From Chthoniobacterales bacterium (GTDB lineage: Bacteria; Verrucomicrobiota; Verrucomicrobiia; Chthoniobacterales; UBA10450), in assembly GCA_046593335.1 (NCBI GenBank), contig JBKJNW010000042.1:439-64438 (forward strand): a DNA stretch of 64,000 nt. Reading direction: 5' to 3'. Positions 1-64,000 of the stretch are shown here, one piece after another. The translations under genes were made by a program, and so were the position numbers. Each line of letters opens with the position of its first letter. Within the stretch, counting starts at the first letter, position 1. The notes beneath the pieces are model-generated. The model saw only the letters and a program-made list of their open reading frames with translations, searched no databases and was not told the origin of the DNA.

Positions 1-1
1 C

Positions 2-1306
2 GATGCCACCCTGAGCGCACTCGCCCTCGTCTCGCAGGGCATCGCGCTCAGTCTGCAACGGCGGGAGGGCGACCAGGAACGCGCGCGATTGTTAGGCGAA
101 GCCCAGATGGCGCGGGATGCGGCGGAGATGGCGAACCGGGCGAAGGATGAATTCATCGCCACGGTCTCGCACGAGCTGCGCACGCCCCTGAACGCGATTC
201 TCGGCTGGGCCCGCCTGCTCGAGACCGGTGACCTGACGAAGGACGAGATCGCGGAAGCCTCCAACGTGATCGAGCGCAATGCGCGCGCCCAGTCGCAGTT
301 GATCGAGGACTTGCTCGATGTCTCGCGCATCGTCTCGGGCAAACTGCGGCTCGATTTGCGCACGATCGATTTGCCGGAAGTGGTGCGAGCGGCGGTCAGG
401 ATTATCGAGCCGACTGCAACGGCGAAATCGATCAAGGTTCAATGCGTGCTCGATCCGCGAGCCGGCCCGATCTCGGGGGATGCGGAGCGGTTGCAGCAGA
501 TCGTGTGGAATCTCGTTTCCAACGCGGTCAAGTTCACCCCCAAAGGCGGCAAGGTGCAGGTGGGATTGAAGCGTGCCAATTCCCACGTGGAGCTGACGGT
601 GAGTGATAACGGGATGGGCATTCCAACGGACTTTTTACCGCATATTTTTGAGCGCTTCACCCAGGCGGAAACCTCGAGCACCCGCTCCCACACCGGGCTC
701 GGGCTCGGGCTCGGGATCACGCGGCATCTGATCGAGCTGCAGGGCGGCGCGATCTACGCCTTCAGCGACGGGCCCGGGACGGGCGCGACATTTTGCGTCC
801 ATCTGCCGATCCTGATCCTGCATGAGCGCGGCGAGAATCCGGAGGCGGTCCATCCCAGGGTGCCATCCGATAATCAAATCGACCTCTGTGCGGAACTCGC
901 CGGAGTCCGGATCGTAGCGGTGGATGACGACCCGGACGCGAGAAAGTTGCTCCAGACCGTGCTGACTCGCTGCCACGCCGAGGTCACGGTAGTGGCGAAC
1001 GCAGCGGAAGCGCTCGCCGCGGTCAAAGCGCTGCGACCGGATGTCCTCCTGAGCGATATCGAGATGCCTAACGAGAGCGGCTACGATCTGATCCGGCAGG
1101 TGCGGGCTTTATCGCTGGAGGAAGGCGGAGGCACGCCGGCCGCAGCCCTGACCGCCTACGCCCGGGCCGCGGATCGGACCCAGGCGTTACGAGCCGGTTT
1201 CCAGATGCATGTCCCGAAGCCGGTCGAGCCGAGCGAACTGATCGCGGTCATCGCCAACCTGGCCGCGCGCGGCGGGGCGAGCGCGGCTCCGGTCCCGCGC
1301 GCCTAA
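2..1306 (+). CDS. hybrid sensor histidine kinase / response regulator (5' end upstream of window)
   Basis: Frame is open from the window edge. HisKA H-box FIATVSHELRTPLNAILGW, HATPase_c boxes (DNGMGIP, GLGLGLGI), then a receiver domain (RIVAVDDDPD..DVLLSDIEMP..HVPKPV). Stop TAA at 1304-1306. Confidence 0.9.
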   Translation, partial: DATLSALALVSQGIALSLQRREGDQERARLLGEAQMARDAAEMANRAKDEFIATVSHELRTPLNAILGWARLLETGDLTKDEIAEASNVIERNARAQSQLIEDLLDVSRIVSGKLRLDLRTIDLPEVVRAAVRIIEPTATAKSIKVQCVLDPRAGPISGDAERLQQIVWNLVSNAVKFTPKGGKVQVGLKRANSHVELTVSDNGMGIPTDFLPHIFERFTQAETSSTRSHTGLGLGLGITRHLIELQGGAIYAFSDGPGTGATFCVHLPILILHERGENPEAVHPRVPSDNQIDLCAELAGVRIVAVDDDPDARKLLQTVLTRCHAEVTVVANAAEALAAVKALRPDVLLSDIEMPNESGYDLIRQVRALSLEEGGGTPAAALTAYARAADRTQALRAGFQMHVPKPVEPSELIAVIANLAARGGASAAPVPRA

Positions 1307-2637
1307 CGAGGCCCAGAGCTGAGAGCGAGGCGCGCTTTTTCGAAGACTTCCTCGATGTCGCGCTGGTCGCGCTCGTTCTTGGCCGCGGCCACCCCGTCGT
1401 CGCGGATGGCGCGGGCGTGCCCGAGGAGGACCTCGCGATCTTCCGCCTTCGGCAATTCGGTCGCGACCCGCGCCAGCATGTCGAGCAGGCGGGCGACGAC
1501 GCCGACACTGCTCCGGCCGTATTGTCGGATCTGGTTGAGCGCGGCGGCGGCGATACCGGCGTAGTCGGTCACGTTGGTGACGAGACGGAGGTGATTTTCC
1601 TCGTCGTAATGGAGGGCCGAGGGGATCTGGCGCCGGCCCACTTTGATGAGCGCGACCCCGAGCCATTCGATGCAGCTCATGGCAGTAAACGGGTCGTTGA
1701 TTCCGGGCGACAAAGCGCGCACCGCCACTTCCACCAGTTGGTCGATCGCGTACTCGATGTCCTGGTGAGGCGTGCGATGCCAGCCGAAAAAGAAGGTGTC
1801 GGAACATTTCTCTGCGAATTCCGGGGTGATCTTGTCGGCCGGCCAGGCCAACGCGATGGCCGCTTCCTCGGCAATGAAATCGCCCGGCCGCCGGCACAAT
1901 TGAATGATCATGCCTTCGCGCGCGGCGAGCTCGAGCAGGCTCTCCTCGTCGATCGCCTGGATGAAACCGCTCTTCTGCGCGTCGATCGGTTTTGCTTCTG
2001 CGGCAAATGCTCTCGGGAGCTGGGCGTCGATATGGCTTTTGCGCTCGCGCGGGCCGTCGCCGAGCGGGTCGGGATAAAGCCGGTCGACCCGGAACTGCAA
2101 TTCTTCCGCGACCCGGCCGACGAGGTTCTCGGCCAGGATCGAGTTCGGCACGTGGTGGATGAAGAAAATCAAAAAGCCGACGGAAGCGACCGCAAAGAGA
2201 ATGCCGGAGGTGACGGAAAGAAAAGGCACGAAACTGGTCGCATCGGTTCCACGAATCGTGCGCAGGATGAGGAGGCTGTAGAGAAAGGTGGAAACGAAAA
2301 CGCCGAGGACGACCTGGGTCGCGCGATCGTTCATGAAGTTGCGCAAAAGGCGCGGACCAAATTGCGACGAAGCGAGAGAGAGAGTCACGATCGTGATCGA
2401 AAAGACGACGCCGGCGACGGTGATGGTCGAGCCCGCGATGGTGGAGAGAACGCTGCGCGCCCCTTCCGGTCCGCCGGCCCAGAGCCAGCCGGCGGCGCGG
2501 GCCCACTTGGCGTTCACCAGGGTGTCGACATGAACGGTGAGGAAGGAGAGCCCGGTCGCGAGGATCGACATGATCGTGGGGATGAACCAGTAGCTGCTGG
2601 AAAGGTTCTCCCACGTGGTGCTGAAAAAAGTCTTCAT
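1303..2637 (-). CDS. DUF2254-family predicted membrane protein
   Basis: 444-aa ORF. N-terminal multi-TM region (WFIPTIMSILATGLSFL.., ITVAGVVFSITIVTLSLASSQFGPRLLRNFM) recognised by eye as DUF2254. Stop TAG overlaps the convergent kinase stop. Confidence 0.75.
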   Translation of the reverse strand: MKTFFSTTWENLSSSYWFIPTIMSILATGLSFLTVHVDTLVNAKWARAAGWLWAGGPEGARSVLSTIAGSTITVAGVVFSITIVTLSLASSQFGPRLLRNFMNDRATQVVLGVFVSTFLYSLLILRTIRGTDATSFVPFLSVTSGILFAVASVGFLIFFIHHVPNSILAENLVGRVAEELQFRVDRLYPDPLGDGPRERKSHIDAQLPRAFAAEAKPIDAQKSGFIQAIDEESLLELAAREGMIIQLCRRPGDFIAEEAAIALAWPADKITPEFAEKCSDTFFFGWHRTPHQDIEYAIDQLVEVAVRALSPGINDPFTAMSCIEWLGVALIKVGRRQIPSALHYDEENHLRLVTNVTDYAGIAAAALNQIRQYGRSSVGVVARLLDMLARVATELPKAEDREVLLGHARAIRDDGVAAAKNERDQRDIEEVFEKARLALSSGPR

Positions 2638-2722
2638 CGATCGGGAGAATGTAGACGCTTCGCAGGCCCGAAGCGCGGGAGAAAATGGCGCGGGTAAAAA
2701 AGCTCGCGCGGGGCCAGCGCCC

Positions 2723-3754
2723 CTAACGAATCAAGACATGCACCCCGGGCAGCACTTTTTGCCCGAAATCGAGCGCGTCCCAATTCGCCAGCCGAATGCA
2801 GCCGTGGCTCGTGCTGCGCCCGATCGTTTCCGGCGCTTCCGTGCCGTGGATCCCGCTCCCTTTGTGACTCAGCTCCATCCAGACGATCCCGACCGGGTTG
2901 TTCGGGCCGGACGGGAGTTGATAGGATTCGTCGCTCCGCTTCCCGCGCTGCAACATCTCCTGGTCCCAGCGAAAGGTCGGCATCCAGGCGAACCCTTTGA
3001 TGAACCATTCGCCGACCGGCGCGGGGAGCGATTTCGAGCCCGGCGTGATCGGATAACTCCCGACCAGTTTTCCATCCTGCTTTAACTCCATGATTTTGGC
3101 CGCGATATCGACCTCGGCGGAAAATTGCTCGTTAGGCGCCTTTTCCTTTTCCGTCTTCAGCTTGTTCGCCTTCTCGGCTTCCTCGGTTTTCGTTTTCAGG
3201 TCGATTACGGCCTGGAGCTCGAAGGGCGTGGCCACGTTCGGGACCTGCACTTCATCGCCCGCCTTCGCTTTGTCCCAATCGTATCCGGGATTGAGCTGGA
3301 GCAGGAACTCGCGCCGGCAATGAAATTTCTCCGCCACCAGCTCGAGCAGATTTTCGTAAGGGAGACGGTCGGCCTTGGCTTGTCCCGGATGATCCTTCGG
3401 GAGCGGGCCGATGAATTTTTCGTCCTCGGGGGTGATACGATAGGCGATCTGGACCGGCCTGGATTGGTCGAGCGGGAGGTCGAACTCCGCCGGGGCTTTC
3501 GCGCCTTGCTCCGGCGCGTTCTTGCCCTGCGCCTGCTGGTAACGGGCCAAAGCCTTGCCCATGAACTCGCCCCATTTCCCATCGATCACACCCGGCTTGA
3601 AGGCCGAGCCGTCGAGAAAGAGCTGGGCGCGGAGGATCTGCTCGTTAAGGGAAGGAGCGGGGGAAGGCGAGGCGGCTGACAAAGTCCCGGCGAGCCCGAG
3701 AAAAATGCCGGCGGACCGGGGTACGACGCGCAAGAACCAAAGGCGTAGAATCAT
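2723..3754 (-). CDS. L,D-transpeptidase (YkuD domain), secreted
   Basis: Signal-peptide-like N-terminus. C-terminal YkuD catalytic motif HGTEAPETIGRSTSHGCIRL. Confidence 0.85.
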   Translation of the reverse strand: MILRLWFLRVVPRSAGIFLGLAGTLSAASPSPAPSLNEQILRAQLFLDGSAFKPGVIDGKWGEFMGKALARYQQAQGKNAPEQGAKAPAEFDLPLDQSRPVQIAYRITPEDEKFIGPLPKDHPGQAKADRLPYENLLELVAEKFHCRREFLLQLNPGYDWDKAKAGDEVQVPNVATPFELQAVIDLKTKTEEAEKANKLKTEKEKAPNEQFSAEVDIAAKIMELKQDGKLVGSYPITPGSKSLPAPVGEWFIKGFAWMPTFRWDQEMLQRGKRSDESYQLPSGPNNPVGIVWMELSHKGSGIHGTEAPETIGRSTSHGCIRLANWDALDFGQKVLPGVHVLIR

Positions 3755-3909
3755 GCCGGTGATACGTGCGTGGTGGGGCTGGCGGTTTCATCCACTGATT
3801 TGCCGCTAATGGAAGGTGCTCTAGAATGCCTGCTGCATCGCGAGGGTTCACAAAGCTCCCCTGCCAGCGATTTGCGGCCGTGGTTGGTTCGGTGGCCGAT
3901 TGTCTGGGT

Positions 3910-4395
3910 ATGGAACTCGAAACACTTAAAGACCTCTACATTCACGAACTAAAAGACCTCTACAGCGCGGAAAACCAGATTATCAAAGCGCTCCCCAAAA
4001 TGGCGAAAGCAGCGAGCAGCCCGAAGCTGACCGCCGGCTTCCAGAAGCATCTCGACGAAACCAAGGAACACGCCGTCCGCTTGGAGAAGATTCTGAAAAG
4101 CCACGATGAAACGACGCGCGGCCCGAAATGCAAGGGCATGGAAGGCCTGCTCAAGGAAGGCGCGGAGATGATCGAGGAGGATGCGGATGAGGACGTGCGC
4201 GACGCCGGCCTGATTTCCGCAGCCCAGCGGGTCGAGCATTACGAGATGGCGGGATACGGCTGCGCCCGCACTTACGCCAATTTGTTAGGCGACAAAAATG
4301 GCGCCCGGCTTCTGCAGAAAACCCTCGATGAAGAAGGGGCTACGGACAAAAAGCTGACCAAGCTGGCCGAGAGCATCAACGTCGCGGCTAAGTAA
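3910..4395 (+). CDS. ferritin-like DUF892 protein (YciE/YciF family)
   Basis: MELETLKDLYIHELKDLYSAENQI.. is the typical DUF892 N-terminus. The internal ATG at 3910 was chosen over the longer ORF starting at 3826. Confidence 0.8.
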   Translation: MELETLKDLYIHELKDLYSAENQIIKALPKMAKAASSPKLTAGFQKHLDETKEHAVRLEKILKSHDETTRGPKCKGMEGLLKEGAEMIEEDADEDVRDAGLISAAQRVEHYEMAGYGCARTYANLLGDKNGARLLQKTLDEEGATDKKLTKLAESINVAAK

Positions 4396-4416
4396 ACACT
4401 CGCCGATCACCATTCG

Positions 4417-4455
4417 AACAAGGCCGCTCTGCGAAGGGCGGCCTTGTTTCGTTTC
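4417..4455 (+). terminator. rho-independent terminator after the DUF892 gene
   Basis: 11-bp perfect stem AACAAGGCCGC (4417-4427) / GCGGCCTTGTT (4438-4448) followed by a T-rich tail TTTCGTTT. Confidence 0.7.
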
Positions 4456-4514
4456 CGGCCATTGTTCTACCTCGGCAGGTTTGAGGTTGAGGTCGGCAAC
4501 CGTTAAGGTAATCG

Positions 4515-5588
4515 ATGTTCAGTCTGTTCGTCCTCGCGGCCGCCACGCCGCAGGATCAGCCACAGCAGATCGATTTCAGCCTGGCCGGCGCGCGCGAGCG
4601 TCTCGACAGCTGGCTCGATGGTGCCACCCGGCTTTTGCCAAACATCGCGGTCGCCCTCGTCCTCCTCGCGATTTTCTATGGCCTGGCTGTGTTCGCGCGG
4701 CGGCTCATCGTCGCCCACGCCGCCCGGCGCAACCGGAGCAACCTCGGCAGCGTCCTTGGCGGCTTCGTCAAGGCGGCGATCATGCTGCTCGGATTTCTCC
4801 TCGCGGCTACGATCGTGATTCCTTCGCTGAAACCGGGCGACCTCATCGCCGGTCTCGGCGTCAGTTCGGTCGCGATTGGTTTTGCTTTTAAGGACATCCT
4901 CCAGAACTGGCTCGCCGGACTCCTCATTCTCCTCCGGCAGCCGTTCGAGATTAACGACCAGATCGAGATCGACGGCCATGAAGGGACGGTCGAGCGGATT
5001 GAGACACGCGCCACCATCATCAAGACCTACGACGGTCAACGGATCGTGATTCCCAATAGCCAGATCTACACGAATGCCGTCCTGGTGAAGACCGCGCATG
5101 AGAAACGGCGCAGTCAGTATGACGTCGGGATTGGTTACGGCGACGGGATGGGCGAGGCTTGCAAAGTGATCCGGAACGCCATTGCCGGGGTGGAGGCAGT
5201 GGAGAGCGATCCGGCTCCCGAAGCGCTCCCTTGGGACCTGGCGGCGAGCTGGGTCACGATCCGCGCGCGCTGGTGGACGCTAAGCCACCGGGCCGACGTC
5301 GTGCAGGTGCGGGCGGCGGTCCTACAGGCGATCAAGGAAGGCCTCGACGCCGCCGGGATCGACATGCCGTACGACACCCAGGTGCAATTGTTTCACGACC
5401 AGACGGAAGCTGGCGAAGGCGATCGCAGCCAGCAACGGGAAGGCTGGCCCTCCTCGAAGGAAGGTGCGACCAAACCGCGCTGGAGAGCTGAGGAAGAAGA
5501 GAAAGCGAAACGGCCGGCGAGAGCGGAGGACGAGGCTGGGGCCAATCGCCCTAACGAACGCGAAGCCGGCGCCGCCGCCGATCGTTAG
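4515..5588 (+). CDS. mechanosensitive ion channel (MscS family)
   Basis: TM helices followed by the MscS beta-domain signature LLRQPFEINDQIEIDGHEGTVERIETRATIIKTYDGQRIVIPNS. Charged C-terminal tail. Confidence 0.85.
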   Translation: MFSLFVLAAATPQDQPQQIDFSLAGARERLDSWLDGATRLLPNIAVALVLLAIFYGLAVFARRLIVAHAARRNRSNLGSVLGGFVKAAIMLLGFLLAATIVIPSLKPGDLIAGLGVSSVAIGFAFKDILQNWLAGLLILLRQPFEINDQIEIDGHEGTVERIETRATIIKTYDGQRIVIPNSQIYTNAVLVKTAHEKRRSQYDVGIGYGDGMGEACKVIRNAIAGVEAVESDPAPEALPWDLAASWVTIRARWWTLSHRADVVQVRAAVLQAIKEGLDAAGIDMPYDTQVQLFHDQTEAGEGDRSQQREGWPSSKEGATKPRWRAEEEEKAKRPARAEDEAGANRPNEREAGAAADR

Positions 5589-5731
5589 GCTGGAGCAACT
5601 CGAGATTCTTCTTCCGGTCCCGCGCGCGGGCAAATCCGCGCAGCCGCGGAAGCCAAGGAGGCGTGTTTTGCAGTTGCCATCGGCGGCGCTTCCCGCTCTG
5701 CTCTCCGAATCTGGAGAAAGGGAAACCGCTG

Positions 5732-8272
5732 ATGTCGAAGATCGATCGAAGAAACCCGCCTAACGAAATGCCCGACATGGTCGGGGAAAAGCCACGCAAT
5801 CCGCTGCCGGCGAATTTCAAGCCTTACATTCCGGCGAGCGCAAACATGCGCGAACTGACGATCATCCCGCTCATCGTCGGGACGTTGCTTGGCATCGTCT
5901 TTGGCGCTTCCTCGCTTTACCTCGTGCTCAAGGTCGGGCTCACGGTCAGCGCCTCCATCCCGGTCGCGGTCATCTCGATCACGCTCTTCCGCATCTTCTC
6001 CAAATTCGGGATGCGCGACGCCACCATCCTCGAGAACAACATCGTCCAAACCGCGGGCTCGGCCGGCGAGTCGATCGCCTTCGGTCTCGGCGTGACCATG
6101 CCCGCGATCATGATCCTCGGGTTTGATCTCGAGATCACCCGGGTCATGCTCGTGGCGATTCTGGGCGGATTGTTAGGCATTCTCATGATGATCCCGCTGC
6201 GGCGGGCCTTGATTGTCGATCAGCATGGCATCTTGAAATATCCCGAGGGGACAGCCTGTGCGGAGGTGCTGAAGGCGGCCGCTTCGCGTGAAGGACAGGA
6301 GGAAGTCGGGAAGCCCGCGGACGAAGCAGTCAGCGGCGGCAAGACGATTTTCGCCGGGTTCGGGATCGGGTTCCTTTACCAGGCGGCGATGGGCGCATTC
6401 CGCATGTGGAAGGATACGCCGGAGAAAATTTTCGGCGCGCCCTTCAAGGCCGGATCGATTTCCGCCACGATCGAGCCGGCATTGTTAGGCGTAGGCTACA
6501 TCATCGGGCCGCGGATCGCCTCCATCATGTGCGCGGGCGGCGTCCTCGCTTATCTCGTCCTCATCCCGGCGATCAAGTTTTTCGGCGAAGGTGCAACCGC
6601 CATTCTCGCTCCCGGGACCATCCCGATCAGTCAGATGAGCCCGGACGATATTCGCGGAGCTTACGTACTTTACATCGGCGCCGGGGCCGTCGCGGCGGGC
6701 GGAATTATCAGTTTGTTCCGTTCGCTTCCGACCATCTGGCACGGCTTGAAAGGCGGGCTGAGCGATCTGCGCGGGGGCAAAGCGCAGAGTGCCAACGCCC
6801 CGCGGACCGATCAGGATCTGTCGATGAAGTTCGTCATCGGCGGTTGCATCGCGCTCCTCCTCGTCATGATGGTGGTGCCGCAACTGCATCTGCAGTGGAA
6901 CCTGCTCGGCGCGCTCCTCATCGTCGCGTTCGGTTTCCTCTTCGTCACTGTTTCCTCGCGCCTCACGGGCGAGATCGGTTCGTCTTCGAATCCGATTTCC
7001 GGCATGACGGTGGCGACGCTTCTTCTCACCTGCCTTGTCTTCCTTTTCATCGGCTGGACCGGGCCGAAATATTTTGTGACCGCGCTCTCCATTGGCGGCA
7101 TCGTCTGCATCGCATCCTCCAACGGCGGCACAACCTCGCAGGATCTGAAGACAGGATTTCTCGTCGGCGCGACCCCGCGCTTGCAGCAGATCGCCATCCT
7201 CGCCGGCGCGCTCGCCTCCGCCCTCGTGCTCGGACCGATCCTGCTAAAATTGAACGATGCCTACACGGTTTACGTGCCGCCCACCAGTTTCCAAAAAGTC
7301 GTCGCGGGCGCCACGCCGGCACGGGTGGAGTCGGCCAACCTGCCGGCTTTCAGCGATCAACTAAAGCCGGACACCACTGGTAAATATCGCGTCCTGCACA
7401 ACGAAAAAGGCGGCGTGAATTCGGTCGTCCCCGGTCTCGAAGCCGGTGATTATTTGGTCAACGAAACGGGCGAAGTTGTTTACAAAATGCAGCGCAACTT
7501 CCCCGCCGATCTGCGCGCACCGGCCGACGCCGAGCTCGGGCCGCCGGAAAGAATCAAGGGCGCACAGGCGGCCACAAATCCGGAAAGTTATCGCGCCTGG
7601 CAGCGGATCGATCCGGCGGGCGGACCCGCGCAGCGTTATCTCGTGAACGCGCAGGGTGAGGCGGTTTACCTGGTTGATCCGGGCATCAACGGAACCCATC
7701 ACACCCGGCCGGACGGTTCGACGGTGGAAAAATTCGACGCGCCGAAGGCGACCCTCATGTCTTACATCATCAAGGGCATCCTGAGCCGGAAGTTGCCCTG
7801 GGCGCTGGTGTTGTTAGGCGTGATGATTGCAATCGTGCTCGAGATGAGCGGCATTCCTTCGCTCGCTTTTGCGGTCGGCGTTTATCTCCCGCTCGCTTCT
7901 TCCAGCCCGATCTTTATCGGCGGCATGATTCGCTGGCTGGTCGATCGCTGGTTGCGCAAACAAAAATTCAAGGACCACGACCTCTCGACCGACGAGCTGG
8001 TCGCGGAAGGCGACAAGAGCCCCGGGGTGTTGCTCGCCTCGGGTTACATCGCGGGCGGCGCGCTCGCCGGCATCGTCATCGCTTTCATGGCCGGCGTCCC
8101 GCGCCTGGTCGGTATCCGGCGACAGGTGGAAGAATGGTCGACCGCGTACAATCCGTTTTTCGCCGGGGCGAATGCGGATCTGCTCGCGCTTGTTCCCTTC
8201 GCGGTCCTCTGCGTCATGCTTTACGTAGTCGGGCGCGATCTTCTGCTCGCCGGCCCGAAACGGAAAGCCTAA
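5732..8272 (+). CDS. OPT-family oligopeptide transporter
   Basis: About 846-aa polytopic membrane protein with OPT-like segments (NIVQTAGSAGESIA, GEIGSSSNPISGMTVATLL, GGTTSQDLKTGFLVGATP). ATG at 5732 is preceded by GGAGAAAGGGA. Contains a long soluble insertion around 7260-7740. Confidence 0.8.
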   Translation: MSKIDRRNPPNEMPDMVGEKPRNPLPANFKPYIPASANMRELTIIPLIVGTLLGIVFGASSLYLVLKVGLTVSASIPVAVISITLFRIFSKFGMRDATILENNIVQTAGSAGESIAFGLGVTMPAIMILGFDLEITRVMLVAILGGLLGILMMIPLRRALIVDQHGILKYPEGTACAEVLKAAASREGQEEVGKPADEAVSGGKTIFAGFGIGFLYQAAMGAFRMWKDTPEKIFGAPFKAGSISATIEPALLGVGYIIGPRIASIMCAGGVLAYLVLIPAIKFFGEGATAILAPGTIPISQMSPDDIRGAYVLYIGAGAVAAGGIISLFRSLPTIWHGLKGGLSDLRGGKAQSANAPRTDQDLSMKFVIGGCIALLLVMMVVPQLHLQWNLLGALLIVAFGFLFVTVSSRLTGEIGSSSNPISGMTVATLLLTCLVFLFIGWTGPKYFVTALSIGGIVCIASSNGGTTSQDLKTGFLVGATPRLQQIAILAGALASALVLGPILLKLNDAYTVYVPPTSFQKVVAGATPARVESANLPAFSDQLKPDTTGKYRVLHNEKGGVNSVVPGLEAGDYLVNETGEVVYKMQRNFPADLRAPADAELGPPERIKGAQAATNPESYRAWQRIDPAGGPAQRYLVNAQGEAVYLVDPGINGTHHTRPDGSTVEKFDAPKATLMSYIIKGILSRKLPWALVLLGVMIAIVLEMSGIPSLAFAVGVYLPLASSSPIFIGGMIRWLVDRWLRKQKFKDHDLSTDELVAEGDKSPGVLLASGYIAGGALAGIVIAFMAGVPRLVGIRRQVEEWSTAYNPFFAGANADLLALVPFAVLCVMLYVVGRDLLLAGPKRKA

Positions 8273-8380
8273 CGAACGCGGCACGGTAACTGAGCTGCGA
8301 AGAAGGCGGCGCTGGGGAGAAGTCCCTTCATTCGCTGCTCGCCACGGCTGCGAAACTGCATTTAACATCCCGGCCGCAAG

Positions 8381-9460
8381 ATGGAGACCTTGACCGAAGA
8401 AGCGCCGCCGAAGAAAGCCTCAGTCGTGCGGCGTTTCTCGGCACCGGTCCTGGCGGGGGTGGTGATTTTTCATCTCCTCTTCGGCGGGGTGGCGGCCATC
8501 TGGGTCGTCTCGAAATACAGTGCCGCGCGCAAACTTACCTTCAACGCCGGCCCGAAATCGCCCAACCCGAGCGAGCGCGCGCTCGAGCACCGCGTCCAGT
8601 TGCAGAAGAAGACGCAATCGACCAGCGCGCCTCCGGCGGTGCCGAAACGCGTCCTCACCACCGGCCTCGCCAAAGTGGTCTTGCCGCCGATGCCGGAAAT
8701 CAAATCGCCCGAGAGCGCCCCGCGTAGCATGATGGGTGCGGGCGGGACGGGGAACGCCTTCGGCCCGGCGGGCGCGACTTCGGGCGGCGGCGGTGGTGGC
8801 GGCAACGGTAGCCCGATCAATTTCTTCGGCATTCGCGACCTGAGCACGAGCATCGTGATCATGATCGATGTCTCCGATTCCATGTTCACCCGGACGGGCG
8901 ACGCCGATTACCCAAGCAAACTCGTCAAGCACGGGAAGGATCAGAATTTCCAAGTCGTGCGCGACGAAGCGATCAAGCTCGTGCAAAGCCTCACTCCGCA
9001 GACCCGCTTCGGAATCGTGCGCTGGTCGGGCGGCGCTTATTCCTGGAAACCGGAACTGATGCCGGCGACGGACGAGAACAAGAAAAGCGCGATCGAGCAC
9101 ATCCAGAGCGAAGTCGATTACAAAACGGCCAAGCCAAAAAAGGGCGACCGTGGCGGAACGCGGCATGACCTCGCGCTGGCTGAAGCGTTCTCCTTGAAAC
9201 CGGAGACGATCTACATGTTGACCGACGGCAACGCGACCGAATCGCAACCGGGTGGCGGGTTGAAGCCGATCCCGCCGCAGGAGATCTACAAGGTGGCTGA
9301 GGAAGGGCAAAAGGCGCTGCCGAAAAAGGCGCATCTGCACGTGATTTACTATCTCAACAGCAAGGAAAAGTCGGATGAGGTCGACATGCTGCGCGGATTA
9401 GCAAGCCGGAACAGTGGCAAGTTCCAGAAGGTCGAAGCCAAAGGTCGCGCCAAGAAATAG
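8381..9460 (+). CDS. membrane-anchored von Willebrand factor A (vWA) domain protein
   Basis: One N-terminal TM helix, a Gly-rich linker, then a vWA fold with the MIDAS motif IVIMIDVSDSM. Confidence 0.7.
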   Translation: METLTEEAPPKKASVVRRFSAPVLAGVVIFHLLFGGVAAIWVVSKYSAARKLTFNAGPKSPNPSERALEHRVQLQKKTQSTSAPPAVPKRVLTTGLAKVVLPPMPEIKSPESAPRSMMGAGGTGNAFGPAGATSGGGGGGGNGSPINFFGIRDLSTSIVIMIDVSDSMFTRTGDADYPSKLVKHGKDQNFQVVRDEAIKLVQSLTPQTRFGIVRWSGGAYSWKPELMPATDENKKSAIEHIQSEVDYKTAKPKKGDRGGTRHDLALAEAFSLKPETIYMLTDGNATESQPGGGLKPIPPQEIYKVAEEGQKALPKKAHLHVIYYLNSKEKSDEVDMLRGLASRNSGKFQKVEAKGRAKK

Positions 9461-9510
9461 TTGGCAAGCGTCTACATTGCCTTTCCGCCGCACCGGCGGA
9501 ATCTTCCCTC

Positions 9511-9996
9511 ATGCGCAAGGTCAACCTGAACGAGATTGCGGAAGAAGAACGCAGCTCCCCGAAAGGGAAATTCCACAAGTACGTCAAAGACATCTCGATC
9601 GCGCTCGGTCGCGATAAGGAATCGCTCGACCTCGCGACACGCCATCCTTTTGATCTCGCGCAGATCCGCATTCCCAAGGGTAAAAGTTATTGTCCCTACC
9701 ACGGGCACAGCGCGGAGACGGAGCTCTATCTCGTCGTCTCCGGGCGTGGAATCGTGCGTGACCATCGCGGCACGACGGAGGTGAGCGCGGGCGACGCTTT
9801 TTTCTTCGCGCCCGGAGAGGCGCATCAACTTTCCGCGTCCGCGGAGGAAGATTTTTTCTATTACGTGATCGCCGATAATCCGCGCGGCGATTCCTGCTAT
9901 TACCCCGACAGCGGGAAGTGGGTTGCCTTCCAGGAAGGCGGCGGAGACGTAATCGCGAAAGGCGCAGAAGTCGATTACTACGACGGCGAAGAATAA
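9511..9996 (+). CDS. cupin domain protein
   Basis: Cupin motifs HGHSAETELYLVVSGRG .. GDAFFFAPGEAHQL. Confidence 0.75.
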   Translation: MRKVNLNEIAEEERSSPKGKFHKYVKDISIALGRDKESLDLATRHPFDLAQIRIPKGKSYCPYHGHSAETELYLVVSGRGIVRDHRGTTEVSAGDAFFFAPGEAHQLSASAEEDFFYYVIADNPRGDSCYYPDSGKWVAFQEGGGDVIAKGAEVDYYDGEE

Positions 9997-10062
9997 ATCC
10001 GGGCGCGGCCGGGAATGCGCGACCTCTTTTGCCGCTCTCACCCAGCAATGGTAAACAGAGGG

Positions 10063-12177
10063 ATGGCTTCCTTGCGTTGGGGCGCGCTTTTTTTTCTTCT
10101 GGTCGCGGTCTGCCCTCAACCGGCGTCGAGTCAGAAATTCGACGGGCGCGAACTGGTCACGGCGCAGCTCGTAGCCGAGACCGCGACGCTCGTGGCGGGC
10201 CAGCCGTTTACCGCCGGTCTTCTGCTCAAGATGGTTCCGGGCTGGCACACCTATTGGCAATTCCCGGGCGATGCCGGCATTCCGACCGAGATCAAATGGA
10301 AGCTGCCGAACGGCTGGAAAGCAGGTCCGATCCAATGGCCTGTCCCGCACAAATTAAACGAGCCGGGCGACATTCAGATTTACGGCTATCACGACGAAGT
10401 CCTGCTCATGGTGCAGCTGACGCCGCCGTCGAAAATAGCCGCCTCATCCGTGCACCTGGCGGCGACGGCGGACTGGCTGGTTTGCGAAAAAATCTGCATC
10501 CCGGGGAGCGGCGAAGTGCAGCTCGATTTGCCGGTCGGCTCGCAACCTGCGCCCGCCAATCAGGAGCTTTTCACAAAATTCCACGACCGCCTACCGCGCC
10601 CCCTCCCGGCCGATGCGCGCAGCGCGCTGCAGTGGACACGGGAGCCGAAGGAATTTCGCCTAACGATCAAAGATAAGAGCCTGGCGCAGACGGAAGGGGT
10701 CGATTTCTTTCCGCTCCCGGAGAGTTCCGCCCTGATTGGTCACCCGAAGCGCGAGACCGGCCCGGATGGCTCGATTGTTTTCTCGATCCCAATCGAATCT
10801 GCTCCCTCGACGCAGAAATCGCTCGACGGTTTGATCGTCGCCGGAGATCACGCCTTTTCGTTAGGCGAACCGCCCTCCGCGCCGGCAAAGGAGGCGGCCA
10901 CGGTCGCCGCCGCGCCGTCGGGCGGGCTGGCCAAACTGCTCCTCTTCGGTTTCATCGGCGGCTTCATTCTCAACCTGATGCCGTGTGTGCTGCCGGTCAT
11001 TTCGCTCAAGATTTTCGGGTTCATCCAACACGCCGGTGACAGTCGGACGCGAATTTTTGGAAACGGACTCGCCTTTAGCGTCGGGATATTTGCGTGGTTC
11101 ATCGGGCTCGCCGCTCTGATGATTGGGCTGCAGTCCGCCGGGCACGAAATCACCTGGGCCTTTCAATTCACCAACCCCTATTTCGTGGTTGGGATGAGCG
11201 CGGTCGTGCTCGTTTTTGCGCTCAATCTTTTTGGTGTTTTCGAAATCACCCTGCCGGCCTCGGCCACCACCGGACTACTCGGCTGGAGCGCGCGCGAAGG
11301 TTATGCCGGATCTTTTTTCCAAGGCGTCTTCGCGACCGTCCTGGCCACGCCCTGCACCGCGCCGTATCTCGGGACCGCGCTCGGGTTCGCCTTCGCGCAA
11401 TCGGCCGCAATCATTTTCCTCATGTTTCTCGCCATCGCGGCCGGTATGAGCGCGCCTTATTTACTCCTCAGTGCGCAACCGGCCTGGCTGCGCTTCGTCC
11501 CAAAGCCCGGCCCCTGGATGGTGCGGGTGAAGCAGTTCATGGGTTTTCTCCTCCTCGCCACCCTGCTCTTTTTGCTCTGGGTGCTCGGAGTCGCGCGCGG
11601 GCCGGACGCGACCATCTGGGTGGCGGCGTTTCTCCTCGCGCTCAGCATCGCCTGCTGGATGAAAGGATCGTTCTCAACCCCGACCGCCTCGTTTGCACAA
11701 CGCCTTGTCGTGCTCGTGCTCATGCTCGTGCTCGTGCTCGGCAGCGGTTTCTATTTCATCGGCCAGAAGTTCGCCGCGACCAAGACCGCCGCTTCCGACC
11801 TAACGAAAGACGGCTGGGTTTCCTTTAGCCCGGAGCGGGTCCAGGCCGAGCTGGCGCAAGGCCGCAGCGTCTTCATCGATTTCACCGCCGCCTGGTGCAT
11901 CACCTGCAAGTTCAATGAAGCTTCCGTCCTCGAGAGCGCGGCAGTGAAAAGCGCTTTCGAGCGCTACGGGATCGTGAAAATGAAAGCCGATTGGACGAAC
12001 GCCGATCCCGTCATCACAAAAACGTTGAAACAATTTGGCCGGGTTGGTGTCCCATTATACGTGCTTTACCCGGCCACAGCTCCGCAGGAACCGATCCTCT
12101 TGCCGGAACTTCTCACCCAGGCCCTCGTCCTGGATCATCTTCAATCCGCCGCACCGAAAGTTGCGGCCACGCCCTAA
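10063..12177 (+). CDS. dsbD: DsbD/ScsB-like thiol:disulfide interchange protein (N-terminal DsbD-alpha-like domain + CcdA-type TM core + C-terminal thioredoxin)
   Basis: Signal peptide. TM core with LMPCVLPV and ATPCTAPYLG cysteines. C-terminal thioredoxin WCITC. Start is uncertain (10015, 10048 or 10063). Confidence 0.8.
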   Translation: MASLRWGALFFLLVAVCPQPASSQKFDGRELVTAQLVAETATLVAGQPFTAGLLLKMVPGWHTYWQFPGDAGIPTEIKWKLPNGWKAGPIQWPVPHKLNEPGDIQIYGYHDEVLLMVQLTPPSKIAASSVHLAATADWLVCEKICIPGSGEVQLDLPVGSQPAPANQELFTKFHDRLPRPLPADARSALQWTREPKEFRLTIKDKSLAQTEGVDFFPLPESSALIGHPKRETGPDGSIVFSIPIESAPSTQKSLDGLIVAGDHAFSLGEPPSAPAKEAATVAAAPSGGLAKLLLFGFIGGFILNLMPCVLPVISLKIFGFIQHAGDSRTRIFGNGLAFSVGIFAWFIGLAALMIGLQSAGHEITWAFQFTNPYFVVGMSAVVLVFALNLFGVFEITLPASATTGLLGWSAREGYAGSFFQGVFATVLATPCTAPYLGTALGFAFAQSAAIIFLMFLAIAAGMSAPYLLLSAQPAWLRFVPKPGPWMVRVKQFMGFLLLATLLFLLWVLGVARGPDATIWVAAFLLALSIACWMKGSFSTPTASFAQRLVVLVLMLVLVLGSGFYFIGQKFAATKTAASDLTKDGWVSFSPERVQAELAQGRSVFIDFTAAWCITCKFNEASVLESAAVKSAFERYGIVKMKADWTNADPVITKTLKQFGRVGVPLYVLYPATAPQEPILLPELLTQALVLDHLQSAAPKVAATP

Positions 12178-12181
12178 ATCT

Positions 12182-12793
12182 ATGAAGACAAAACTACTCC
12201 TCGTCGCTCTTACTGCCCTCACCACCGGCGCGCTCGGCGCGGCCGAAGCACCCAAAGTCGGGACCGCTGCGCCCGGTTTCTCGCTCCCCGATTCCAAAGG
12301 GAAGACCCATTCGTTAGGGGATTTCAAGGGCAAGTATGTCGTGCTTGAGTGGTTCAACCCCGGCTGCCCCTTCGTCCAAAAGCACTACACGAGTGATAAC
12401 ATGCAATCGCTCCAGAATGAGTTCACCGGAAAGGACGTCGTCTGGCTCACGATCGATTCTTCCGCTCAGGGTCAGCAGGGTTATCTCTCGCCCGAGGAAG
12501 CGAACAAGCAGCTGGCGGACTGGAAAATGAAACCGACCGCCCTGCTTCTCGACCCCGATGGCAAAGTCGGCCACGAGTACGCCGCGACCAACACCCCGCA
12601 CATGTACATCATCGATCCGGGCGGAAAATTGATTTACTCCGGCGCGATCGACAGCAAGCCGACGGCGGATCCCAAGGACGTGAAGGACGCAACCAACTAC
12701 GTCAAAGGCGCGCTTGAGGAAGCGATGGCCGGCAAGCCGATCTCGAACCCGACCTCGCGCGCTTACGGTTGCTCGATCAAGTACGCGAACTAA
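12182..12793 (+). CDS. secreted redoxin/thioredoxin-fold protein (AhpC/TSA-like)
   Basis: Signal peptide MKTKLLLVALTAL.., redoxin core GKYVVLEWFNPGCPFVQKHY. Sits immediately downstream of dsbD. Confidence 0.75.
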   Translation: MKTKLLLVALTALTTGALGAAEAPKVGTAAPGFSLPDSKGKTHSLGDFKGKYVVLEWFNPGCPFVQKHYTSDNMQSLQNEFTGKDVVWLTIDSSAQGQQGYLSPEEANKQLADWKMKPTALLLDPDGKVGHEYAATNTPHMYIIDPGGKLIYSGAIDSKPTADPKDVKDATNYVKGALEEAMAGKPISNPTSRAYGCSIKYAN

Positions 12794-12907
12794 CTGTCGG
12801 TGCCGCCTCTTGTCGACGCGCCCTCTGGGCGGCGCGGGCATTGGCTCGGGAGCCGGGAATTGTCAGAGCGACATACGCCCACGCCCGCGCTTCGCAGAGC
12901 GAAGCGT

Positions 12908-13702
12908 CTACTTCCTGGTAAAACGATTTGCGAGTCGGAGCAGCGGCAGGGGCGTTAGCCTAACGAGTGTCATCCCGAGTTTCATCACCGCGCCCGGGAT
13001 GACAATCGGCCGATCGTGCTCCACCCCATGCCACGCCGCCCTCGCCACCGTTTCCACCGAGACATGAGCGAGACCCGATCCCGGCAGTTCGCCGGCCTCT
13101 CCCTCGCGGCGCGCCACCTCGGTAAATTCTGTCTTTACCGGACCCGGGCAGAGTGCAGTCACGCCGACCCCGCTCCCGCCCAACTCGCCGCGGAGCGCTT
13201 CCGAGAAACTCGTGACATACGCTTTCGTCGCCGCGTAAACCGCGAAATTCGGGATCGGGAGAAAACTGGCCGACGAGCTGACATTCAAAATGGCCCCGCG
13301 TTTTCGCGCGATCATCGCGGGGAGCAAAGCGCGCGTCAGCCGGGTCAACGCCACCATGTTGACTAGCATCATCTTGTCGATCTTCTCCGGGTCAGCGGTC
13401 GCGAATGGACCGAGGTCGCCGAGTCCCGCGTTATTGACCAGCAAATCGATCGGGGACTTTTCGTGTTCGATCCAGCGGATCAGTTCGTCCACCTCCTCGG
13501 TTTTGGCCAGGTCAGTCCGGTGCAGCGCGATCTGGAGCTTGGGATGTTGCGCCGTCAGTTCATCGCGCAATTGCGCAAGACGCTCCTCCCGCCGTGCCAC
13601 CAGAATGAGCGTGCCGGCGCGGCCCGCGAGTTGCCGCGCCAGTTCGCGTCCGATCCCAGCCGAAGCGCCGGTAATGAGCGCATGACAACCTTTGAGCCGC
13701 AT
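12908..13702 (-). CDS. SDR-family short-chain dehydrogenase/reductase
   Basis: ALITGASAGIGRELA cofactor motif, NNAG, and YAATKAYV catalytic motif. Confidence 0.85.
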   Translation of the reverse strand: MRLKGCHALITGASAGIGRELARQLAGRAGTLILVARREERLAQLRDELTAQHPKLQIALHRTDLAKTEEVDELIRWIEHEKSPIDLLVNNAGLGDLGPFATADPEKIDKMMLVNMVALTRLTRALLPAMIARKRGAILNVSSSASFLPIPNFAVYAATKAYVTSFSEALRGELGGSGVGVTALCPGPVKTEFTEVARREGEAGELPGSGLAHVSVETVARAAWHGVEHDRPIVIPGAVMKLGMTLVRLTPLPLLRLANRFTRK

Positions 13703-14328
13703 TATGATCCGCTTTTCGTTAGGAGTGGTTCGAGCACGCGCCAGACATTTTCCGCCACGATCTTGTGTCCTGCGGCGGTCGGATGCGTCTGATCGGCCTG
13801 GTTGAGTTCCCGGTGACCGCCTACGCCCTCGAGCAAAAATGGAATGAGCACGGCGTTGTTCTTCTGCGCGAGATCGGCGAAGACTTTATGGAAAGCGTCG
13901 CTGTACTCGCCGCCGAGGTTGGGCGGCATCCGCATCCCGGCGATCACGATTTTGACCTCCGGGTTCTTCGCTTTCGCCTGCTCGATGATGGCCTGGAGAT
14001 TAGTTTTCATCTGCGCCACGGGGAGCCCGCGCAACCCATCGTTCGCGCCCAAGGCTAGGACGAGAATATCGATCTTCTTTTGCAAAACCCATTCCAACCG
14101 GGCCAGACCACCGGCGGTGGTGTCGCCGCTGATCCCGGCATTGATGACGGAGAAAGGGAGCTTTTTTTCCTGAATTTTCTGCTCAATCAGAGCCGGGTAA
14201 GCTTCTGTCGACGACACCCCGAGGCCTGCGGTGAGGCTGTCGCCTAGAAAAAGGATCGTCCCGCCAAACGCCGGCGCCGCCAGGAAAAGTGCGAGGAAGA
14301 GGAAAATCTGGCGCGTCAATTTCCTCAT
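13702..14328 (-). CDS. SGNH/GDSL arylesterase / lysophospholipase (TesA-like)
   Basis: Signal peptide then ILFLGDSLTAGLG (block I), GANDG, and DQTHP (block V). Divergent from a YbbA/YbbP-like ABC pair, as in E. coli tesA-ybbA-ybbP. Confidence 0.85.
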   Translation of the reverse strand: MRKLTRQIFLFLALFLAAPAFGGTILFLGDSLTAGLGVSSTEAYPALIEQKIQEKKLPFSVINAGISGDTTAGGLARLEWVLQKKIDILVLALGANDGLRGLPVAQMKTNLQAIIEQAKAKNPEVKIVIAGMRMPPNLGGEYSDAFHKVFADLAQKNNAVLIPFLLEGVGGHRELNQADQTHPTAAGHKIVAENVWRVLEPLLTKSGS

Positions 14329-14378
14329 GCGCGCCGTATCACCATCGCGTAAGCAAGACGTTCCGCCCTGACCCGTCA

Positions 14379-15056
14379 ATGAACTCGTTTCCCATTCTCA
14401 ACGTCCGCGACCTAACGAAAAGCTATCCGACCGGGGCGGGCCCGCTGACGGTTTTGCGCAACGTCTCCTTCGCCCTCGCGCAGGGCGCGACCTGTTCTAT
14501 CCTCGGTCCGTCCGGCAGCGGCAAGACGACGCTGCTGGGCCTGGCCGCCGGCCTTGACCTGCCGACTTCCGGCTCGGTCTTGCTCAACGGCATTGCCCTC
14601 GCTGACATCAGCGAAGACGAGCGGGCGCGCGTCCGGAACGAGCTGGTCGGCTTTGTATTCCAAAACTTCCAGCTCATCCCGACCCTGACCGCACTCGAGA
14701 ACGTGACGGTGCCAATGGAACTGCGCGGCGACCGGAGCGCACGGGTGCACGCACGCGAACTCCTGGAGCGAGTTGGACTGGCGGAACGGAGCACGCATTA
14801 CCCGGCGCAGCTTTCTGGCGGCGAGCAGCAGCGCGTTGCGCTGGCGCGCGCTTTCATCAACCGGCCGAAGATTCTTTTTGCCGACGAACCGACCGGCAAC
14901 CTCGACGCCGAGACGAGCCAGAAGGTGATCGAGATCATGCTCGAATTGAACCGGACGGCCGGGACCGCGCTCGTGCTCGTGACCCACGACCCCGATGTGG
15001 CGCAGCTGACGGAGCGGACGATTCGGCTGCGGAGCGGAGCGATGGTCGATGAATAG
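14379..15056 (+). CDS. ABC transporter ATP-binding protein (YbbA/LolD-like)
   Basis: Walker A GPSGSGKTTL, signature LSGGEQQRVALARA, Walker B ILFADEPTG. Confidence 0.9.
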   Translation: MNSFPILNVRDLTKSYPTGAGPLTVLRNVSFALAQGATCSILGPSGSGKTTLLGLAAGLDLPTSGSVLLNGIALADISEDERARVRNELVGFVFQNFQLIPTLTALENVTVPMELRGDRSARVHARELLERVGLAERSTHYPAQLSGGEQQRVALARAFINRPKILFADEPTGNLDAETSQKVIEIMLELNRTAGTALVLVTHDPDVAQLTERTIRLRSGAMVDE

Positions 15057-17595
15057 CGGGTTCGGATTCATCGGCCGGATGGCCTGGCGCGACAGCCGCT
15101 CGAGCCGCCGGCGTCTCCTGCTTTTCTCGATTTCGATCTCGTTAGGCGTGGCGGCCCTGATCGCGATCGGATTGTTTCGGGCCAGCCTTTCCCAGGCGAT
15201 CGACGACCAGGCCCGCTCATTGTTAGGCGCGGATCTCGTGGTCGAGAGTTCGCGACCGTTCACGCCCGCGCAGGAACAAATCCTGCGTGCGCTGGGCGAT
15301 ACCCAGGCGCGTGAGGTGCGTTTCCGCACAATGGCGCTTTTCCCCAAGGGCGGCGGCACCCGGCTCGTCTATGTGCGCGCTTTGGGTGGGGTTTTTCCGT
15401 TCTACGGCAAGATGGAAACGACGCCGGCCGGCGCCGCGCAGAGTTTCCGCAACGGCGGCGAAGCCGTACCGGAGGAAAGCCTGCTTTTTCAATTCCGCGC
15501 CAAGGCGGGCGATCAAATCAAGATCGGGGAAGCGACTTTTACGATCTCAGGGGCTTTGGCCAAGATGCCGGGGGAAGCTTCCCCGGCCGCGAGCTTCGCG
15601 CCGCGCGTTTACATTCCGCTACAGGACCTGGCCAAGACCAACTTGCTGCAGCCCGGCAGCCTCGCGCGCTACCTGAATTTCGTGAAGTTCGCGCCAGGCG
15701 TGGATGTGGCGGCCGAAGTGGAAAAGCTCGCGCCGCAGATCGAAAAAGCAGGACTGCAATACGACACGGTCGCGAAACGGAAAAAAGATCTGGGCGAATC
15801 GCTCGATAATCTTTACCGCTTTCTCAATCTCGTCGGTTTCATCTCGCTCCTGCTCGGCGCGGTCGGAGTGGCGAGCGCGATCCAGGCGCATCTCCAGCAA
15901 AAAGTGCGCACCGCCGCCATCCTGCGCTGCCTCGGCGCAGCCGGTCGCACCACGGTGGCGGTTTATCTCCTGCAGGCGATGGCGATGGGCATGGTCGGGG
16001 TCTTGACCGGCGCCGCGCTCGGCCTAACGATGCATCGAATCCTGCCCAGATTGCTGCAGGGCTACATTCCGTTTGTCCTGCCCAAAGCAATTGCCTGGAC
16101 CCCGGTCTGGGTTGGAATGGCAATCGGCTTCGCAGTTTGCATTCTCTTCGCGCTCCCGCCCCTTCTGCGTTTTCGGCGGGTGTCGCCGCTCCTTACTCTG
16201 CGCGCATCGGTCGATGAAAGCGCGGTGCCAGCCCGGCGCGATTTCGTCAGTTGGTTTGTCTACCTCGTGATGGCAGCGAGCCTGACGGCTTTCGCGATCG
16301 CGCAGGCGGAAGCGTGGCAGGACGGGTTGTTTGTCGCGGGCTGGCTGGCAGTGGCGGTCGGCGTTTTGGTGGGAGTTGCGAAGTTGCTTATTTTTTTGGT
16401 GCGCAAACTTCTGCCGCAAGGCTGGAGCTTTGTCATCCGGCAGGGCCTGGCGAATCTCTATCGGCCGAACAACCGGACTCTGCTCCTCACTCTCTCGTTA
16501 GGCTTGGGCACTTTTCTGCTCCTCACTATTTACCTCACCCGCGACGTCCTCCTGACCCAGTTCCGCTCGATCGACGCCAACAACCAGCCCAATATTTTTC
16601 TTTTCGACATTCAGCCGGACCAGACCGAGGCGGTCGCCCAGCTCGTGAGGCAAGAACAGCTCCCGGTCATCCAGGAGGCGCCGATCGTGACCATGCGCTT
16701 GGTGGAAGTGAAAGGCCGCAAGTCGTCCGACCTCCTGAAAGATCCGCAGCGCAAGACGCCGGAGTGGGAGCTGGAACGCGAGTATCGCTCGACCTACCGG
16801 GCCACGCTGAGCGAAACGGAGAAAATCACAGCCGGGAAGTGGGTCGGCCATTTCGATTACCGTCCGGGCGAGACTGTGCCCGTTTCGGTCGAACAAGACA
16901 TTGCGCGTGACCTCGGCCTAACGATCAGTGATACGCTCGTTTTCGACGTTCAGGGAGTGGAGATCAAGGCGCGGGTGGCGAGCCTGCGCGAGGTGGATTG
17001 GAAGCGTTTCCAGACCAACTTCTTCGTCGTCTTCCCCACCGGCGTTCTGGAAAACGCCCCGACTTTCAATGTCCTCGTCAGCCGCGTTCCGACGCCAGCC
17101 GCGTCGGCCAAATTGCAGAACGCGGTGGTGGCGAAATTCCCCAACGTTTCCGCGCTCGACCTGACTTCGGTCATCCAGACGGTCGACGCCATCCTCGGGA
17201 AAGTGGCGCTGGTCATCCGGATCATGTCGCTCTTCACCGTCGGGACGGGCTTGATCGTGCTCGGGAGCACGATCTGGAGCGGACGCTACCAGCGGCTGAA
17301 AGAAAGCGTGCTCCTGCGAACGCTGGGCGCGTCGCGCTGGCAGATCTGGAAAATCCTGGGCGCGGAATATTTGTTCCTCGGCCTGCTGGCGAGCGCGACC
17401 GGCATCGTCCTGGCGCTGGCGGCGAGCTGGGCGCTGGCCGTGTTTACGTTCAAGCTCGCCTACACTCCGGCGCTACTGCCCGTGGTCCTGTCCGCGGTCA
17501 TCGTGAGCGGGCTGACGGTGGCGGTCGGTTTGTTGACGAGCTACGGCTTGGGCTCGACGCCACCTTTGGCCGTCTTGCGCGAGGAGCTCGATTGA
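15049..17595 (+). CDS. FtsX-like ABC transporter permease (YbbP-like, duplicated FtsX domains)
   Basis: 848 aa with two FtsX-type 4-TM modules separated by large soluble domains. Start overlaps the ATPase gene by 8 nt. Confidence 0.85.
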   Translation: MNSGFGFIGRMAWRDSRSSRRRLLLFSISISLGVAALIAIGLFRASLSQAIDDQARSLLGADLVVESSRPFTPAQEQILRALGDTQAREVRFRTMALFPKGGGTRLVYVRALGGVFPFYGKMETTPAGAAQSFRNGGEAVPEESLLFQFRAKAGDQIKIGEATFTISGALAKMPGEASPAASFAPRVYIPLQDLAKTNLLQPGSLARYLNFVKFAPGVDVAAEVEKLAPQIEKAGLQYDTVAKRKKDLGESLDNLYRFLNLVGFISLLLGAVGVASAIQAHLQQKVRTAAILRCLGAAGRTTVAVYLLQAMAMGMVGVLTGAALGLTMHRILPRLLQGYIPFVLPKAIAWTPVWVGMAIGFAVCILFALPPLLRFRRVSPLLTLRASVDESAVPARRDFVSWFVYLVMAASLTAFAIAQAEAWQDGLFVAGWLAVAVGVLVGVAKLLIFLVRKLLPQGWSFVIRQGLANLYRPNNRTLLLTLSLGLGTFLLLTIYLTRDVLLTQFRSIDANNQPNIFLFDIQPDQTEAVAQLVRQEQLPVIQEAPIVTMRLVEVKGRKSSDLLKDPQRKTPEWELEREYRSTYRATLSETEKITAGKWVGHFDYRPGETVPVSVEQDIARDLGLTISDTLVFDVQGVEIKARVASLREVDWKRFQTNFFVVFPTGVLENAPTFNVLVSRVPTPAASAKLQNAVVAKFPNVSALDLTSVIQTVDAILGKVALVIRIMSLFTVGTGLIVLGSTIWSGRYQRLKESVLLRTLGASRWQIWKILGAEYLFLGLLASATGIVLALAASWALAVFTFKLAYTPALLPVVLSAVIVSGLTVAVGLLTSYGLGSTPPLAVLREELD

Positions 17596-18275
17596 CGCAG
17601 GTCGGTCAATTCACTTTTCGTTAGGGGACGCCAGCTGGCGCGCGGCATCTCGCCGAGCCGGAGATGGCCTATGCGGGTGCGGCGGAGGTGTTTCACTTCG
17701 TAGCCGACCGCAAAAAACATCCGCCGAATCTGGCGGTTCAGGCCTTGTTGCAGGACGACCTTCAGGCGGGTGGTTCCAATTTGGGTCAATCGCGTGAGGC
17801 GGGCGCGTTTGCCATCGAGAAAGACGCCGGCGCGTAATTTTTCGGCCACCTTTGGATCCCAGACTTTGTCGAGCGTGACCTCGTATTCTTTTTCCACCTT
17901 GTAGCGCGGATGGGTGAGATGCTGGGCGAGATCGCCGTCGCTGGTGAGGAGAAGAAGACCTTCGGTTTGCGCGTCGAGCCGCCCAACATTGAAAAGTCGG
18001 GAAAATTTCGGGGGCAACAAATCGTAGATCGTGTCGGTCGCGTTTGGATCGCGTCGGGTGGAGACGAAGCCGGCCGGCTTGTGCAGGATAATAGTCAGCG
18101 TTTCGGCGCGCCGGACAATTCGATTGCCGACTTTAACGTGATCGCTCTCCTCGACCTGGGTGGCGAAATTCGTGCAGGGCTGGCCGTTGATCGTAACCCG
18201 GCCCTCGGCGATCAACTCGTCGCAATGACGGCGCGAGCCGAGCCCGGCTGCCGCGAGAAAGCGGTTAAGGCGCAA
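17541..18275 (-). CDS. rluB: pseudouridine synthase, RsuA/RluB family, with S4 domain
   Basis: S4 domain (LNRFLAAAGLGSRRHCDELIAEGRVTINGQ) and catalytic GRLDAQTEGLLLLTSDG. TTG at 18275 is preferred because the longer GTG start (18344) would overlap the upstream small gene. Confidence 0.8.
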   Translation of the reverse strand: MRLNRFLAAAGLGSRRHCDELIAEGRVTINGQPCTNFATQVEESDHVKVGNRIVRRAETLTIILHKPAGFVSTRRDPNATDTIYDLLPPKFSRLFNVGRLDAQTEGLLLLTSDGDLAQHLTHPRYKVEKEYEVTLDKVWDPKVAEKLRAGVFLDGKRARLTRLTQIGTTRLKVVLQQGLNRQIRRMFFAVGYEVKHLRRTRIGHLRLGEMPRASWRPLTKSELTDLRQSSSSRKTAKGGVEPKP

Positions 18276-18282
18276 CCTGGGG

Positions 18283-18438
18283 TTAGAGATCCGGCTTGGT
18301 CTTCGGCAGGCCGACGACTTTGCTCGAATCTTTCCACTGGCCACGCTTCTTGAGCAGGTCGACCCGTTCGAACCGTTTCAGGACGTTGCGCTTGGCCGCG
18401 ATTGTACTGGCGCCTTTGAGACTGCGATGCTGAGACAT
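18283..18438 (-). CDS. small basic protein (51 aa)
   Basis: MSQHRSLKGASTIAAKRNVLKRFERVDLLKKRGQWKDSSKVVGLPKTKPDL. Lies inside a longer spurious ORF in the track. Resembles the 'small basic protein' family seen in PVC bacteria and spirochaetes (recognised from memory). Confidence 0.55.
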   Translation of the reverse strand: MSQHRSLKGASTIAAKRNVLKRFERVDLLKKRGQWKDSSKVVGLPKTKPDL

Positions 18439-18504
18439 AAATTTTGCTCCGGGTTGTGCTCCGAAAATGAGCGGGCAAGGTAGCTGGCCTCGCGGATTTT
18501 TCAA

Positions 18505-19071
18505 ATGGATTACCACGCCTCGCCCCCACGCCTCGCTCGCACGATCGAGTGGCGCCTCCTTTTCCGCCTGGCTTTGCTCCTGCTGCTCAGCTTCGGCCTG
18601 GTCTCCTGTCGCGGGATCGACTGGTTTCTTTTGAATCGGACCTTGCACGGCAAATTCAACGACATCGACTGGATCACGACCGGGCAACTGGCGGAGCGCC
18701 TGCGCGAACGTCCGCGCCCAGTCCTGCTCGATGTCCGGACGCCGGCGGAATATAAAGTCAGCCATCTCGAAGGCGCGCGGCAGGTCGATCCGGAGGCGGA
18801 TGCGCCGAGCGCGGCGGCGGGGATCGCGAAGGACGCGCCGATTGTGACTTATTGCTCGGTCGGTTACCGCTCGGGGGCGATGGCGGAGCGGCTGCGGGCT
18901 GCCGGTTACACCAAGGTGCAAAATTTGGAGGGCTCCATTTTTCAATGGGCGAATGAGCATCGCCCGCTCGTCCGGGGCGCGGGCGAGCCGGTGAAAAAGG
19001 TCCATCCCTACAGCGCAGTTTGGGGGCGCCTGCTCGCGCCCGAGGTGCGCGCGCCCTTGCCGCCAGAATAG
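18505..19071 (+). CDS. rhodanese-domain sulfurtransferase-like (lipo)protein
   Basis: Lipobox-like LSFGLVSC, then a rhodanese fold (LLDVRTPAEYKVSHLEGA .. active-site loop YCSVGYRSG). Confidence 0.8.
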   Translation: MDYHASPPRLARTIEWRLLFRLALLLLLSFGLVSCRGIDWFLLNRTLHGKFNDIDWITTGQLAERLRERPRPVLLDVRTPAEYKVSHLEGARQVDPEADAPSAAAGIAKDAPIVTYCSVGYRSGAMAERLRAAGYTKVQNLEGSIFQWANEHRPLVRGAGEPVKKVHPYSAVWGRLLAPEVRAPLPPE

Positions 19072-19089
19072 GATGCGGCCGGCCCCGTC

Positions 19090-20886
19090 CTAACGACGAT
19101 TACTGAGCAGAACCATGGTGCCGCAGGTGGTCAGTTCATGCGCCGGCGCGCCGCTGTGGGCGAGGAGAGCACGCCAATGCGGGAGCCGGTTTTGCTCGAC
19201 CAGAAGGTAAAGCCGGTCGGCTCCAGGCCAGGCCTGGGCGACGGTTTTTTCTTCGAGGAAAATCTCCGGGACCGGCCCGAGCGCGGCCCCCGGCTCGGAG
19301 GCTGGATCCTGATTTACCAGATAAAATTTCCGGCCCAAATAAAAGAGCAGGCTGCTCCCGACGTGCATCTGGCCTTCGTAAATCACCTTGTCGTTAGGGG
19401 CGACTTCCTCATTAATGAAGGCGGCGGCGTCGGCGAGCGAGAAATAGGGCGCCATCCGGGCCACGCCATCCATCATGCTGAAACCGATCGGTACCATGGC
19501 GGCGGCGAGCGCGGTCAGGGCGAGACGGGGGAGGCCGCGCCAGATGAACCAGAGCGCGATCCCGGAAAACAGGGCCAGGGCGAGACCGACGGCGACGAAC
19601 ATGGAGCGAAAACCGAGCCAGGTAGAGATGGGGATATCCATCATCGTGCGCCAGGCGGTGGAGCGGGCCGCGGTCGTGCCCCATTGGCCGTCGGCGTTCT
19701 GCAGGAGCTCGGGTAAACGCCAGGCAATGAATCCGGCGGCGAGCCCGACCGTGAGGACGCCGCCGACCCCGACGAGACGTGTCCAGCGCGGCATGCGTTC
19801 CCAGGCGGTGGCGGCGAAAATGGCAAACCCGCTCCACATGCTCATGGAGTAATAGTCCTGCCGTTGGCCGAGAAAGAAGAGCGGGAGGAAGACAACCGCC
19901 ATCCAGCAGAGCGGGAGGGCGTCGGCAAATTCGATCTCGTGCGGGCGAAAGACGCGGCGCCAGGCCAGGAGTACGCCGGGCAGGATCGCGAACGACCAGG
20001 GAAACCACCAGGCGAGATGCAGCCCGAGAAAAACTCCCCGCGGCACGCTGTCATAGGTGTGTCCCGGATCGGCTTCACCGGCGAGATGGACGAGCCATTC
20101 GCGCGCCGTGAATTGCCCGATGAAACCGGGATGCTTCCATTCCATCCAGATGTGCCAGGGCGCGGCGATGAGGAGAAAAACGAGGATGCCGTCCCAGCAC
20201 AGGAGTTCGCGAAAACGGAGCCGCGCTTCGCGGTAAAAGCAGGAGAGCAGGAACAGAATCGCGGCCGGGTAGAGAAGCCCGTGAAGGCTCTTCGTCATGC
20301 AGGCGACCGCGGCGCAAATCCAGAAACCAATGAACCACCCGCGCCGTCCCGGCCTTCGTTCGTAGCCGCGAATCGCGCAATAAATCGCGCCGGCGATCAG
20401 AGCGCTGAAAAGCGGCTCGGGCATGAGGATGCGGTTGAAAATAAATGTCCCGCAGGCGCCGAGATGGATGAGCCCGGCGAGAAAACCGCGCCAGGGGCCG
20501 CCCAACCGGTCGCCGATGAGAAAGGTCATCGCGATCGCCGCCACAGTGGCGAGCGCGAGGGGAAGACGGGCCGCCGCCGTCGTTAGGCCGACGGCCTTGA
20601 GGGAAATCGCGATCGCCCAGTAAAGCAGCGGCGGTTTTTGCGGCCGCGGGATGCCGTCGTTCGTGGGGGTGAGCCAATCATGTGTCTCGAGCATTTCCCG
20701 CGCGGCCCCGGCGTATTGGCCATCGGTTTCGTTGTAGAGATCGCCCCAGCCGATTGTCGCCACGTGCAGGAGGGCGGTGAGGAGAAGGAGAAAAATGAAA
20801 AGTCCGCGCCGAACTGGCGGCGGCTCCAGCGCGGGCGGAGTCAGGAAAACTTCGTCAAGGCTGAGGGCGGGATTGCCGGAAGACAT
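19090..20886 (-). CDS. GT-C glycosyltransferase, family 39 (ArnT/PMT-like)
   Basis: 598-aa polytopic protein. N-terminal loop [32 protein letters not shown] is typical of ArnT/PMT_2. Confidence 0.75.
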
Positions 20887-20931
20887 TATTCGTTAGGCTA
20901 CTCGGTTCGGCGGAGTTGTCTGTCGCTGAAT

Positions 20932-21381
20932 TCAGCGCCGGGCCGGGGCCGCCTCGGGCCCGCGGTAGCGCTCCCAGCTTTCAGGCAGGCGGAGCAGCTT
21001 CGCCTCTGGCATTTGCACCAGCGCCAGCATCTGACGCGACTCCGCGATGAGGGTCTCATCCTCGAGGCGCCGGATTTCAAACCCGCACCAGAAGCGGACC
21101 CGTTCCAGCCGGTCGAGCCAGCCGTCGATCCGCAAGCGGTCGCCGAGTTTGGCCGCGCGCCGATAATCGATCTCGGTCCGGACGACGACGGGATAGCGTT
21201 GGGTCGCGGCCATTTCCGCCAGCTTCATGCCCAGTTTTTCGGCGAGGAGGGTGCGGGCGATCTCAATAAATCGCAGGTAGGCGATATTGTGCACCACGCC
21301 GCCGCAGTCGGTATCGAAGAACATGACCTGCACCTCGGCCTGGATGCGGGGTGGTGGTGCGGTTGGTGGAGAGTTATCCAA
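20932..21381 (-). CDS. acyl-CoA thioesterase (4HBT / YbgC-like hotdog fold)
   Basis: VMFFDTDCGGVVHNIAYLRFIEIAR.. is the hotdog thioesterase signature. Start is uncertain (TTG 21381 or ATG 21324). The longer track ORF runs through a repeat element. Confidence 0.75.
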   Translation of the reverse strand: MDNSPPTAPPPRIQAEVQVMFFDTDCGGVVHNIAYLRFIEIARTLLAEKLGMKLAEMAATQRYPVVVRTEIDYRRAAKLGDRLRIDGWLDRLERVRFWCGFEIRRLEDETLIAESRQMLALVQMPEAKLLRLPESWERYRGPEAAPARR

Positions 21382-21393
21382 GAGCCTTTTTCT

Positions 21394-21535
21394 AAATCCG
21401 AAATCCGAAGCACGAAATCCGAAACAATTCCGAAGGACGAAATTCGCAGGCGAGGAAAACCGGGGCGCGCAATCTTTCCCAAATTTCCGGTTCTTCTCTG
21501 TTTGCTTCGGATTTCGACATTCGGATTTCGGATTT
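21394..21535. repeat. imperfect ~31-bp inverted repeat built from AAATCCGAA units, ~75-bp spacer
   Basis: Left arm AAATCCGAAATCCGAAGCACGAAATCCGAA (from 21394). Right arm CTTCGGATTTCGACATTCGGATTTCGGATTT (to 21535). The arms match apart from a 4-nt central patch. Confidence 0.75.
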
Positions 21536-21547
21536 TCCGCTTCTGCC

Positions 21548-22363
21548 TCAGAGCCGCACCAAGTCGAGCAAGAACTGGCACCAGAGATAAACCATCCCGC
21601 GCCACGAATATTTGATCTCGCCGCCGGGCGTCTGGGTGAGGACGCCGGCTTTGATGTTGTGGGCGATCTGGTCGCGCAAATCGTTTTCAATTTCCTGCTG
21701 GACCTGGTCCTCATCGAGCGAATCGATGAGTTGGGTCTCGACCGCATTGTCGCGCAGGAAAGCCTTGTGGCTGTGGTAGAGCTGCCAGAAGGATTGGTCC
21801 GGTCGCTGCCGGTTGATCCGGAATTGCGGGGTCAATTTCAACCCGTAGGAGAGCGGATAATTCCAGGTCGTCCAGACGGTGCCGTCCTGTGCCCGCGAGG
21901 AAATGCGCAGGTAATAAAAAGAAAGATCGTTCTGCTCGTTCAGGCAAATGGTGGCCTGGGCGCGGTCTTCTTCCTTGTAAAAAAGCCGGAAGAATTGCCG
22001 ATAATCCTCCCAGTCCCAGCCCGCGTCGCTGAGATGAGAAAAGCCTTCGCTCTCGATCTGGCCGGTGATTTCATCGAGGGTCGGGAAGACATCTTCGGAA
22101 GGCGGACTTTTGGGGCGGAGGGTTTTCTCGGCCGGGAGGCGAAGAGCGCGGATGCGGGTGAGGATTTCCAGCCAGGGCAAAAAGAGCCAGCTGAGCGCGC
22201 TCAGGAGTCCGAGAATCCAGCTCCCGGTGATGTAGTAGATGGCGAGAAAGGAAGCGGTGAGAATGCCAAAGGCGCCGATCTTCTGCGAGATCGAGGACTG
22301 GTAGCTGCGCATGGCGACGCTGAGCACAGCGACGCCAAGGGTAATGAAAAGCCCAAATAGCAT
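21548..22363 (-). CDS. hypothetical membrane protein (3 N-terminal TM helices + soluble C-terminal domain)
   Basis: 271-aa ORF. Its start ATG directly abuts the glutaredoxin-like stop (TAAATG). No family recognised. Confidence 0.6.
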   Translation of the reverse strand: MLFGLFITLGVAVLSVAMRSYQSSISQKIGAFGILTASFLAIYYITGSWILGLLSALSWLFLPWLEILTRIRALRLPAEKTLRPKSPPSEDVFPTLDEITGQIESEGFSHLSDAGWDWEDYRQFFRLFYKEEDRAQATICLNEQNDLSFYYLRISSRAQDGTVWTTWNYPLSYGLKLTPQFRINRQRPDQSFWQLYHSHKAFLRDNAVETQLIDSLDEDQVQQEIENDLRDQIAHNIKAGVLTQTPGGEIKYSWRGMVYLWCQFLLDLVRL

Positions 22364-22615
22364 TTAGGGGACGATAGCGTGCTCGCGCAGGAATTTCTCC
22401 AACTGGTCGGTATCGAAATTCGCAAGCACTTCATCCCCTGCGACGAGAGTGGGAACGTAGGTCTGGTCGCTGAGCTCTTTCATTTCTGCGTAGGCGGCGC
22501 GGTCTTCGCCGACATCGATCTCAGTGAACTTGTAGCCGCGCTCGGTGAGATATTCCTTCGCATCGATGCACCAGGAGCACCATTCGCGGCTGAAGAGTCG
22601 GATGTCGGTTGGCAC
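22364..22615 (-). CDS. glutaredoxin-like protein (NrdH/Grx fold)
   Basis: 83 aa with the CSWC redox motif and ..TYVPTLV.. typical of Grx/NrdH. Confidence 0.8.
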   Translation of the reverse strand: MPTDIRLFSREWCSWCIDAKEYLTERGYKFTEIDVGEDRAAYAEMKELSDQTYVPTLVAGDEVLANFDTDQLEKFLREHAIVP

Positions 22616-22666
22616 GGGGGGGAATAAACAAATTCCGCGAATGGCGTCAACGTCTCCTTCTCTTTC

Positions 22667-22822
22667 TCGTGCTCGTGCTCCTGCTCGCTTCTCCCGATAT
22701 ACCTCGCGATGAATTTGGAATCACGGATATCGCCTGGCGATGTGATCGCGGCAGAAGACCGATCACGAGCAGGAGCACGAGCACGAGCACGATGAAGAGC
22801 AGGAGCAGGAGCAGGAGCAGGA
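22667..22822. repeat. 21-bp perfect inverted repeat of (CTCGTG/CTCCTG) units with 78-bp spacer, followed by a (GAGCAG)n tract
   Basis: TCGTGCTCGTGCTCCTGCTCG (22667-22687) is the exact reverse complement of CGAGCAGGAGCACGAGCACGA (22766-22786). GAGCAGGAGCAGGAGCAGGAGCAGGA follows to about 22822. Confidence 0.8.
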
Positions 22823-22830
22823 TGACACGA

Positions 22831-23757
22831 TCAGTAGACGATCTCCCAAGTCCCGTCCGGTTTGCGCACTGCCATCAGCTTTCCCGGATAAATCATCGAG
22901 AGCGCAAGGCCGGCGCACATTTGCATTTCTTCGTCTTTGATCGGCGCGAAGGTTTTTTCATCCAGGCCGAAGAGCGGGCCAGTCTTTTTCCTTACCACCA
23001 CCTCCGGGCCGCCCGTGGTGGTGAAATCTAAATCGGCCGCAGCTGGCGGCGTCACCCGAACTCCGGCCTTGTAAACCGCTTCCAGGCATTGCGCCTTGCG
23101 CACATCGTCCACCTTCAGCGATTCGTTTTCCTCCAACGCTTTGTAGAGGCCAGCGAAGTCCGGCTGGAACCATTCCGTCCGGATCTTGAGCAGGGCCGCG
23201 ATCTTTTGTTTGTCCTCTTCGGTCAGCGTCGTGACCGGAGGATAGTGATGCCAGGGGAGGTCGAGCGCGAAATCGGCCGTAAACTCGCGCTCGAAAAGCA
23301 CCTTCCCTTTCAGATCTTTTCGGTCATCCACTCCCTCGTTGGCCTGGTTGGTCGAGCGGCCGCCTCCGGGTTCGACTTCATCGGTCGCAGTATCCATGAC
23401 CGAGGCCCAGCGCAACTGGGCGCGATAAGTTTTCGCGGCTTCGTTAGGCGTAAACTCGATCCGAATCTTATTCGTCCCCTTGCGCACCACCGGGCCGACC
23501 GAACTCATCGGAATCCAGACCGCCGGCGCGATTTCATGCCCCTCGAAGAGGACGGGCGCTTCGTCCTCCTGCACTTCCTGTTCGGCGAAGGGAATATTGT
23601 TGATGAAAATTGACGCCTTCCCAGGCACGGTCTTGACCTTCTCGTCTTTCGCGGGATTGCCGACGAAAGGGGTGAACTTGAATTCGACGTTGATTACCGC
23701 CGCCCGAGCCAGTGACACGAGCAACAAAAAAGAAAGTATCTCGGCAATCTTTCGCAC
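22831..23757 (-). CDS. hypothetical secreted protein
   Basis: 308-aa ORF with the signal peptide MRKIAEILSFLLLVSLARA. No family recognised. Confidence 0.6.
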   Translation of the reverse strand: MRKIAEILSFLLLVSLARAAVINVEFKFTPFVGNPAKDEKVKTVPGKASIFINNIPFAEQEVQEDEAPVLFEGHEIAPAVWIPMSSVGPVVRKGTNKIRIEFTPNEAAKTYRAQLRWASVMDTATDEVEPGGGRSTNQANEGVDDRKDLKGKVLFEREFTADFALDLPWHHYPPVTTLTEEDKQKIAALLKIRTEWFQPDFAGLYKALEENESLKVDDVRKAQCLEAVYKAGVRVTPPAAADLDFTTTGGPEVVVRKKTGPLFGLDEKTFAPIKDEEMQMCAGLALSMIYPGKLMAVRKPDGTWEIVY

Positions 23758-23814
23758 CCGCTCTTTTTGCCCGGAACCGGGCGCGAAAGCGAGCGGAAAA
23801 AAGGGCGCGTTGCC

Positions 23815-23973
23815 CTAACGAACCGGGCTGCGGGACTGCTCTTGGCGGAGGGATTCTTCCCGCAGTTCCTTCTCCAGCTCGGCCGCGGCCAGTTCGTGCG
23901 ACATCATCACCCCTTTAGCGACGACAAAGGTCACGAGCAAGCCGAGCAGGAAAATGGCGATGACGTATTCCAT
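23815..23973 (-). CDS. small single-TM protein (52 aa)
   Basis: MEYVIAIFLLGLLVTFVVAKGV.. followed by a charged tail. ATG is preceded by GGGGGAAATAGTC. Starts 2 nt after the stop of the upstream small gene. Confidence 0.5.
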   Translation of the reverse strand: MEYVIAIFLLGLLVTFVVAKGVMMSHELAAAELEKELREESLRQEQSRSPVR

Positions 23974-23975
23974 GA

Positions 23976-24170
23976 CTATTTCCCCCGCCGGACTTTGACT
24001 CCTGTGCCGAGGATCACGACCCGGATTCCAACCCAAAGACTGAGAATGCTCGGAACCCAAAGACCAACGAAGAGGCCGTAATCCTTGCTCACGAGAAACC
24101 AGAGGGAGACGCTGGCCAGGAAGCTGATGAAAGCTCCGATTAAAAATGGATAATCGATTTTGTGAAACAT
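23976..24170 (-). CDS. small two-TM membrane protein (64 aa)
   Basis: MFHKIDYPFLIGAFISFLASVSLWFLVSKDYGLFVGLWVPSILSLWVGIRVVILG... An internal ATG was chosen inside the 140-aa track ORF. Confidence 0.45.
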   Translation of the reverse strand: MFHKIDYPFLIGAFISFLASVSLWFLVSKDYGLFVGLWVPSILSLWVGIRVVILGTGVKVRRGK

Positions 24171-24401
24171 AAGTAGCTTGGCCTCTAGAGTAGTTAACGA
24201 ATGGGGAGGGCCGGACGGATGCAAAAACATTCGCACAACTTGCTCGGCCCGAAGGACGAAGGGGTGAAAGGCAGGGATCTCCGGCGAACCGAAAAGGACC
24301 CGTCTTGGACCCGGGCGAAGAGTTTTATTGCCGGCCGGATAAAATTCGCATCCATTCTTTAGGGCAGGGCGTATCGCCATTAGTCGCAAACCACTCATTT
24401 C

Positions 24402-24971
24402 ATGATTAACGAACTTCTTCAGGATCTAGCCGCGCTCTACGTCTCGGGCGCAATGACCGCGCGGGAGCGGGAAGATTTCGAGCTGCTTTTGGAATTCCAC
24501 GAAGAAGTCCGGCAGCTCGTGGGCGAATCGCAGGACGTCGCGACTGCTCTGCTCCTTTCGCGGCTCGCCTCGGAGGCGGCGGCGCCGCCCGTGCCTCTGA
24601 AATCGAGAATTTTGCGGGCCATTGAAGGTCAGGCCCAGCAGGTCTCGGCCGAACCCTTCGTTATGACCGGTCCCGATCGGCTTGTGCAATGGGTCAACCC
24701 GGCGTTTGTCGAGATGTGCGGCTATTCGCTGGAGGAACTAAAAGGCAAAAGCCTCGGTCCGATTCTGCAGGGTGAACGGACCGACCCGGCTGCGGTGGCG
24801 CGGATGCGGCGTGCGATGCACGAGTATCAGCCGTGCCGGGAACAGGTCATCAATTACCGGAAAAACGGTTCGCCCTACCTGGTCGACATCTCGATCACGC
24901 CGATCCTGGACGACGTCGGCGCGCCGCTTTGGTTCGTTGCGCGCGAGAACGAACTTCCGCTCGCCGCCTGA
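24402..24971 (+). CDS. cytoplasmic PAS (LOV-like) protein with an anti-sigma-factor-like N-terminal helix domain
   Basis: The N-terminus LQDLAALYVSGAMTAREREDFELLLEFHEEVRQLV resembles anti-sigma (RskA/ChrR-type) N-domains. The C-terminus is a PAS domain with LOV-like blocks GKSLGPILQGERTD and INYRKNGSPYLVDISITPI. No TM segment. Confidence 0.65.
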   Translation: MINELLQDLAALYVSGAMTAREREDFELLLEFHEEVRQLVGESQDVATALLLSRLASEAAAPPVPLKSRILRAIEGQAQQVSAEPFVMTGPDRLVQWVNPAFVEMCGYSLEELKGKSLGPILQGERTDPAAVARMRRAMHEYQPCREQVINYRKNGSPYLVDISITPILDDVGAPLWFVARENELPLAA

Positions 24972-24976
24972 ACCAG

Positions 24977-25549
24977 CTAAAGACGCGGCCCGATCAGGCC
25001 GCGTAATTTCATCATACCGCGCCGAATTCGCGCCTTCACCGTGCCGAGCGGGAGATCGAGTCGCTCCGCGATCTCCGCCTGGGTCAGGGAACCGAAAAAG
25101 GCCAGCTCGAGCGCTTCCCGCTGCTCGCCGGAAAGTTTCTGCATCGCTTCGCGCACAAACCCGTGCCGCTCGCCCGAGGTCGCGGCGGCGAAAGAGTCGT
25201 GATCGTCGAATTTTTCCCGCACTTCGGTTTCCAGTTTCACCTCCTCGTGCAACTGGCCGCGGCGTTGGGTGGAGCGGATAATGTCGATTGCCCGATGCCG
25301 GGTCAGAGTCACAGCCCAGGTCATCGGTTTGCCGCGGGTTGGATCGTAAAGCGGCGCCTTTTTCCAGATCTGCACGAAAACTTCCTGCAAGACATCCTCC
25401 GCGGCCTGTTCGTTCCGGAGCAGTCGGTAGGCAATGGAAAAAAGAACGCGGGAAAAGCGATCGTAGAATTGCTCGAAACTCACCCGATCGCCCTGGCCGA
25501 TGCGGCGGAGAAGCTCGATCTCTTCCTGTTGAGTGCCCGAAAATTCCAT
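24977..25549 (-). CDS. ECF-type RNA polymerase sigma-70 factor
   Basis: Region 2 (AEDVLQEVFVQIWKK) and region 4 (LTQAEIAERLDLPLGTVKARIRRG). Confidence 0.9.
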   Translation of the reverse strand: MEFSGTQQEEIELLRRIGQGDRVSFEQFYDRFSRVLFSIAYRLLRNEQAAEDVLQEVFVQIWKKAPLYDPTRGKPMTWAVTLTRHRAIDIIRSTQRRGQLHEEVKLETEVREKFDDHDSFAAATSGERHGFVREAMQKLSGEQREALELAFFGSLTQAEIAERLDLPLGTVKARIRRGMMKLRGLIGPRL

Positions 25550-25637
25550 AGACGATCAAGGCCAGCTTGGCAGGCCTCCTAGGCGTTGCAAGCCCCCTGC
25601 TTCCGATCGCAAGGGGCGGAACAGCGGCCATCGCCGG

Positions 25638-26015
25638 CTAGCCGATCGCGGTCTTGTAAGCCGCCGCGTCTTTCAGATTCTCGAGCGCGGCGGGATCCTC
25701 CGGTTTCAGAAGATAGATCCAGCCTTCGCCGTAGGGATCGGTGTTGATCAGAGCCGGGTTGGATTCGAGCGCGTGATTCACTTCCGTGACCGTGCCTTTG
25801 GCCGGCGCGTAAATGTCGCTCGCCGCCTTGACCGATTCGACCACGGCAATGGTCCCGCTCGCTTCGTAGGCCGCGCCCTTCTTCGGCAGCTCGACGTAAA
25901 CCACATCGGTCAGTTCGGCTTGCGCGTGATCGGTAATGCCGACGCGGATCAGGTCGCCCTCGCGGCGGACCCATTCGTGCGATTCGGTATAGAGAAGGTC
26001 TTCTGGAACGTTCAT
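25638..26015 (-). CDS. gcvH: glycine cleavage system protein H
   Basis: 125 aa: YTESHEWVR..GITDHAQAELTDVVYVELP..VESVKAASDIYAP (lipoyl-lysine motif). Confidence 0.95.
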   Translation of the reverse strand: MNVPEDLLYTESHEWVRREGDLIRVGITDHAQAELTDVVYVELPKKGAAYEASGTIAVVESVKAASDIYAPAKGTVTEVNHALESNPALINTDPYGEGWIYLLKPEDPAALENLKDAAAYKTAIG

Positions 26016-27112
26016 GATTTTTTGTAGAGCGGTTTCTTTTCGATCAGCGCAGCAAATTTTTGGCCGCGGATTTCGACTTCGATTTCCTCGCCCGGCTTTG
26101 GTGCCGGCGTTTTCAGGTAAGCCATCCCGATCCCATAGTTCAAGCTCGGCGAAAGCGTGCCGCTGGTTAGTTCGCCGGCCTCGGCACCGTCGCGGAAAAC
26201 CCGGTAATGCGGCCGAGGCGGCGGGCTTTTGCCTTTCATCTTGAAAGCGACGAGCCGGCGGGAGAGCCCGGCTTCTTTTTCCCGCAGCAATATTTCGCGC
26301 CCGGTAAACTTCGGTTTCGAGAGGTCGACGAAAAACCCGAGGCCGGCTTCGAGCGGATTGTGCTCGGGCGAAAGGTCGGAGCCGTTCAGCGGGTAACACA
26401 TTTCGAGCCGCAAAGTATCGCGCGCTCCCAGCCCGCAGGGGCGGATGCCTAACGATTTGCCTTTTTCGAGGATTTCGTTCCAGACCCGCGGCGCCTCTGC
26501 CGCCGGGAAGAAAACTTCGATCCCGTCCTCGCCGGTATACCCGGTGCGCGCGACCCAAAGCTTCGTCGGACCGAGATCGAACTGCGCAATCTGATTCCGC
26601 GCCGGTAATTCCTTTTCCTCGCCGAAAAGGGCGGTGAAAAGCTCGCCGATCTTCGGTCCCTGCACCGCTAGTCCGGCGTAGCGATCGCTCTGGTTTTCCA
26701 ACTCCACCTCGCCCGCGAGATGCGACTGCAGCCAGCCAAAATCGTCTTCGATTCGCGACGCATTCACGACGAGGAGGAATTTCTCTTCCTCGATCCGGTA
26801 AAGAATGAGGTCGTCGATGATCCCGGCCTCGTCGTTGAGCAGAAAAGTGTAGTGCCCGGTGCCGACTTCGAGTTTGCCGACATTATTCGTGAGCATAGTG
26901 TCGAGCCATGCTCCGGCTCCTGCTCCGCTCGCGACCAGCTCGCCCATGTGGGAAATATCGAACACTCCCACTGCGTTCCGCACCGCAAGGTGCTCTTCCA
27001 TGATGCTGTTGTATTGCACCGGCATGAGCCAGCCGCCGAAGGGGATGATTTTCGCGCGCAGCTTCACGTGCTCGTCGTAAAGCGGGGTTGTTTTTGTTGC
27101 GGCGTCGCTCAC
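26012..27112 (-). CDS. gcvT: glycine cleavage system aminomethyltransferase T
   Basis: TPLYDEHVKLRAKIIPFGGWLMPVQY..VGVFDISHMGE... Stop overlaps the gcvH start (ATGA). Confidence 0.95.
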   Translation of the reverse strand: MSDAATKTTPLYDEHVKLRAKIIPFGGWLMPVQYNSIMEEHLAVRNAVGVFDISHMGELVASGAGAGAWLDTMLTNNVGKLEVGTGHYTFLLNDEAGIIDDLILYRIEEEKFLLVVNASRIEDDFGWLQSHLAGEVELENQSDRYAGLAVQGPKIGELFTALFGEEKELPARNQIAQFDLGPTKLWVARTGYTGEDGIEVFFPAAEAPRVWNEILEKGKSLGIRPCGLGARDTLRLEMCYPLNGSDLSPEHNPLEAGLGFFVDLSKPKFTGREILLREKEAGLSRRLVAFKMKGKSPPPRPHYRVFRDGAEAGELTSGTLSPSLNYGIGMAYLKTPAPKPGEEIEVEIRGQKFAALIEKKPLYKKS

Positions 27113-27199
27113 CGCCGCAGCCTAGATGTTGCCTCAAACGTGTCAAACCTCTCACCCCAGCGGCCGCCTTGGTTGAACTCCCGCAGCCGCTCCTCTAGG

Positions 27200-27994
27200 A
27201 TGAACGCGACGATGAGTTTTCTCGATTTACTCGAACGCCGCTTCGGCCGCTTCGCCATTCCAGGCCTGATCCGAATCGTGGCCGGCTTCAACGCGCTCGT
27301 TTTTCTCCTCACGCGGGTGAACCCCGAGTTCGTGCAAATGCTCGATCTCAATCGCGGCGCGATCCTGCACGGTCAGGTCTGGCGGCTAGTCACCTACATT
27401 TTCATCCCGACGACCAATAGTCCGATTTGGATCATCTTCGTTCTCCTCTTTCTCTGGTTTATCGGTGAGGGCTTGGAGCGGGCTTGGGGCGCGTTTCGAC
27501 TCAATCTCTTTTACTTCCTCGGGATGATCGGGACGACGATCGCGGCCTTTTTCTTCGGTGGGAATTTCGCCAACACGATGCTGAACGCCTCGCTCTTTTT
27601 CGCCTTCGCCAATTTTTATCCCGACGAAGTCATCTACATTTTTTTCATTCTCCCGGCGAAGGTGAAATGGATCGCGTGGGCCTCGGCCGCGCTCCTCCTT
27701 TTTGGCTTTGTCACCAGCCCGATGTCGTACCGCATGGCCTTGGTTGCGGCCTTTGCCAATTACTTCATTTTCTTTGGACCGGAGCTTGTCCGGGCCGCCC
27801 GTAACCGGCACGAGACCTCAAATCGGCGCCGGCGTTTTGAAGAAACCGCGCGGCCCGAAGAGGAAGCCTTGCATCACTGCGCCACCTGCAGCGCGACCGA
27901 ACTGACCGATCCAAGCCTCGAATTTCGCGTCGCGCGCGACGGTGAGGAATACTGCCTCGCGCATCTGCCGAGCGCGACGAAAGTGGAAGCCTGA
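27200..27994 (+). CDS. rhomboid-like polytopic membrane protein with a Cys-containing C-terminal tail
   Basis: GQVWRLVTYIFIP resembles the rhomboid TM2 motif (WRLxT..F), but I see no GxSG/His catalytic pair. The C-terminal HHCATCSATE..EEYCLAH looks like a small zinc-ribbon-like cluster. Confidence 0.5.
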   Translation: MNATMSFLDLLERRFGRFAIPGLIRIVAGFNALVFLLTRVNPEFVQMLDLNRGAILHGQVWRLVTYIFIPTTNSPIWIIFVLLFLWFIGEGLERAWGAFRLNLFYFLGMIGTTIAAFFFGGNFANTMLNASLFFAFANFYPDEVIYIFFILPAKVKWIAWASAALLLFGFVTSPMSYRMALVAAFANYFIFFGPELVRAARNRHETSNRRRRFEETARPEEEALHHCATCSATELTDPSLEFRVARDGEEYCLAHLPSATKVEA

Positions 27995-28053
27995 AAGCTC
28001 CCTCCTCCGCCGGTCCGCTTGACCCTCTTGTCGTGCACGGGGAAACTTCCGCG

Positions 28054-28875
28054 ATGGATTCCACGCCCGCGCCGCTCATTCCGCAGGATGGCTGGCATTG
28101 CCTCCACCTTTTCTACCGGATCGAGTACGGCCAATGGCAGCTGTTGAGCAGCGCCGAGCAACGGGCCGCGAAAATCGCGCTCTCCACCCTCGTCCAGGAA
28201 ACCCGCGCGCTCGAATCGACCCAGCTCCTCACCTTGAGCCAGGTCACTCCGAAAGCGGACCTCGGTTTCATGCTTATCACGCCCGATTTGCAGACCGCGA
28301 ACCGGATCGAGAAACAGCTCACGCTGTCGTTAGGCGCAGACGTTCTCGTGCCGGTTTACAGTTACCTCTCGCTCACGGAAGAGAGCGAGTACATCACGAC
28401 CGAGGAGCAGTACAGCGAGACGCTCGAAACGGAGCAAAAGCTGAAACGCGGCACGCCGGAGTTCGAGGCTGGGATGCAGGATTTCCGGGAGCGGATGAAG
28501 AAATACCGGCAGGACCGGGTTTATCCGACCCTGCCCGACTGGCCGATCGTTTCCTTCTACAATATGACGAAACGCCGGGGCGAAGAGCGCAACTGGTATT
28601 CACTGCCCTACGAAGAGCGCCGCACCCTGATGAGCGACCACGCCCGGATCGGGCGGCAATACGCCGGCAAAGTGAAGCAACTCATCACTGGTTCGACCGG
28701 CCTCGACGATGCGGAGTGGGGCGTGACTCTTTTCGCGCACGACACCTTCCAGATCAAAGCCATCGTATACCAGATGCGCTTTGACGAGGTGAGCGCGGCC
28801 TACGCCGACTTCGGCGAATTTTACATTGGCATTCAACTGCCGCTCGACGAACTGTTTCGCCGCCTGCAGCTCTAG
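28054..28875 (+). CDS. chlorite dismutase-family haem protein (ChdC/HemQ-like)
   Basis: GWHCLHLFYRI.., SFYNMTKRRGEERNWYSLPYEERRTLMSDHARIGRQY.., TLFAHDTFQIKAIVYQMRFDE. Confidence 0.8.
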   Translation: MDSTPAPLIPQDGWHCLHLFYRIEYGQWQLLSSAEQRAAKIALSTLVQETRALESTQLLTLSQVTPKADLGFMLITPDLQTANRIEKQLTLSLGADVLVPVYSYLSLTEESEYITTEEQYSETLETEQKLKRGTPEFEAGMQDFRERMKKYRQDRVYPTLPDWPIVSFYNMTKRRGEERNWYSLPYEERRTLMSDHARIGRQYAGKVKQLITGSTGLDDAEWGVTLFAHDTFQIKAIVYQMRFDEVSAAYADFGEFYIGIQLPLDELFRRLQL

Positions 28876-28890
28876 TGCTCCAATCTTAAT

Positions 28891-28943
28891 CCTGCTCCTG
28901 CTCCTAATCCTGCTCTTCTCGGAGGATTAGGAGCAGGAGCAGG
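28891..28943. repeat. 20-bp perfect hairpin of the (CTCCTG)n-CTAATCC repeat family
   Basis: CCTGCTCCTGCTCCTAATCC (28891-28910) and GGATTAGGAGCAGGAGCAGG (28924-28943) flank a 13-nt loop. Sits between the ChdC-like stop and tRNA-Ser. Confidence 0.85.
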
Positions 28944-28966
28944 AGCAGGAGAAAGATCGGGAAAAA

Positions 28967-29051
28967 GGATGGGTGGCAGAGTGGTCTAATGCGCACGCCT
29001 GGAAAGCGTGTTTGCCGCAAGGCAACCAGGGTTCGAATCCCTGCCCATCCG
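28967..29051 (+). tRNA. tRNA-Ser (anticodon GGA), type II with a long variable arm
   Basis: Hand-folded. Acceptor GGATGGG/CCCATCC, D arm GCA..TGC, anticodon stem CACGC/GCGTG with loop CTGGAAA, variable arm TTTGCCGCAAGGCAAC, T arm CAGGG-TTCGAAT-CCCTG, discriminator G. CCA is not encoded. Confidence 0.9.
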
Positions 29052-29068
29052 CCCGCGCCACCCTTGCG

Positions 29069-29758
29069 TTAAGCGTCGTCAGGCTGGCGCCGGCTCATCA
29101 CCTGCGTCGTTTGCCGCACCTTGATGATGCTCCGGGCTGGCAGCACGCCGCGGAAATTCGTTCCCGGGTAAATAATGCAGTCGCGCCCGACGACTGAACC
29201 GGGATTCAGGACCGCGTTGCAGCCGATCTCGGATCGATCGCCGATGATCGCGCCAAATTTCCGCAACCCAGTCGCGATCATTCCGTCGGTCGCGAGGACG
29301 GTGATCTCGGCATGGTCGAGTTTCACGTTGGAGAGGATCACACCCGCTCCGAGATGCGCCTTGTATCCGAGAATCGAATCGCCCACGTAACTGAAATGCG
29401 GAACCTGGGCGTCGTCGAAAATGATGCAGTTCTTGAACTCGCATGAGTTCCCCATCACCACGTTGTTCCCCACGATGACGTTTTCGCGCACGTAACATCC
29501 GCTCCGGATGTGGCAGTTTTCGCCGATCCAGGCCGGCCCTTTCAACATCGCGCCCTGTTCCACGATCGTGCCCTGGCCGACGAAAATGGAATCGCTGATG
29601 AATGGCTTTCCGACCAGCTCGCCCAGCACCGCCGGCTTGAGCCGGAATTGCAGGTAACTCGGGATCTGCTTGAGCGCTTCCCAGACATACTTGTCCGCCT
29701 CGAACAACTTCGAGTGGGCGGTGTGTTCGAGTTCGAAAAATTCAGCGGCGCTAAACAT
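29069..29758 (-). CDS. left-handed beta-helix (hexapeptide-repeat) transferase
   Basis: Runs of hexapeptide repeats (IGENCHIRSGCYVRENVIVGNNVVMGNSCEFKNCIIFDDAQV..), similar to the GlmU C-terminal domain. Confidence 0.7.
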   Translation of the reverse strand: MFSAAEFFELEHTAHSKLFEADKYVWEALKQIPSYLQFRLKPAVLGELVGKPFISDSIFVGQGTIVEQGAMLKGPAWIGENCHIRSGCYVRENVIVGNNVVMGNSCEFKNCIIFDDAQVPHFSYVGDSILGYKAHLGAGVILSNVKLDHAEITVLATDGMIATGLRKFGAIIGDRSEIGCNAVLNPGSVVGRDCIIYPGTNFRGVLPARSIIKVRQTTQVMSRRQPDDA

Positions 29759-29787
29759 GGCGTCAGGCGTAAACTGCGACGCGCTCG

Positions 29788-31185
29788 TTAGGCGCCGGCA
29801 CGGCGGGTCAGGACAGGCCCTTCTTTCGTGTCCCGCACCGCCCAACCGCGCGCCAGGATGGCGTCGCGCAATTCATCACTTTTTTGCCAGTTCTTGGCAA
29901 GCCGCGCCTGCGTCCGCTCCTCTGCCAATCGCTCCACTTCCTCTGGCGGGCCTTCCTTTTCGGCGGCAAAAGCGAGGACGCGGTTGACCTGTTCCCACCA
30001 ATTCAGCCAGGCTCGCGCCCGTCCCGGTTCGACCCCGCGATCGAGTTCGCGATTACTCTCCCGGATCTGCTCAAACAAATGTCCGAGCGCAGCCGAGATA
30101 TTGAGATCGTCGTCCAGCGCCTCAGCAAATTGATCGTCCACGATCTCCGAGCCGCCGGGTTCGGCCGCGGCCGTATCGCGCAATCGGCGGAGCCATTCAT
30201 CGATCCGGGCCAGGGCCTGGCGCGCTTCTTCCATTCCTTCCCAGGTGAAATTGAGCGGCGCCCGGTAATGTACCCGAATCAGCGCATAACGGACTTCGCG
30301 CCCGCTGTAGCCCTTCTCCAGCACGTCACGCAGGGTATAGAAATTGCCTAACGACTTCGACATCTTCTGCCCTTCGACCTGGAGATGGGCACAATGCATC
30401 CAGTAACGAACGAAGGTTTTCCCGCTGCAGCCTTCCGATTGCGCGATCTCCGCTTCGTGATGCGGAAAAATATTGTCGACCCCGCCGCAATGAATATCGA
30501 TCTGCTCACCTAACAATGTCGTGGCCATGGCGCTGCACTCGATGTGCCAGCCGGGCCGTCCTTTTCCCCACGGGCTCTCCCACCAAACGTCGCCGTCCTC
30601 TTCGTCCCACGCTTTCCAGAGCGCGAAATCGCCCACGTGTTCCTTGTCGTACTCGTCGCTCTTCACCCGGCCGGTGGAGCGCAACTCGGCCAGGTCGAAA
30701 TGCGCGAGGTTACCGTACTTTGGGAAGCGATTAATCCGGTAGTAAACCGATTTGTCTTCCGCCTGGTAAGCCAGCTCGCGCCCAATCAACTGCTCGATCA
30801 TCGCGATCATAGCCTTCACATATCGCTCCTCGGTCGCGGCGGGGAAGGCACTCGCGCGTTTGATCTGCAGCGTCTCAAGATCCTGGAAGAATGCTTCCTT
30901 GAAGGGCGCGGTGAATTCACCAAGCGGGAGATTGGCCGCCCGGCTGCCCCGAATCGTTTTGTCATCCACGTCGGTCAGGTTCATCACCCGCTCGACCGTG
31001 TAATCCCGCGCTTCAAGATGTCGTTGCAGGAGGTCTTCGAAAATGTAGGCGCGAAAATTTCCGATGTGCGCGTGGCTGTAAACGGTCGGTCCGCAGGTGT
31101 AGATCTTGACCGCGCGACCGCCCGGATCGAGCGACTGGAACTCCTCGATCTCACGCGAATAGGTGTTGAAGAAACGCAGCGCCAT
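29788..31185 (-). CDS. cysS: cysteine--tRNA ligase
   Basis: HIGN (GPTVYSHAHIGNF) and KMSKSLGNF class-I motifs. ATG at 31185 chosen (MALRFFNTYSR..). Confidence 0.95.
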   Translation of the reverse strand: MALRFFNTYSREIEEFQSLDPGGRAVKIYTCGPTVYSHAHIGNFRAYIFEDLLQRHLEARDYTVERVMNLTDVDDKTIRGSRAANLPLGEFTAPFKEAFFQDLETLQIKRASAFPAATEERYVKAMIAMIEQLIGRELAYQAEDKSVYYRINRFPKYGNLAHFDLAELRSTGRVKSDEYDKEHVGDFALWKAWDEEDGDVWWESPWGKGRPGWHIECSAMATTLLGEQIDIHCGGVDNIFPHHEAEIAQSEGCSGKTFVRYWMHCAHLQVEGQKMSKSLGNFYTLRDVLEKGYSGREVRYALIRVHYRAPLNFTWEGMEEARQALARIDEWLRRLRDTAAAEPGGSEIVDDQFAEALDDDLNISAALGHLFEQIRESNRELDRGVEPGRARAWLNWWEQVNRVLAFAAEKEGPPEEVERLAEERTQARLAKNWQKSDELRDAILARGWAVRDTKEGPVLTRRAGA

Positions 31186-31207
31186 CAGTTGCTCGAGCGA
31201 GTCACTA

Positions 31208-31684
31208 TCATTCCTCTTCCACGCTCGCCACTGCCATGGCGGACATTCCTTCGCCGCGGCCGAGCGCGCCCATGCCTTCGTTCGTCGTCGCTTTGAGACC
31301 GACGCGCGACGGGTCGATTCCGAGGGCGGCGGCGAGCTGTGCCCGCATCGCTTCAAGATGGGGCCCGATCTTGGGCGCTTCTGCGATCAGGGTCGCATCC
31401 ACGTTTGCGATCCGACAGTTTTTCGCCGCCAAAATTTCTCCGACCCGCCGCAAAATTTCGAGACTGCTGATCCCGCGAATCGATTCGTCGGTATTGGGAA
31501 AATGATGACCGATGTCGCGTTCGCCGATCGCGCCTAACAATGCGTCGGCGATGGCATGAGTCAGGACGTCGGCGTCGGAATGCCCTTCCAGTCCGCGGTC
31601 GTGCGCGATCTCGACGCCCCCGAGAATGAGTTTGCGATCTTCGCCAAAGCGATGCGCGTCGTAACCAATCCCAGAGCGAAACAT
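31208..31684 (-). CDS. ispF: 2-C-methyl-D-erythritol 2,4-cyclodiphosphate synthase
   Basis: GIGYDAHRF.., GHSDADVLTHAIADALLGA. Confidence 0.95.
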   Translation of the reverse strand: MFRSGIGYDAHRFGEDRKLILGGVEIAHDRGLEGHSDADVLTHAIADALLGAIGERDIGHHFPNTDESIRGISSLEILRRVGEILAAKNCRIANVDATLIAEAPKIGPHLEAMRAQLAAALGIDPSRVGLKATTNEGMGALGRGEGMSAMAVASVEEE

Positions 31685-31693
31685 GGCCTCAGC

Positions 31694-32437
31694 CTAACGC
31701 AATTCGAGCCGCCCGCTGGAAGCAACGATGCGAAATTTATCCGGCATATCTTTCCGGGGCTCGATCTCCACCCGACCGCCGGCCGCTTCCACCAGGAGCC
31801 AACCGGCCGCGATATCCCAGAGACTGATTCCCTGTTCGATGTAAGCATCGAGCCGGCCGCAGGCGACGTAGGCCATGTCGAGCGCGGCACTCCCGAGCAT
31901 GCGGCACTTCCGCACCCGGTGCACCATCTCTTCGAGCACCGGCAGCCCCGCTTCGATCGTGGCCTGCGTTTTGGCCAGGCCAATCGAAACGACTGCCTCC
32001 GCCAAAGTGGTGCGCGGGCTGACGCGAATTGGTTTCCCATTCAACGTCGGCGCCTGCCCTTTCTCGCCGCTCCAAAGTTCATCGCGCATCGGATCGTAGA
32101 TCACACCCACGATCACCTCGCCGCGGAAACGGAGCGCGATTGAAACGCAAAAATGCGGAATGCCGTAGAAAAAATTTACCGTGCCGTCGAGCGGATCGAC
32201 CACCCATTGATGATCGCTTGCCTGGTCGCCGACGATGCCTTCCTCGCCGTAGAGCGCATGCTCCGGAAAACAATCGAGCAGGATTTTCGTGATCAGGTCC
32301 TGGGTGAGAACATCGACCTCGAGCTTGATGTCGTGTGCGGTGGTGGCGTTGACCGTGAGCGGTTTCGCAAAGTGCGCGCGGAGCAACTCACCGGCGGCGC
32401 GGGCGGCTTCGGTTGCGACTGCAAGAGGAGCGTTCAC
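31694..32437 (-). CDS. suhB: inositol monophosphatase family protein (SuhB-like)
   Basis: YGEEG.., WVVDPLDGTVNF.., GSAALDMAYVACGRLD. Confidence 0.85.
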   Translation of the reverse strand: MNAPLAVATEAARAAGELLRAHFAKPLTVNATTAHDIKLEVDVLTQDLITKILLDCFPEHALYGEEGIVGDQASDHQWVVDPLDGTVNFFYGIPHFCVSIALRFRGEVIVGVIYDPMRDELWSGEKGQAPTLNGKPIRVSPRTTLAEAVVSIGLAKTQATIEAGLPVLEEMVHRVRKCRMLGSAALDMAYVACGRLDAYIEQGISLWDIAAGWLLVEAAGGRVEIEPRKDMPDKFRIVASSGRLELR

Positions 32438-32485
32438 CGGCGCAACCTAACCGATCCTGCACGCGGTCCGCGAAGTTTTTCGCGC

Positions 32486-32524
32486 AAAAAAAACCGGAGG
32501 AAGAAAATGAATTCTTCCCCCGGG
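32486..32524 (-). terminator. rho-independent terminator downstream of the Lys-rich micro-ORF
   Basis: The minus strand reads CCGGGGGAAGAA-TTCATT-TTCTTCCTCCGG followed by T9: a 12-bp stem with one G:U pair. Confidence 0.75.
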
Positions 32525-32581
32525 TTGAAGTTTACTTGAACGAAGAACGGTTCTGTCACCGCCCTTCTGTGGATAGCGGCG

Positions 32582-32674
32582 TTAGTGTTTCTTCTTCGCC
32601 GTTGCTTTTTTCTTAGTAGCCATCTTTTTCTTGGCCGGTGCCTTTTTCTTGGCTGCTTTTTTCTTTGCTGGCAT
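32582..32674 (-). CDS. 30-aa lysine/alanine-rich basic micro-protein (histone H1-tail-like)
   Basis: MPAKKKAAKKKAPAKKKMATKKKATAKKKH. Too short for the ORF track. ATG is preceded by AAAGGGGGGA and followed by a strong intrinsic terminator. Confidence 0.55.
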   Translation of the reverse strand: MPAKKKAAKKKAPAKKKMATKKKATAKKKH

Positions 32675-32754
32675 AGGGAATCCCCCCTTTCAATCCGCAG
32701 AAGCGGTCTGTGAACAATGTGTGAATAACTTCACTTTCATCGAGTCACTAGTCG

Positions 32755-33474
32755 TCACGTTTTTTTTGTCAAACATTTTTCGCGCGCATCCAAGATTATT
32801 TTAAGCAAGGCGTGTGCGAGCTCCGTTTTTTTTGCGCGCGAAAGTTTTTTTTCTTCGCCGCTTTTGCAAAATATTTGCAGCTCGTTCTCGTCCGCATCCA
32901 TTCCGATGTCGTTTCGGGAGACATCATTCGCCACCAGCAGGTCGCAATTTTTCTCCGTCAGCTTGCGTTGCGCATTGGTTCGCAGTTCCTCGGTTTCGGC
33001 GGCGAAGCCGACGACAAAACAATCGTGCGCCCCACTCGTTAGGCTGGAAAGGATGTCGCGTACCGGCGTGAGCGCGAGGGAGAACGGTGCGCCCTCCTTT
33101 TTTATTTTTTGTTCCGCATAACGCGCCGGTTTGTAATCGCAAACCGCGGCGCACATCACAAAAACATCGCAGCCTGCGAACTCCGCCGCGGACGCGGCGA
33201 ACATTTCCTCGCTTGTAATGACGCGCACCAACTCCGCCCCGGCCGGCGCGGCGAGCGCGACCGGTCCGCTGATCAAAACCACTTCGTGCCCGGCCGCGAG
33301 CGCGGCGGCGGCGATGGCGTAGCCCATTTTACCCGAGGAGCGATTGCTCAGGTAGCGCACCGGATCGAGCGGCTCGCGCGTCGGCCCGGCCGTGACGACG
33401 AACTTCACGCGATTAGATTTTCCTGGCGCGCGAGCAGGAACTCGGCGCGGAAAGCGATCTCGTCCACTTTCCAC
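32755..33474 (-). CDS. coaB: phosphopantothenate--cysteine ligase (CoaB half of CoaBC), in a different frame from the CoaC half
   Basis: VVTAGPTREPLDPVRYLSNRSSGKMGYAIA.. Only a GTG start is available, and it overlaps the CoaC ORF by 70 nt. Confidence 0.8.
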   Translation of the reverse strand: MESGRDRFPRRVPARAPGKSNRVKFVVTAGPTREPLDPVRYLSNRSSGKMGYAIAAAALAAGHEVVLISGPVALAAPAGAELVRVITSEEMFAASAAEFAGCDVFVMCAAVCDYKPARYAEQKIKKEGAPFSLALTPVRDILSSLTSGAHDCFVVGFAAETEELRTNAQRKLTEKNCDLLVANDVSRNDIGMDADENELQIFCKSGEEKKLSRAKKTELAHALLKIILDAREKCLTKKT

Positions 33475-33971
33475 AAACGGCCCAGGCCTTCATAGCCGCA
33501 GGCCAGCATGCCGGCTTCCGGTCCGATGAACTCGACCCCGCGCCCGCCTAACGTGGCAACATTTTCTTTCGTCGCGGGGTGTTCCCACATTTTGCCGTTC
33601 ATCGCCGGCGCGAGCAGAATCGGCGCGCGGGTCGCGAGCGCGATCGCGGCCAGGGGATGGCCGGCCAAACCATGCGCCAGCTCGGCGATGATGTGGGCGG
33701 TGGCGGGCGCGATCAGAAGAAGATCGGCGCGATCGGCCAGCGCGATGTGTCCCGGGTGCCAGCTTTCTTTTTCATCGTAGAAGCTGGTCGTGACCGGATT
33801 TTTTGAAAGCGTCTGCAACGTCAGCGGAGTGATGAACTCGGTCGCGTCTTTGGTCATCACGACATGGACCGAATGCCCCTGTTTCACGAGCAGGCTGGCC
33901 AGCTCGGCCGACTTGTAGGCGGCGATCGAGCCGGTCACGCCGAGCAGGACGGAACGTTGTTTCTCTTTCAT
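33405..33971 (-). CDS. coaC: phosphopantothenoylcysteine decarboxylase flavoprotein (CoaC half of CoaBC)
   Basis: VLLGVTGSIAAYKSAELASLLVKQGHSVHVVMT.., APAMNGKMW... Ends where the linker to CoaB normally begins. Confidence 0.85.
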   Translation of the reverse strand: MKEKQRSVLLGVTGSIAAYKSAELASLLVKQGHSVHVVMTKDATEFITPLTLQTLSKNPVTTSFYDEKESWHPGHIALADRADLLLIAPATAHIIAELAHGLAGHPLAAIALATRAPILLAPAMNGKMWEHPATKENVATLGGRGVEFIGPEAGMLACGYEGLGRLWKVDEIAFRAEFLLARQENLIA

Positions 33972-33973
33972 CG

Positions 33974-34594
33974 TTAGGCGCTATCCGAGGTGATGAGGCG
34001 GCTGCTCAAATAACGTTCCGCGCCCATGATCTGGCGAAACTTGAGCAGGTCCTCTTCCATGGAACGGCTGATAATGGTGTAGCGGTAATCGCGCCAGAGT
34101 TCCATTTCGCGCGCGGCGGTTTGGAGGCGCACTTCGATTTGGGCCGGTGTTTCCGTGCCCCGTTTCGTCAGGCGGCGGCGCAATTCCTCGAGATCGGGCG
34201 GCATGATAAAAACATCGGCCAGCGACTGGCGCACGAAAGCGTCGTCGAAGGCGCGAATCGCGGCCGCGCCCTGGATGTCGATGTCGATCAGGACATCGAC
34301 GCCCTCGCGCAGATTGCTCACGATCGGATCGCGCAAGGTGCCGTAATATTTGCCGTGGACATTGGCGTGTTCGAGGAATTCGCCAGCCGCGACCCGGGCC
34401 AAAAAATCGGGCTCGGAAAGAAAATTATAATCTTCGCCGTCGATTTCGCCGGCGCGCGGGCGACGGGTGGTGCAGGAAACCGAGTAAACAAAATCGGGCG
34501 TTTGCCGGAGGGCATCGCAAAGGGTCGTCTTGCCCGCGCCGGAGGGAGCGGAGACGACAAAGAGAATTCCGTAGCGACTAAATTCCTTACTCAA
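33974..34594 (-). CDS. gmk: guanylate kinase
   Basis: VVSAPSGAGKTTL, SVSCTTRRPRAGEIDGEDYNF. TTG at 34594 chosen; it overlaps the yicC stop by 8 nt. Confidence 0.9.
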   Translation of the reverse strand: MSKEFSRYGILFVVSAPSGAGKTTLCDALRQTPDFVYSVSCTTRRPRAGEIDGEDYNFLSEPDFLARVAAGEFLEHANVHGKYYGTLRDPIVSNLREGVDVLIDIDIQGAAAIRAFDDAFVRQSLADVFIMPPDLEELRRRLTKRGTETPAQIEVRLQTAAREMELWRDYRYTIISRSMEEDLLKFRQIMGAERYLSSRLITSDSA

Positions 34595-35462
34595 GATTTT
34601 GGATTTGCTCGCGAATCTTTTCCACCTCGGCCTTGGAGGCGACGACGTGCCGGGAAATTTCCGCATCACCCGCTTTCGCGCCTAACGTATTCAGTTCGCG
34701 CGAAATTTCCTGCGTAATAAATTCGAGGGTGCGGCCGACCGGTTCGTCTTTGCGCAGATGATGAGCAAACTGCGCGAGATGACTTTCGAGCCGGGTCAGC
34801 TCTTCCGAAACGTCGGAGCGATCGGCAAAGAAAGCGATTTCCTTGAGCAGGCGCTCGTCGTTAGGCTGAAGCTCGAGGCCGGCTTTGCTGATCCGCTCGA
34901 GCAGGGTCTGGCGATATTTTTCGGCGAGGGCGGGATGCTTCTTTCCCACCTCCTTTAATTCCTGGCGCAGCACTTTGAGGCGTCGGATTAGATCCTTCGC
35001 CAGGTATTTGCCTTCCTTGTCGCGCATCTTGATCAACTCGCCGAGCGCGTCGCCCAGCGCTTCCTCCAAGGCCGGCCAAATCTTGTTCGGGACAAGGCTG
35101 TCTTCCGCGAAACGCAGCACCCCGGGCGCCTGTAAAATCATTCCGATGCTGATCTCACCGGTCACGCCCAGTTCCTTCTGCAGGGCGCGCATCCCGTCGT
35201 GATAGGAACGGGCGAGGGCGCGGTCGAGTGCGAGAGTGCGCGCGTTTTGCGCTGCCGGGTCGAAGGCGACGACGACGTTGGTGCGTCCGCGGGCAAGGCG
35301 TTCTCCCACCACCTGACGGACGCGAGGTTCCAGCGCGCTCAGTTCGCGCGGCAGGTTGATCACGATGTCGCTCTGCTTGCGATTCACCGAGTTGACTTCG
35401 ACGCTGATTTTGGCGCCCCCGCCATCGCTTTCGCCGCGGCCGTAACCAGTCATGCTTCTCAT
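34587..35462 (-). CDS. yicC: YicC/YloC-family stress-induced protein
   Basis: MRSMTGYGRGE.. at the N-terminus and a C-terminal DUF1732-like EEL.RL..HL....L....VGR.LEF..QE..RE.NT.G.K pattern. Confidence 0.9.
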   Translation of the reverse strand: MRSMTGYGRGESDGGGAKISVEVNSVNRKQSDIVINLPRELSALEPRVRQVVGERLARGRTNVVVAFDPAAQNARTLALDRALARSYHDGMRALQKELGVTGEISIGMILQAPGVLRFAEDSLVPNKIWPALEEALGDALGELIKMRDKEGKYLAKDLIRRLKVLRQELKEVGKKHPALAEKYRQTLLERISKAGLELQPNDERLLKEIAFFADRSDVSEELTRLESHLAQFAHHLRKDEPVGRTLEFITQEISRELNTLGAKAGDAEISRHVVASKAEVEKIREQIQNLE

Positions 35463-35526
35463 TCGAATGGGAGCTTCGAAAGTTTCCGACGGAATAACAA
35501 ATGGAAAGACGCGGGACGACTCAAGG

Positions 35527-37896
35527 TCATTCCGGCCGTCCGCGCCCGTGAGTGGAATCGCGCAACGGGATGCCCTGTTGATAAAGCATCAGATCCGCCT
35601 GGAGCAATTGCGCGACGGCCGGCTGTCCTTCCGTTTCGGCGCGCTGCGCACCGTCCGTCGCGGTCTCAATCGCCTTCGGGTATTGACCGGTCTCGGCATA
35701 GGCCGCGGCGAGGACGCGGAAAACCATCGGGTTGCTTCCGGCCGCAGCGCGGAAAGCTTTTTGCGCGAGTTGGAGAGCTTCCTCACCATGACGAACTTCA
35801 GTTTCGGGCGAAGTGGCAAGAACCCAGGCCAGACTGAGTTCGGTCGCCACGCGATCTGGCTGGAGCCGGAGCGTCTCGCGCCATTCCCGCACCGCCTCGG
35901 CGAGGCGTCCTTGGGCGTGGAGGGCAACGGCCAGATTGTTGTGCATCTCCGCGTTGCCGGGCTGGAGGCGCAACACCTCCTGCCATTCCGCCATCGCTTC
36001 GGATGCCTTGCCCAGTTTGAGCAGAGCGATGGCGAGATTGTTCTGCGCGTCGACCTTCTGCGGCTCCAGTTGGAGCGTTTTCCGGAACTCCGCGATCGCT
36101 TCCTCGAGCTGATCGTCGCGCTGCAGGGCGATCGCGAGGTTGTAATGCGCCGCGACATTTTTGCGGTCGGCGGCGATCGCCTTCTGGAAATAGGGAATGG
36201 CGGCTTTCGGATCGCCGGTTTCCAGATAGGCGTTGCCGATACTGTAGGCGGCGTCGGAATCTCCCGGCCGAATCCGGAGCGCCTCACGAAATTGGGCCAG
36301 ACTTTTCTCGCGGTCGCCGCTTTGGTAGAGCGCCTTGCCCAGGTTGCGGTGCATCTCACTGTCGTTAGGCCGGGCGGTCAGGACGGAGCGGTAGAGTTCG
36401 ATCGCTTCGGGGTATTCCTTCTTCCGCAGAAGCGCGTTGGCCAGGTTGGTCATGCCATTGGCTTCGCGCGGCCGAATCCGCAGCGCCGCGCGATCGTGCG
36501 CGATCGCTTCGTCCACCTGGCCTAACCGGAGCAGTTCACTGCCCAGGCCGCGCTCGGCGACGTCGTTCTCGGAGGTGACGGCGAGAGTATGTCGCCAGAG
36601 ACGAACGGAGCTCGACCAGTAATCCACTTGTCGCCAGGAAAGCGCGATGAGCAGAGCGATGACGGTGGCGGCGACCGTTCCCAGGATCCATTTTCGCTTC
36701 CGCCAGGAGGCACTTAATTCCGCGACGCCCCAGACGAGCGCGAGATAGATACCAATCTGCGGAAGATAGGTATAACGATCCGCGTGAGCCTGCACCCCCA
36801 CCTGCACCAGGCCAATCACAGGCACGAGCATGCCGAGATACCAGAGCCAGCCCGTGATGAGATATGGATGCCGCCGGCGAGCAGAAAAGACCGCAAACAA
36901 AACCGCGAGGAGGGCAAGCAGGCATAGGCCAACCAACCACAGAGACAAGCTGCCCTTCGGATGCGGATAAAACGGCGTCAGATGTGCGGGCCAGAACATC
37001 TGGCGCAGATAGACCCAAACCGTCACCAACGCGTTCTCCACCCTCCAGCTTAGCGGCAAGCCCTGCGCGGCATTCAGAGCCTGTTCCTGGGAAAAAATCG
37101 TTGCGACCGAAATCGCGATAGCCAGGAGGAGGAGAGGAGCCTTCTCCAAGAGGAGCCACGGGATCGTTCTGGCGGCTGGTCTTTCCTCTATCTCGTTCCC
37201 AGTCCAGTTCGGGGAAAAAGAACAGCGCCTGAGCGGCCAGTAATCGAGGACCAGGAGCAGGCAGGGGAATGTTACCAGCATCGACTTGGAGAGAAGTCCG
37301 AGAGTGAGCGCGGCTACGACGAGAAGATAGAGGCGGAGTCGTGGCGGCTTCTGCGCATAACGAGAGTAAGCCCAGAGCCCGAGCATGAAGAAAACTCCGC
37401 TCAAGACATCCTTGCGCTCGGAAATCCAGACGACCGATTCGGCGCGCAAGGGATGGATGGCAAAGAGCGCGGCGACCAGCGCGCTCCGCCAGACTGCGCC
37501 GGTCATGGAGCGTAGGGCTAAGAAGAGCAGCAGGACCGCAACCGAGTGCAGGGCGACGTTGACGCCGTGATAACCGCCGGGGTTAAGCCCGAAGATCTGC
37601 GCGTCGAGCATGAGCGAAAGCGACGTCAGTGGATGCCAGTTGCCGACCAGGGAGTGAGTAAATGCCCTCTCGATGCCGGCGCGGGTCAGGCCATCGCTGA
37701 TCCAGTGGTTCTGATAGACGTAGAAGCTGTCGTCGTAGTTGAAAAAATCGTAGCCGAGGGACCGGCCGAAGATCAGGAAGGTGATCGCGACCAGCCCGAA
37801 ACAGATGGCTGGAGTCGTCCAGGAACGCCGCGCCTTGGGCGGCGGCGGCGGCGGGCTCGCGCGTTTTTTCTTCGGGCGCTTCTTTCCCCGACTCAT
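35527..37896 (-). CDS. TMTC-like GT-C membrane glycosyltransferase fused to C-terminal TPR repeats
   Basis: The N-terminal ~430 aa are polytopic, with a FFNYDDSFYVYQNHWI loop (DUF1736/PMT-like). The C-terminal ~350 aa consist of about 10 TPR units. Confidence 0.7.
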   Translation of the reverse strand: MSRGKKRPKKKRASPPPPPPKARRSWTTPAICFGLVAITFLIFGRSLGYDFFNYDDSFYVYQNHWISDGLTRAGIERAFTHSLVGNWHPLTSLSLMLDAQIFGLNPGGYHGVNVALHSVAVLLLFLALRSMTGAVWRSALVAALFAIHPLRAESVVWISERKDVLSGVFFMLGLWAYSRYAQKPPRLRLYLLVVAALTLGLLSKSMLVTFPCLLLVLDYWPLRRCSFSPNWTGNEIEERPAARTIPWLLLEKAPLLLLAIAISVATIFSQEQALNAAQGLPLSWRVENALVTVWVYLRQMFWPAHLTPFYPHPKGSLSLWLVGLCLLALLAVLFAVFSARRRHPYLITGWLWYLGMLVPVIGLVQVGVQAHADRYTYLPQIGIYLALVWGVAELSASWRKRKWILGTVAATVIALLIALSWRQVDYWSSSVRLWRHTLAVTSENDVAERGLGSELLRLGQVDEAIAHDRAALRIRPREANGMTNLANALLRKKEYPEAIELYRSVLTARPNDSEMHRNLGKALYQSGDREKSLAQFREALRIRPGDSDAAYSIGNAYLETGDPKAAIPYFQKAIAADRKNVAAHYNLAIALQRDDQLEEAIAEFRKTLQLEPQKVDAQNNLAIALLKLGKASEAMAEWQEVLRLQPGNAEMHNNLAVALHAQGRLAEAVREWRETLRLQPDRVATELSLAWVLATSPETEVRHGEEALQLAQKAFRAAAGSNPMVFRVLAAAYAETGQYPKAIETATDGAQRAETEGQPAVAQLLQADLMLYQQGIPLRDSTHGRGRPE

Positions 37897-38615
37897 CGCC
37901 CGAGAGTCTGCCAGCGTGATTTCACCGCGGTCGCGAGACAGCCGAGGCCGTAGCGCAGGCTGGCGTTGAAGCCGATCGAGGAGGCTTCCGGGAAATATTT
38001 TGTCGGACAGCTAATTTCGCCGATTGGCTCACCGAGCGCGATGACTTGGGCCAGGATCTGGTTGTCGAAAATGAAGTCATCGGAGTTTTGTTCGAGCGGC
38101 AGGCGCTGGAGCAGAGTGCGCGAAAACGCGCGATAGCCGGTGTGATACTCCGAGAGCTTGGCCCCGAGGAGAAGGTTTTCGATCAGGGTAAGGAAACGGT
38201 TCGAGACATATTTCCACCACGGCATTCCGCCGCGCAACGCGCCGCCGCCAAGGATGCGGGAAGCGAGCACACAGGAATAGAGTCCACTGGTCACGAGTGA
38301 TGCCATCGCCGGAATAAGCGCCGGCGTGTACTGATAGTCAGGATGAATCATGATGACCACATCGGCCCCAGCGGCGAGGGCAAGCCGGTAACAGGTCTTC
38401 TGGTTGGCGCCATATCCGCGATTCTGCGGATGGACTTCGACCTGCACGTTTGGCAGAGCACGCGCCATGGCTGCGGTTTCATCCTTGCTCGCGTCGTCTA
38501 CCAGAATGACGCGATCGACGATGCCGTGCGCCATGACTTCATCATAAGTCTGGCGCAAAGTCCGGGCAGCGTTGTAGGCCGGCATCACGACAACAATTTT
38601 TTGGCCGTGGAGCAT
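37893..38615 (-). CDS. family-2 glycosyltransferase (polyprenyl-phosphate sugar synthase-like)
   Basis: VVVMPAYNAARTL.., LVDDASKDET.., HPDYQY. Stop overlaps the start of the GT-C/TPR gene (ATGA). Confidence 0.85.
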   Translation of the reverse strand: MLHGQKIVVVMPAYNAARTLRQTYDEVMAHGIVDRVILVDDASKDETAAMARALPNVQVEVHPQNRGYGANQKTCYRLALAAGADVVIMIHPDYQYTPALIPAMASLVTSGLYSCVLASRILGGGALRGGMPWWKYVSNRFLTLIENLLLGAKLSEYHTGYRAFSRTLLQRLPLEQNSDDFIFDNQILAQVIALGEPIGEISCPTKYFPEASSIGFNASLRYGLGCLATAVKSRWQTLGR

Positions 38616-38618
38616 GCC

Positions 38619-39650
38619 TTAATTCGGTGAGGAGTTAGCCGGTCCAGCGTCCGCGAGCAGGAGCGCGAGGGCGCGACGGTGGGGAGACGGAAGAGGAAGG
38701 CGCGCCAGAGCCTGCTCCGGAAACCAGCGCTGCTTTTCGTTAGGCTGATCCATTGGCGGACGATCGAAAACGGCCAGGGTGACGCGGTGATGGGTAAACG
38801 GGAAATCGATTTTCAAGACCGGATCTTCTTTGGGGAGCCAGGCGAGGCGCGGCAGAATCCACATTCCTCGCCAGCGGTCGCTCGATTGTTCAAGCAGGAT
38901 GCGATTGCTCCGGCGCGTGAAGGCATGCGGCTCAAAGAGCTCGACGGTGCTGGGCCGCTTTCGTTTCACCGGCAACAAATCCGGTTGCTCAGCCTGGCAA
39001 AAGCGGCGGACCGGACATTCGACGCAGCGCGGCTGGCGCGGCACGCAGACGAGAGCGCCGAGGTCCATCAGGGCGGAATTGTGTTCCCGGGCGCCTCTGC
39101 GGGGAAGAAGCGAAGCCGCCGTCTGCCAGAGATGAGCCTGGCCGGCGCTGGAATCAATCGGGGCCTGCCAGTTCGTCAGGCGCGCGAGGACGCGCGCGAT
39201 ATTGGCCTCGACCACTGGCGCCGGGAGGTCGAAGGCAAAACTGGCAATCGCGCCCGCCGTGTAGCGACCGACCCCGGGGAGCCGCGCGATCTCGGCCACC
39301 GCGGCCGGGAGCTGGCCGCGGAAGTTTTGCCTAACGAATTTCGCGGCGGCGTGGAAGTTGCGGGCCCGGGCGTAATATCCCAACCCCTGCCAGGCATGCA
39401 GGACTTCCGATTCTTTCGCCCGGGCGAGCGCACTAAAGTCGGGAAAGCGCGCCAGCCAGCGCTCGTAATAAGGAATGACGGTCGCGACTTGCGTCTGTTG
39501 CAGCATGATTTCTGAGACCAGGATGGCGTAGGGATCGCGGGTGCGACGCCATGGCAAGTCCCGGCCCCGGCGCCGGAACCAGCGCTGCAGGCTGCGGCGG
39601 AATGGGCGTGGGTCTGGCGATGTTTCAGACGGATCAACTGGTCCTGGCAT
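38619..39650 (-). CDS. mutY: A/G-specific adenine DNA glycosylase
   Basis: HhH-GPD core (PYAILVSEIMLQQTQV, LPGVGRYTAGAI), Fe-S cluster CVPRQPRCVECPVRRFC, and a C-terminal NUDIX-like domain. Confidence 0.9.
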   Translation of the reverse strand: MPGPVDPSETSPDPRPFRRSLQRWFRRRGRDLPWRRTRDPYAILVSEIMLQQTQVATVIPYYERWLARFPDFSALARAKESEVLHAWQGLGYYARARNFHAAAKFVRQNFRGQLPAAVAEIARLPGVGRYTAGAIASFAFDLPAPVVEANIARVLARLTNWQAPIDSSAGQAHLWQTAASLLPRRGAREHNSALMDLGALVCVPRQPRCVECPVRRFCQAEQPDLLPVKRKRPSTVELFEPHAFTRRSNRILLEQSSDRWRGMWILPRLAWLPKEDPVLKIDFPFTHHRVTLAVFDRPPMDQPNEKQRWFPEQALARLPLPSPHRRALALLLADAGPANSSPN

Positions 39651-40296
39651 GCGTCCGGCAATGATGCCACGAGTACGCAAATCCCCAAGCGGCGAGCGCG
39701 AGAATCGAGCTGACGAAGAGCAGGCCAAAGGCAGACTCGCTCAGAAAAATCTCCGCCCCGAGCAGGACGAGCGCCCCGAAAAACATCAGGCGCCCGCCGA
39801 GACGATGGGTCGCACGCCGGGTTTCGGGATTCTCCAAGGTCCAGGGCGTACGGATGCCGACGAAATAGTTGGGCCGCATATTGCCCAGATAATTTCCCAG
39901 GATGGCGAAGAAGAGGAGGAGACAGGTCATCATGACCCGGCCAACCGGAACGTTTCGGCCTAACGATACCAACATTTGCACGAGAAAAATCGTATCGAGC
40001 AGGACAAGCGTCGCGAGCCGCACAATCGGCATCACGGCCGGCATCAGCCCTTCTTCACCGGGGGTCCGGCGCAGTTTGGGATCGAACCAGGGCAGAATGC
40101 GCAGGAGCGCCGCAAGGCCGAGGGCCATGAGCGGGACGATGAGAATCCCGGGCACCTTCGACATCCAGCCATTGATCTGGCCACGGAGATCCCAATGCGT
40201 GGGCACCCGTGCCGGCAGATCGTTCCAATAAAACGCGAGCGCGATAAACGGCGCTGCGAGCAAGACAACTTCCAGCCAACCAAGTTTCGTTTTCAT
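39634..40296 (-). CDS. sdpI: SdpI-family membrane protein (DUF1648 + SdpI immunity-like)
   Basis: N-terminus ..AFYWNDLPARVPTHWDLRGQINGW (DUF1648), then SdpI-type TM helices. Coupled (ATGA) to an SdpR/ArsR regulator. Confidence 0.75.
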   Translation of the reverse strand: MKTKLGWLEVVLLAAPFIALAFYWNDLPARVPTHWDLRGQINGWMSKVPGILIVPLMALGLAALLRILPWFDPKLRRTPGEEGLMPAVMPIVRLATLVLLDTIFLVQMLVSLGRNVPVGRVMMTCLLLFFAILGNYLGNMRPNYFVGIRTPWTLENPETRRATHRLGGRLMFFGALVLLGAEIFLSESAFGLLFVSSILALAAWGFAYSWHHCRTHARTS

Positions 40297-40562
40297 TTTC
40301 TTTTTCCTTTCTTGAGCAGGTCGAGGATCCAGCCTAACGAATCGTCGAGGACCGTGGTTTCGAGTGAATAAGTCACGAACTGACCTTTCTTCCGGGAGGA
40401 GACGAGCTGGGCGTGACGGAGAAGATCGAGGTGATAGGAAATGCTCGGGGCGGTCATGGAAAAGGCCTCGGCGATCTGGCCGGCGGTCAGGTCGCGTTCC
40501 TTCAGCATCTCGAGGATGCGGCGGCGGGTCGGATCGCGGAGGGCTTTAAAGAGAAGGTTCAA
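40293..40562 (-). CDS. sdpR: ArsR/SdpR-family winged-helix transcriptional repressor
   Basis: FKALRDPTRRRILEMLKERDLTAGQIAEAFSMTAPSISYHLDLLRHAQLV. Confidence 0.85.
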   Translation of the reverse strand: MNLLFKALRDPTRRRILEMLKERDLTAGQIAEAFSMTAPSISYHLDLLRHAQLVSSRKKGQFVTYSLETTVLDDSLGWILDLLKKGKRK

Positions 40563-40640
40563 TGAATGGATAATTAGTTAAATATCTAAATATAGCAAGA
40601 GTCTTTTTAGGTCGCTGACGCGAACGAAGGAGGGATTACG

Positions 40641-40800
40641 CGAAGTGGACAGGGATCTCGGAGTGGACAGGATCTCGGAGCGGGCGTTTTGGATCACTCG
40701 GAGTGGACCGGGATCTCTCACGGGCGCTTCGGAGTAATTGGAGTCGACAGAGGATCCCTCACGGCGCTTTGGAGCACTTGGAGTCGACAGAGGATCTCTC
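40641..40800. repeat. five direct copies of a ~20-nt unit GGAGT(G/C)GAC(A/C)G(A/G)GGATC(T/C)CTC, the last three in ~40-bp tandem register
   Basis: Copies start near 40641, 40660, 40699, 40739 and 40779. A weaker sixth match (GGCAGAGGATCTCGGG) lies near 40991. Confidence 0.7.
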
Positions 40801-40869
40801 TGGGTAGGTGGGATCACTAGTGCTGCGTCTGCGGTAAAGTGAAGGAAAATTAAATGGTATGTGCTTCGT

Positions 40870-40941
40870 TGTAGCGGCGGTCTGTGAGCGCCGAATCTTC
40901 GCTCCGTTCCACGCCTCGGCGGTCACAAACCGCCGCTACAG
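40870..40941. repeat. 17-bp inverted repeat (one mismatch) with a ~38-nt loop in a non-coding region
   Basis: GTAGCGGCGGTCTGTGA pairs with TCACAAACCGCCGCTAC. Confidence 0.6.
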
Positions 40942-41126
40942 AGCGGGGTCAGACACTTTTCGATCACTTCACGAGTGACTAAGCACCAGTAGGCAGAGGA
41001 TCTCGGGCGGGGCAGAGTCCCAAGTAAATACCCCCACGCGCGGCGCTCGAGACGGGCGCAACTTGGCTGCGGACAAAATTTCTCGCCTCCGCTGGCGAGC
41101 GATGATCTCGTGGGGAACCCTGCCAC

Positions 41127-42089
41127 ATGCCCGTGCCGCCTTTAACCACCTACACCGCGCCGCTCACGAACGAGCAGGTGAAAGCGTTGCGCGCACTGCT
41201 TGACAGTTCCGGTTTCGAGTTTTCGCCGAAGCCTTATACAATCTATTTCGGGCAGAAGAATAAGCTCAGCGTCGCGGTTTACGAAAAGGGGCCAAAGGTC
41301 CTCCTGCAGGGCAAAGGAATCGACGACTTCGTCAGTTTCGAACTGGAACCGAAAATTCTGGGCGAAGCGCGCCTCGGCTACGAGGAAGTACACACGCCGG
41401 AAATGTTTGAGCCCCATTTTGGGATCGACGAGAGCGGCAAGGGCGACTTTTTCGGCCCGCTCGTGATCGCGGGAGCGTTTACCGACCGCGCGATTGCGCG
41501 GCGCTTTTTGGAAAACGGAATCCAGGACAGCAAACGGATCGGATCCGACGCCAAGATCCGTGCCCTGGCCAAAATGATTCGCGAGACTCCGGGGATCGCG
41601 CTCGACGTCGTGCAGATCGGGCCGGAGCGCTACAATGATCTCTACGAAAAATTCGGCAATCTCAACAGCCTCCTCGGCTGGGGTCATGCCCGAGTGATTG
41701 AGAACCTGCTCGCAAAAAAACCGGAGTGCCCGCGCGCGCTTTCCGATAAATTTGCCGACGCCCGCGTGATCGAGAAGGCGCTCCTGCAGCATGGCCAGCA
41801 CATTCAGCTCGAGCAACGGACCAAGGCGGAGTCGGATTTCGCGGTCGCGGCCGCCTCGATCCTGGCGCGGGAATCTTTTATCGATTGGCTGGAACGCGCT
41901 GGGAAGCAGAGCGGGCTGACGTTAGGCCGGGGAGTCTCGGCCCCGATCAAGGAAACCGCCCGCCGGATCGTGGAGCGAGAAGGACCGGAGGGTTTACGCC
42001 GTTTCGCCAAGGTCCACTTCCGCACCGCGCACGAAATCGCGCCGGATTATTTCGCCGCCCCGGCCCCGCGGCGGGAGTGGCGAAAATAG
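41127..42089 (+). CDS. rnhC: ribonuclease HIII
   Basis: N-terminal TBP-like/DUF3378 domain, then an RNase HII/HIII core with GIDESGKGDFFGPLVIAG. Confidence 0.85.
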   Translation: MPVPPLTTYTAPLTNEQVKALRALLDSSGFEFSPKPYTIYFGQKNKLSVAVYEKGPKVLLQGKGIDDFVSFELEPKILGEARLGYEEVHTPEMFEPHFGIDESGKGDFFGPLVIAGAFTDRAIARRFLENGIQDSKRIGSDAKIRALAKMIRETPGIALDVVQIGPERYNDLYEKFGNLNSLLGWGHARVIENLLAKKPECPRALSDKFADARVIEKALLQHGQHIQLEQRTKAESDFAVAAASILARESFIDWLERAGKQSGLTLGRGVSAPIKETARRIVEREGPEGLRRFAKVHFRTAHEIAPDYFAAPAPRREWRK

Positions 42090-42163
42090 CCGAATCTCCC
42101 GCCGATTCATCGGCGCCGGTGCGGGATCGCGGCAAGCTTCCTGCTCTTTGTGCCTCACTTCCG

Positions 42164-42904
42164 GTGGACACACGACTGCTCATACTCAACGCCGAGCCCG
42201 TTTTCCAGGATCGCATCCTGACCATGATCGACCCCATGCCCAGGGTGGAGACGCGCATTGTGCGGAGTCTGGCTGAAGCGGTCTACATTCTGATGCGGGA
42301 AGATTTTGACCTTTTCATTGTCGAAGGTGAAACGCCGGTCGCGATCGAGCAGGCAATCCATACCCGGCAGCATTTCCCCTCGCTCGAGATCGTGGCGCTG
42401 ACGGAGGACGAAGCGGCCCCGACTCTGCGCCAGGAAGCGAGCAACCAGAATGTCGAATTGGTCACGACAGATTGCAGCGATCGTCGGCTGAGCGCCCGGC
42501 TGCGCGCCTTGGTGGCGGCGTTTGAAAGAACCTCCGGCCCGGCTGCGGAAGGGATCGATCCCTGCCATTCGCTGGTCGGCAATCTCAATCAATTTTCGGC
42601 GGCCGAGATTCTACAAATGAGCTGCCTGAGCCAGCGCAGCGGGCGGTTTACTTTTAAATCGGGCCGCGGCAACAGCGAAATTTACCTGCATCACGGGATG
42701 GTTCGCCACGCCGCCTATGGCTCGATCGAAGGCGAGGCCGCGGTGGCGGAGATCTTCCGCTGGCGGCAGGGCCGGTTCTTTTTCGAAGAAGGCATCATTA
42801 GCCAAATCCAGACGGTCAACCGTCCTTGGACCCACCTCCTGATCGATAATCTACAAAAACTCGACGAGACCATGCACATGGTCAGCGTCGCCGCGCAAAG
42901 ATGA
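42164..42904 (+). CDS. DUF4388 (PATAN-type) domain protein with a degenerate receiver-like N-terminal domain
   Basis: GNLNQFSAAEILQMSCLSQRSGRFTF..GEAAVAEIFRWRQGRFFF is the DUF4388 signature. The N-terminal LLILNAEP..DLFIVEG..EIVALT is receiver-like. GTG start at 42164 is inferred. Confidence 0.7.
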   Translation: MDTRLLILNAEPVFQDRILTMIDPMPRVETRIVRSLAEAVYILMREDFDLFIVEGETPVAIEQAIHTRQHFPSLEIVALTEDEAAPTLRQEASNQNVELVTTDCSDRRLSARLRALVAAFERTSGPAAEGIDPCHSLVGNLNQFSAAEILQMSCLSQRSGRFTFKSGRGNSEIYLHHGMVRHAAYGSIEGEAAVAEIFRWRQGRFFFEEGIISQIQTVNRPWTHLLIDNLQKLDETMHMVSVAAQR

Positions 42905-43335
42905 GAGACACAAGCCTCGAGACGCAGCTCCGGCTGCTCACTCTGCAAACCGAAAGCTGGAAAAAGCTGCACGATTTCATCACCTACGCGCTGGACAAGT
43001 CGAAGCCGATCATCTCGCCCGAGCAGGAAAGCCAGTTCACCGATGTGCGGTCGATCCTGCTCCAGGAGAGCGAGCATATTTTCAGCGAATTGAACCTGGT
43101 CGCGGAGCTCTCCGGCAAAGCGATGAACGTGCTGCAACGCGCTTCCTCACTTCGCGGTGTGCGCGAACTTTCCGGCGACGAAACGCGCCGGCTCGAATCG
43201 GATTGGAACGCAGTCTTCACCAAGGTCGGCGTCGTCCAGGGACAGCTCAAAGCGCGCCGCCGGGAGTTGCTCGGCCGCAGTGCCTTCTTCCAGGCGTTGA
43301 GCAGTATTTTCGGGCGCAAGGCGGCCGCCCGGTAG
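42901..43335 (+). CDS. hypothetical helical protein, translationally coupled to the DUF4388 gene
   Basis: 144-aa ORF. Its start overlaps the upstream stop (ATGA). No family recognised. Confidence 0.55.
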   Translation: MRDTSLETQLRLLTLQTESWKKLHDFITYALDKSKPIISPEQESQFTDVRSILLQESEHIFSELNLVAELSGKAMNVLQRASSLRGVRELSGDETRRLESDWNAVFTKVGVVQGQLKARRRELLGRSAFFQALSSIFGRKAAAR

Positions 43336-43459
43336 GCCGGGTCCAGTCGAACTCGTTTCCAGACAGGCCTTTCCGGGTATCGGGCTTTCACGGCCCCCGC
43401 GGAGATATTTCGGAATTTCATCCGCTCACCTCGTGGTCGACAGACGATTCCGGTACACC

Positions 43460-43834
43460 ATGAGTAAGCTCACAAAACGCGATATCGTCGTGTCGATCAG
43501 CAATCAGACGGGCATGGTGCAGCATCAGGTTTTTGACGTGGTTCAGCGCACGCTCGACCACATCACCGACAGCCTGGCGCGCAATGTGGCCGTGGAGTTA
43601 CGGAATTTCGGGGTCTTCCAGCCGCGGCTAACCAAGCCCCGCGTCGGACGCAATCCCAACCAACCGGGAAGCAGTTTCGTCATTCCCCCACGGGCGACGG
43701 TGAAGTTCAAAGCCGGCAAAATCATGCGCCAGCGAGTGGAAAAACTTTCCCGGGAAATGAAGGAAGCGGCCGACCGCGCCAACGCCAATGGGTCCGATGC
43801 CTCGGGCAAGGCGGAGAGAACAACAGTCGCCTGA
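43460..43834 (+). CDS. HU/IHF-family DNA-binding protein with a charged C-terminal extension
   Basis: LTKRDIVVSISNQTG..VELRNFGVFQPRLTKPRVGRNPNQPGSSFVIPPRATVKFKAG. Confidence 0.85.
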   Translation: MSKLTKRDIVVSISNQTGMVQHQVFDVVQRTLDHITDSLARNVAVELRNFGVFQPRLTKPRVGRNPNQPGSSFVIPPRATVKFKAGKIMRQRVEKLSREMKEAADRANANGSDASGKAERTTVA

Positions 43835-43984
43835 GGCGTCTTTGGCTCGCTTCCCCTCGCTGGGGCCTGCACGATCAGGCAAAGTTGCTCCCGGAAATAA
43901 TATCCGCGCGCCGGAAAGTTTTTCCGGAATGAGCGAATCCGCTTTGTGCCAGTCGCACGATTGAGCTAAGACAACCCACTTCTT

Positions 43985-44905
43985 ATGAAAAACTCACTCT
44001 GCTTCCTCGCTTGCTGCGGTGCCCTTCTTTTTGTTTCCGGCCTACGTGCCGGGACCGAAGAGCTGGATAACAAGACCGCGGTAGTGACAAGCCAAAAAGC
44101 GGTCGAGGAAACGCCACTCGATATCTTCAAAATGGAGCAGGGGTATGTTTTCCAGAGCGACTTGAATCATGGCGGAAGTTTTGGGCAGCAGGATGAAATC
44201 CAAAGCGAGCTGGAGTATGGCCACCGCTTTTTGATCAACGGGAATTTATACGCCCATGTCGGCTTCGCCTACGATCGCTACGATTTCGGCAGCACCGGCG
44301 CGCCCGTGCCGAATCATCTCCAGGCCATGTCCGGCGTCTTCGGTCTCGATTACATGCGCGGGAAAGATGTCGGCGCCTTTTTCCAGGTCCGGCCCGGCTT
44401 TTACTTCCAGAATGATATCGGGATCTCCTCCTTCGATGCCCCGATCACGTTAGGCCGGATTTTTGTCGTGCAGGAGGATAAGTTCTACATCTTCGCCGGC
44501 GTCTACGCCTCGTTCCTGCGCAGCGGTTTTCCGGTTTTGCCGCTGGCTGGCGTGGTTTACATCCCGTCGGACAAGCTGCGCCTCATGCTGGTGCTTCCGG
44601 AACCGAAAATCATCTACTCCGCTACCAAGCGCCTCGATTTCTGGGCGGGCGGGGAGCTGGTCGGCGGCTCGTTCCGGACCGACCGCAACGCCAATATTCG
44701 CCCGGGTAAACTGAACGGTGCTCAGGTCGATTTCTCCGATTATCGGGCCGGGGTCGGTTTGACCTATGGCGTCTCCAGCAATGTCTCCTTTGACCTTGGG
44801 GCCGGGATTTCCTTCCAGCGTCAGTTCGATTTTGGCCGGGCCGGCGAAACCTACCGGACCGATCCTTCGCCCTACGTGCGGATGCAGATGTCAGCCAGCT
44901 TCTGA
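43985..44905 (+). CDS. predicted outer-membrane beta-barrel protein (paralog A)
   Basis: Signal peptide, alternating-hydrophobic beta-strand pattern, C-terminal ..MQMSASF. Paralogous to 49221-50156 (shared GFYF/GFYT, FPVLPxxGV, (Y/V)RAGVG). Confidence 0.65.
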   Translation: MKNSLCFLACCGALLFVSGLRAGTEELDNKTAVVTSQKAVEETPLDIFKMEQGYVFQSDLNHGGSFGQQDEIQSELEYGHRFLINGNLYAHVGFAYDRYDFGSTGAPVPNHLQAMSGVFGLDYMRGKDVGAFFQVRPGFYFQNDIGISSFDAPITLGRIFVVQEDKFYIFAGVYASFLRSGFPVLPLAGVVYIPSDKLRLMLVLPEPKIIYSATKRLDFWAGGELVGGSFRTDRNANIRPGKLNGAQVDFSDYRAGVGLTYGVSSNVSFDLGAGISFQRQFDFGRAGETYRTDPSPYVRMQMSASF

Positions 44906-44906
44906 T

Positions 44907-45932
44907 TTGAATCTTTCGGCCGCTCCAAGAAAGATTTCGTTAGGCAAAAGACTCATTCTCGCGGCACTGTCCGCTGTTGCCTTCGGTGCCGGTGTCCAGG
45001 CCGGGCCGCTGGAGGAGTTGCGTTCGCTTAGCCTCTTTCCCTCGGCCGACCTGGCGCAGCTCAAGGCGGGCAAGATCCTTTCCGAACGCGGCACGCTCGG
45101 TGATTTCTCGCGCGGCATCTACCTCGAGTCTTGTTATTACATCAACGCGCCGATGGATGCGGTCGGCCAGGGACTTCTGCATTGGAACCCGGTCCAGCAT
45201 CGCGACCCGGACGTGCGTCTTTACCAGGAATACTCCCTGCCCGGGGCAGCCGCGGTCTTCAAGAAGTTGCAGCTCAGTTCGAAGTTTGCGGTGGACGATT
45301 GGCTGCTCGATCAAACCGCTCGGGCCGGGGAAACCGGCGCGGCAGGCGATCTTCACCTCACGAGTGATGAACTGGCGCTTCTTCGGCAGAAGCCGATGCC
45401 GCCGAGCGAAACCTGGCAGGAAATGTTACAGCGCCGCAGTGCGGCCCTGGCGCGGGGTGGCCTGGCCGCGGTCCCGCCTTATGGGTCGGATAAATCGATC
45501 TCGCCCGGCTCCGAATTTCGCGGCCTGCTCTCGCTCGCCCCCAAGGTGGCCCGCCATTTTAAGCCGATGACCGAAGCGCAGCCGCTCGTCGCTGCCGTCA
45601 AACCGGCGAACGAAGCGGTCGCGTATTGGGAAGCGACCAAGGTGCGCAACCACACCACCCTGCAGCTCGGTCTTTATGCGGCTCGCAAGTCGAGCGATTC
45701 CTGGCAGCTGGTCGATTGCGTTTATTATCCTTCCGACACCTACTTCATGGCGCTCGATCTCTTCCAGCTCTGGCCGGTCGACGGCGGCACGCTGGTCTGG
45801 CAAGCCGGCTTTGTTTCAGCGCCCTTCCGCACCTACCTCGGCGGGGTCGATCGTTATATCGCGGGCAAACAGATGACCGAGGAAACGTTGAGTATGATCA
45901 AGACCTTCCGCGCCGCGCTCGAGAAGCGCTGA
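44907..45932 (+). CDS. secreted protein of unknown function (paralog A of 48247-49224)
   Basis: TTG start 1 nt after the OMP stop. Signal peptide ..LAALSAVAFGAGVQA. Shares LFQLWPVDGGTLVWQAGFVSA with LYQLWPVEIGGRASTLVWRGDFVSA in the paralog. Confidence 0.6.
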   Translation: MNLSAAPRKISLGKRLILAALSAVAFGAGVQAGPLEELRSLSLFPSADLAQLKAGKILSERGTLGDFSRGIYLESCYYINAPMDAVGQGLLHWNPVQHRDPDVRLYQEYSLPGAAAVFKKLQLSSKFAVDDWLLDQTARAGETGAAGDLHLTSDELALLRQKPMPPSETWQEMLQRRSAALARGGLAAVPPYGSDKSISPGSEFRGLLSLAPKVARHFKPMTEAQPLVAAVKPANEAVAYWEATKVRNHTTLQLGLYAARKSSDSWQLVDCVYYPSDTYFMALDLFQLWPVDGGTLVWQAGFVSAPFRTYLGGVDRYIAGKQMTEETLSMIKTFRAALEKR

Positions 45933-45940
45933 GCTTGGGA

Positions 45941-47128
45941 TTACTCCTGGATCCGCTTCAAGAGGAGCGCCGCGCCAACGAAGGTTACGATCGCGCCGAC
46001 CAGCATGAAGAGGAGATCGCCTCCGTAAAAGGCGGGCCCGGCGTGATACAGATTCACCAGGCGGAAGGCCCGGCAGAAGTGGGTCAGCGGAAATAATTCC
46101 GAGAGATAACGAATCGCGAGCGGGAGCTGCTCGAGTGGGGCGAAGGCCCCCGAGAGAACAAAGATCGGGAGCAAAAAGAAAACCGAGAGCTGGATCGCCT
46201 GAGTCTGGGTGCGCGAGAAGGCCGAGATGAGAAGACCCAGCCCTAACGAGCAGAGGAGGAAGAGGAGGCAGATGACCGCCAGGACCGGCCACTGGTGAAA
46301 GACGACATGAAAATGGAAGCCCGCGACCACGATCACGACCAGGATGAGGAGAATCGAGATCGCCAGGTAAGGGAGAATCTTTCCGATCACAATCTCGCCC
46401 CGGCGTAAGGAGGTCACCATGAGCTGATAAAGCGTGCCCGATTCCCGCTCGCGCGCGATGGTGCAGGCGGTGAGGGTGACGGTGAGCAACTGCAGGATGA
46501 TCCCGATGATGCCGGGCACGACGTATTCAATGAAACGCTGTTCCGGATTGTAGAGGATCTTTGTCGTCAGGCCCCATTGGCTCATGGCCGAGACAAATTC
46601 TTTTCGCACATCGACGGGCAATTTTTTTGCCAGGTCGATTACGTCATCAGGCAGGCCCTCGACCGTCGCTTCGAGCTGTTTTTTCTGGAACTCCCCGAGG
46701 CTTTCCTGGATACGGCCCTCCAGTTCGCTCGCGGTATTGGTGTCGCTGCCATCGAGATAAAGCGGGAGCGGGATGGGATCGCCGTTTTTCAGGCTCGTGC
46801 CCCAACCCTCGGGAATAATGAGGGCTGCCCGCACCTGCTCGCCGAGGAGATCGGGTCGGCCGCTAATTTTCGATTCGCTCTTCCAGCGAAAAGTTGTCTC
46901 GCTTTTCAGCTGCTTCACGAAGACCTGGCTGGCGGGAGATTGGTCGCGGTCTTCGAGCAGCGCCGGCACATTGCTCGACCCGGTCGATTCAAAGGCGTGC
47001 CCGAAGATGAGGGTGAAAACCGGCGGCAGGATGAGCAAGAGGACGAGGATGCGCCAGTCGCGGTAGATGTGAATGAATTCCTTTACACCCACGCTGCTGA
47101 TCGCCTGCAAAGAGGAGCGCAGGTTCAT
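45941..47128 (-). CDS. ABC-2 type transporter permease
   Basis: 395 aa: N-terminal TM helix, ~150-aa periplasmic loop, then five TM helices (ABC2_membrane_3-like). Confidence 0.8.
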   Translation of the reverse strand: MNLRSSLQAISSVGVKEFIHIYRDWRILVLLLILPPVFTLIFGHAFESTGSSNVPALLEDRDQSPASQVFVKQLKSETTFRWKSESKISGRPDLLGEQVRAALIIPEGWGTSLKNGDPIPLPLYLDGSDTNTASELEGRIQESLGEFQKKQLEATVEGLPDDVIDLAKKLPVDVRKEFVSAMSQWGLTTKILYNPEQRFIEYVVPGIIGIILQLLTVTLTACTIARERESGTLYQLMVTSLRRGEIVIGKILPYLAISILLILVVIVVAGFHFHVVFHQWPVLAVICLLFLLCSLGLGLLISAFSRTQTQAIQLSVFFLLPIFVLSGAFAPLEQLPLAIRYLSELFPLTHFCRAFRLVNLYHAGPAFYGGDLLFMLVGAIVTFVGAALLLKRIQE

Positions 47129-48078
47129 GACAGAGCCTCCGGGTTGAGCATCGCGTCATAGCGTTGCGAGTAGGCAGTGAAGACGTCTTCCATGTCCGGT
47201 TCGGCCCAGCGATGGGCGAGCAAACTGATCTCCGGAAAAGGCCAGGCGCGCTCCCAATCGGCCAGGAGCGCTTCCGCTTCCGCGGCGTAAATGCGCAGGC
47301 TGCCGCTGCGCAGGGAAACGCCAAGCACGCCCGGAGTTTCGCGAAGCCTAACGAGCGCTTCCATGGCCGGCTTGGCGTCGAGTTCGAGCAGTTTCGCCTT
47401 GAAGGTCGCCTTCAGTTTTCGCGGCGGAGCCTTGGCCAGGAGATGGCCTTCGTGGATAAACCCGACTTCGGTGCAGCGCTCTGCTTCATCCATGTAATGG
47501 GTTGTGACAAAAATCGTGATCCCGTTGTGGCTCAGGTCGTAAAGCAGATCCCACATCTGCTGGCGATGGACCGGGTCGAGCCCTGAGGTCGGCTCATCCA
47601 GAAAAAGCAGCGGCGGCTCGTGCACCAGCGCACAGCCGAGCGCGAGCAACTGCCGCATCCCGCCGGAGAGACTGCCGGCCGCGGTCTCGCGCTTGGCCTT
47701 TAGATCCATCTGCCCCAGGATGCGCTCGATCCGATCCTCCACTTCGTTAGGCGGAACCCGGTAGGCGCCGGCAAAAAAACGCAGGTTTTCCATCACCGTC
47801 AGGTCTGGGTAGAGGCTGAACTTCTGCGCCATGTAGCCAAACTTCGAGCGCACCGTGTAGCGATCGCGCCAGACATCCGCGCCAGCGATTGTGGCCCGGC
47901 CCGAGGTGGGACGGACGAGGCCGCAGAGCATGCGCATGGTGGTCGATTTGCCCGCTCCATTCGCCCCGAGGAAGCCGAAGATTTCGCCTGGCTTGATCTG
48001 GAGCGAAAGGTCGCAGACCGCGCTGAGATTGCCGTAGTTCTTGCTCAGGCCGCTCAGGGCGATAATCGGTTCGCTCAT
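47125..48078 (-). CDS. ABC transporter ATP-binding protein (ABC-2/DrrA-like)
   Basis: Walker A GANGAGKSTT, signature LSGGMRQLLALG, Walker B LLFLDEPTSGLD. Stop overlaps the permease start. Confidence 0.9.
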   Translation of the reverse strand: MSEPIIALSGLSKNYGNLSAVCDLSLQIKPGEIFGFLGANGAGKSTTMRMLCGLVRPTSGRATIAGADVWRDRYTVRSKFGYMAQKFSLYPDLTVMENLRFFAGAYRVPPNEVEDRIERILGQMDLKAKRETAAGSLSGGMRQLLALGCALVHEPPLLFLDEPTSGLDPVHRQQMWDLLYDLSHNGITIFVTTHYMDEAERCTEVGFIHEGHLLAKAPPRKLKATFKAKLLELDAKPAMEALVRLRETPGVLGVSLRSGSLRIYAAEAEALLADWERAWPFPEISLLAHRWAEPDMEDVFTAYSQRYDAMLNPEALS

Positions 48079-48246
48079 CTCGAAGGAAAACGCAGGAAAC
48101 TTCTCATCCGGTCCTCCACTAGGGGAAATGGCCTTTTTTTCAAGGGGGACTGAAGGGACTCCGCGTTGACAGCCCGCGGCTGCACTTAAAACTAAACGGA
48201 CAACCGACCCCAACGATCCGCTTGTTTCTTTGTGAAAAGGCCTGCC

Positions 48247-49224
48247 ATGAAATTACTGCACTTCTTCTTTTTCCTGATCCCGGTTTCCCTGCTCGCGGCC
48301 GACCCGGTGAGCGAGATGGCACAGTTTTCTGTCTTCGGCAAAGTCGATCTCGCCGAGCTGGCCAAGGGGGAGATCAAGACCGCGACCGGCGCCCCGATGT
48401 CGACCGCGCGCTACCTCTCGGTCCAGAGTTGCTTTGTCGTTCCGAAACCGCCCGCGCAAGTGATGTCGGCGATGAAGCGTTTCGATCCGACCGCGCATCG
48501 CGAGCTCAAGGTTTACCTGCACTCCGATCTGCCGACCGCGCCTGCCGCGGCGGATTTCGCGAAGTTGAACAACCCGCCGAGCAACGGCGCGGTCAAATCG
48601 CTCGCGACCGCGACCGAAAAAATGTCGCCCGAGCTCCAGATCAGTCAGGCGGAAGCGAAGAGCTATGTGCCCGGCCAGCCGGTTTTTGGATTCTGGAGCA
48701 ATCTGCTGCTGAAGCGGGCGCAGGCCTTTGCCAGCGGCGGCGCGGGGGCCGAGGCGCCCTACGATCACACCCGCAACCCGGTTCAGTTCGGGAAAGAATT
48801 TACCGGACTCGTTAGGCAACAGGGCAAGGTCAACGGCCAGTTTGGCAGTTTTCTGGGCAGCACCGGATTAATGGGCGGGAAAGGCTCGCTCAAGCCTGAT
48901 CTGTACTGGGAACTTCTCGAAGTGGAGGACGAAGGGGTCTTGACCCTCGGTGCTTCCTACAAACGCTCCACCGCCGGCGGCGGCGCCCAGATTGCCGACG
49001 GTCTCTTCTACGCCAGCGGTGGCTACAATGTCGCCCTCACCCTTTATCAGCTCTGGCCGGTCGAGATCGGGGGCCGGGCCTCCACTCTCGTCTGGCGAGG
49101 CGATTTCGTCTCCGCCAACTCGTTAGGCGACCTCCATGGGATCGAGCGTCTCGCCTCGGAATCGGCCATGCGGAAGGATATTTTGAAGGCAGCGACCCTC
49201 TTTCAGCGCGAGAGTAGCCGATGA
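48247..49224 (+). CDS. secreted protein of unknown function (paralog B of 44907-45932)
   Basis: Signal peptide MKLLHFFFFLIPVSLLAA. Homologous blocks to paralog A along its whole length. Divergent from the ABC ATPase gene. Confidence 0.6.
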   Translation: MKLLHFFFFLIPVSLLAADPVSEMAQFSVFGKVDLAELAKGEIKTATGAPMSTARYLSVQSCFVVPKPPAQVMSAMKRFDPTAHRELKVYLHSDLPTAPAAADFAKLNNPPSNGAVKSLATATEKMSPELQISQAEAKSYVPGQPVFGFWSNLLLKRAQAFASGGAGAEAPYDHTRNPVQFGKEFTGLVRQQGKVNGQFGSFLGSTGLMGGKGSLKPDLYWELLEVEDEGVLTLGASYKRSTAGGGAQIADGLFYASGGYNVALTLYQLWPVEIGGRASTLVWRGDFVSANSLGDLHGIERLASESAMRKDILKAATLFQRESSR

Positions 49225-50156
49225 ACTCCCGTTATTTCTACCTCGCTGGCCTGCTCTCTCTTGCCCTGGCCGCTCCGCTTTTTGCCGGTGACGACAAACA
49301 AATCTCGACCGCGACCGGCAACGAAGTCGTCGAGGAACCGTATAAATTCTCGGCCGAATTCACGATCGAACAGGCCTATCTCGGCGGGGCGGATGTGCAG
49401 CGCGGCAACCGCCAAGTGACCGATTTCGACGAATACTATTCCAATGTCGAATTCGTTTACACGCCGCGGATCAAGTTCGGCATCCTGCGCCTCGGCGCGC
49501 AATGGGAACGCTATTCCTTTGGCTTTCCCAATGGCGGCCAGCAGTTGCCGAACACCCTCCAGTCCGTCAACTCCATCGTCGGCCTCGACACCAAATTCTC
49601 CGATTCCATTCTCGTCCGATTCGAAGCCCAGCCCGGGTTTTATACTGCCACCGGGTTCGATCAAATCGACCGCGATTCCTTTAACGTGCCCTTCATCCTC
49701 GGCGGCACCTACATTGTCAGCCCGGAAGTCCAGTTCGTCGCCGGCGTCGGGGTTAATTTTCAGTCCCGTTTCCCGGTTTTGCCGGGCGGTGGTGTCCGTT
49801 GGAAATTCGCGCCGCAATGGACCCTCAATGCCGTCCTTCCGACACCGCGCCTCGAGTTCGCCGCCAGCCGCAATCTTACCCTCTTTGCCGGTGCCGACAT
49901 CAAGGCGATCACCGTTCGGACCGACGATCACTTCGGTGACAGTCACGGCGACACCAGCCTGAACAGCGCCTGGCTGAGCTACCAAGAAGTGCGCGCCGGA
50001 GTCGGGGCGGAATGGAAGATCAACTCCTCACTTTCGCTCAGTCTGGAAGGCGGCTACGTGCCCTATCGGCAGTTCGATTACCACCGCACCGAAGTCCGCT
50101 ACCACTACGAGAGCGGCGCTCCCTACGGCGCGCTCATGCTCCACGCCGCGTTCTAG
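49221..50156 (+). CDS. predicted outer-membrane beta-barrel protein (paralog B)
   Basis: Signal peptide ..LALAAPLFAG, beta-strand periodicity, C-terminal ..LMLHAAF. Start overlaps the upstream stop (ATGA). Confidence 0.65.
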   Translation: MNSRYFYLAGLLSLALAAPLFAGDDKQISTATGNEVVEEPYKFSAEFTIEQAYLGGADVQRGNRQVTDFDEYYSNVEFVYTPRIKFGILRLGAQWERYSFGFPNGGQQLPNTLQSVNSIVGLDTKFSDSILVRFEAQPGFYTATGFDQIDRDSFNVPFILGGTYIVSPEVQFVAGVGVNFQSRFPVLPGGGVRWKFAPQWTLNAVLPTPRLEFAASRNLTLFAGADIKAITVRTDDHFGDSHGDTSLNSAWLSYQEVRAGVGAEWKINSSLSLSLEGGYVPYRQFDYHRTEVRYHYESGAPYGALMLHAAF

Positions 50157-50249
50157 GGCGGCCGCTTCGGTCCAACCTGGCGCTCCGGGGTCGATCCTTG
50201 CCAGGCTGGCAAAGAACTTCGCTACGGACCTGCGAGCTTGTTCGGGGGC

Positions 50250-50339
50250 GTGGCTCGCAAGGCGCGCGTCGAATTCCCCGGCGCAATTTATCACCTGCTT
50301 GATCGCGGCGATTGGCCTGAAGCAATTTTCCGAGACAAC
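50250..50339 (+). pseudogene. ~30-codon N-terminal relic of a Y1 (IS200-like / REP-associated) transposase
   Basis: VARKARVEFPGAIYHLLDRGDWPEAIFRDN matches the conserved N-terminus (..R.EFPGA.YH...RGN....IF.D). The rest of the family sequence is absent. Confidence 0.55.
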
Positions 50340-50496
50340 ATCGTGCAAAGCATTCAAGGATCGACCCCTTCTTCTTCCTGCCCAGCGCGGTTCTCTCACT
50401 CGATCGACGGGATTCGCCCTCCGAAAACGCGAAAGAGCAGGGCGCAATTCGGGAGCTGGCCTCGATGGCGGCGTCCTTCGGACACTGCGGCGATAC

Positions 50497-51693
50497 CTAG
50501 GGGAGTCGGCTTCCCAGTTCCGCCTTTGGCTCCCCGGCGACGCCCCCGTGACTGCCCCCGGCGACGATGACTCGGCCGTTGCCGAGCAAGGTCGCAGTGT
50601 GCGAGGTACGGGCGATGTAGAGGTTGCCCCCCGCGGTCCAGCTGCCGGTCGCCGGGTTATATAACTCGGTGCTCGCGAGATAGCCCTCGCCATCGCCCCC
50701 TTCGACCAGCACGGTGCCACCGCTCAGCAGCGTGGCCGCGTGTCCCGTGCGCGCAGTGATGAGGCTGCCGGTGACAGTCCACGTCCCGCTCGCCGGGTCG
50801 TATAGTTCGCAAGTCGCGGTGACGAGGAAACTGCCATTGTAACCGCCTGCCGCCAGGACTCGGCCGTCTTGCAGCAAGGTGGCGGAGTGGACCCAGCGAG
50901 CGGTGTTGAAGTTGCCCGTGGCAGTCCAGGTCCCGGTCGCGGGGTCGTAAAGCTCGCAGCTGTTCAGAACGCTGCTGCCGGCAAAGCCTCCGGTTACCAG
51001 GACCATGCCGCTCGCTAGCTCCGTCGCGGTGTGCCAGGCGCGCGCAAAGGTAAGGCTGCCAGTGACCGTCCAGATTCCGCTGGCCGGGTCGTAAAGCTCG
51101 GCGCTGGCGGTATACCCGCTGCTATCCAGCCCCCCGGTGACGAGGACCATGCCGTTCTGGAGCAAGGTCGCGGTGTGCTTTTGCCGTGCGGTCTGCAGGC
51201 TACCGGTCACCGTCCAGCTCCCGCTGGCCGGGTCGTAGAGCTCAGCGCTGCCAGAGAGTACGCCGTTGCTCAGTCCCCCGGCGACCAGGACCATGCCGTT
51301 CTGGAGCGACGTCGCGGTGTGCAATTGGCGGGTGGTGTGCAGGCTGCCCGTGAAAGCCCAGCGGTTAGTCGCTGGGTCGTAAAGTTCCGCGCTGGCGAAT
51401 GGGCCTCTCGCGTCCGCCCCGCCTGCGACCAGCACTTTGCCATCCGGCAGCAACGCCGCGGTGTGATTAAGGCGCGGGGTGTTGAGTCGACCGCCGCCGC
51501 GCCAGACCCAACTCGCCGCCGGGGCGGCGTCGGAGCCGGCCGGGCCGCTGGCGAGCGGGTCTCCATGCACCTCTCGCGCCAGCGGCGAAACCGCCATGGA
51601 ACAGAAGAGGAGGGCTGCCCAAAGGAAGCGGCGGGAAAGCCGGGAATTTGCACGCAAGTCATGCCGGTGGCCTAACGGGATCTGGTTTTTCAT
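50497..51693 (-). CDS. secreted Kelch-repeat beta-propeller protein
   Basis: About seven ~48-aa repeats of the form ELYDPA(S/T)G(S/T)WT.TGSL..AR..HTATLL..G.VLV.GG. ATG at 51693 is preceded by AAGGAGAAAAG. Signal-like LWAALLFCSMAVSPLA. Confidence 0.8.
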   Translation of the reverse strand: MKNQIPLGHRHDLRANSRLSRRFLWAALLFCSMAVSPLAREVHGDPLASGPAGSDAAPAASWVWRGGGRLNTPRLNHTAALLPDGKVLVAGGADARGPFASAELYDPATNRWAFTGSLHTTRQLHTATSLQNGMVLVAGGLSNGVLSGSAELYDPASGSWTVTGSLQTARQKHTATLLQNGMVLVTGGLDSSGYTASAELYDPASGIWTVTGSLTFARAWHTATELASGMVLVTGGFAGSSVLNSCELYDPATGTWTATGNFNTARWVHSATLLQDGRVLAAGGYNGSFLVTATCELYDPASGTWTVTGSLITARTGHAATLLSGGTVLVEGGDGEGYLASTELYNPATGSWTAGGNLYIARTSHTATLLGNGRVIVAGGSHGGVAGEPKAELGSRLP

Positions 51694-52101
51694 CTTTTCT
51701 CCTTTTGCTTGGTTGAGTTTCATAGCTGTCGGGTTTCGCACCATGAAAGAGCGGTCTCTGCTTCCTTTGCGCGAAGAGCGCCTCGACCTGTTCCTGTGCT
51801 GCAGACGATCCCATAACGCCCGCCCCTCTTTGTCAATCTCCAACTGGTAGTGATGCATGATGAGATGGCGCCTTTGGCCGCGATCACGCCGAAGGGGAAT
51901 GGGAACGGCAACGGCAGCTATGCCGGCAGCTTTCTCTGCTAACTCTTAACGAAGCTTTAACTAGGGAGCCCGCGTCACGGAGTAGCAGCGTCATTTACGC
52001 GGTCGAGGCCGCTCCCGGCCGGCCGGCGGCCAGATCAAATAGCGGCGGCGTCGGCAACGATCTCACCCTCACAGTCGCGCCGTAGCAGTCGCTCATATTC
52101 A

Positions 52102-52172
52102 CCACGAAGGACACGAAGAGGGGCGATGACCAGGACTGAAAATCTCAGTGCTCTTCAGGTCCTTCGTCGTGG
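52102..52172. repeat. imperfect ~20-bp inverted repeat in a non-coding region
   Basis: CCACGAAGGACACGAAGAG pairs with CTCTTCAGGTCCTTCGTCGTGG. There is no U-tract on either strand. Confidence 0.45.
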
Positions 52173-52220
52173 GAAACAGCGCAAAATACTGGAGAGTTCG
52201 ATAGGGGAGACACGCCCAGC

Positions 52221-53543
52221 CTAGGCCAGGCTCTTGTCCAACGCGCCGATCTTGCGCGTCTGCGGCCACTTCCAGGCCACCGCCAGTACAACCAGAATCG
52301 TCCCGACTCCGCCGGCAATGACCGACACGACCGGGCCGAAGAGCGCCGCGGTTAAGCCCGACTCGAGGGCGCCGAACTCATTCGAGGTTCCGATAAAAAT
52401 ATTGTTCACCGCCGAGACCCGCCCGCGCATTTCATCCGGCGTAAGCAACTGCACGATCGTTTGCCTAACGACCATGCTGACGCTGTCGAAGAGGCCGGTC
52501 AGGAACAGCATCGCGAGCGAGAGCCAGAACCAGTGCGACGCGCCAAAGACGATCGTGGCCACGCCGAATCCGCTCACGCACCAGAGCAGGGTGCGCCCGG
52601 CGTGCCGCATCGGCGGCAGATAGGCGATCACCAGCGCCATGACAAACGCCCCGATGGCCGGAGCGGCCCGCAGCCAGCCGAGCCCGATCGGTCCGCAATG
52701 CAAAATCTGGTCGGCAAAAATCGGGAGCAACGCCGTCGCCCCGCCGAGAAGCACGGCAAAAAGATCGAGTGTGATGGTGGCGAGGATGACCTTCTTGTTC
52801 AGGACGAAGCGAATGCCCTCCGCCAGGCTATGCCAGGCGCCGATCACGACGCGTCGGCTTTCCCGGATCTTGCGAATCGGCAGGACCATGAAGAAAAACC
52901 CCAGGGCGCACGAAGCATCGAGCGCATAGACAAAAGGAAACCCCAGCTTGACGATGAGAAAACCGCCCGCTGCCGGTCCGAGCACGGCGCTGATCTGGAA
53001 GATGCTGCTATTCCAGGTGACGGCGTTGGCAAACTTTTCCAGCGGCACCAGCCTAGGGAGAAACGAACTCCGCGCCGCCCAGCCAAAAGTGCGGATCGAA
53101 GCCGAGAGAAACATCAGGAGATAAATCAGCGGGAGAGAGAGATCGTCGAAATGGAAAGAGGGATGCCGCTCGAAGATCATCGCGATCGAGCGCAGGCAGT
53201 TGTTTGCCCAGAGCAAAATCTCGAACCGCGGGATGGCGAGATGTTGCCAGGAGACCAGCGCGAGCGAGATCGAGCGGTCGGCGAAATGCCCGGCCGGAAG
53301 CGAGAGCGCAACGATCGGCACGGCCGCGACGAAGCCGACCAGACCGAGCGCGCTGGCCGAATGGGTGCGGGCATAGACTTCCCACTCGATCGCGATCGTG
53401 AGCATTTGCCGGCCTGTCATCGCGATGAAGTTGCCGAGGGTGTAAAAGGCAAAACTCGGGAATCGAAAAGCCGCGTAAGGATCGCGGCGGAGCGACGCCT
53501 CCTCGGCAGTAGGCGGCGGCGCGTGGGGTTTTCGTTCGGGCAT
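52221..53543 (-). CDS. MFS transporter
   Basis: About 12 predicted TM helices. Looks like the enterobactin-exporter/DUF894-like MFS_3 group by eye. ATG at 53543 chosen. Confidence 0.8.
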   Translation of the reverse strand: MPERKPHAPPPTAEEASLRRDPYAAFRFPSFAFYTLGNFIAMTGRQMLTIAIEWEVYARTHSASALGLVGFVAAVPIVALSLPAGHFADRSISLALVSWQHLAIPRFEILLWANNCLRSIAMIFERHPSFHFDDLSLPLIYLLMFLSASIRTFGWAARSSFLPRLVPLEKFANAVTWNSSIFQISAVLGPAAGGFLIVKLGFPFVYALDASCALGFFFMVLPIRKIRESRRVVIGAWHSLAEGIRFVLNKKVILATITLDLFAVLLGGATALLPIFADQILHCGPIGLGWLRAAPAIGAFVMALVIAYLPPMRHAGRTLLWCVSGFGVATIVFGASHWFWLSLAMLFLTGLFDSVSMVVRQTIVQLLTPDEMRGRVSAVNNIFIGTSNEFGALESGLTAALFGPVVSVIAGGVGTILVVLAVAWKWPQTRKIGALDKSLA

Positions 53544-53745
53544 CGTCGCGCGCGGCGACGGCCCGGGCGCACGAGATTGTAGAATCAGCGCGCAGCGCTG
53601 CAACCGCGCCGGGGAAATCCTCTTCTCGGTAGGGCGAGACTCTGTCGAGCCTGGGGGTGAACCTCGATTTCACCGCCACTCGCCATCCCGGCTCGACGGA
53701 GTCTCGCCCCACCTCCCGCGGTGCGGTCCACCAAATTTGACGCGG

Positions 53746-54825
53746 CTACAGCACAAAGGTGCTGCGGCGCCAGCCCGCCCTTCCGTTGGGGCAAAAGACG
53801 GCGTTTGTCCTCTGCGCGCTTTGCAGCTGGGCCGACTGCGCCGACTCGTTAGGCTCAGGCGGCTGCGGCGGTTCCGGTGCTTCCGGCGGCTCCGGCGCCT
53901 CGGGAAGTTCCTGGCGCTCCAGTTTGTCCAGACGCTGCCGCACGTTCTCGGGCAGTTTCGCCCGGTCTTCCGCGGTTTCGATCGGGCCGTTGAAGACTTC
54001 TTTTCCTTTCGCATCCTTGGCCGTCAATGTCCTGCGGCCATTCGTGTTCTCGATCTTCAACTCCCCTTGTTCGTCGGAAAAAGTGATCGTCGCCCGGCCG
54101 AGATCGATCCGGGTCGACCTCGTTAGGCCGTCATCGGAGGTGACGATGCGCAGCCCGCGCATAGCGCGCTGGGCTTCGTCCCGCGCCCGCACCGCCTGAT
54201 CCTTGGCCCGCGAAACCGCTTCCCGCACCGCCGTCATGTCGGGCGCCTGGAAATCGAACTTCATCTTTTCCAGATCTTCGAAATTCCATTCCTTCTGGTA
54301 ACCGGCCGGGCCGCGACTGGCCGACATTTCTTTCTTGGCCAGCTTGACCGTCATTTTCATTTCCTTGCCTTTGCGCAGGACGGTGAGTTCGATCGAAGTG
54401 CCATCGGCGAAACTCCGGATCAATTTTCCGAGCTGATTCGGGTTGACGATCTGCTGGTCGTTTAACATCCGGATGATGTCGCTCTGCTGTAGGCCGGCGG
54501 CGGCGGCCGGGGTATTGGGCACGACGTAATCGATCACCACCCCGAAGCCGCGCGGCAGCCCCATTTGTTCAGAAAGAACCCGCGGGACATCGGAAGTCTC
54601 GACCCCGAGAATGGTGACGGGCTCCTTCGGTCCGCTGTCGCGCTCGTGAAAATGCCGGGTCCCCGGAGCCGGAGGAGCCGGCGCCGGGGGCACGGGCGGA
54701 GCGGGGGAAGTGGCCGGAATGGATTGGATCGCCGACGTGGAAGGAACGGGAGTGGGCGATTGGGCGATGGCGGCGAGCGGGAGGAGCGCGGCCAGCGTTG
54801 TCGTTAGGGCGAATTGCTTTTTCAT
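53746..54825 (-). CDS. secreted PDZ-domain protein
   Basis: Signal peptide, Pro-rich linker, PDZ core (GVVIDYVVPNTPAAAAGLQQSDIIRMLNDQQI), and a PEAPEPP-rich tail. Confidence 0.7.
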   Translation of the reverse strand: MKKQFALTTTLAALLPLAAIAQSPTPVPSTSAIQSIPATSPAPPVPPAPAPPAPGTRHFHERDSGPKEPVTILGVETSDVPRVLSEQMGLPRGFGVVIDYVVPNTPAAAAGLQQSDIIRMLNDQQIVNPNQLGKLIRSFADGTSIELTVLRKGKEMKMTVKLAKKEMSASRGPAGYQKEWNFEDLEKMKFDFQAPDMTAVREAVSRAKDQAVRARDEAQRAMRGLRIVTSDDGLTRSTRIDLGRATITFSDEQGELKIENTNGRRTLTAKDAKGKEVFNGPIETAEDRAKLPENVRQRLDKLERQELPEAPEPPEAPEPPQPPEPNESAQSAQLQSAQRTNAVFCPNGRAGWRRSTFVL

Positions 54826-54840
54826 GATCTTGGTTCCTGG

Positions 54841-55344
54841 TTATTGAAAGGAAACCGGCGTGAGCACGACCTGCTCCGCCGGGTAGGAGACGCGCAGCGA
54901 CGCCCCGGTCTGCGGGTTGCGCCACTGCATCGTCTCGCGGGTGTCGTAGCGGACCCGCCGGAGCGGTCGCTCCGTTTGGTTAGGCGAGAAAACGAGACCT
55001 TCGTCGCGCCGATGGTAAACCACCTGGGTCAGCGCGGATGGTTGCAGCCCGGGGTCGTAGGCTGCGCTCGGCGCCGGGCTGGTGTTTTGCGCGAGGACTG
55101 GCGCAGCGGATGGCGGCTCGGAGAAGAAAGCGAGCCAGACGAGGACTAGCGCGGAAGCGGTCGTTAGGCCAAGGCCGAGCGACCACCAGAGACCGGCCCG
55201 CCGCGCCGGGCGGGGAAGAACGCCGGCGGTTGGTGCCGCGTTAGCTTGCGCGAGGTCGGCTTCGATTCGGGCCCGCAGCTCATCCGAGACTGGCGCCGGG
55301 CGCAGCTTCTTCAGCTCGGCTTCGAGTTCGGAAAAATCATTCAT
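54841..55344 (-). CDS. putative single-pass anti-sigma factor
   Basis: 167 aa: short cytoplasmic helix, one TM helix (GLWWSLGLGLTTASALVLVWLAFF), periplasmic tail. Overlaps the ECF sigma stop by 8 nt. Confidence 0.55.
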   Translation of the reverse strand: MNDFSELEAELKKLRPAPVSDELRARIEADLAQANAAPTAGVLPRPARRAGLWWSLGLGLTTASALVLVWLAFFSEPPSAAPVLAQNTSPAPSAAYDPGLQPSALTQVVYHRRDEGLVFSPNQTERPLRRVRYDTRETMQWRNPQTGASLRVSYPAEQVVLTPVSFQ

Positions 55345-55831
55345 GGGGCTGCAAAGTTTTCCGGAGCGCGCCGAGGGCGTAGCGGTAGCGCGAGGCAGCG
55401 GTGTTCTGTGAAATCTCGAGAACGTTCCCGATCTCGGCGAAGGTGAGGTCGTTCCAAATTTTCAAAATGACGACCTCCCGTTGTTCGTCGGGCAAACGCT
55501 CGACCGCCGCGGCCAGTTGCTCCTGGCCTTCGTCGACGCTGGTAAATTGCGGCTCGAAATGCGCCGCGCCATCGAGCGCGACGGCCGCTTCGCGGCGGGC
55601 GCGACGTTCTTCCCCGCGCAGCCGATCGAGCGCGGCGGAGCGGACGGCGGCGTAAAGCAGGGCACGGTTTTCGATCGAATGCTGCCGGCGCCAAAAACGA
55701 ACGAACGCTTCTTGGACGACATCCTCGGCTTCGGCGCGGCAATTGGTCCAGCGCCGGGCAAAAAGAAGGAGGGCAGGGCCGAGCTGTCTGAAACAGGTCT
55801 GCCAATCGTCTTCGCTGCGTGCACTCTCCAT
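55337..55831 (-). CDS. ECF-type RNA polymerase sigma-70 factor
   Basis: AEDVVQEAFVRFWRR (region 2) and LTFAEIGNVLEISQNTAASRYRYAL (region 4). Confidence 0.9.
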   Translation of the reverse strand: MESARSEDDWQTCFRQLGPALLLFARRWTNCRAEAEDVVQEAFVRFWRRQHSIENRALLYAAVRSAALDRLRGEERRARREAAVALDGAAHFEPQFTSVDEGQEQLAAAVERLPDEQREVVILKIWNDLTFAEIGNVLEISQNTAASRYRYALGALRKTLQPHE

Positions 55832-55868
55832 TGCTTCTTCACGGTCTTTTAGATTGAGACGCCGCCAA

Positions 55869-56735
55869 ATGCAGCTTTTGTCTAACGACGTGAAAACTTT
55901 CTCTTTCGCCGCCGGTGCGCTTTTTCTTTTCTGCAGCGCTTCCCTTTTCGCCGAAGAGGCTGCGAAAGGCGGAAACGCAAAATCCCTCGCCGCGGCGGAA
56001 ACGGCTTTTGCCCAGGAAGCGATTGAGAAAGGAACGCGCGCGGCGTTTCTCCATGTCCTCTCGGACGAAGCCATCGTTTTCGAGCCCGGCCCGACCAATG
56101 CCAAAAAGGCCTGGCAGGCAAAGCCGGAATCGAAGTCGGTCTTGCAATGGCAGCCCGTCCTCGTCGCTGCCTCGACCAGCGGCGACTTCGGTTACACCAC
56201 CGGTCCGTGGAGCTTCAAGAACGACCCGGCGGCGAAGGAAGCGACGGACTACGGGCAGTTAGTCTCCATCTGGCGCTGGGAAAATGGACAGTGGAAATTA
56301 AACTTCGACCTCGGCTCGGAAAATCCCGCTCCGAGCGGGCCGCAGGCGGATTTGCAAATCGTCGACAACCACGCCCCTAACGAATCGGCCGCGGATGCGG
56401 AGCCGGTCATGCGCGCGCACGATTTGCGCTATGCGGCAGATCGAGCCGGGCAGCTCGCCGCCGCGGCGGAAGATAACGTTCGGCTCTATCTCCCGCAGCA
56501 ATTTCCCGTCGTTGGCAGCGCCGACGCCAGCGCCGCGCTGCAAAAAGAAAAGACCCCGGTCAAGTTTGGGGAACCAAAGGGAGGCGACATTTCCTCCGGA
56601 GGCGATCTCGGTTTTGTCTGGGGCGAATACCTCAACGGTCCGGCGACGGAAGCGAGCGGGTATTACCTGCGCATCTGGCGCAAAGACCGGGCGGGCGAGT
56701 GGAAGCTCGCGCTCGACCTCATGCATCCTCGTTAG
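55869..56735 (+). CDS. secreted tandem SnoaL/DUF4440-like (NTF2-fold) protein
   Basis: Signal peptide, then two NTF2-like halves ending ..LVSIWRWENGQWKLNFD and ..YLRIWRKDRAGEWKLALD. Confidence 0.65.
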   Translation: MQLLSNDVKTFSFAAGALFLFCSASLFAEEAAKGGNAKSLAAAETAFAQEAIEKGTRAAFLHVLSDEAIVFEPGPTNAKKAWQAKPESKSVLQWQPVLVAASTSGDFGYTTGPWSFKNDPAAKEATDYGQLVSIWRWENGQWKLNFDLGSENPAPSGPQADLQIVDNHAPNESAADAEPVMRAHDLRYAADRAGQLAAAAEDNVRLYLPQQFPVVGSADASAALQKEKTPVKFGEPKGGDISSGGDLGFVWGEYLNGPATEASGYYLRIWRKDRAGEWKLALDLMHPR

Positions 56736-56747
56736 GCGAGAACGCTC

Positions 56748-57845
56748 TCAGCGCGCGGGCGAAATCGGGCGCAGGACCAGTTCGCCCAGCCACCACGGGT
56801 CGGCCACGCCTTTTCGGTAGGCGGCGAGCGCCTCGGGCGAGGAGTTGAGGTGGAGGTTGCTGTAGCTCTGGTCCTCGTTCTGCCAGCGCTCGTGCCAGTA
56901 GACCGCCGCTTTCACCCGCGGCAGGCGCGTTTTCACGACGCTGAACGCTTCCTCAATCCATTTCGCCTTATTCCCGGAGTGGGGAAATTCCCCAGTCGCC
57001 CATTCCGTGATCATGATCGGCTTCTGCGGATCGAGCCGGCTCAATTCCTGGTAGGGCCAATCGACCAAGGGCCAGAAAGGCGACCACGGTTCATCGGCAA
57101 ATTGCTGGCCGTAAACACTCATCCCGAGCCAGTCGACGTAATTGGAACCGGGATAATAGGCGGGCGCGAAATTCCAAGTGTCCATCGGGAAGGAGTAATT
57201 GTTTGTCTGGAAAAGCCACTGGATGTTGTACGCTCCGCGCGCCCGGACCCGGTCGACGACGTAACGAAAAGCGCGCTTGAAAACCTCCGGCCCGGCCCAC
57301 TCGTTAGGCTTGTCTCCCACCTTTTTGTTCCCGCCGTAGTAAACGCCCGACCAGGGAAACCAGTCGCCGTTCATCTCGTCCCCAAAGGAAACAATCATCG
57401 GTTGTCCAAAAGCCCGGGCCCGGTCGGCCCAGTCATCGATGTACCGATTCCAGGTGCCGGCGAGAATGGCCTCGAGGCTGAAACGGTCCGGTCCTTTCTT
57501 TTGTTCGTAAGGCCGATCCCAGGGCGACCAGAAAACGAGCGGGAGCGAGCCATGCCGCCAGATCACCTCCAGGTTGGCGGTCGGGAAATTTTGTTCACCC
57601 CAGTAGCTGGAGGAGGCGATGATGGCCTGGTGTTTCCCCACCATGGCCTCGAAGTTTTCGATCGTCTCCAGTTCGACCGCATCCTCGGCTTCGCCGAAAT
57701 CGATATAGGCCCCGGTGTAGGCGCCTTTCTCCGGCAGAACCACCTGCATCGGCACCTTGAACTCTCGCCGCGTCTGCTCCGGCGCCGGTTTCCGGCAACC
57801 GACCAGCGCCAGCAGGAGAGTAAGGGTGAAAAGCAGGTGCTTCAC
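56748..57845 (-). CDS. GH26-like glycoside hydrolase lipoprotein
   Basis: Lipobox LLALVGC. FGDEMNGDWFPWSG and ITEWAT are consistent with GH26/clan GH-A acid-base and nucleophile regions. GTG start. Confidence 0.65.
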   Translation of the reverse strand: MKHLLFTLTLLLALVGCRKPAPEQTRREFKVPMQVVLPEKGAYTGAYIDFGEAEDAVELETIENFEAMVGKHQAIIASSSYWGEQNFPTANLEVIWRHGSLPLVFWSPWDRPYEQKKGPDRFSLEAILAGTWNRYIDDWADRARAFGQPMIVSFGDEMNGDWFPWSGVYYGGNKKVGDKPNEWAGPEVFKRAFRYVVDRVRARGAYNIQWLFQTNNYSFPMDTWNFAPAYYPGSNYVDWLGMSVYGQQFADEPWSPFWPLVDWPYQELSRLDPQKPIMITEWATGEFPHSGNKAKWIEEAFSVVKTRLPRVKAAVYWHERWQNEDQSYSNLHLNSSPEALAAYRKGVADPWWLGELVLRPISPAR

Positions 57846-57848
57846 TCG

Positions 57849-60800
57849 TTAGACCCGGGCCGGGACCGAAGCGGTCCGTTCAAGTTTACCCCAGCCGACC
57901 CAGGCGCCCTTGAGCGCGCGGAGGATGGCTTTCCAAATCACATAACTCAGGAGCGGGCGATAAATCAGTCGCATCGGGATGATACGCCAGGCGTGCAGGA
58001 CCGGTTCGCGCTCGATAATGCAGGCGAGGGTGGCGAGAATCACATCCATCGCGAGAAAGATGACGACGAAAGGAAGGATGGCGCGCCAGGCGCCGAAAGG
58101 CAGGGAGGCGATTAAGAAGAAATCGACCATCGGGGTGAGGGCGACGAGCAGGATCTGGAAAAACCAGACACTCGGCAGGCTGAACCAGCCGAGGGCGCGG
58201 TAACGCCAGTTGAAAACTTTTTCGCGATGTTTCCAGAGACATTGCAACGTGCCGTAGGCCCAGCGGAAACGTTGCCGGGCGAGTGTGCGCACGGTTTCCG
58301 GCGCTTCCGTCCAGGCGATCGCGTCCGGGGTGTAAACGATCCGGTTTCGCTCTTTGTGCAGAGTGAGGGTGAGATCGGTATCCTCCGCCAGGGTATCGAG
58401 GCTGAGCCCGCTGGCGCGCGCGATGGCGGAGCGGCGCAGGGCGCTGATCGCGCCGGGGACGACCGTGATGCAGTTCCAGCGATCGTAGGCGCGCCGGTCA
58501 AGATTGAAGCCGCAGGTGTATTCCAGCGCCTGGCAGCGAGCGATGAAGCTGCGCAGGTTCCCCACCTTGGCGTGGCCGGAGACCGCGACCACTTCCTCGT
58601 CGGCCAGCGGCCTAACGAGCAGGCGCAGGGTGTCGCGTTGCAGGTGGGTATCGGCGTCGAGAAAAACCACCACTTCATGCGCGAGCAAGGAAAGCCCGTA
58701 CTGCAATGCGACCGCCTTGCCCCGGTTCCGTTGCCTAACGAGTCGGACGCGGGAGTCTGTCTGCGCGATCTTTTCCACTTCGGCCGCGGTGCCATCCTTC
58801 GAGCCATCATCCACCACCAGCACTTCGAGCGGGCCGGAATGATCGTTGGCCAGGACCGCGCGCAGGGTCGCGGCGATGACCTTTTCCTCGTTGTACGCCG
58901 CAATTAAAACACTGATCGGTGGAGCGAAATCCTCCGCCAGCGGAGCCGTCCGGCGGAAGCGGGCCGCGAGGATAATTACGACCAAAGTGCGCAGGACGAT
59001 GAGCGCGGTCGCGACGATCATGAAAGCCCAGAGGAATTCCTCGATCGCATGAAAGACGCGAAAGCCGGCGCTGCTCACGAAGCGCGGAATCCGTTGCCCC
59101 GCGCCGACCGGCGGCATGACCGCGTCGCGCGTACTTCCGATGAGCGTGCTGAGGGGAACGATGGTGTCCCCTCTGGTGTGGAGCCAATCGATGATCTTCG
59201 GCAGCGCCGCGATTGTCTGCGCGCGATCGCCACCGGCGTCGTGCAGGAGGATGATGCTGCCGTCGCGGCGCTGTTGCTTGATCCGCTGCAGGATGACGTC
59301 GGCCCCCGGCCGGGCCCAATCCTGCGGGTCGATGTTTTCCAGGACGACGAGGTAATTGAGATCGTTCGCGATCTGGAGCGGGGCGAGATCGGCTAACGAC
59401 GACGGGCTGGTGTCGGCATTATAGGGCGGGCGAAAGAGGGTGGTGGAACGGCCGGTAATCGTCTCGAGCAGAAGCTGAGTCGCATTCAACTCCAGGCGGA
59501 TATGTTCCGGCCAGCAGACGGCGAGATTGGGATGGTAATAGGTGTGGTTCCCGATCTCGTGTCCCTCAGCCACGATTCGCCTAACGAGACCGGGATATTG
59601 CTCGGCGTTGACCCCAACGAGAAAGAAAGTCGCGGTGATTCCGTTCGCCTTCAGGATGTCGAGGACTCGCGGCGTCCATTTCGGATCGGGTCCGTCGTCG
59701 AAAGTGAGCGCGACCTGGTGTTCGCCGCCCGCGCCCTGATGATAAAGCGTGGGGAACTCCGGAAATTGCAGATAACTCGCGCTCAGGTAACCATCGGCCC
59801 CGCGCTCGATCTTGCGCGCCCCGTCCGTCCGCGCCTCGTCGACGTTGACGATCTCGCCATCACCGACATCGGTGATGGTGTCGCTGCTCGCGAGTGGTTC
59901 GAGGAATTTTTTCAGCGTCCCGTCCGGCGGCGCGGGCGGAAAGTTGAGCGCATCCCAGATCGCCGGGTCTTCCGTGCCAAGGCGGAAGATGGCCACGCCG
60001 CCCGCTTTTTGTTCGCGGACCGCGTGCAGCTCGTTCAGGAAACTGATCGCATCGAGAAACCAGACGGAGTGTTCCTTCTCCGCATCTTCGTAATAAAAAT
60101 CCGCGCTGTGATCGGGTGGCGCGACCGTGCCGGGCGCGACCTCGGCGTTGCTCGCACGACTCATCGCCTCCGGGAAACTGATCAGCTCGGCCCGGCGCGC
60201 GCCATTCGTCCAGTCGTAGCCATAACTGCCGAGCGCGATGATCCATTGCTCGGGATCGGCGTCCTCGAGCAGGGCGTGGAGCCATGACTCAAACCATTGC
60301 CGCGACGCGAGCGGCCCGGGCGCATCGTCGTCGGAACTTTCATCAAAGAGAAGGGCGACGAAACGATCGACCTGTTCCGACACTTTCTCGAAATCGATGT
60401 AATCGAGATCCTGGCCCGGTTGCACGCAGAGCCAAAGCTGGCGGCCGTCGGCATGAAGACGCTCCGCCATTTTGCCGAGCAGTTTCGTGATGTCGTCCTG
60501 GTAAGCGGGATCGACCTGCTCCCAGTCGATCACGACCCCGGCGGCCTTGGCCTTACGCAGTTGCTCGAGCAGCGTCTGTAAAAAATGCTCCTGCCGCTCC
60601 GGCGGACCGTGCGCGAGATTTTCCACCGCCTCCGGTTGCCAGGTGTCGCCGACCTGATTGGTCAGGAGCGGCATTAAGGCCAGACCCTTGGCCGCGGCCA
60701 GTTTCGGGATCCGGATGTCGGCATCGACCTGCAAATTCCCGAGGCCATCGGAGAGGGCGAACCATTCCGGGCAGACATGGGTGAGCTGGGCCGCGTGCTG

Positions 60801-61199
60801 TTCCAGCGAGCGATAACTATAGGGATCGCCGTTCGTGTAAAAGCCGAGGCGCACCTCGCCGCCGGTCGCAGCTTTCCGCGGGGCCGCGGTCCCGGCCGGC
60901 GAGGGCTGCTTGTGGGCGGCCGTGCGCGCGGCGATGAATTTCTCCCAGAGCGGGACGTTCGGCGGAAGCTGCCCGGCCGGATTCTTTTTTTGGAGCGACT
61001 TTAGCTGGCCTTTCAATTGCCGCAGGCTGAACGGCAACCTCAGTTGCGGGGCGACGAAGAGGGTCTGGACGAAAAAAACGGTCGCGACAAAAGCGATCAC
61101 TCCGCCGAAAAGCAAAGTGAGGCGGAGCCGCGGCCAGCGTCGACCGCTGGGGTCGGAAAAGATGAAGGCTGCCCGCTCTTCAGGGAAATCGGCGTCCAT
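57849..61199 (-). CDS. three-domain polysaccharide synthase: GH18-like + CE4 (NodB) deacetylase + processive family-2 glycosyltransferase
   Basis: GH18-like GVVIDWEQV. NodB motifs TFDDGP and GNHTYYHP. GT2 motifs AAYNEE, VVDDGSKDGT, DADT, AEDTDLT and QRFRWAYG, plus C-terminal TM helices. Confidence 0.8.
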   Translation of the reverse strand: MDADFPEERAAFIFSDPSGRRWPRLRLTLLFGGVIAFVATVFFVQTLFVAPQLRLPFSLRQLKGQLKSLQKKNPAGQLPPNVPLWEKFIAARTAAHKQPSPAGTAAPRKAATGGEVRLGFYTNGDPYSYRSLEQHAAQLTHVCPEWFALSDGLGNLQVDADIRIPKLAAAKGLALMPLLTNQVGDTWQPEAVENLAHGPPERQEHFLQTLLEQLRKAKAAGVVIDWEQVDPAYQDDITKLLGKMAERLHADGRQLWLCVQPGQDLDYIDFEKVSEQVDRFVALLFDESSDDDAPGPLASRQWFESWLHALLEDADPEQWIIALGSYGYDWTNGARRAELISFPEAMSRASNAEVAPGTVAPPDHSADFYYEDAEKEHSVWFLDAISFLNELHAVREQKAGGVAIFRLGTEDPAIWDALNFPPAPPDGTLKKFLEPLASSDTITDVGDGEIVNVDEARTDGARKIERGADGYLSASYLQFPEFPTLYHQGAGGEHQVALTFDDGPDPKWTPRVLDILKANGITATFFLVGVNAEQYPGLVRRIVAEGHEIGNHTYYHPNLAVCWPEHIRLELNATQLLLETITGRSTTLFRPPYNADTSPSSLADLAPLQIANDLNYLVVLENIDPQDWARPGADVILQRIKQQRRDGSIILLHDAGGDRAQTIAALPKIIDWLHTRGDTIVPLSTLIGSTRDAVMPPVGAGQRIPRFVSSAGFRVFHAIEEFLWAFMIVATALIVLRTLVVIILAARFRRTAPLAEDFAPPISVLIAAYNEEKVIAATLRAVLANDHSGPLEVLVVDDGSKDGTAAEVEKIAQTDSRVRLVRQRNRGKAVALQYGLSLLAHEVVVFLDADTHLQRDTLRLLVRPLADEEVVAVSGHAKVGNLRSFIARCQALEYTCGFNLDRRAYDRWNCITVVPGAISALRRSAIARASGLSLDTLAEDTDLTLTLHKERNRIVYTPDAIAWTEAPETVRTLARQRFRWAYGTLQCLWKHREKVFNWRYRALGWFSLPSVWFFQILLVALTPMVDFFLIASLPFGAWRAILPFVVIFLAMDVILATLACIIEREPVLHAWRIIPMRLIYRPLLSYVIWKAILRALKGAWVGWGKLERTASVPARV

Positions 61200-61275
61200 T
61201 CAGAAACCAGAGGGCGGCTAGCTTAGCCGGGCCTGGCCAAAATGCCAGAAACGCGCTGGGAACCTGCGGGAAGTT

Positions 61276-62052
61276 TCAGCCCTCGTCGTTAGGTGCGCCG
61301 GCCTGGACGATCTGGGCGAAGCTGCGCGGATCAAGGCTCGCCCCGCCGACGAGCGCGCCGTCGATATCCGGCTGCTCAAGAAGCTGGCGCGCGTTATCCG
61401 GTTTGACGCTTCCGCCATACTGGATGCGGATCTTTTCCGCGGTCGCTTCATCCGACATCGCGCCCAGCGTTTTGCGAATGAAGGCATGGACTTCCTGGGC
61501 CTGTTCGGTGGTGGCGGTTTTGCCGGTGCCGATGGCCCAGACTGGTTCGTAGGCGATGACGATCTCGTGGAATTCCTTGGCTTCGACGTCGGCCAGGCTG
61601 CCGCGCAACTGGCTGGTGATGACTTTTTCGACCTCACCTTTTTCGCGCTGAGCGAGAGTTTCGCCGACGCAGAGGATGGGGCGCAATTTTTCCTCGAGGG
61701 CCGCGCGCACCTTGCGGTTCACGATCGCGTCCGTCTCGCCAAACATGGCGCGCCGTTCGCTGTGCCCAAGGATGACGTAGCGGACGAAAAGTTCACGCAA
61801 CATGGCGGGGCTGATCTCGCCCGTAAAAGCGCCGCTCCGTTCCCAATGCATGTTCTGCGCGCCGACCTTGATGCTCTGCGTCTGCGTCAGGAGCTCGGTC
61901 ACTTTGGGAATGGCGGTGAAGGGCGGCACGATCACGATCTCGACCGCGTCGAAGTCGCCGATCTCGCGCAGAAAAGTAGTGATGAAGGCCTCCGACTCGC
62001 TCTGAGTCATGTGCATTTTCCAATTCGCGGCGATGATTTTTTTGCTGCGCAT
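61276..62052 (-). CDS. tpiA: triose-phosphate isomerase
   Basis: IAANWKMH, ILGHSERR, AYEPVWAIGTG. Confidence 0.95.
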   Translation of the reverse strand: MRSKKIIAANWKMHMTQSESEAFITTFLREIGDFDAVEIVIVPPFTAIPKVTELLTQTQSIKVGAQNMHWERSGAFTGEISPAMLRELFVRYVILGHSERRAMFGETDAIVNRKVRAALEEKLRPILCVGETLAQREKGEVEKVITSQLRGSLADVEAKEFHEIVIAYEPVWAIGTGKTATTEQAQEVHAFIRKTLGAMSDEATAEKIRIQYGGSVKPDNARQLLEQPDIDGALVGGASLDPRSFAQIVQAGAPNDEG

Positions 62053-62061
62053 GATGGATCT

Positions 62062-63273
62062 CTATTTTTCGCTTAACGCCGCGACCCCGGGGAGTTCCTT
62101 GCCTTCAATCAGCTCGAGCGAAGCGCCGCCGCCGGTGGAAATGAAGGTCATCTTATCCGCCAGCCCGGCCTGTTTCACCGCGGTCACGGAATCACCGCCG
62201 CCGATGATGGTGGTGGCGTTCGATTCCGCCATCGCCTCGGCGACCGCTTCCGTGCCGGCGGAGAATTCCCGTATCTCGAAAATGCCGGGCGGCCCGTTCC
62301 AGAGAATGGTTTTAGCGCGCGCGATCTCGCTCTGGAAAAGGGCAATCGTCAAGGGCCCGATATCGACCGCCTGCCAGCCGTCGGGAATATTATAATCCTC
62401 CGAGATGCGACCGCTGTGCCGGGTGGCGGAGCCGGGCTTGATCTCTTCCGCGCCTAACAAGTCGATCGGGAGGAGGAGGCGGACATTTTTTTGTTTCGCG
62501 AGCGCGATCAATTCGCGCGCCAGATCGAGCTTGTCCCGCTCGACCCGACTGCTACCCATGTGAACGCCTTCCGATTCGAGGAAAGTGTTGGCCATGGCGC
62601 CGCAGATCAGGATTGTGTCGGCCTTCTCCATCAGCGCCTTAATCACCCCGATCTTGTCCGAGACCTTGCCGCCGCCGAGGATGACGAGGAACGGCTTCGC
62701 CGGGTGGGCCAGTTCTTCCTGGAGATATTTCAATTCCTTCTCCATCAGGAAACCCATGGCCGCTTGCCTAACGAACTTGGTCACTCCGGCGGTGGAAGCG
62801 TGAGCGCGATGGGCGGCGCCGAAAGCATCGTTGACGTAGAGCCCGTCGCTTAGTTTCGCGAGCGTCTCGGCGAACTTCGGGTCGTTCGCTTCCTCGCCCG
62901 CGTAGAAGCGGACGTTTTCGAGCAATGTGACATCGCCCTCTTTCATCTCGGCCACGATTTTTTCGGCATCGGTGCCGATGCAATCGTGGCTGAAGGCGAC
63001 CGGATGATCGATCAGGTCGTGCAGTGCCAGACCGACGGGCCGGAGCGAATATTTCTCCACCGGCTGGCCTTTCGGCCGGCCGAAGTGCGCCATCAAAATC
63101 GTCTTCGCGCCTTGTTCGCGCAGGTAGTTGATCGTGGGCAGGCTCTCGCGCATCCGGTTGTCGTCGGTGATGACGATTTTGCCGTCGCGTTCTTCGGTCG
63201 GGACGTTGAAATCGACCCGCACGAGGACGCGTTTCCCGCGGACATCGAGGTCGCGAACGGTGAGTTTACTCAT
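62062..63273 (-). CDS. pgk: phosphoglycerate kinase
   Basis: RVDFNVP, MAHFGRPKG, ISTGGGASLE. Confidence 0.95.
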   Translation of the reverse strand: MSKLTVRDLDVRGKRVLVRVDFNVPTEERDGKIVITDDNRMRESLPTINYLREQGAKTILMAHFGRPKGQPVEKYSLRPVGLALHDLIDHPVAFSHDCIGTDAEKIVAEMKEGDVTLLENVRFYAGEEANDPKFAETLAKLSDGLYVNDAFGAAHRAHASTAGVTKFVRQAAMGFLMEKELKYLQEELAHPAKPFLVILGGGKVSDKIGVIKALMEKADTILICGAMANTFLESEGVHMGSSRVERDKLDLARELIALAKQKNVRLLLPIDLLGAEEIKPGSATRHSGRISEDYNIPDGWQAVDIGPLTIALFQSEIARAKTILWNGPPGIFEIREFSAGTEAVAEAMAESNATTIIGGGDSVTAVKQAGLADKMTFISTGGGASLELIEGKELPGVAALSEK

Positions 63274-63680
63274 ATCTCCTGCTCCTGCTCATAATCCCCC
63301 TCCTCCTCCCGAATCATGGCGGGGTGATCCGAAAAGCGGCGGAGCAACCCCATCAGCATGCGAACAATGTGAACCAATCGATCTTTCCCCGCGCTAATTT
63401 GATCATCAGTTGCGAGCCGTCGAACGACCAGCACGTCGAGGCAGGCCGCGCACTCGAGCGCAGAACCGCGCGCGATTTCGAAAAATCGAGCCCGATCCCG
63501 TCCCGAGAACTTGCCATTTCCCTCCGCGATGTTGAGCGGAATGCTGGTCGAGGCCCGGTCGAGCTGATCCTTTGCGGCTGCCTTCGCCGAGATTGAAACA
63601 AGCAATTCTCCGACCCACCCGCAGAGTAGGAGCGACTCCTGGTAAACTTCCAACTTCTCGTGATCGAAAAAGGGTTTCAT
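63270..63680 (-). CDS. four-helix-bundle protein (23S rRNA intervening-sequence / Avd family)
   Basis: LEVYQESL.., IPLNIAEGNGKFSGRDRARFFEIARGSALECAACLDVL are the family hallmarks. Stop overlaps the pgk start (ATGA). Confidence 0.85.
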   Translation of the reverse strand: MKPFFDHEKLEVYQESLLLCGWVGELLVSISAKAAAKDQLDRASTSIPLNIAEGNGKFSGRDRARFFEIARGSALECAACLDVLVVRRLATDDQISAGKDRLVHIVRMLMGLLRRFSDHPAMIREEEGDYEQEQEI

Positions 63681-63718
63681 GGCGAAGGGAGGAGCAGGAT
63701 TATGAGCAAGAGCAGGAG
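63276..63718. repeat. 22-bp inverted repeat pair (one mismatch) bracketing the four-helix-bundle gene
   Basis: CTCCTGCTCCTGCTCATAATCC (63276-63297) against GGATTATGAGCAAGAGCAGGAG (63697-63718). Same family as the hairpin at 28891-28943. Confidence 0.85.
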
Positions 63719-63723
63719 AAGGA

Positions 63724-64000
63724 TTACTTTGAAATCATTTCCAGCATTTCCACGCAACGATTGCTGTAGCCCCATTCGTTGTCGTACCAGCCCACGACCT
63801 TGACGAAGGTTCCCTGCGCCATCGTGAGTCCGCTATCGAAGATGCAGGAGTGCGGGTTACCCACAATGTCCATCGAGACCAACGGCTCGTCGCTGTATTC
63901 GAGCACGCCCTTGTAGCTGGCGTCGGCTGCGGCTTTTTTGAAGGCCGCGTTGATCGCCTCGGCCGTCGTTTCCTTCTCCAGGATGGCGGTGAAATCGGTC
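63724..64000 (-). CDS. gap: glyceraldehyde-3-phosphate dehydrogenase (3' part; 5' end beyond window)
   Basis: The C-terminus ..VKVVGWYDNEWGYSNRCVEMLEMISK is the canonical GAPDH tail. The frame stays open to the window edge. Confidence 0.9.
   Translation of the reverse strand, partial: TDFTAILEKETTAEAINAAFKKAAADASYKGVLEYSDEPLVSMDIVGNPHSCIFDSGLTMAQGTFVKVVGWYDNEWGYSNRCVEMLEMISK

Follow-up and report, generated by a model that had tools for sequence, protein, structure and literature searches.

A clade-specific, strand-neutral 9-mer resembling DNA uptake sequences in soil Chthoniobacterales

Background

About half of the copies of the DNA uptake sequences of the Neisseriaceae (DUS) and the Pasteurellaceae (USS) lie in terminators, often as inverted pairs, and we know of no DNA uptake sequences outside the Proteobacteria. 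Nor, to our knowledge, has natural transformation been reported in the Verrucomicrobiota, and a literature search found no such report. We studied the 9-mer TCGTTAGGC/GCCTAACGA in a 64-kb window, i.e., the whole stretch of DNA analysed, an ordinary piece of chromosome with housekeeping genes from an uncultured member of the Chthoniobacterales (soil Verrucomicrobiota). The density, length and copy behaviour described for DUS and USS match those of this word (PMC2817400; PMC3630211; bioRxiv 10.1101/2025.10.24.684340). In contrast to DUS and USS, nearly every copy of TCGTTAGGC falls inside a coding sequence or on a stop codon. The original prediction knew of no published description of the motif, and our literature search found no paper describing it.

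Results

Abundance of the word

By count, the TCGTTAGGC word ranked first among both the 8-mers and the 9-mers of the window. The exact 9-mer occurred 43 times (24 on the + strand, 19 on the - strand) and its hexamer core 75 times (GTTAGG 39, CCTAAC 36), exactly as counted in the original prediction, in which two core sites were placed 10 nt too far along (at 11809 for 11799 and at 56386 for 56376) and the GC content, 60.9% as measured, had been put at ~63%. Less than one exact 9-mer had been expected by chance, and this holds: the expectation was 0.35 in 100 dinucleotide-preserving shuffles (largest value 3), ~0.3 under a Markov-1 model and 0.65 under a Markov-3 model. A codon-aware null had been named beforehand as a refuting test; the enrichment survived it, with 36 exact copies observed in coding sequences vs 0.54 +/- 0.74 (largest 4 in 1000) when synonymous codons were shuffled, retaining all protein sequences and the codon usage of the window. 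One-off variants were in excess too (42 vs 11.5 expected) and clustered at edge positions 1, 2 and 9. The commonest non-exact core sites were TCGTTAGGG (n=9), then TTGTTAGGC (n=8) and ACGTTAGGC (n=4), an order that corrects the earlier listing of variants. The enrichment of TCGTTAGGC in the window is real.

Placement in frames and on stop codons

The word had been described as almost entirely intragenic, which stands for the 62 of 75 core sites inside open frames; it does not for 9 sites on stop codons and 4 that are intergenic or at a gene edge, i.e., 20890..20898 (+), 23813..23821 (-, TCGTTAGGG), 32445..32453 (-, CGGTTAGGT) and 40332..40340 (-). Here and below, each site is the 9 bp around a GTTAGG/CCTAAC core, and it is an exact copy of TCGTTAGGC unless a variant is named. 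Four readings of the word are free of stops: S-L-G, V-R, P-N-D/E and L-T.

Exact copies read as xxG TTA GGx (..-L-G) were found in genes for a DsbD-like protein (10858..10866, +) and ABC permeases (15139..15147 and 16495..16503, both +), in gcvT (26447..26455, -), a Cld-like gene (28327..28335, +), cysS (30346..30354, -), an SdpI/DUF1648 gene (39958..39966, -) and hypothetical genes (44937..44945 and 49120..49128, both +). The same reading was taken by TTGTTAGGC in genes for a hybrid His-kinase/receiver (89..97, +), DUF892 (4282..4290, +), an OPT transporter (6170..6178, 6482..6490 and 7811..7819, all +) and an ABC permease (15220..15228, +), in ispF (31532..31540, -) and in pgk (62452..62460, -); by TCGTTAGGG in AhpC/TSA (12311..12319, +) and ABC-2 permease (46241..46249, -) genes; by ACGTTAGGC in the coaC flavoprotein gene (33546..33554, -), yicC (34680..34688, -), rnhB (41919..41927, +) and a hypothetical gene (44447..44455, +); and by TTGTTAGGT in cysS (30508..30516, -), CGGTTAGGC in a TPR protein gene (36520..36528, -) and CCGTTAGGC in a repeat protein gene (51670..51678, -). 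Two of these sites lie over peptide motifs as originally stated, KMSKSLGN of CysS at 30346..30354, where TCG TTA GGC encodes S-L-G, and DALLGA of IspF at 31532..31540.

The CCT AAC (P-N) reading occurred in genes for the hybrid His-kinase/receiver (1066..1074, -), a YkuD L,D-transpeptidase (3129..3137, +), an MscS channel (5549..5557, -, TCGTTAGGG), the OPT transporter (5758..5766, -), an ArnT-like glycosyltransferase (19391..19399, +, TCGTTAGGG), hypothetical products (23441..23449, +, and 54977..54985, +, TGGTTAGGC), YicC (34858..34866, +), a TPR protein (36362..36370, +), a MutY-like protein (38737..38745, +), an ABC ATPase (47744..47752, +), a PDZ protein (53846..53854, +), DUF4440 (56375..56383, -, TCGTTAGGG), GH26 (57301..57309, +) and TpiA (61286..61294, +, TCGTTAGGT). 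The xxC CTA ACx (L-T) reading was found in DsbD-like (10658..10666, -, and 11798..11806, -, TCGTTAGGT), GDSL lipase (13716..13724, +, TCGTTAGGA), ABC ATPase (14410..14418, -, TCGTTAGGT), ABC permease (16022..16030 and 16916..16924, both -), pseudouridine synthase (17618..17626, +, TCGTTAGGG), ArnT-like (20580..20588, +), coaB (DFP; 33036..33044, +), PDZ protein (54120..54128, +, and 54801..54809, +, TCGTTAGGG) and hypothetical (55161..55169, +) genes. The GTT AGG (V-R) reading occurred in SDR (12958..12966, -), mutY-like (39329..39337, -), ABC ATPase (47346..47354, -), hypothetical (48809..48817, +) and MFS transporter (52463..52471, -) genes, in a GH18-deacetylase-GT2 (PgaC-like) gene (58610..58618, 58733..58741 and 59579..59587, all -) and in pgk (62766..62774, -). 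The motif thereby holds 26 of the 68 TTA codons (38%), 13 of the 50 CTA codons (26%) and 9 of the 45 AGG codons (20%), bearing out the rare-codon use originally ascribed to it.

One strand of the motif carries TAG and the other TAA, read as ..T CGT TAG and, on the opposite strand, GCC TAA CGA. The 9 core sites on stop codons provide the stops of 10 of the 57 genes in the window, a role overlooked by the original prediction. TAA ends the OPT transporter gene (8267..8275, -), cysS (29785..29793, +, also within the overlapping 5' end of a hexapeptide-transferase ORF, as L-T) and gmk (33971..33979, +); TAG ends the genes for the YkuD L,D-transpeptidase (2721..2729, -, TCGTTAGGG), MscS channel (5582..5590, +), ArnT-like glycosyltransferase (19088..19096, -, TCGTTAGGA), inositol monophosphatase (31692..31700, -, GCGTTAGGC) and DUF4440 (56729..56737, +). 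A single copy at 1301..1309 (-) terminates two convergent genes, with TAA for the hybrid His-kinase/receiver and TAG for DUF2254.

The canonical core of integron attC sites, GTTAGGC/GCCTAAC, lies within the word, another feature passed over earlier. The copies in the window, however, are single, unpaired, intragenic and away from synteny breaks.

Orientation and spacing

The + and - copies interleave along the 64-kb window with no switch point, in line with the near-equal orientation noted at the outset; the strand polarity that would have spoken against the original prediction was absent. Relative to genes, about 20 of the exact copies were sense and about 23 antisense (a hand tally on preliminary gene calls), and additional copies near same-strand seed pairs in metagenome contigs were in the same orientation in 31 cases vs the opposite one in 33. 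In these sequences TCGTTAGGC is neutral to strand, transcription and position. The spacing of copies in the window is regular beyond random: only 3 gaps of <=150 bp were present vs 11.9 expected (P=0.0005), and the widest gap was 2634 bp vs 4111 bp expected (P=0.013). Close inverted pairs of the word were depleted, i.e., fewer than expected.

Conservation and distribution among relatives

Across species the nine motif positions were 87-97% identical, synonymous positions included, vs ~75% in the flanks, a comparison that the original prediction had proposed. The KSLGN codons of cysS read AAG TCG TTA GGC AAT in 21 of 23 motif-rich genomes and mostly AAG TCG CTC GGG AAT outside them. Because the word outlasts the codon-preserving shuffle, has a 9-bp footprint that includes synonymous positions and occurs on both strands and in four frames, the constraint is at the DNA level, not the protein level, as originally argued. 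Amino-acid changes accompany lineage-specific gains of the motif (e.g., RADEF to PPNEF). Sites differing between relatives were mostly 1-2 substitutions off the motif in closer relatives and further off with divergence, and in another motif-rich group the positions of the word are mostly different. Judging from these comparisons, copies of TCGTTAGGC evidently turn over by point mutation.

The enrichment extends beyond the window, confinement to which had been named as a refutation, and relatives share the motif: the window and 21 related species genomes together hold 373 copies vs 2.3 expected (163-fold, 0.85/kb), and all 22 main-clade genomes carry it. Non-syntenic sequence of relatives (69 kb) has 0.82/kb, and extra copies in 61 independent soil metagenome contigs occur at 0.20/kb. 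A 9.3-kb, lower-GC, non-syntenic segment of L006 holds 1 copy vs ~8 expected and looks foreign. A sister clade has TTGTCGATCTT instead, at ~1/kb and in both orientations (98:96); the other clades compared have neither TCGTTAGGC nor TTGTCGATCTT at high density. TCGTTAGGC is thus specific to one lineage of soil Chthoniobacterales.

Discussion

TCGTTAGGC resembles DNA uptake sequences because it occurs at ~1/kb on both strands, is conserved as DNA and is common to the whole clade. The likeness to DUS and USS seen by the original prediction is upheld in density, in orientation neutrality, in the regular spacing of copies, in clade specificity and in the presence of another motif in the sister clade. 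We give roughly an even chance to the reading of TCGTTAGGC as an uptake-sequence-like tag of self DNA kept by a drive linked to transformation. The chief alternative is a HIP1-like motif that is read intracellularly. Any other drive or selection acting genome-wide on a specific sequence would also give the same signatures. USS reading frames correlate with preferred codons (PMC2817400), whereas TCGTTAGGC imposes rare ones. No competence or pilus genes lie within the 64-kb window, and a prepilin-signature scan gave 0 hits in the 1.87 Mb sampled, which is mostly one syntenic region and thus too narrow a sample to be informative.

If TCGTTAGGC is such a self-DNA tag, a sequence-specific receptor of a natural-competence apparatus would bind double-stranded fragments bearing the 9-mer, and DNA of conspecifics would therefore be preferentially taken up and recombined. 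Alleles gaining the word by point mutation would spread and alleles losing it would be replaced, i.e., a molecular drive, under which the word would build up to ~1/kb wherever coding permits, in the four stop-free frames; stop codons would be very efficient places for it to accumulate.

Abundance of the 9-mer in the window

The window (64,000 bp, 60.9% GC) contained 39 copies of GTTAGG and 36 of CCTAAC, the same numbers as in the original prediction; the positions listed there were also correct except for two, which should read 11799 and 56376. Among these 75 core sites, 43 were exact copies of the 9-mer TCGTTAGGC or its reverse complement GCCTAACGA (24 in the positive and 19 in the negative strand), as predicted, and this number is far above chance: dinucleotide-preserving shuffles of the window gave an expected 0.35 copies and a maximum of 3, and the expectations under Markov-1 and Markov-3 models were ~0.3 and 0.65. 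The 9-mer ranked first by frequency among the 8-mers and 9-mers of the window. The excess also withstood the codon-preserving comparison that had been proposed: permutation of synonymous codons, in which each protein and the overall codon usage are kept and even the rare codons of the motif itself stay available, predicted 0.54 ± 0.74 copies within coding sequences versus 36 observed.

Alignment of all 75 core sites showed that the information is confined to T-C-G-T-T-A-G-G-C. One-mismatch variants of the 9-mer were over-represented in the window (42 versus 11.5 expected); they were concentrated at positions 1, 2 and 9, the GTTAGG core being nearly invariant. The CpG-deamination variant TTGTTAGGC was present 8 times versus 0.15 expected.

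Placement relative to genes and stop codons

The core sites had been described as almost entirely intragenic. This held for 62 of the 75, all located in the four stop-free frames: 26 in the frame xxG-TTA-GGx (read as ..L-G, or S-L-G when the copy is exact), 15 in CCT-AAC (P-N, then D or E), 12 in CTA-ACG (L-T) and 9 in GTT-AGG (V-R). It did not hold for nine sites that supply stop codons and four that are intergenic or at gene edges, so that 71 of the 75 lie in a coding sequence or a stop codon. The rare codons attributed to the motif were indeed concentrated there: motif copies account for 26 of the 68 TTA, 13 of the 50 CTA and 9 of the 45 AGG codons.

The two strands of the word contain TAG and TAA, respectively, and, consequently, 10 of the 57 genes with Pfam or NCBIfam support terminate in it (..CGT-TAG in six, GCC-TAA-CGA in four); the copy at 1301-1309 provides the stop of both genes in a convergent pair. 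In these 57 genes TAG was the commonest stop codon (21, with 20 TGA and 16 TAA), and the motif supplied six of the TAG and four of the TAA. A slot at a stop codon is, on a rough reckoning, about a hundredfold likelier to carry the word than an internal one. Note that in mechanical ORF lists of the window many spurious ORFs begin or finish at motif copies.

Orientation and spacing

Copies in both strands were interleaved through the 64 kb with no switch point, in agreement with the near-equal strand use that had been predicted. Relative to transcription, a hand tally on preliminary GC3-based gene calls gave ~20 exact copies in sense and ~23 in antisense. The copies are more evenly spaced than random placement predicts: gaps of 150 bp or less numbered 3 versus 11.9 expected (P=0.0005), the largest gap was 2,634 bp versus 4,111 bp expected (P=0.013), and the coefficient of variation of the gaps was 0.78 versus 0.98 for random placement. 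Any 2.7-kb stretch of the window contains at least one copy.

Genomic setting of the window

The window is plain housekeeping chromosome. Its genes include cysS, ispF, coaBC, gmk, yicC, a mutY-like gene, rnhB, HU, gcvT/H, tpiA and pgk, together with transporters, envelope enzymes and one tRNA-Ser, which was the only element detected by Rfam and tRNA scans. No integrase, phage, pilus or competence genes were found among its 57 genes. CysS relatives assign the window to the Chthoniobacterales (Verrucomicrobiota); all of them come from soil or peat MAGs, and the more distant include Candidatus Udaeobacter. An exact match to a 1116-aa protein encoded in the window was found in a single Logan contig. 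The GC skew was too weak for assignment to a replichore.

Several other repeats were present. A near-perfect hairpin at 28890-28951 (-53 kcal/mol, z -9) lies between the stop of a Cld-like gene and the tRNA-Ser, and inverted heptamer arrays form a second one at 21394-21535 (z -5.5); both look like terminators made of tandem repeats. Tandem arrays occupy these two positions and also 22653-22825, 11708-11740, 26909-26930 and 63276-63290, with the hexamer GAGCAS/CTGCTC and the heptamer AAATCCG as units, and some are intragenic (in a DsbD-like gene and gcvT). A 580-bp intergenic region at 40545-41126, where synteny with several relatives is interrupted, starts AT-rich, carries a 40-nt tandem repeat (3.6 copies) at 40657-40800 and had no Rfam match. 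A 144-nt tandem repeat (~2.2 copies) at 51053-51394 falls within the gene at 50497-51858, which codes for a repeat protein with weak GlxA-like and delta-60 repeat matches.

Conservation and turnover of the sites in related genomes

We compared the window with ~21-kb pieces of 21 species-level relatives, whose syntenic part aligned to it at 75-84% nucleotide identity. In this main clade, window included, the 9-mer was the top-ranking word of the sampled loci, with 373 copies versus 2.3 expected (163-fold, 0.85/kb), and each genome of the clade had it. In the syntenic alignments, identity to the window was 87-97% at the nine motif positions, 63-79% at the adjoining bases and 45-65% at neighbouring third-codon positions; all nine positions were equally constrained and the flanks were slightly less conserved than average. 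This sharp 9-bp footprint is a conservation at the DNA level. Sharing of the word by relatives and conservation of its sites in orthologs, both pointed out in the original prediction as ways to check it, were therefore found.

Most sites were common to the members of the main clade. Those that differed were mostly one or two substitutions away from the motif in the closer relatives and more at greater divergence, and no insertions or indels were seen at motif sites in the aligned relatives. In cysS, the peptide KSLGN is spelled AAG-TCG-TTA-GGC-AAT in 21 of 23 motif-rich genomes, while the commonest single spelling outside them is AAG-TCG-CTC-GGG-AAT. Copies specific to a lineage altered the amino-acid sequence in cysS, e.g., RADEF to PPNEF, and the stop of this gene is GCC-TAA-CGA in many members and decayed to GCG-TAA-CGA or GCC-TGA-CGA in others. 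In a second motif-rich group (loci L024, L031, L048 and L070) the word occupies mostly other positions, which argues for continuing accumulation in each lineage.

Distribution in other clades, metagenomes and viral contigs

The relatives' loci contained the 9-mer at similar density in their non-syntenic part (69 kb, 0.82/kb) and in their syntenic part (0.89/kb). A 9.3-kb non-syntenic segment in one relative (L006, 12116-21380; lower GC, 0.56) had a single copy versus ~8 expected. It codes for two TonB-dependent receptors (compare 12111-17036 in L003, from another relative) and looks as foreign or fast-changing DNA would. The tRNA-Ser is missing from the corresponding position in L006 and L003.

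In other Chthoniobacterales the 9-mer was ~20-fold enriched at only ~0.09/kb, with some positions shared, so that the system looks old. The sole dispersed counterpart among the top k-mers of the other clades was TTGTCGATCTT, found at ~1/kb and in both orientations (98:96) in one sister clade (L038, L021, L078 and others). Written as (T)TGTCGATCT(T), this word was 60-fold enriched in that clade and 3-5-fold elsewhere. The remaining clades had no dispersed word at the ~1/kb level. The clade tree is that of one protein, and TCGTTAGGC and TTGTCGATCTT have no obvious sequence relation.

We also considered AACGTCCAACG, AACGTCGAAC, AAGCTCCAA, AACGCTCAAC and AACGTTCAACG as possible dialects and discarded them, as they correspond to short tandem heptamer arrays in few loci and are not dispersed. 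Such arrays occur in other Chthoniobacterales with a unit specific to each genome (AACGTCC, AACGTCG, AAGCTCC, AACGCTC or AACGTTC); the unit of a genome recurs at unlinked loci, often as inverted pairs, and differs between lineages. In cysS the unit sits in frame in a variable linker, translated as NVQRPTS... (L032 11033-11067, L044 11058-11078, L079 11038-11058 and L040 11041-11086), and L032 has further arrays at 3416-3500 and 4508-4535.

Metagenomes were scanned for pairs of the 9-mer 400-430 bp apart, with 120 matches. Sixty-one contigs, one of which overlaps the window, were of the dispersed type, and their extra copies amounted to 0.20/kb, ~40 times the chance level of ~0.005/kb. Confinement of the enrichment to the window, which would have counted against the original proposal, was thus not seen. 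The extra copies were divided between the seed orientation (31) and the opposite one (33), a second and independent argument against polarity. Another 49 matches were integron cassette arrays, with copies in one strand and long conserved flanks. In these arrays (L135 1-7505, and also L186, L200, L120, L127 and L181) the attC sites span ~80-120 bp, lie in one strand and are 400-1000 bp apart; one site in L135 reads GCCTAAC-CAGTCGCCGGAGCC...GGCTCAGCTTTTTTC-GTTAGGC.

The same type of scan, with a single pattern too insensitive to show avoidance, gave 12 matches in viral contigs, all of them chance pairs, local repeats or attC-like sites, and none corresponded to a phage with the 9-mer density of the clade. 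One IMG/VR contig (L213, GC 0.68) had 17 GTTAGG/CCTAAC in 12 kb, 14 of them in the same strand and 3 as exact 9-mers.

Alternative explanations

TCGTTAGGC contains GTTAGGC/GCCTAAC, which we take to be the canonical core and inverse core of the integron attC site, and matches the attC consensus (core GTTRRRY, inverse core RYYYAAC; PMC3053210). On this view an integron integrase or a related tyrosine recombinase would have half-sites throughout the chromosome, as secondary integration sites or proto-cassette boundaries, which we regard as very unlikely. In its favour, the 7 bp are identical to both attC elements, and the metagenome scan recovered 49 real cassette arrays in which attC has the form GCCTAAC...(~80-100 bp)...TCGTTAGGC. 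Moreover, cassette ORFs often terminate inside the inverse core, whose TAA is able to end an ORF, and four window genes end in GCC-TAA-CGA. Nevertheless, a random 9-mer contains GTTRRRY with a probability of ~0.6% by our own arithmetic, which is small but not compelling post hoc, and the copies in the window and clade stand alone, occur in either orientation and are embedded in housekeeping genes. Adjacent CCTAAC..GTTAGG pairs at 150 bp or less (7 of 161) were fewer than under random placement, and neither same-strand arrays nor conservation of the flanks beyond 9 bp was seen in the window or the clade loci. The copies have neither a paired inverse core at 57-141 bp nor a hairpin; the one close pair in the window, at 5549-5590, has no internal dyad visible by eye, and no integrase was found among the 57 genes or in the clade loci. 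All nine positions are equally constrained, while in attC only GTT/AAC is critical. Breakpoints of synteny or of HSPs fell within 10 bp of the motif in 2 of 200 cases versus 4.2 at random, so we discarded the motif as a recombination breakpoint and, with the evidence on pairs, arrays, flanks and integrase, the window and clade copies as attC sites. A functional link of the word to tyrosine recombinases has a low probability.

The remaining alternatives differ in how much of the evidence they account for. Explanations by protein or codon composition, by a dispersed mobile repeat (REP/MITE) or by an error of assembly have a negligible probability: the raw abundance would fit, and nothing else does. 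Synonymous-codon shuffles gave 0.54 copies versus the 36 observed, and four frames, two strands and the stop codons are used. A REP/MITE unit (more than ~20 bp, with a dyad, intergenic and spread by insertion) was discarded, since conservation ends exactly at the 9-mer and the sites arose as substitutions in aligned codons with no indels, and the word occurs in independent MAGs of many studies and in a Logan assembly. A polar motif of the Chi/KOPS/AIMS type, read by RecBCD/AddAB or FtsK and co-oriented with replication, would also be a short, asymmetric, non-palindromic word over-represented in core genes, and the cysS neighbourhood of the relatives (21 kb) does show local strand imbalance (e.g., 5:19 in L008). 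This imbalance, however, reflects the same inherited sites within a block of co-oriented genes; polarity was lacking both in the window, where 24 positive and 19 negative copies are interleaved, and in the contigs found with same-strand seeds (31:33). Besides, Chi and KOPS occur in E. coli roughly once per 4-5 kb, and ~160-fold enrichment at ~1/kb for a 9-mer is far above that level. We regard this explanation as highly improbable. More of the data would be explained if the 9-mer were, as is suspected for HIP1 in cyanobacteria, the site of a cytoplasmic sequence-specific protein, kept regular by selection or biased repair with no role in uptake; conceivable readers are orphan methyltransferases, proteins of the nucleoid or of segregation, enzymes of repair or gene conversion, and systems that discriminate self from non-self. 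HIP1 is likewise hyper-abundant, conserved, quasi-periodic and lineage-restricted, the enrichment, 9-bp footprint, regular spacing and clade specificity of TCGTTAGGC are equally expected in this case, and the 20-fold low-density enrichment in other Chthoniobacterales would suit an old chromosomal function. On the other hand, HIP1 (GCGATCGC) is a palindrome linked to the methyltransferases DmtA and DmtC, and most methyltransferase sites are palindromic, whereas TCGTTAGGC is asymmetric. The HIP1 octamer itself appeared in the top k-mer lists and was rejected, being merely 1-2-fold enriched in these genomes. Very-short-patch-type repair should deplete one specific one-mismatch neighbour and is disfavoured because all the common ones are enriched, TTGTTAGGC included (8 versus 0.15). 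Nor is an essential chromosomal role easy to square with the replacement of the word by an unrelated one in a sister clade and its scarcity, close to absence, in others. We consider a HIP1-like function, the chief rival of the uptake reading, possible but rather unlikely.

Comparison with DUS and USS

The signatures of the DUS of Neisseriaceae and the USS of Pasteurellaceae, taken together, led us to commit, with about even confidence, to the reading of TCGTTAGGC as an uptake-sequence-like self-DNA tag. The word is short, asymmetric, present at ~1/kb, neutral to strand and transcription, regularly spaced and clade-specific, a sister clade having another word, and its one-mismatch variants are enriched at tolerant positions; its positions are conserved and turn over by point mutation, and it is placed where coding permits and scarce in foreign-looking DNA. 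This is a population-genomic signature, from which we infer uptake, a receptor and competence as the putative steps behind it. The accepted explanation for DUS and USS is biased uptake plus recombination (PMC3630211, PMC2817400, bioRxiv 10.1101/2025.10.24.684340).

The resemblance proposed in the original prediction stood for density, orientation neutrality, regular spacing and clade specificity, and failed for sequence and for placement in terminators or inverted pairs. DUS are also non-palindromic words of 9-12 bp, at ~1/kb and in both orientations, with positions conserved between species and congruent with phylogeny, a different word in a related lineage and enriched one-mismatch variants. 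About half of the DUS copies are in terminators; those of TCGTTAGGC are nearly all in coding sequences or stop codons (71 of 75), and it forms close inverted pairs less often than expected. Placement is limited in DUS (PMC3630211), as in TCGTTAGGC, by the stop codon read in one frame, and TCGTTAGGC differs from both DUS and USS in its heavy use of both its stop codons. USS spacing is more regular than random too, and USS have a 9-bp core at comparable density, with copies at permissive protein positions and missing from genes with no homologues. In H. influenzae there are 1,471 copies, 65% within ORFs (PMC2817400). The frames of USS correlate with preferred codons and TCGTTAGGC forces rare ones; it also lacks AT-rich flanking segments, its footprint being exactly 9 bp. 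The USS core consensus is AAGTGCGGT. Direct comparison found neither this unrelated core nor the CTG core of DUS (PMC3630211) in TCGTTAGGC, which also belongs to another phylum and thus, by descent, is a member of neither family. By behaviour, and not by sequence or phylum, it is a new variant of this kind of element.

The DUS receptor in Neisseria is ComP. The 64-kb window contained no genes for a competence apparatus or a ComP-type minor-pilin receptor, and a scan for prepilin signatures in 1.87 Mb of mostly one syntenic region gave spurious matches only. As the original prediction supposed, such an element seems not to have been described: in full-text literature searches the motif did not turn up in any relevant context, nor were Chthoniobacterales or Udaeobacter tied to competence or uptake sequences. 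A 2025 survey still confines uptake sequences to two families of Proteobacteria (bioRxiv 10.1101/2025.10.24.684340).

Implications

A more speculative idea, to which we give little credence, is that the 9-mer might mark DNA as self, whatever its orientation, in an uncultured soil lineage of global abundance, and be read by something other than a competence pilus. An intracellular nuclease, defence or recombination system might gauge the density of the tag and so tell self from foreign DNA. In a bolder version, chromosome-wide half-sites might let integron-type recombinases mobilise ordinary genes; it is suggested by the identity of the word with the integron core site and by the 10 of 57 genes ending in it, and, if true, would be relevant to the unsolved question of where gene cassettes come from.

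Some consequences are practical. The word explains the odd codon and stop-codon usage of these MAGs and is a cheap marker for binning them and for spotting foreign DNA in them, and in annotation false ORF boundaries are to be expected at its copies. Several related clades with TCGTTAGGC, with TTGTCGATCTT or with neither offer a way towards the receptor through phylogenetic profiling. Should the word serve some purpose other than uptake, it would pose a second puzzle of the HIP1 kind, in a far better setting for comparison. If instead TCGTTAGGC is a third, unrelated uptake-type tag in Verrucomicrobiota, the phenomenon would be phylogenetically broad. Candidatus Udaeobacter, a member of the Chthoniobacterales, ranks with the most abundant bacteria of soil and can barely be cultivated; if the uptake reading is true, natural transformation would be frequent, and restricted to the species, in bacteria that dominate soils.
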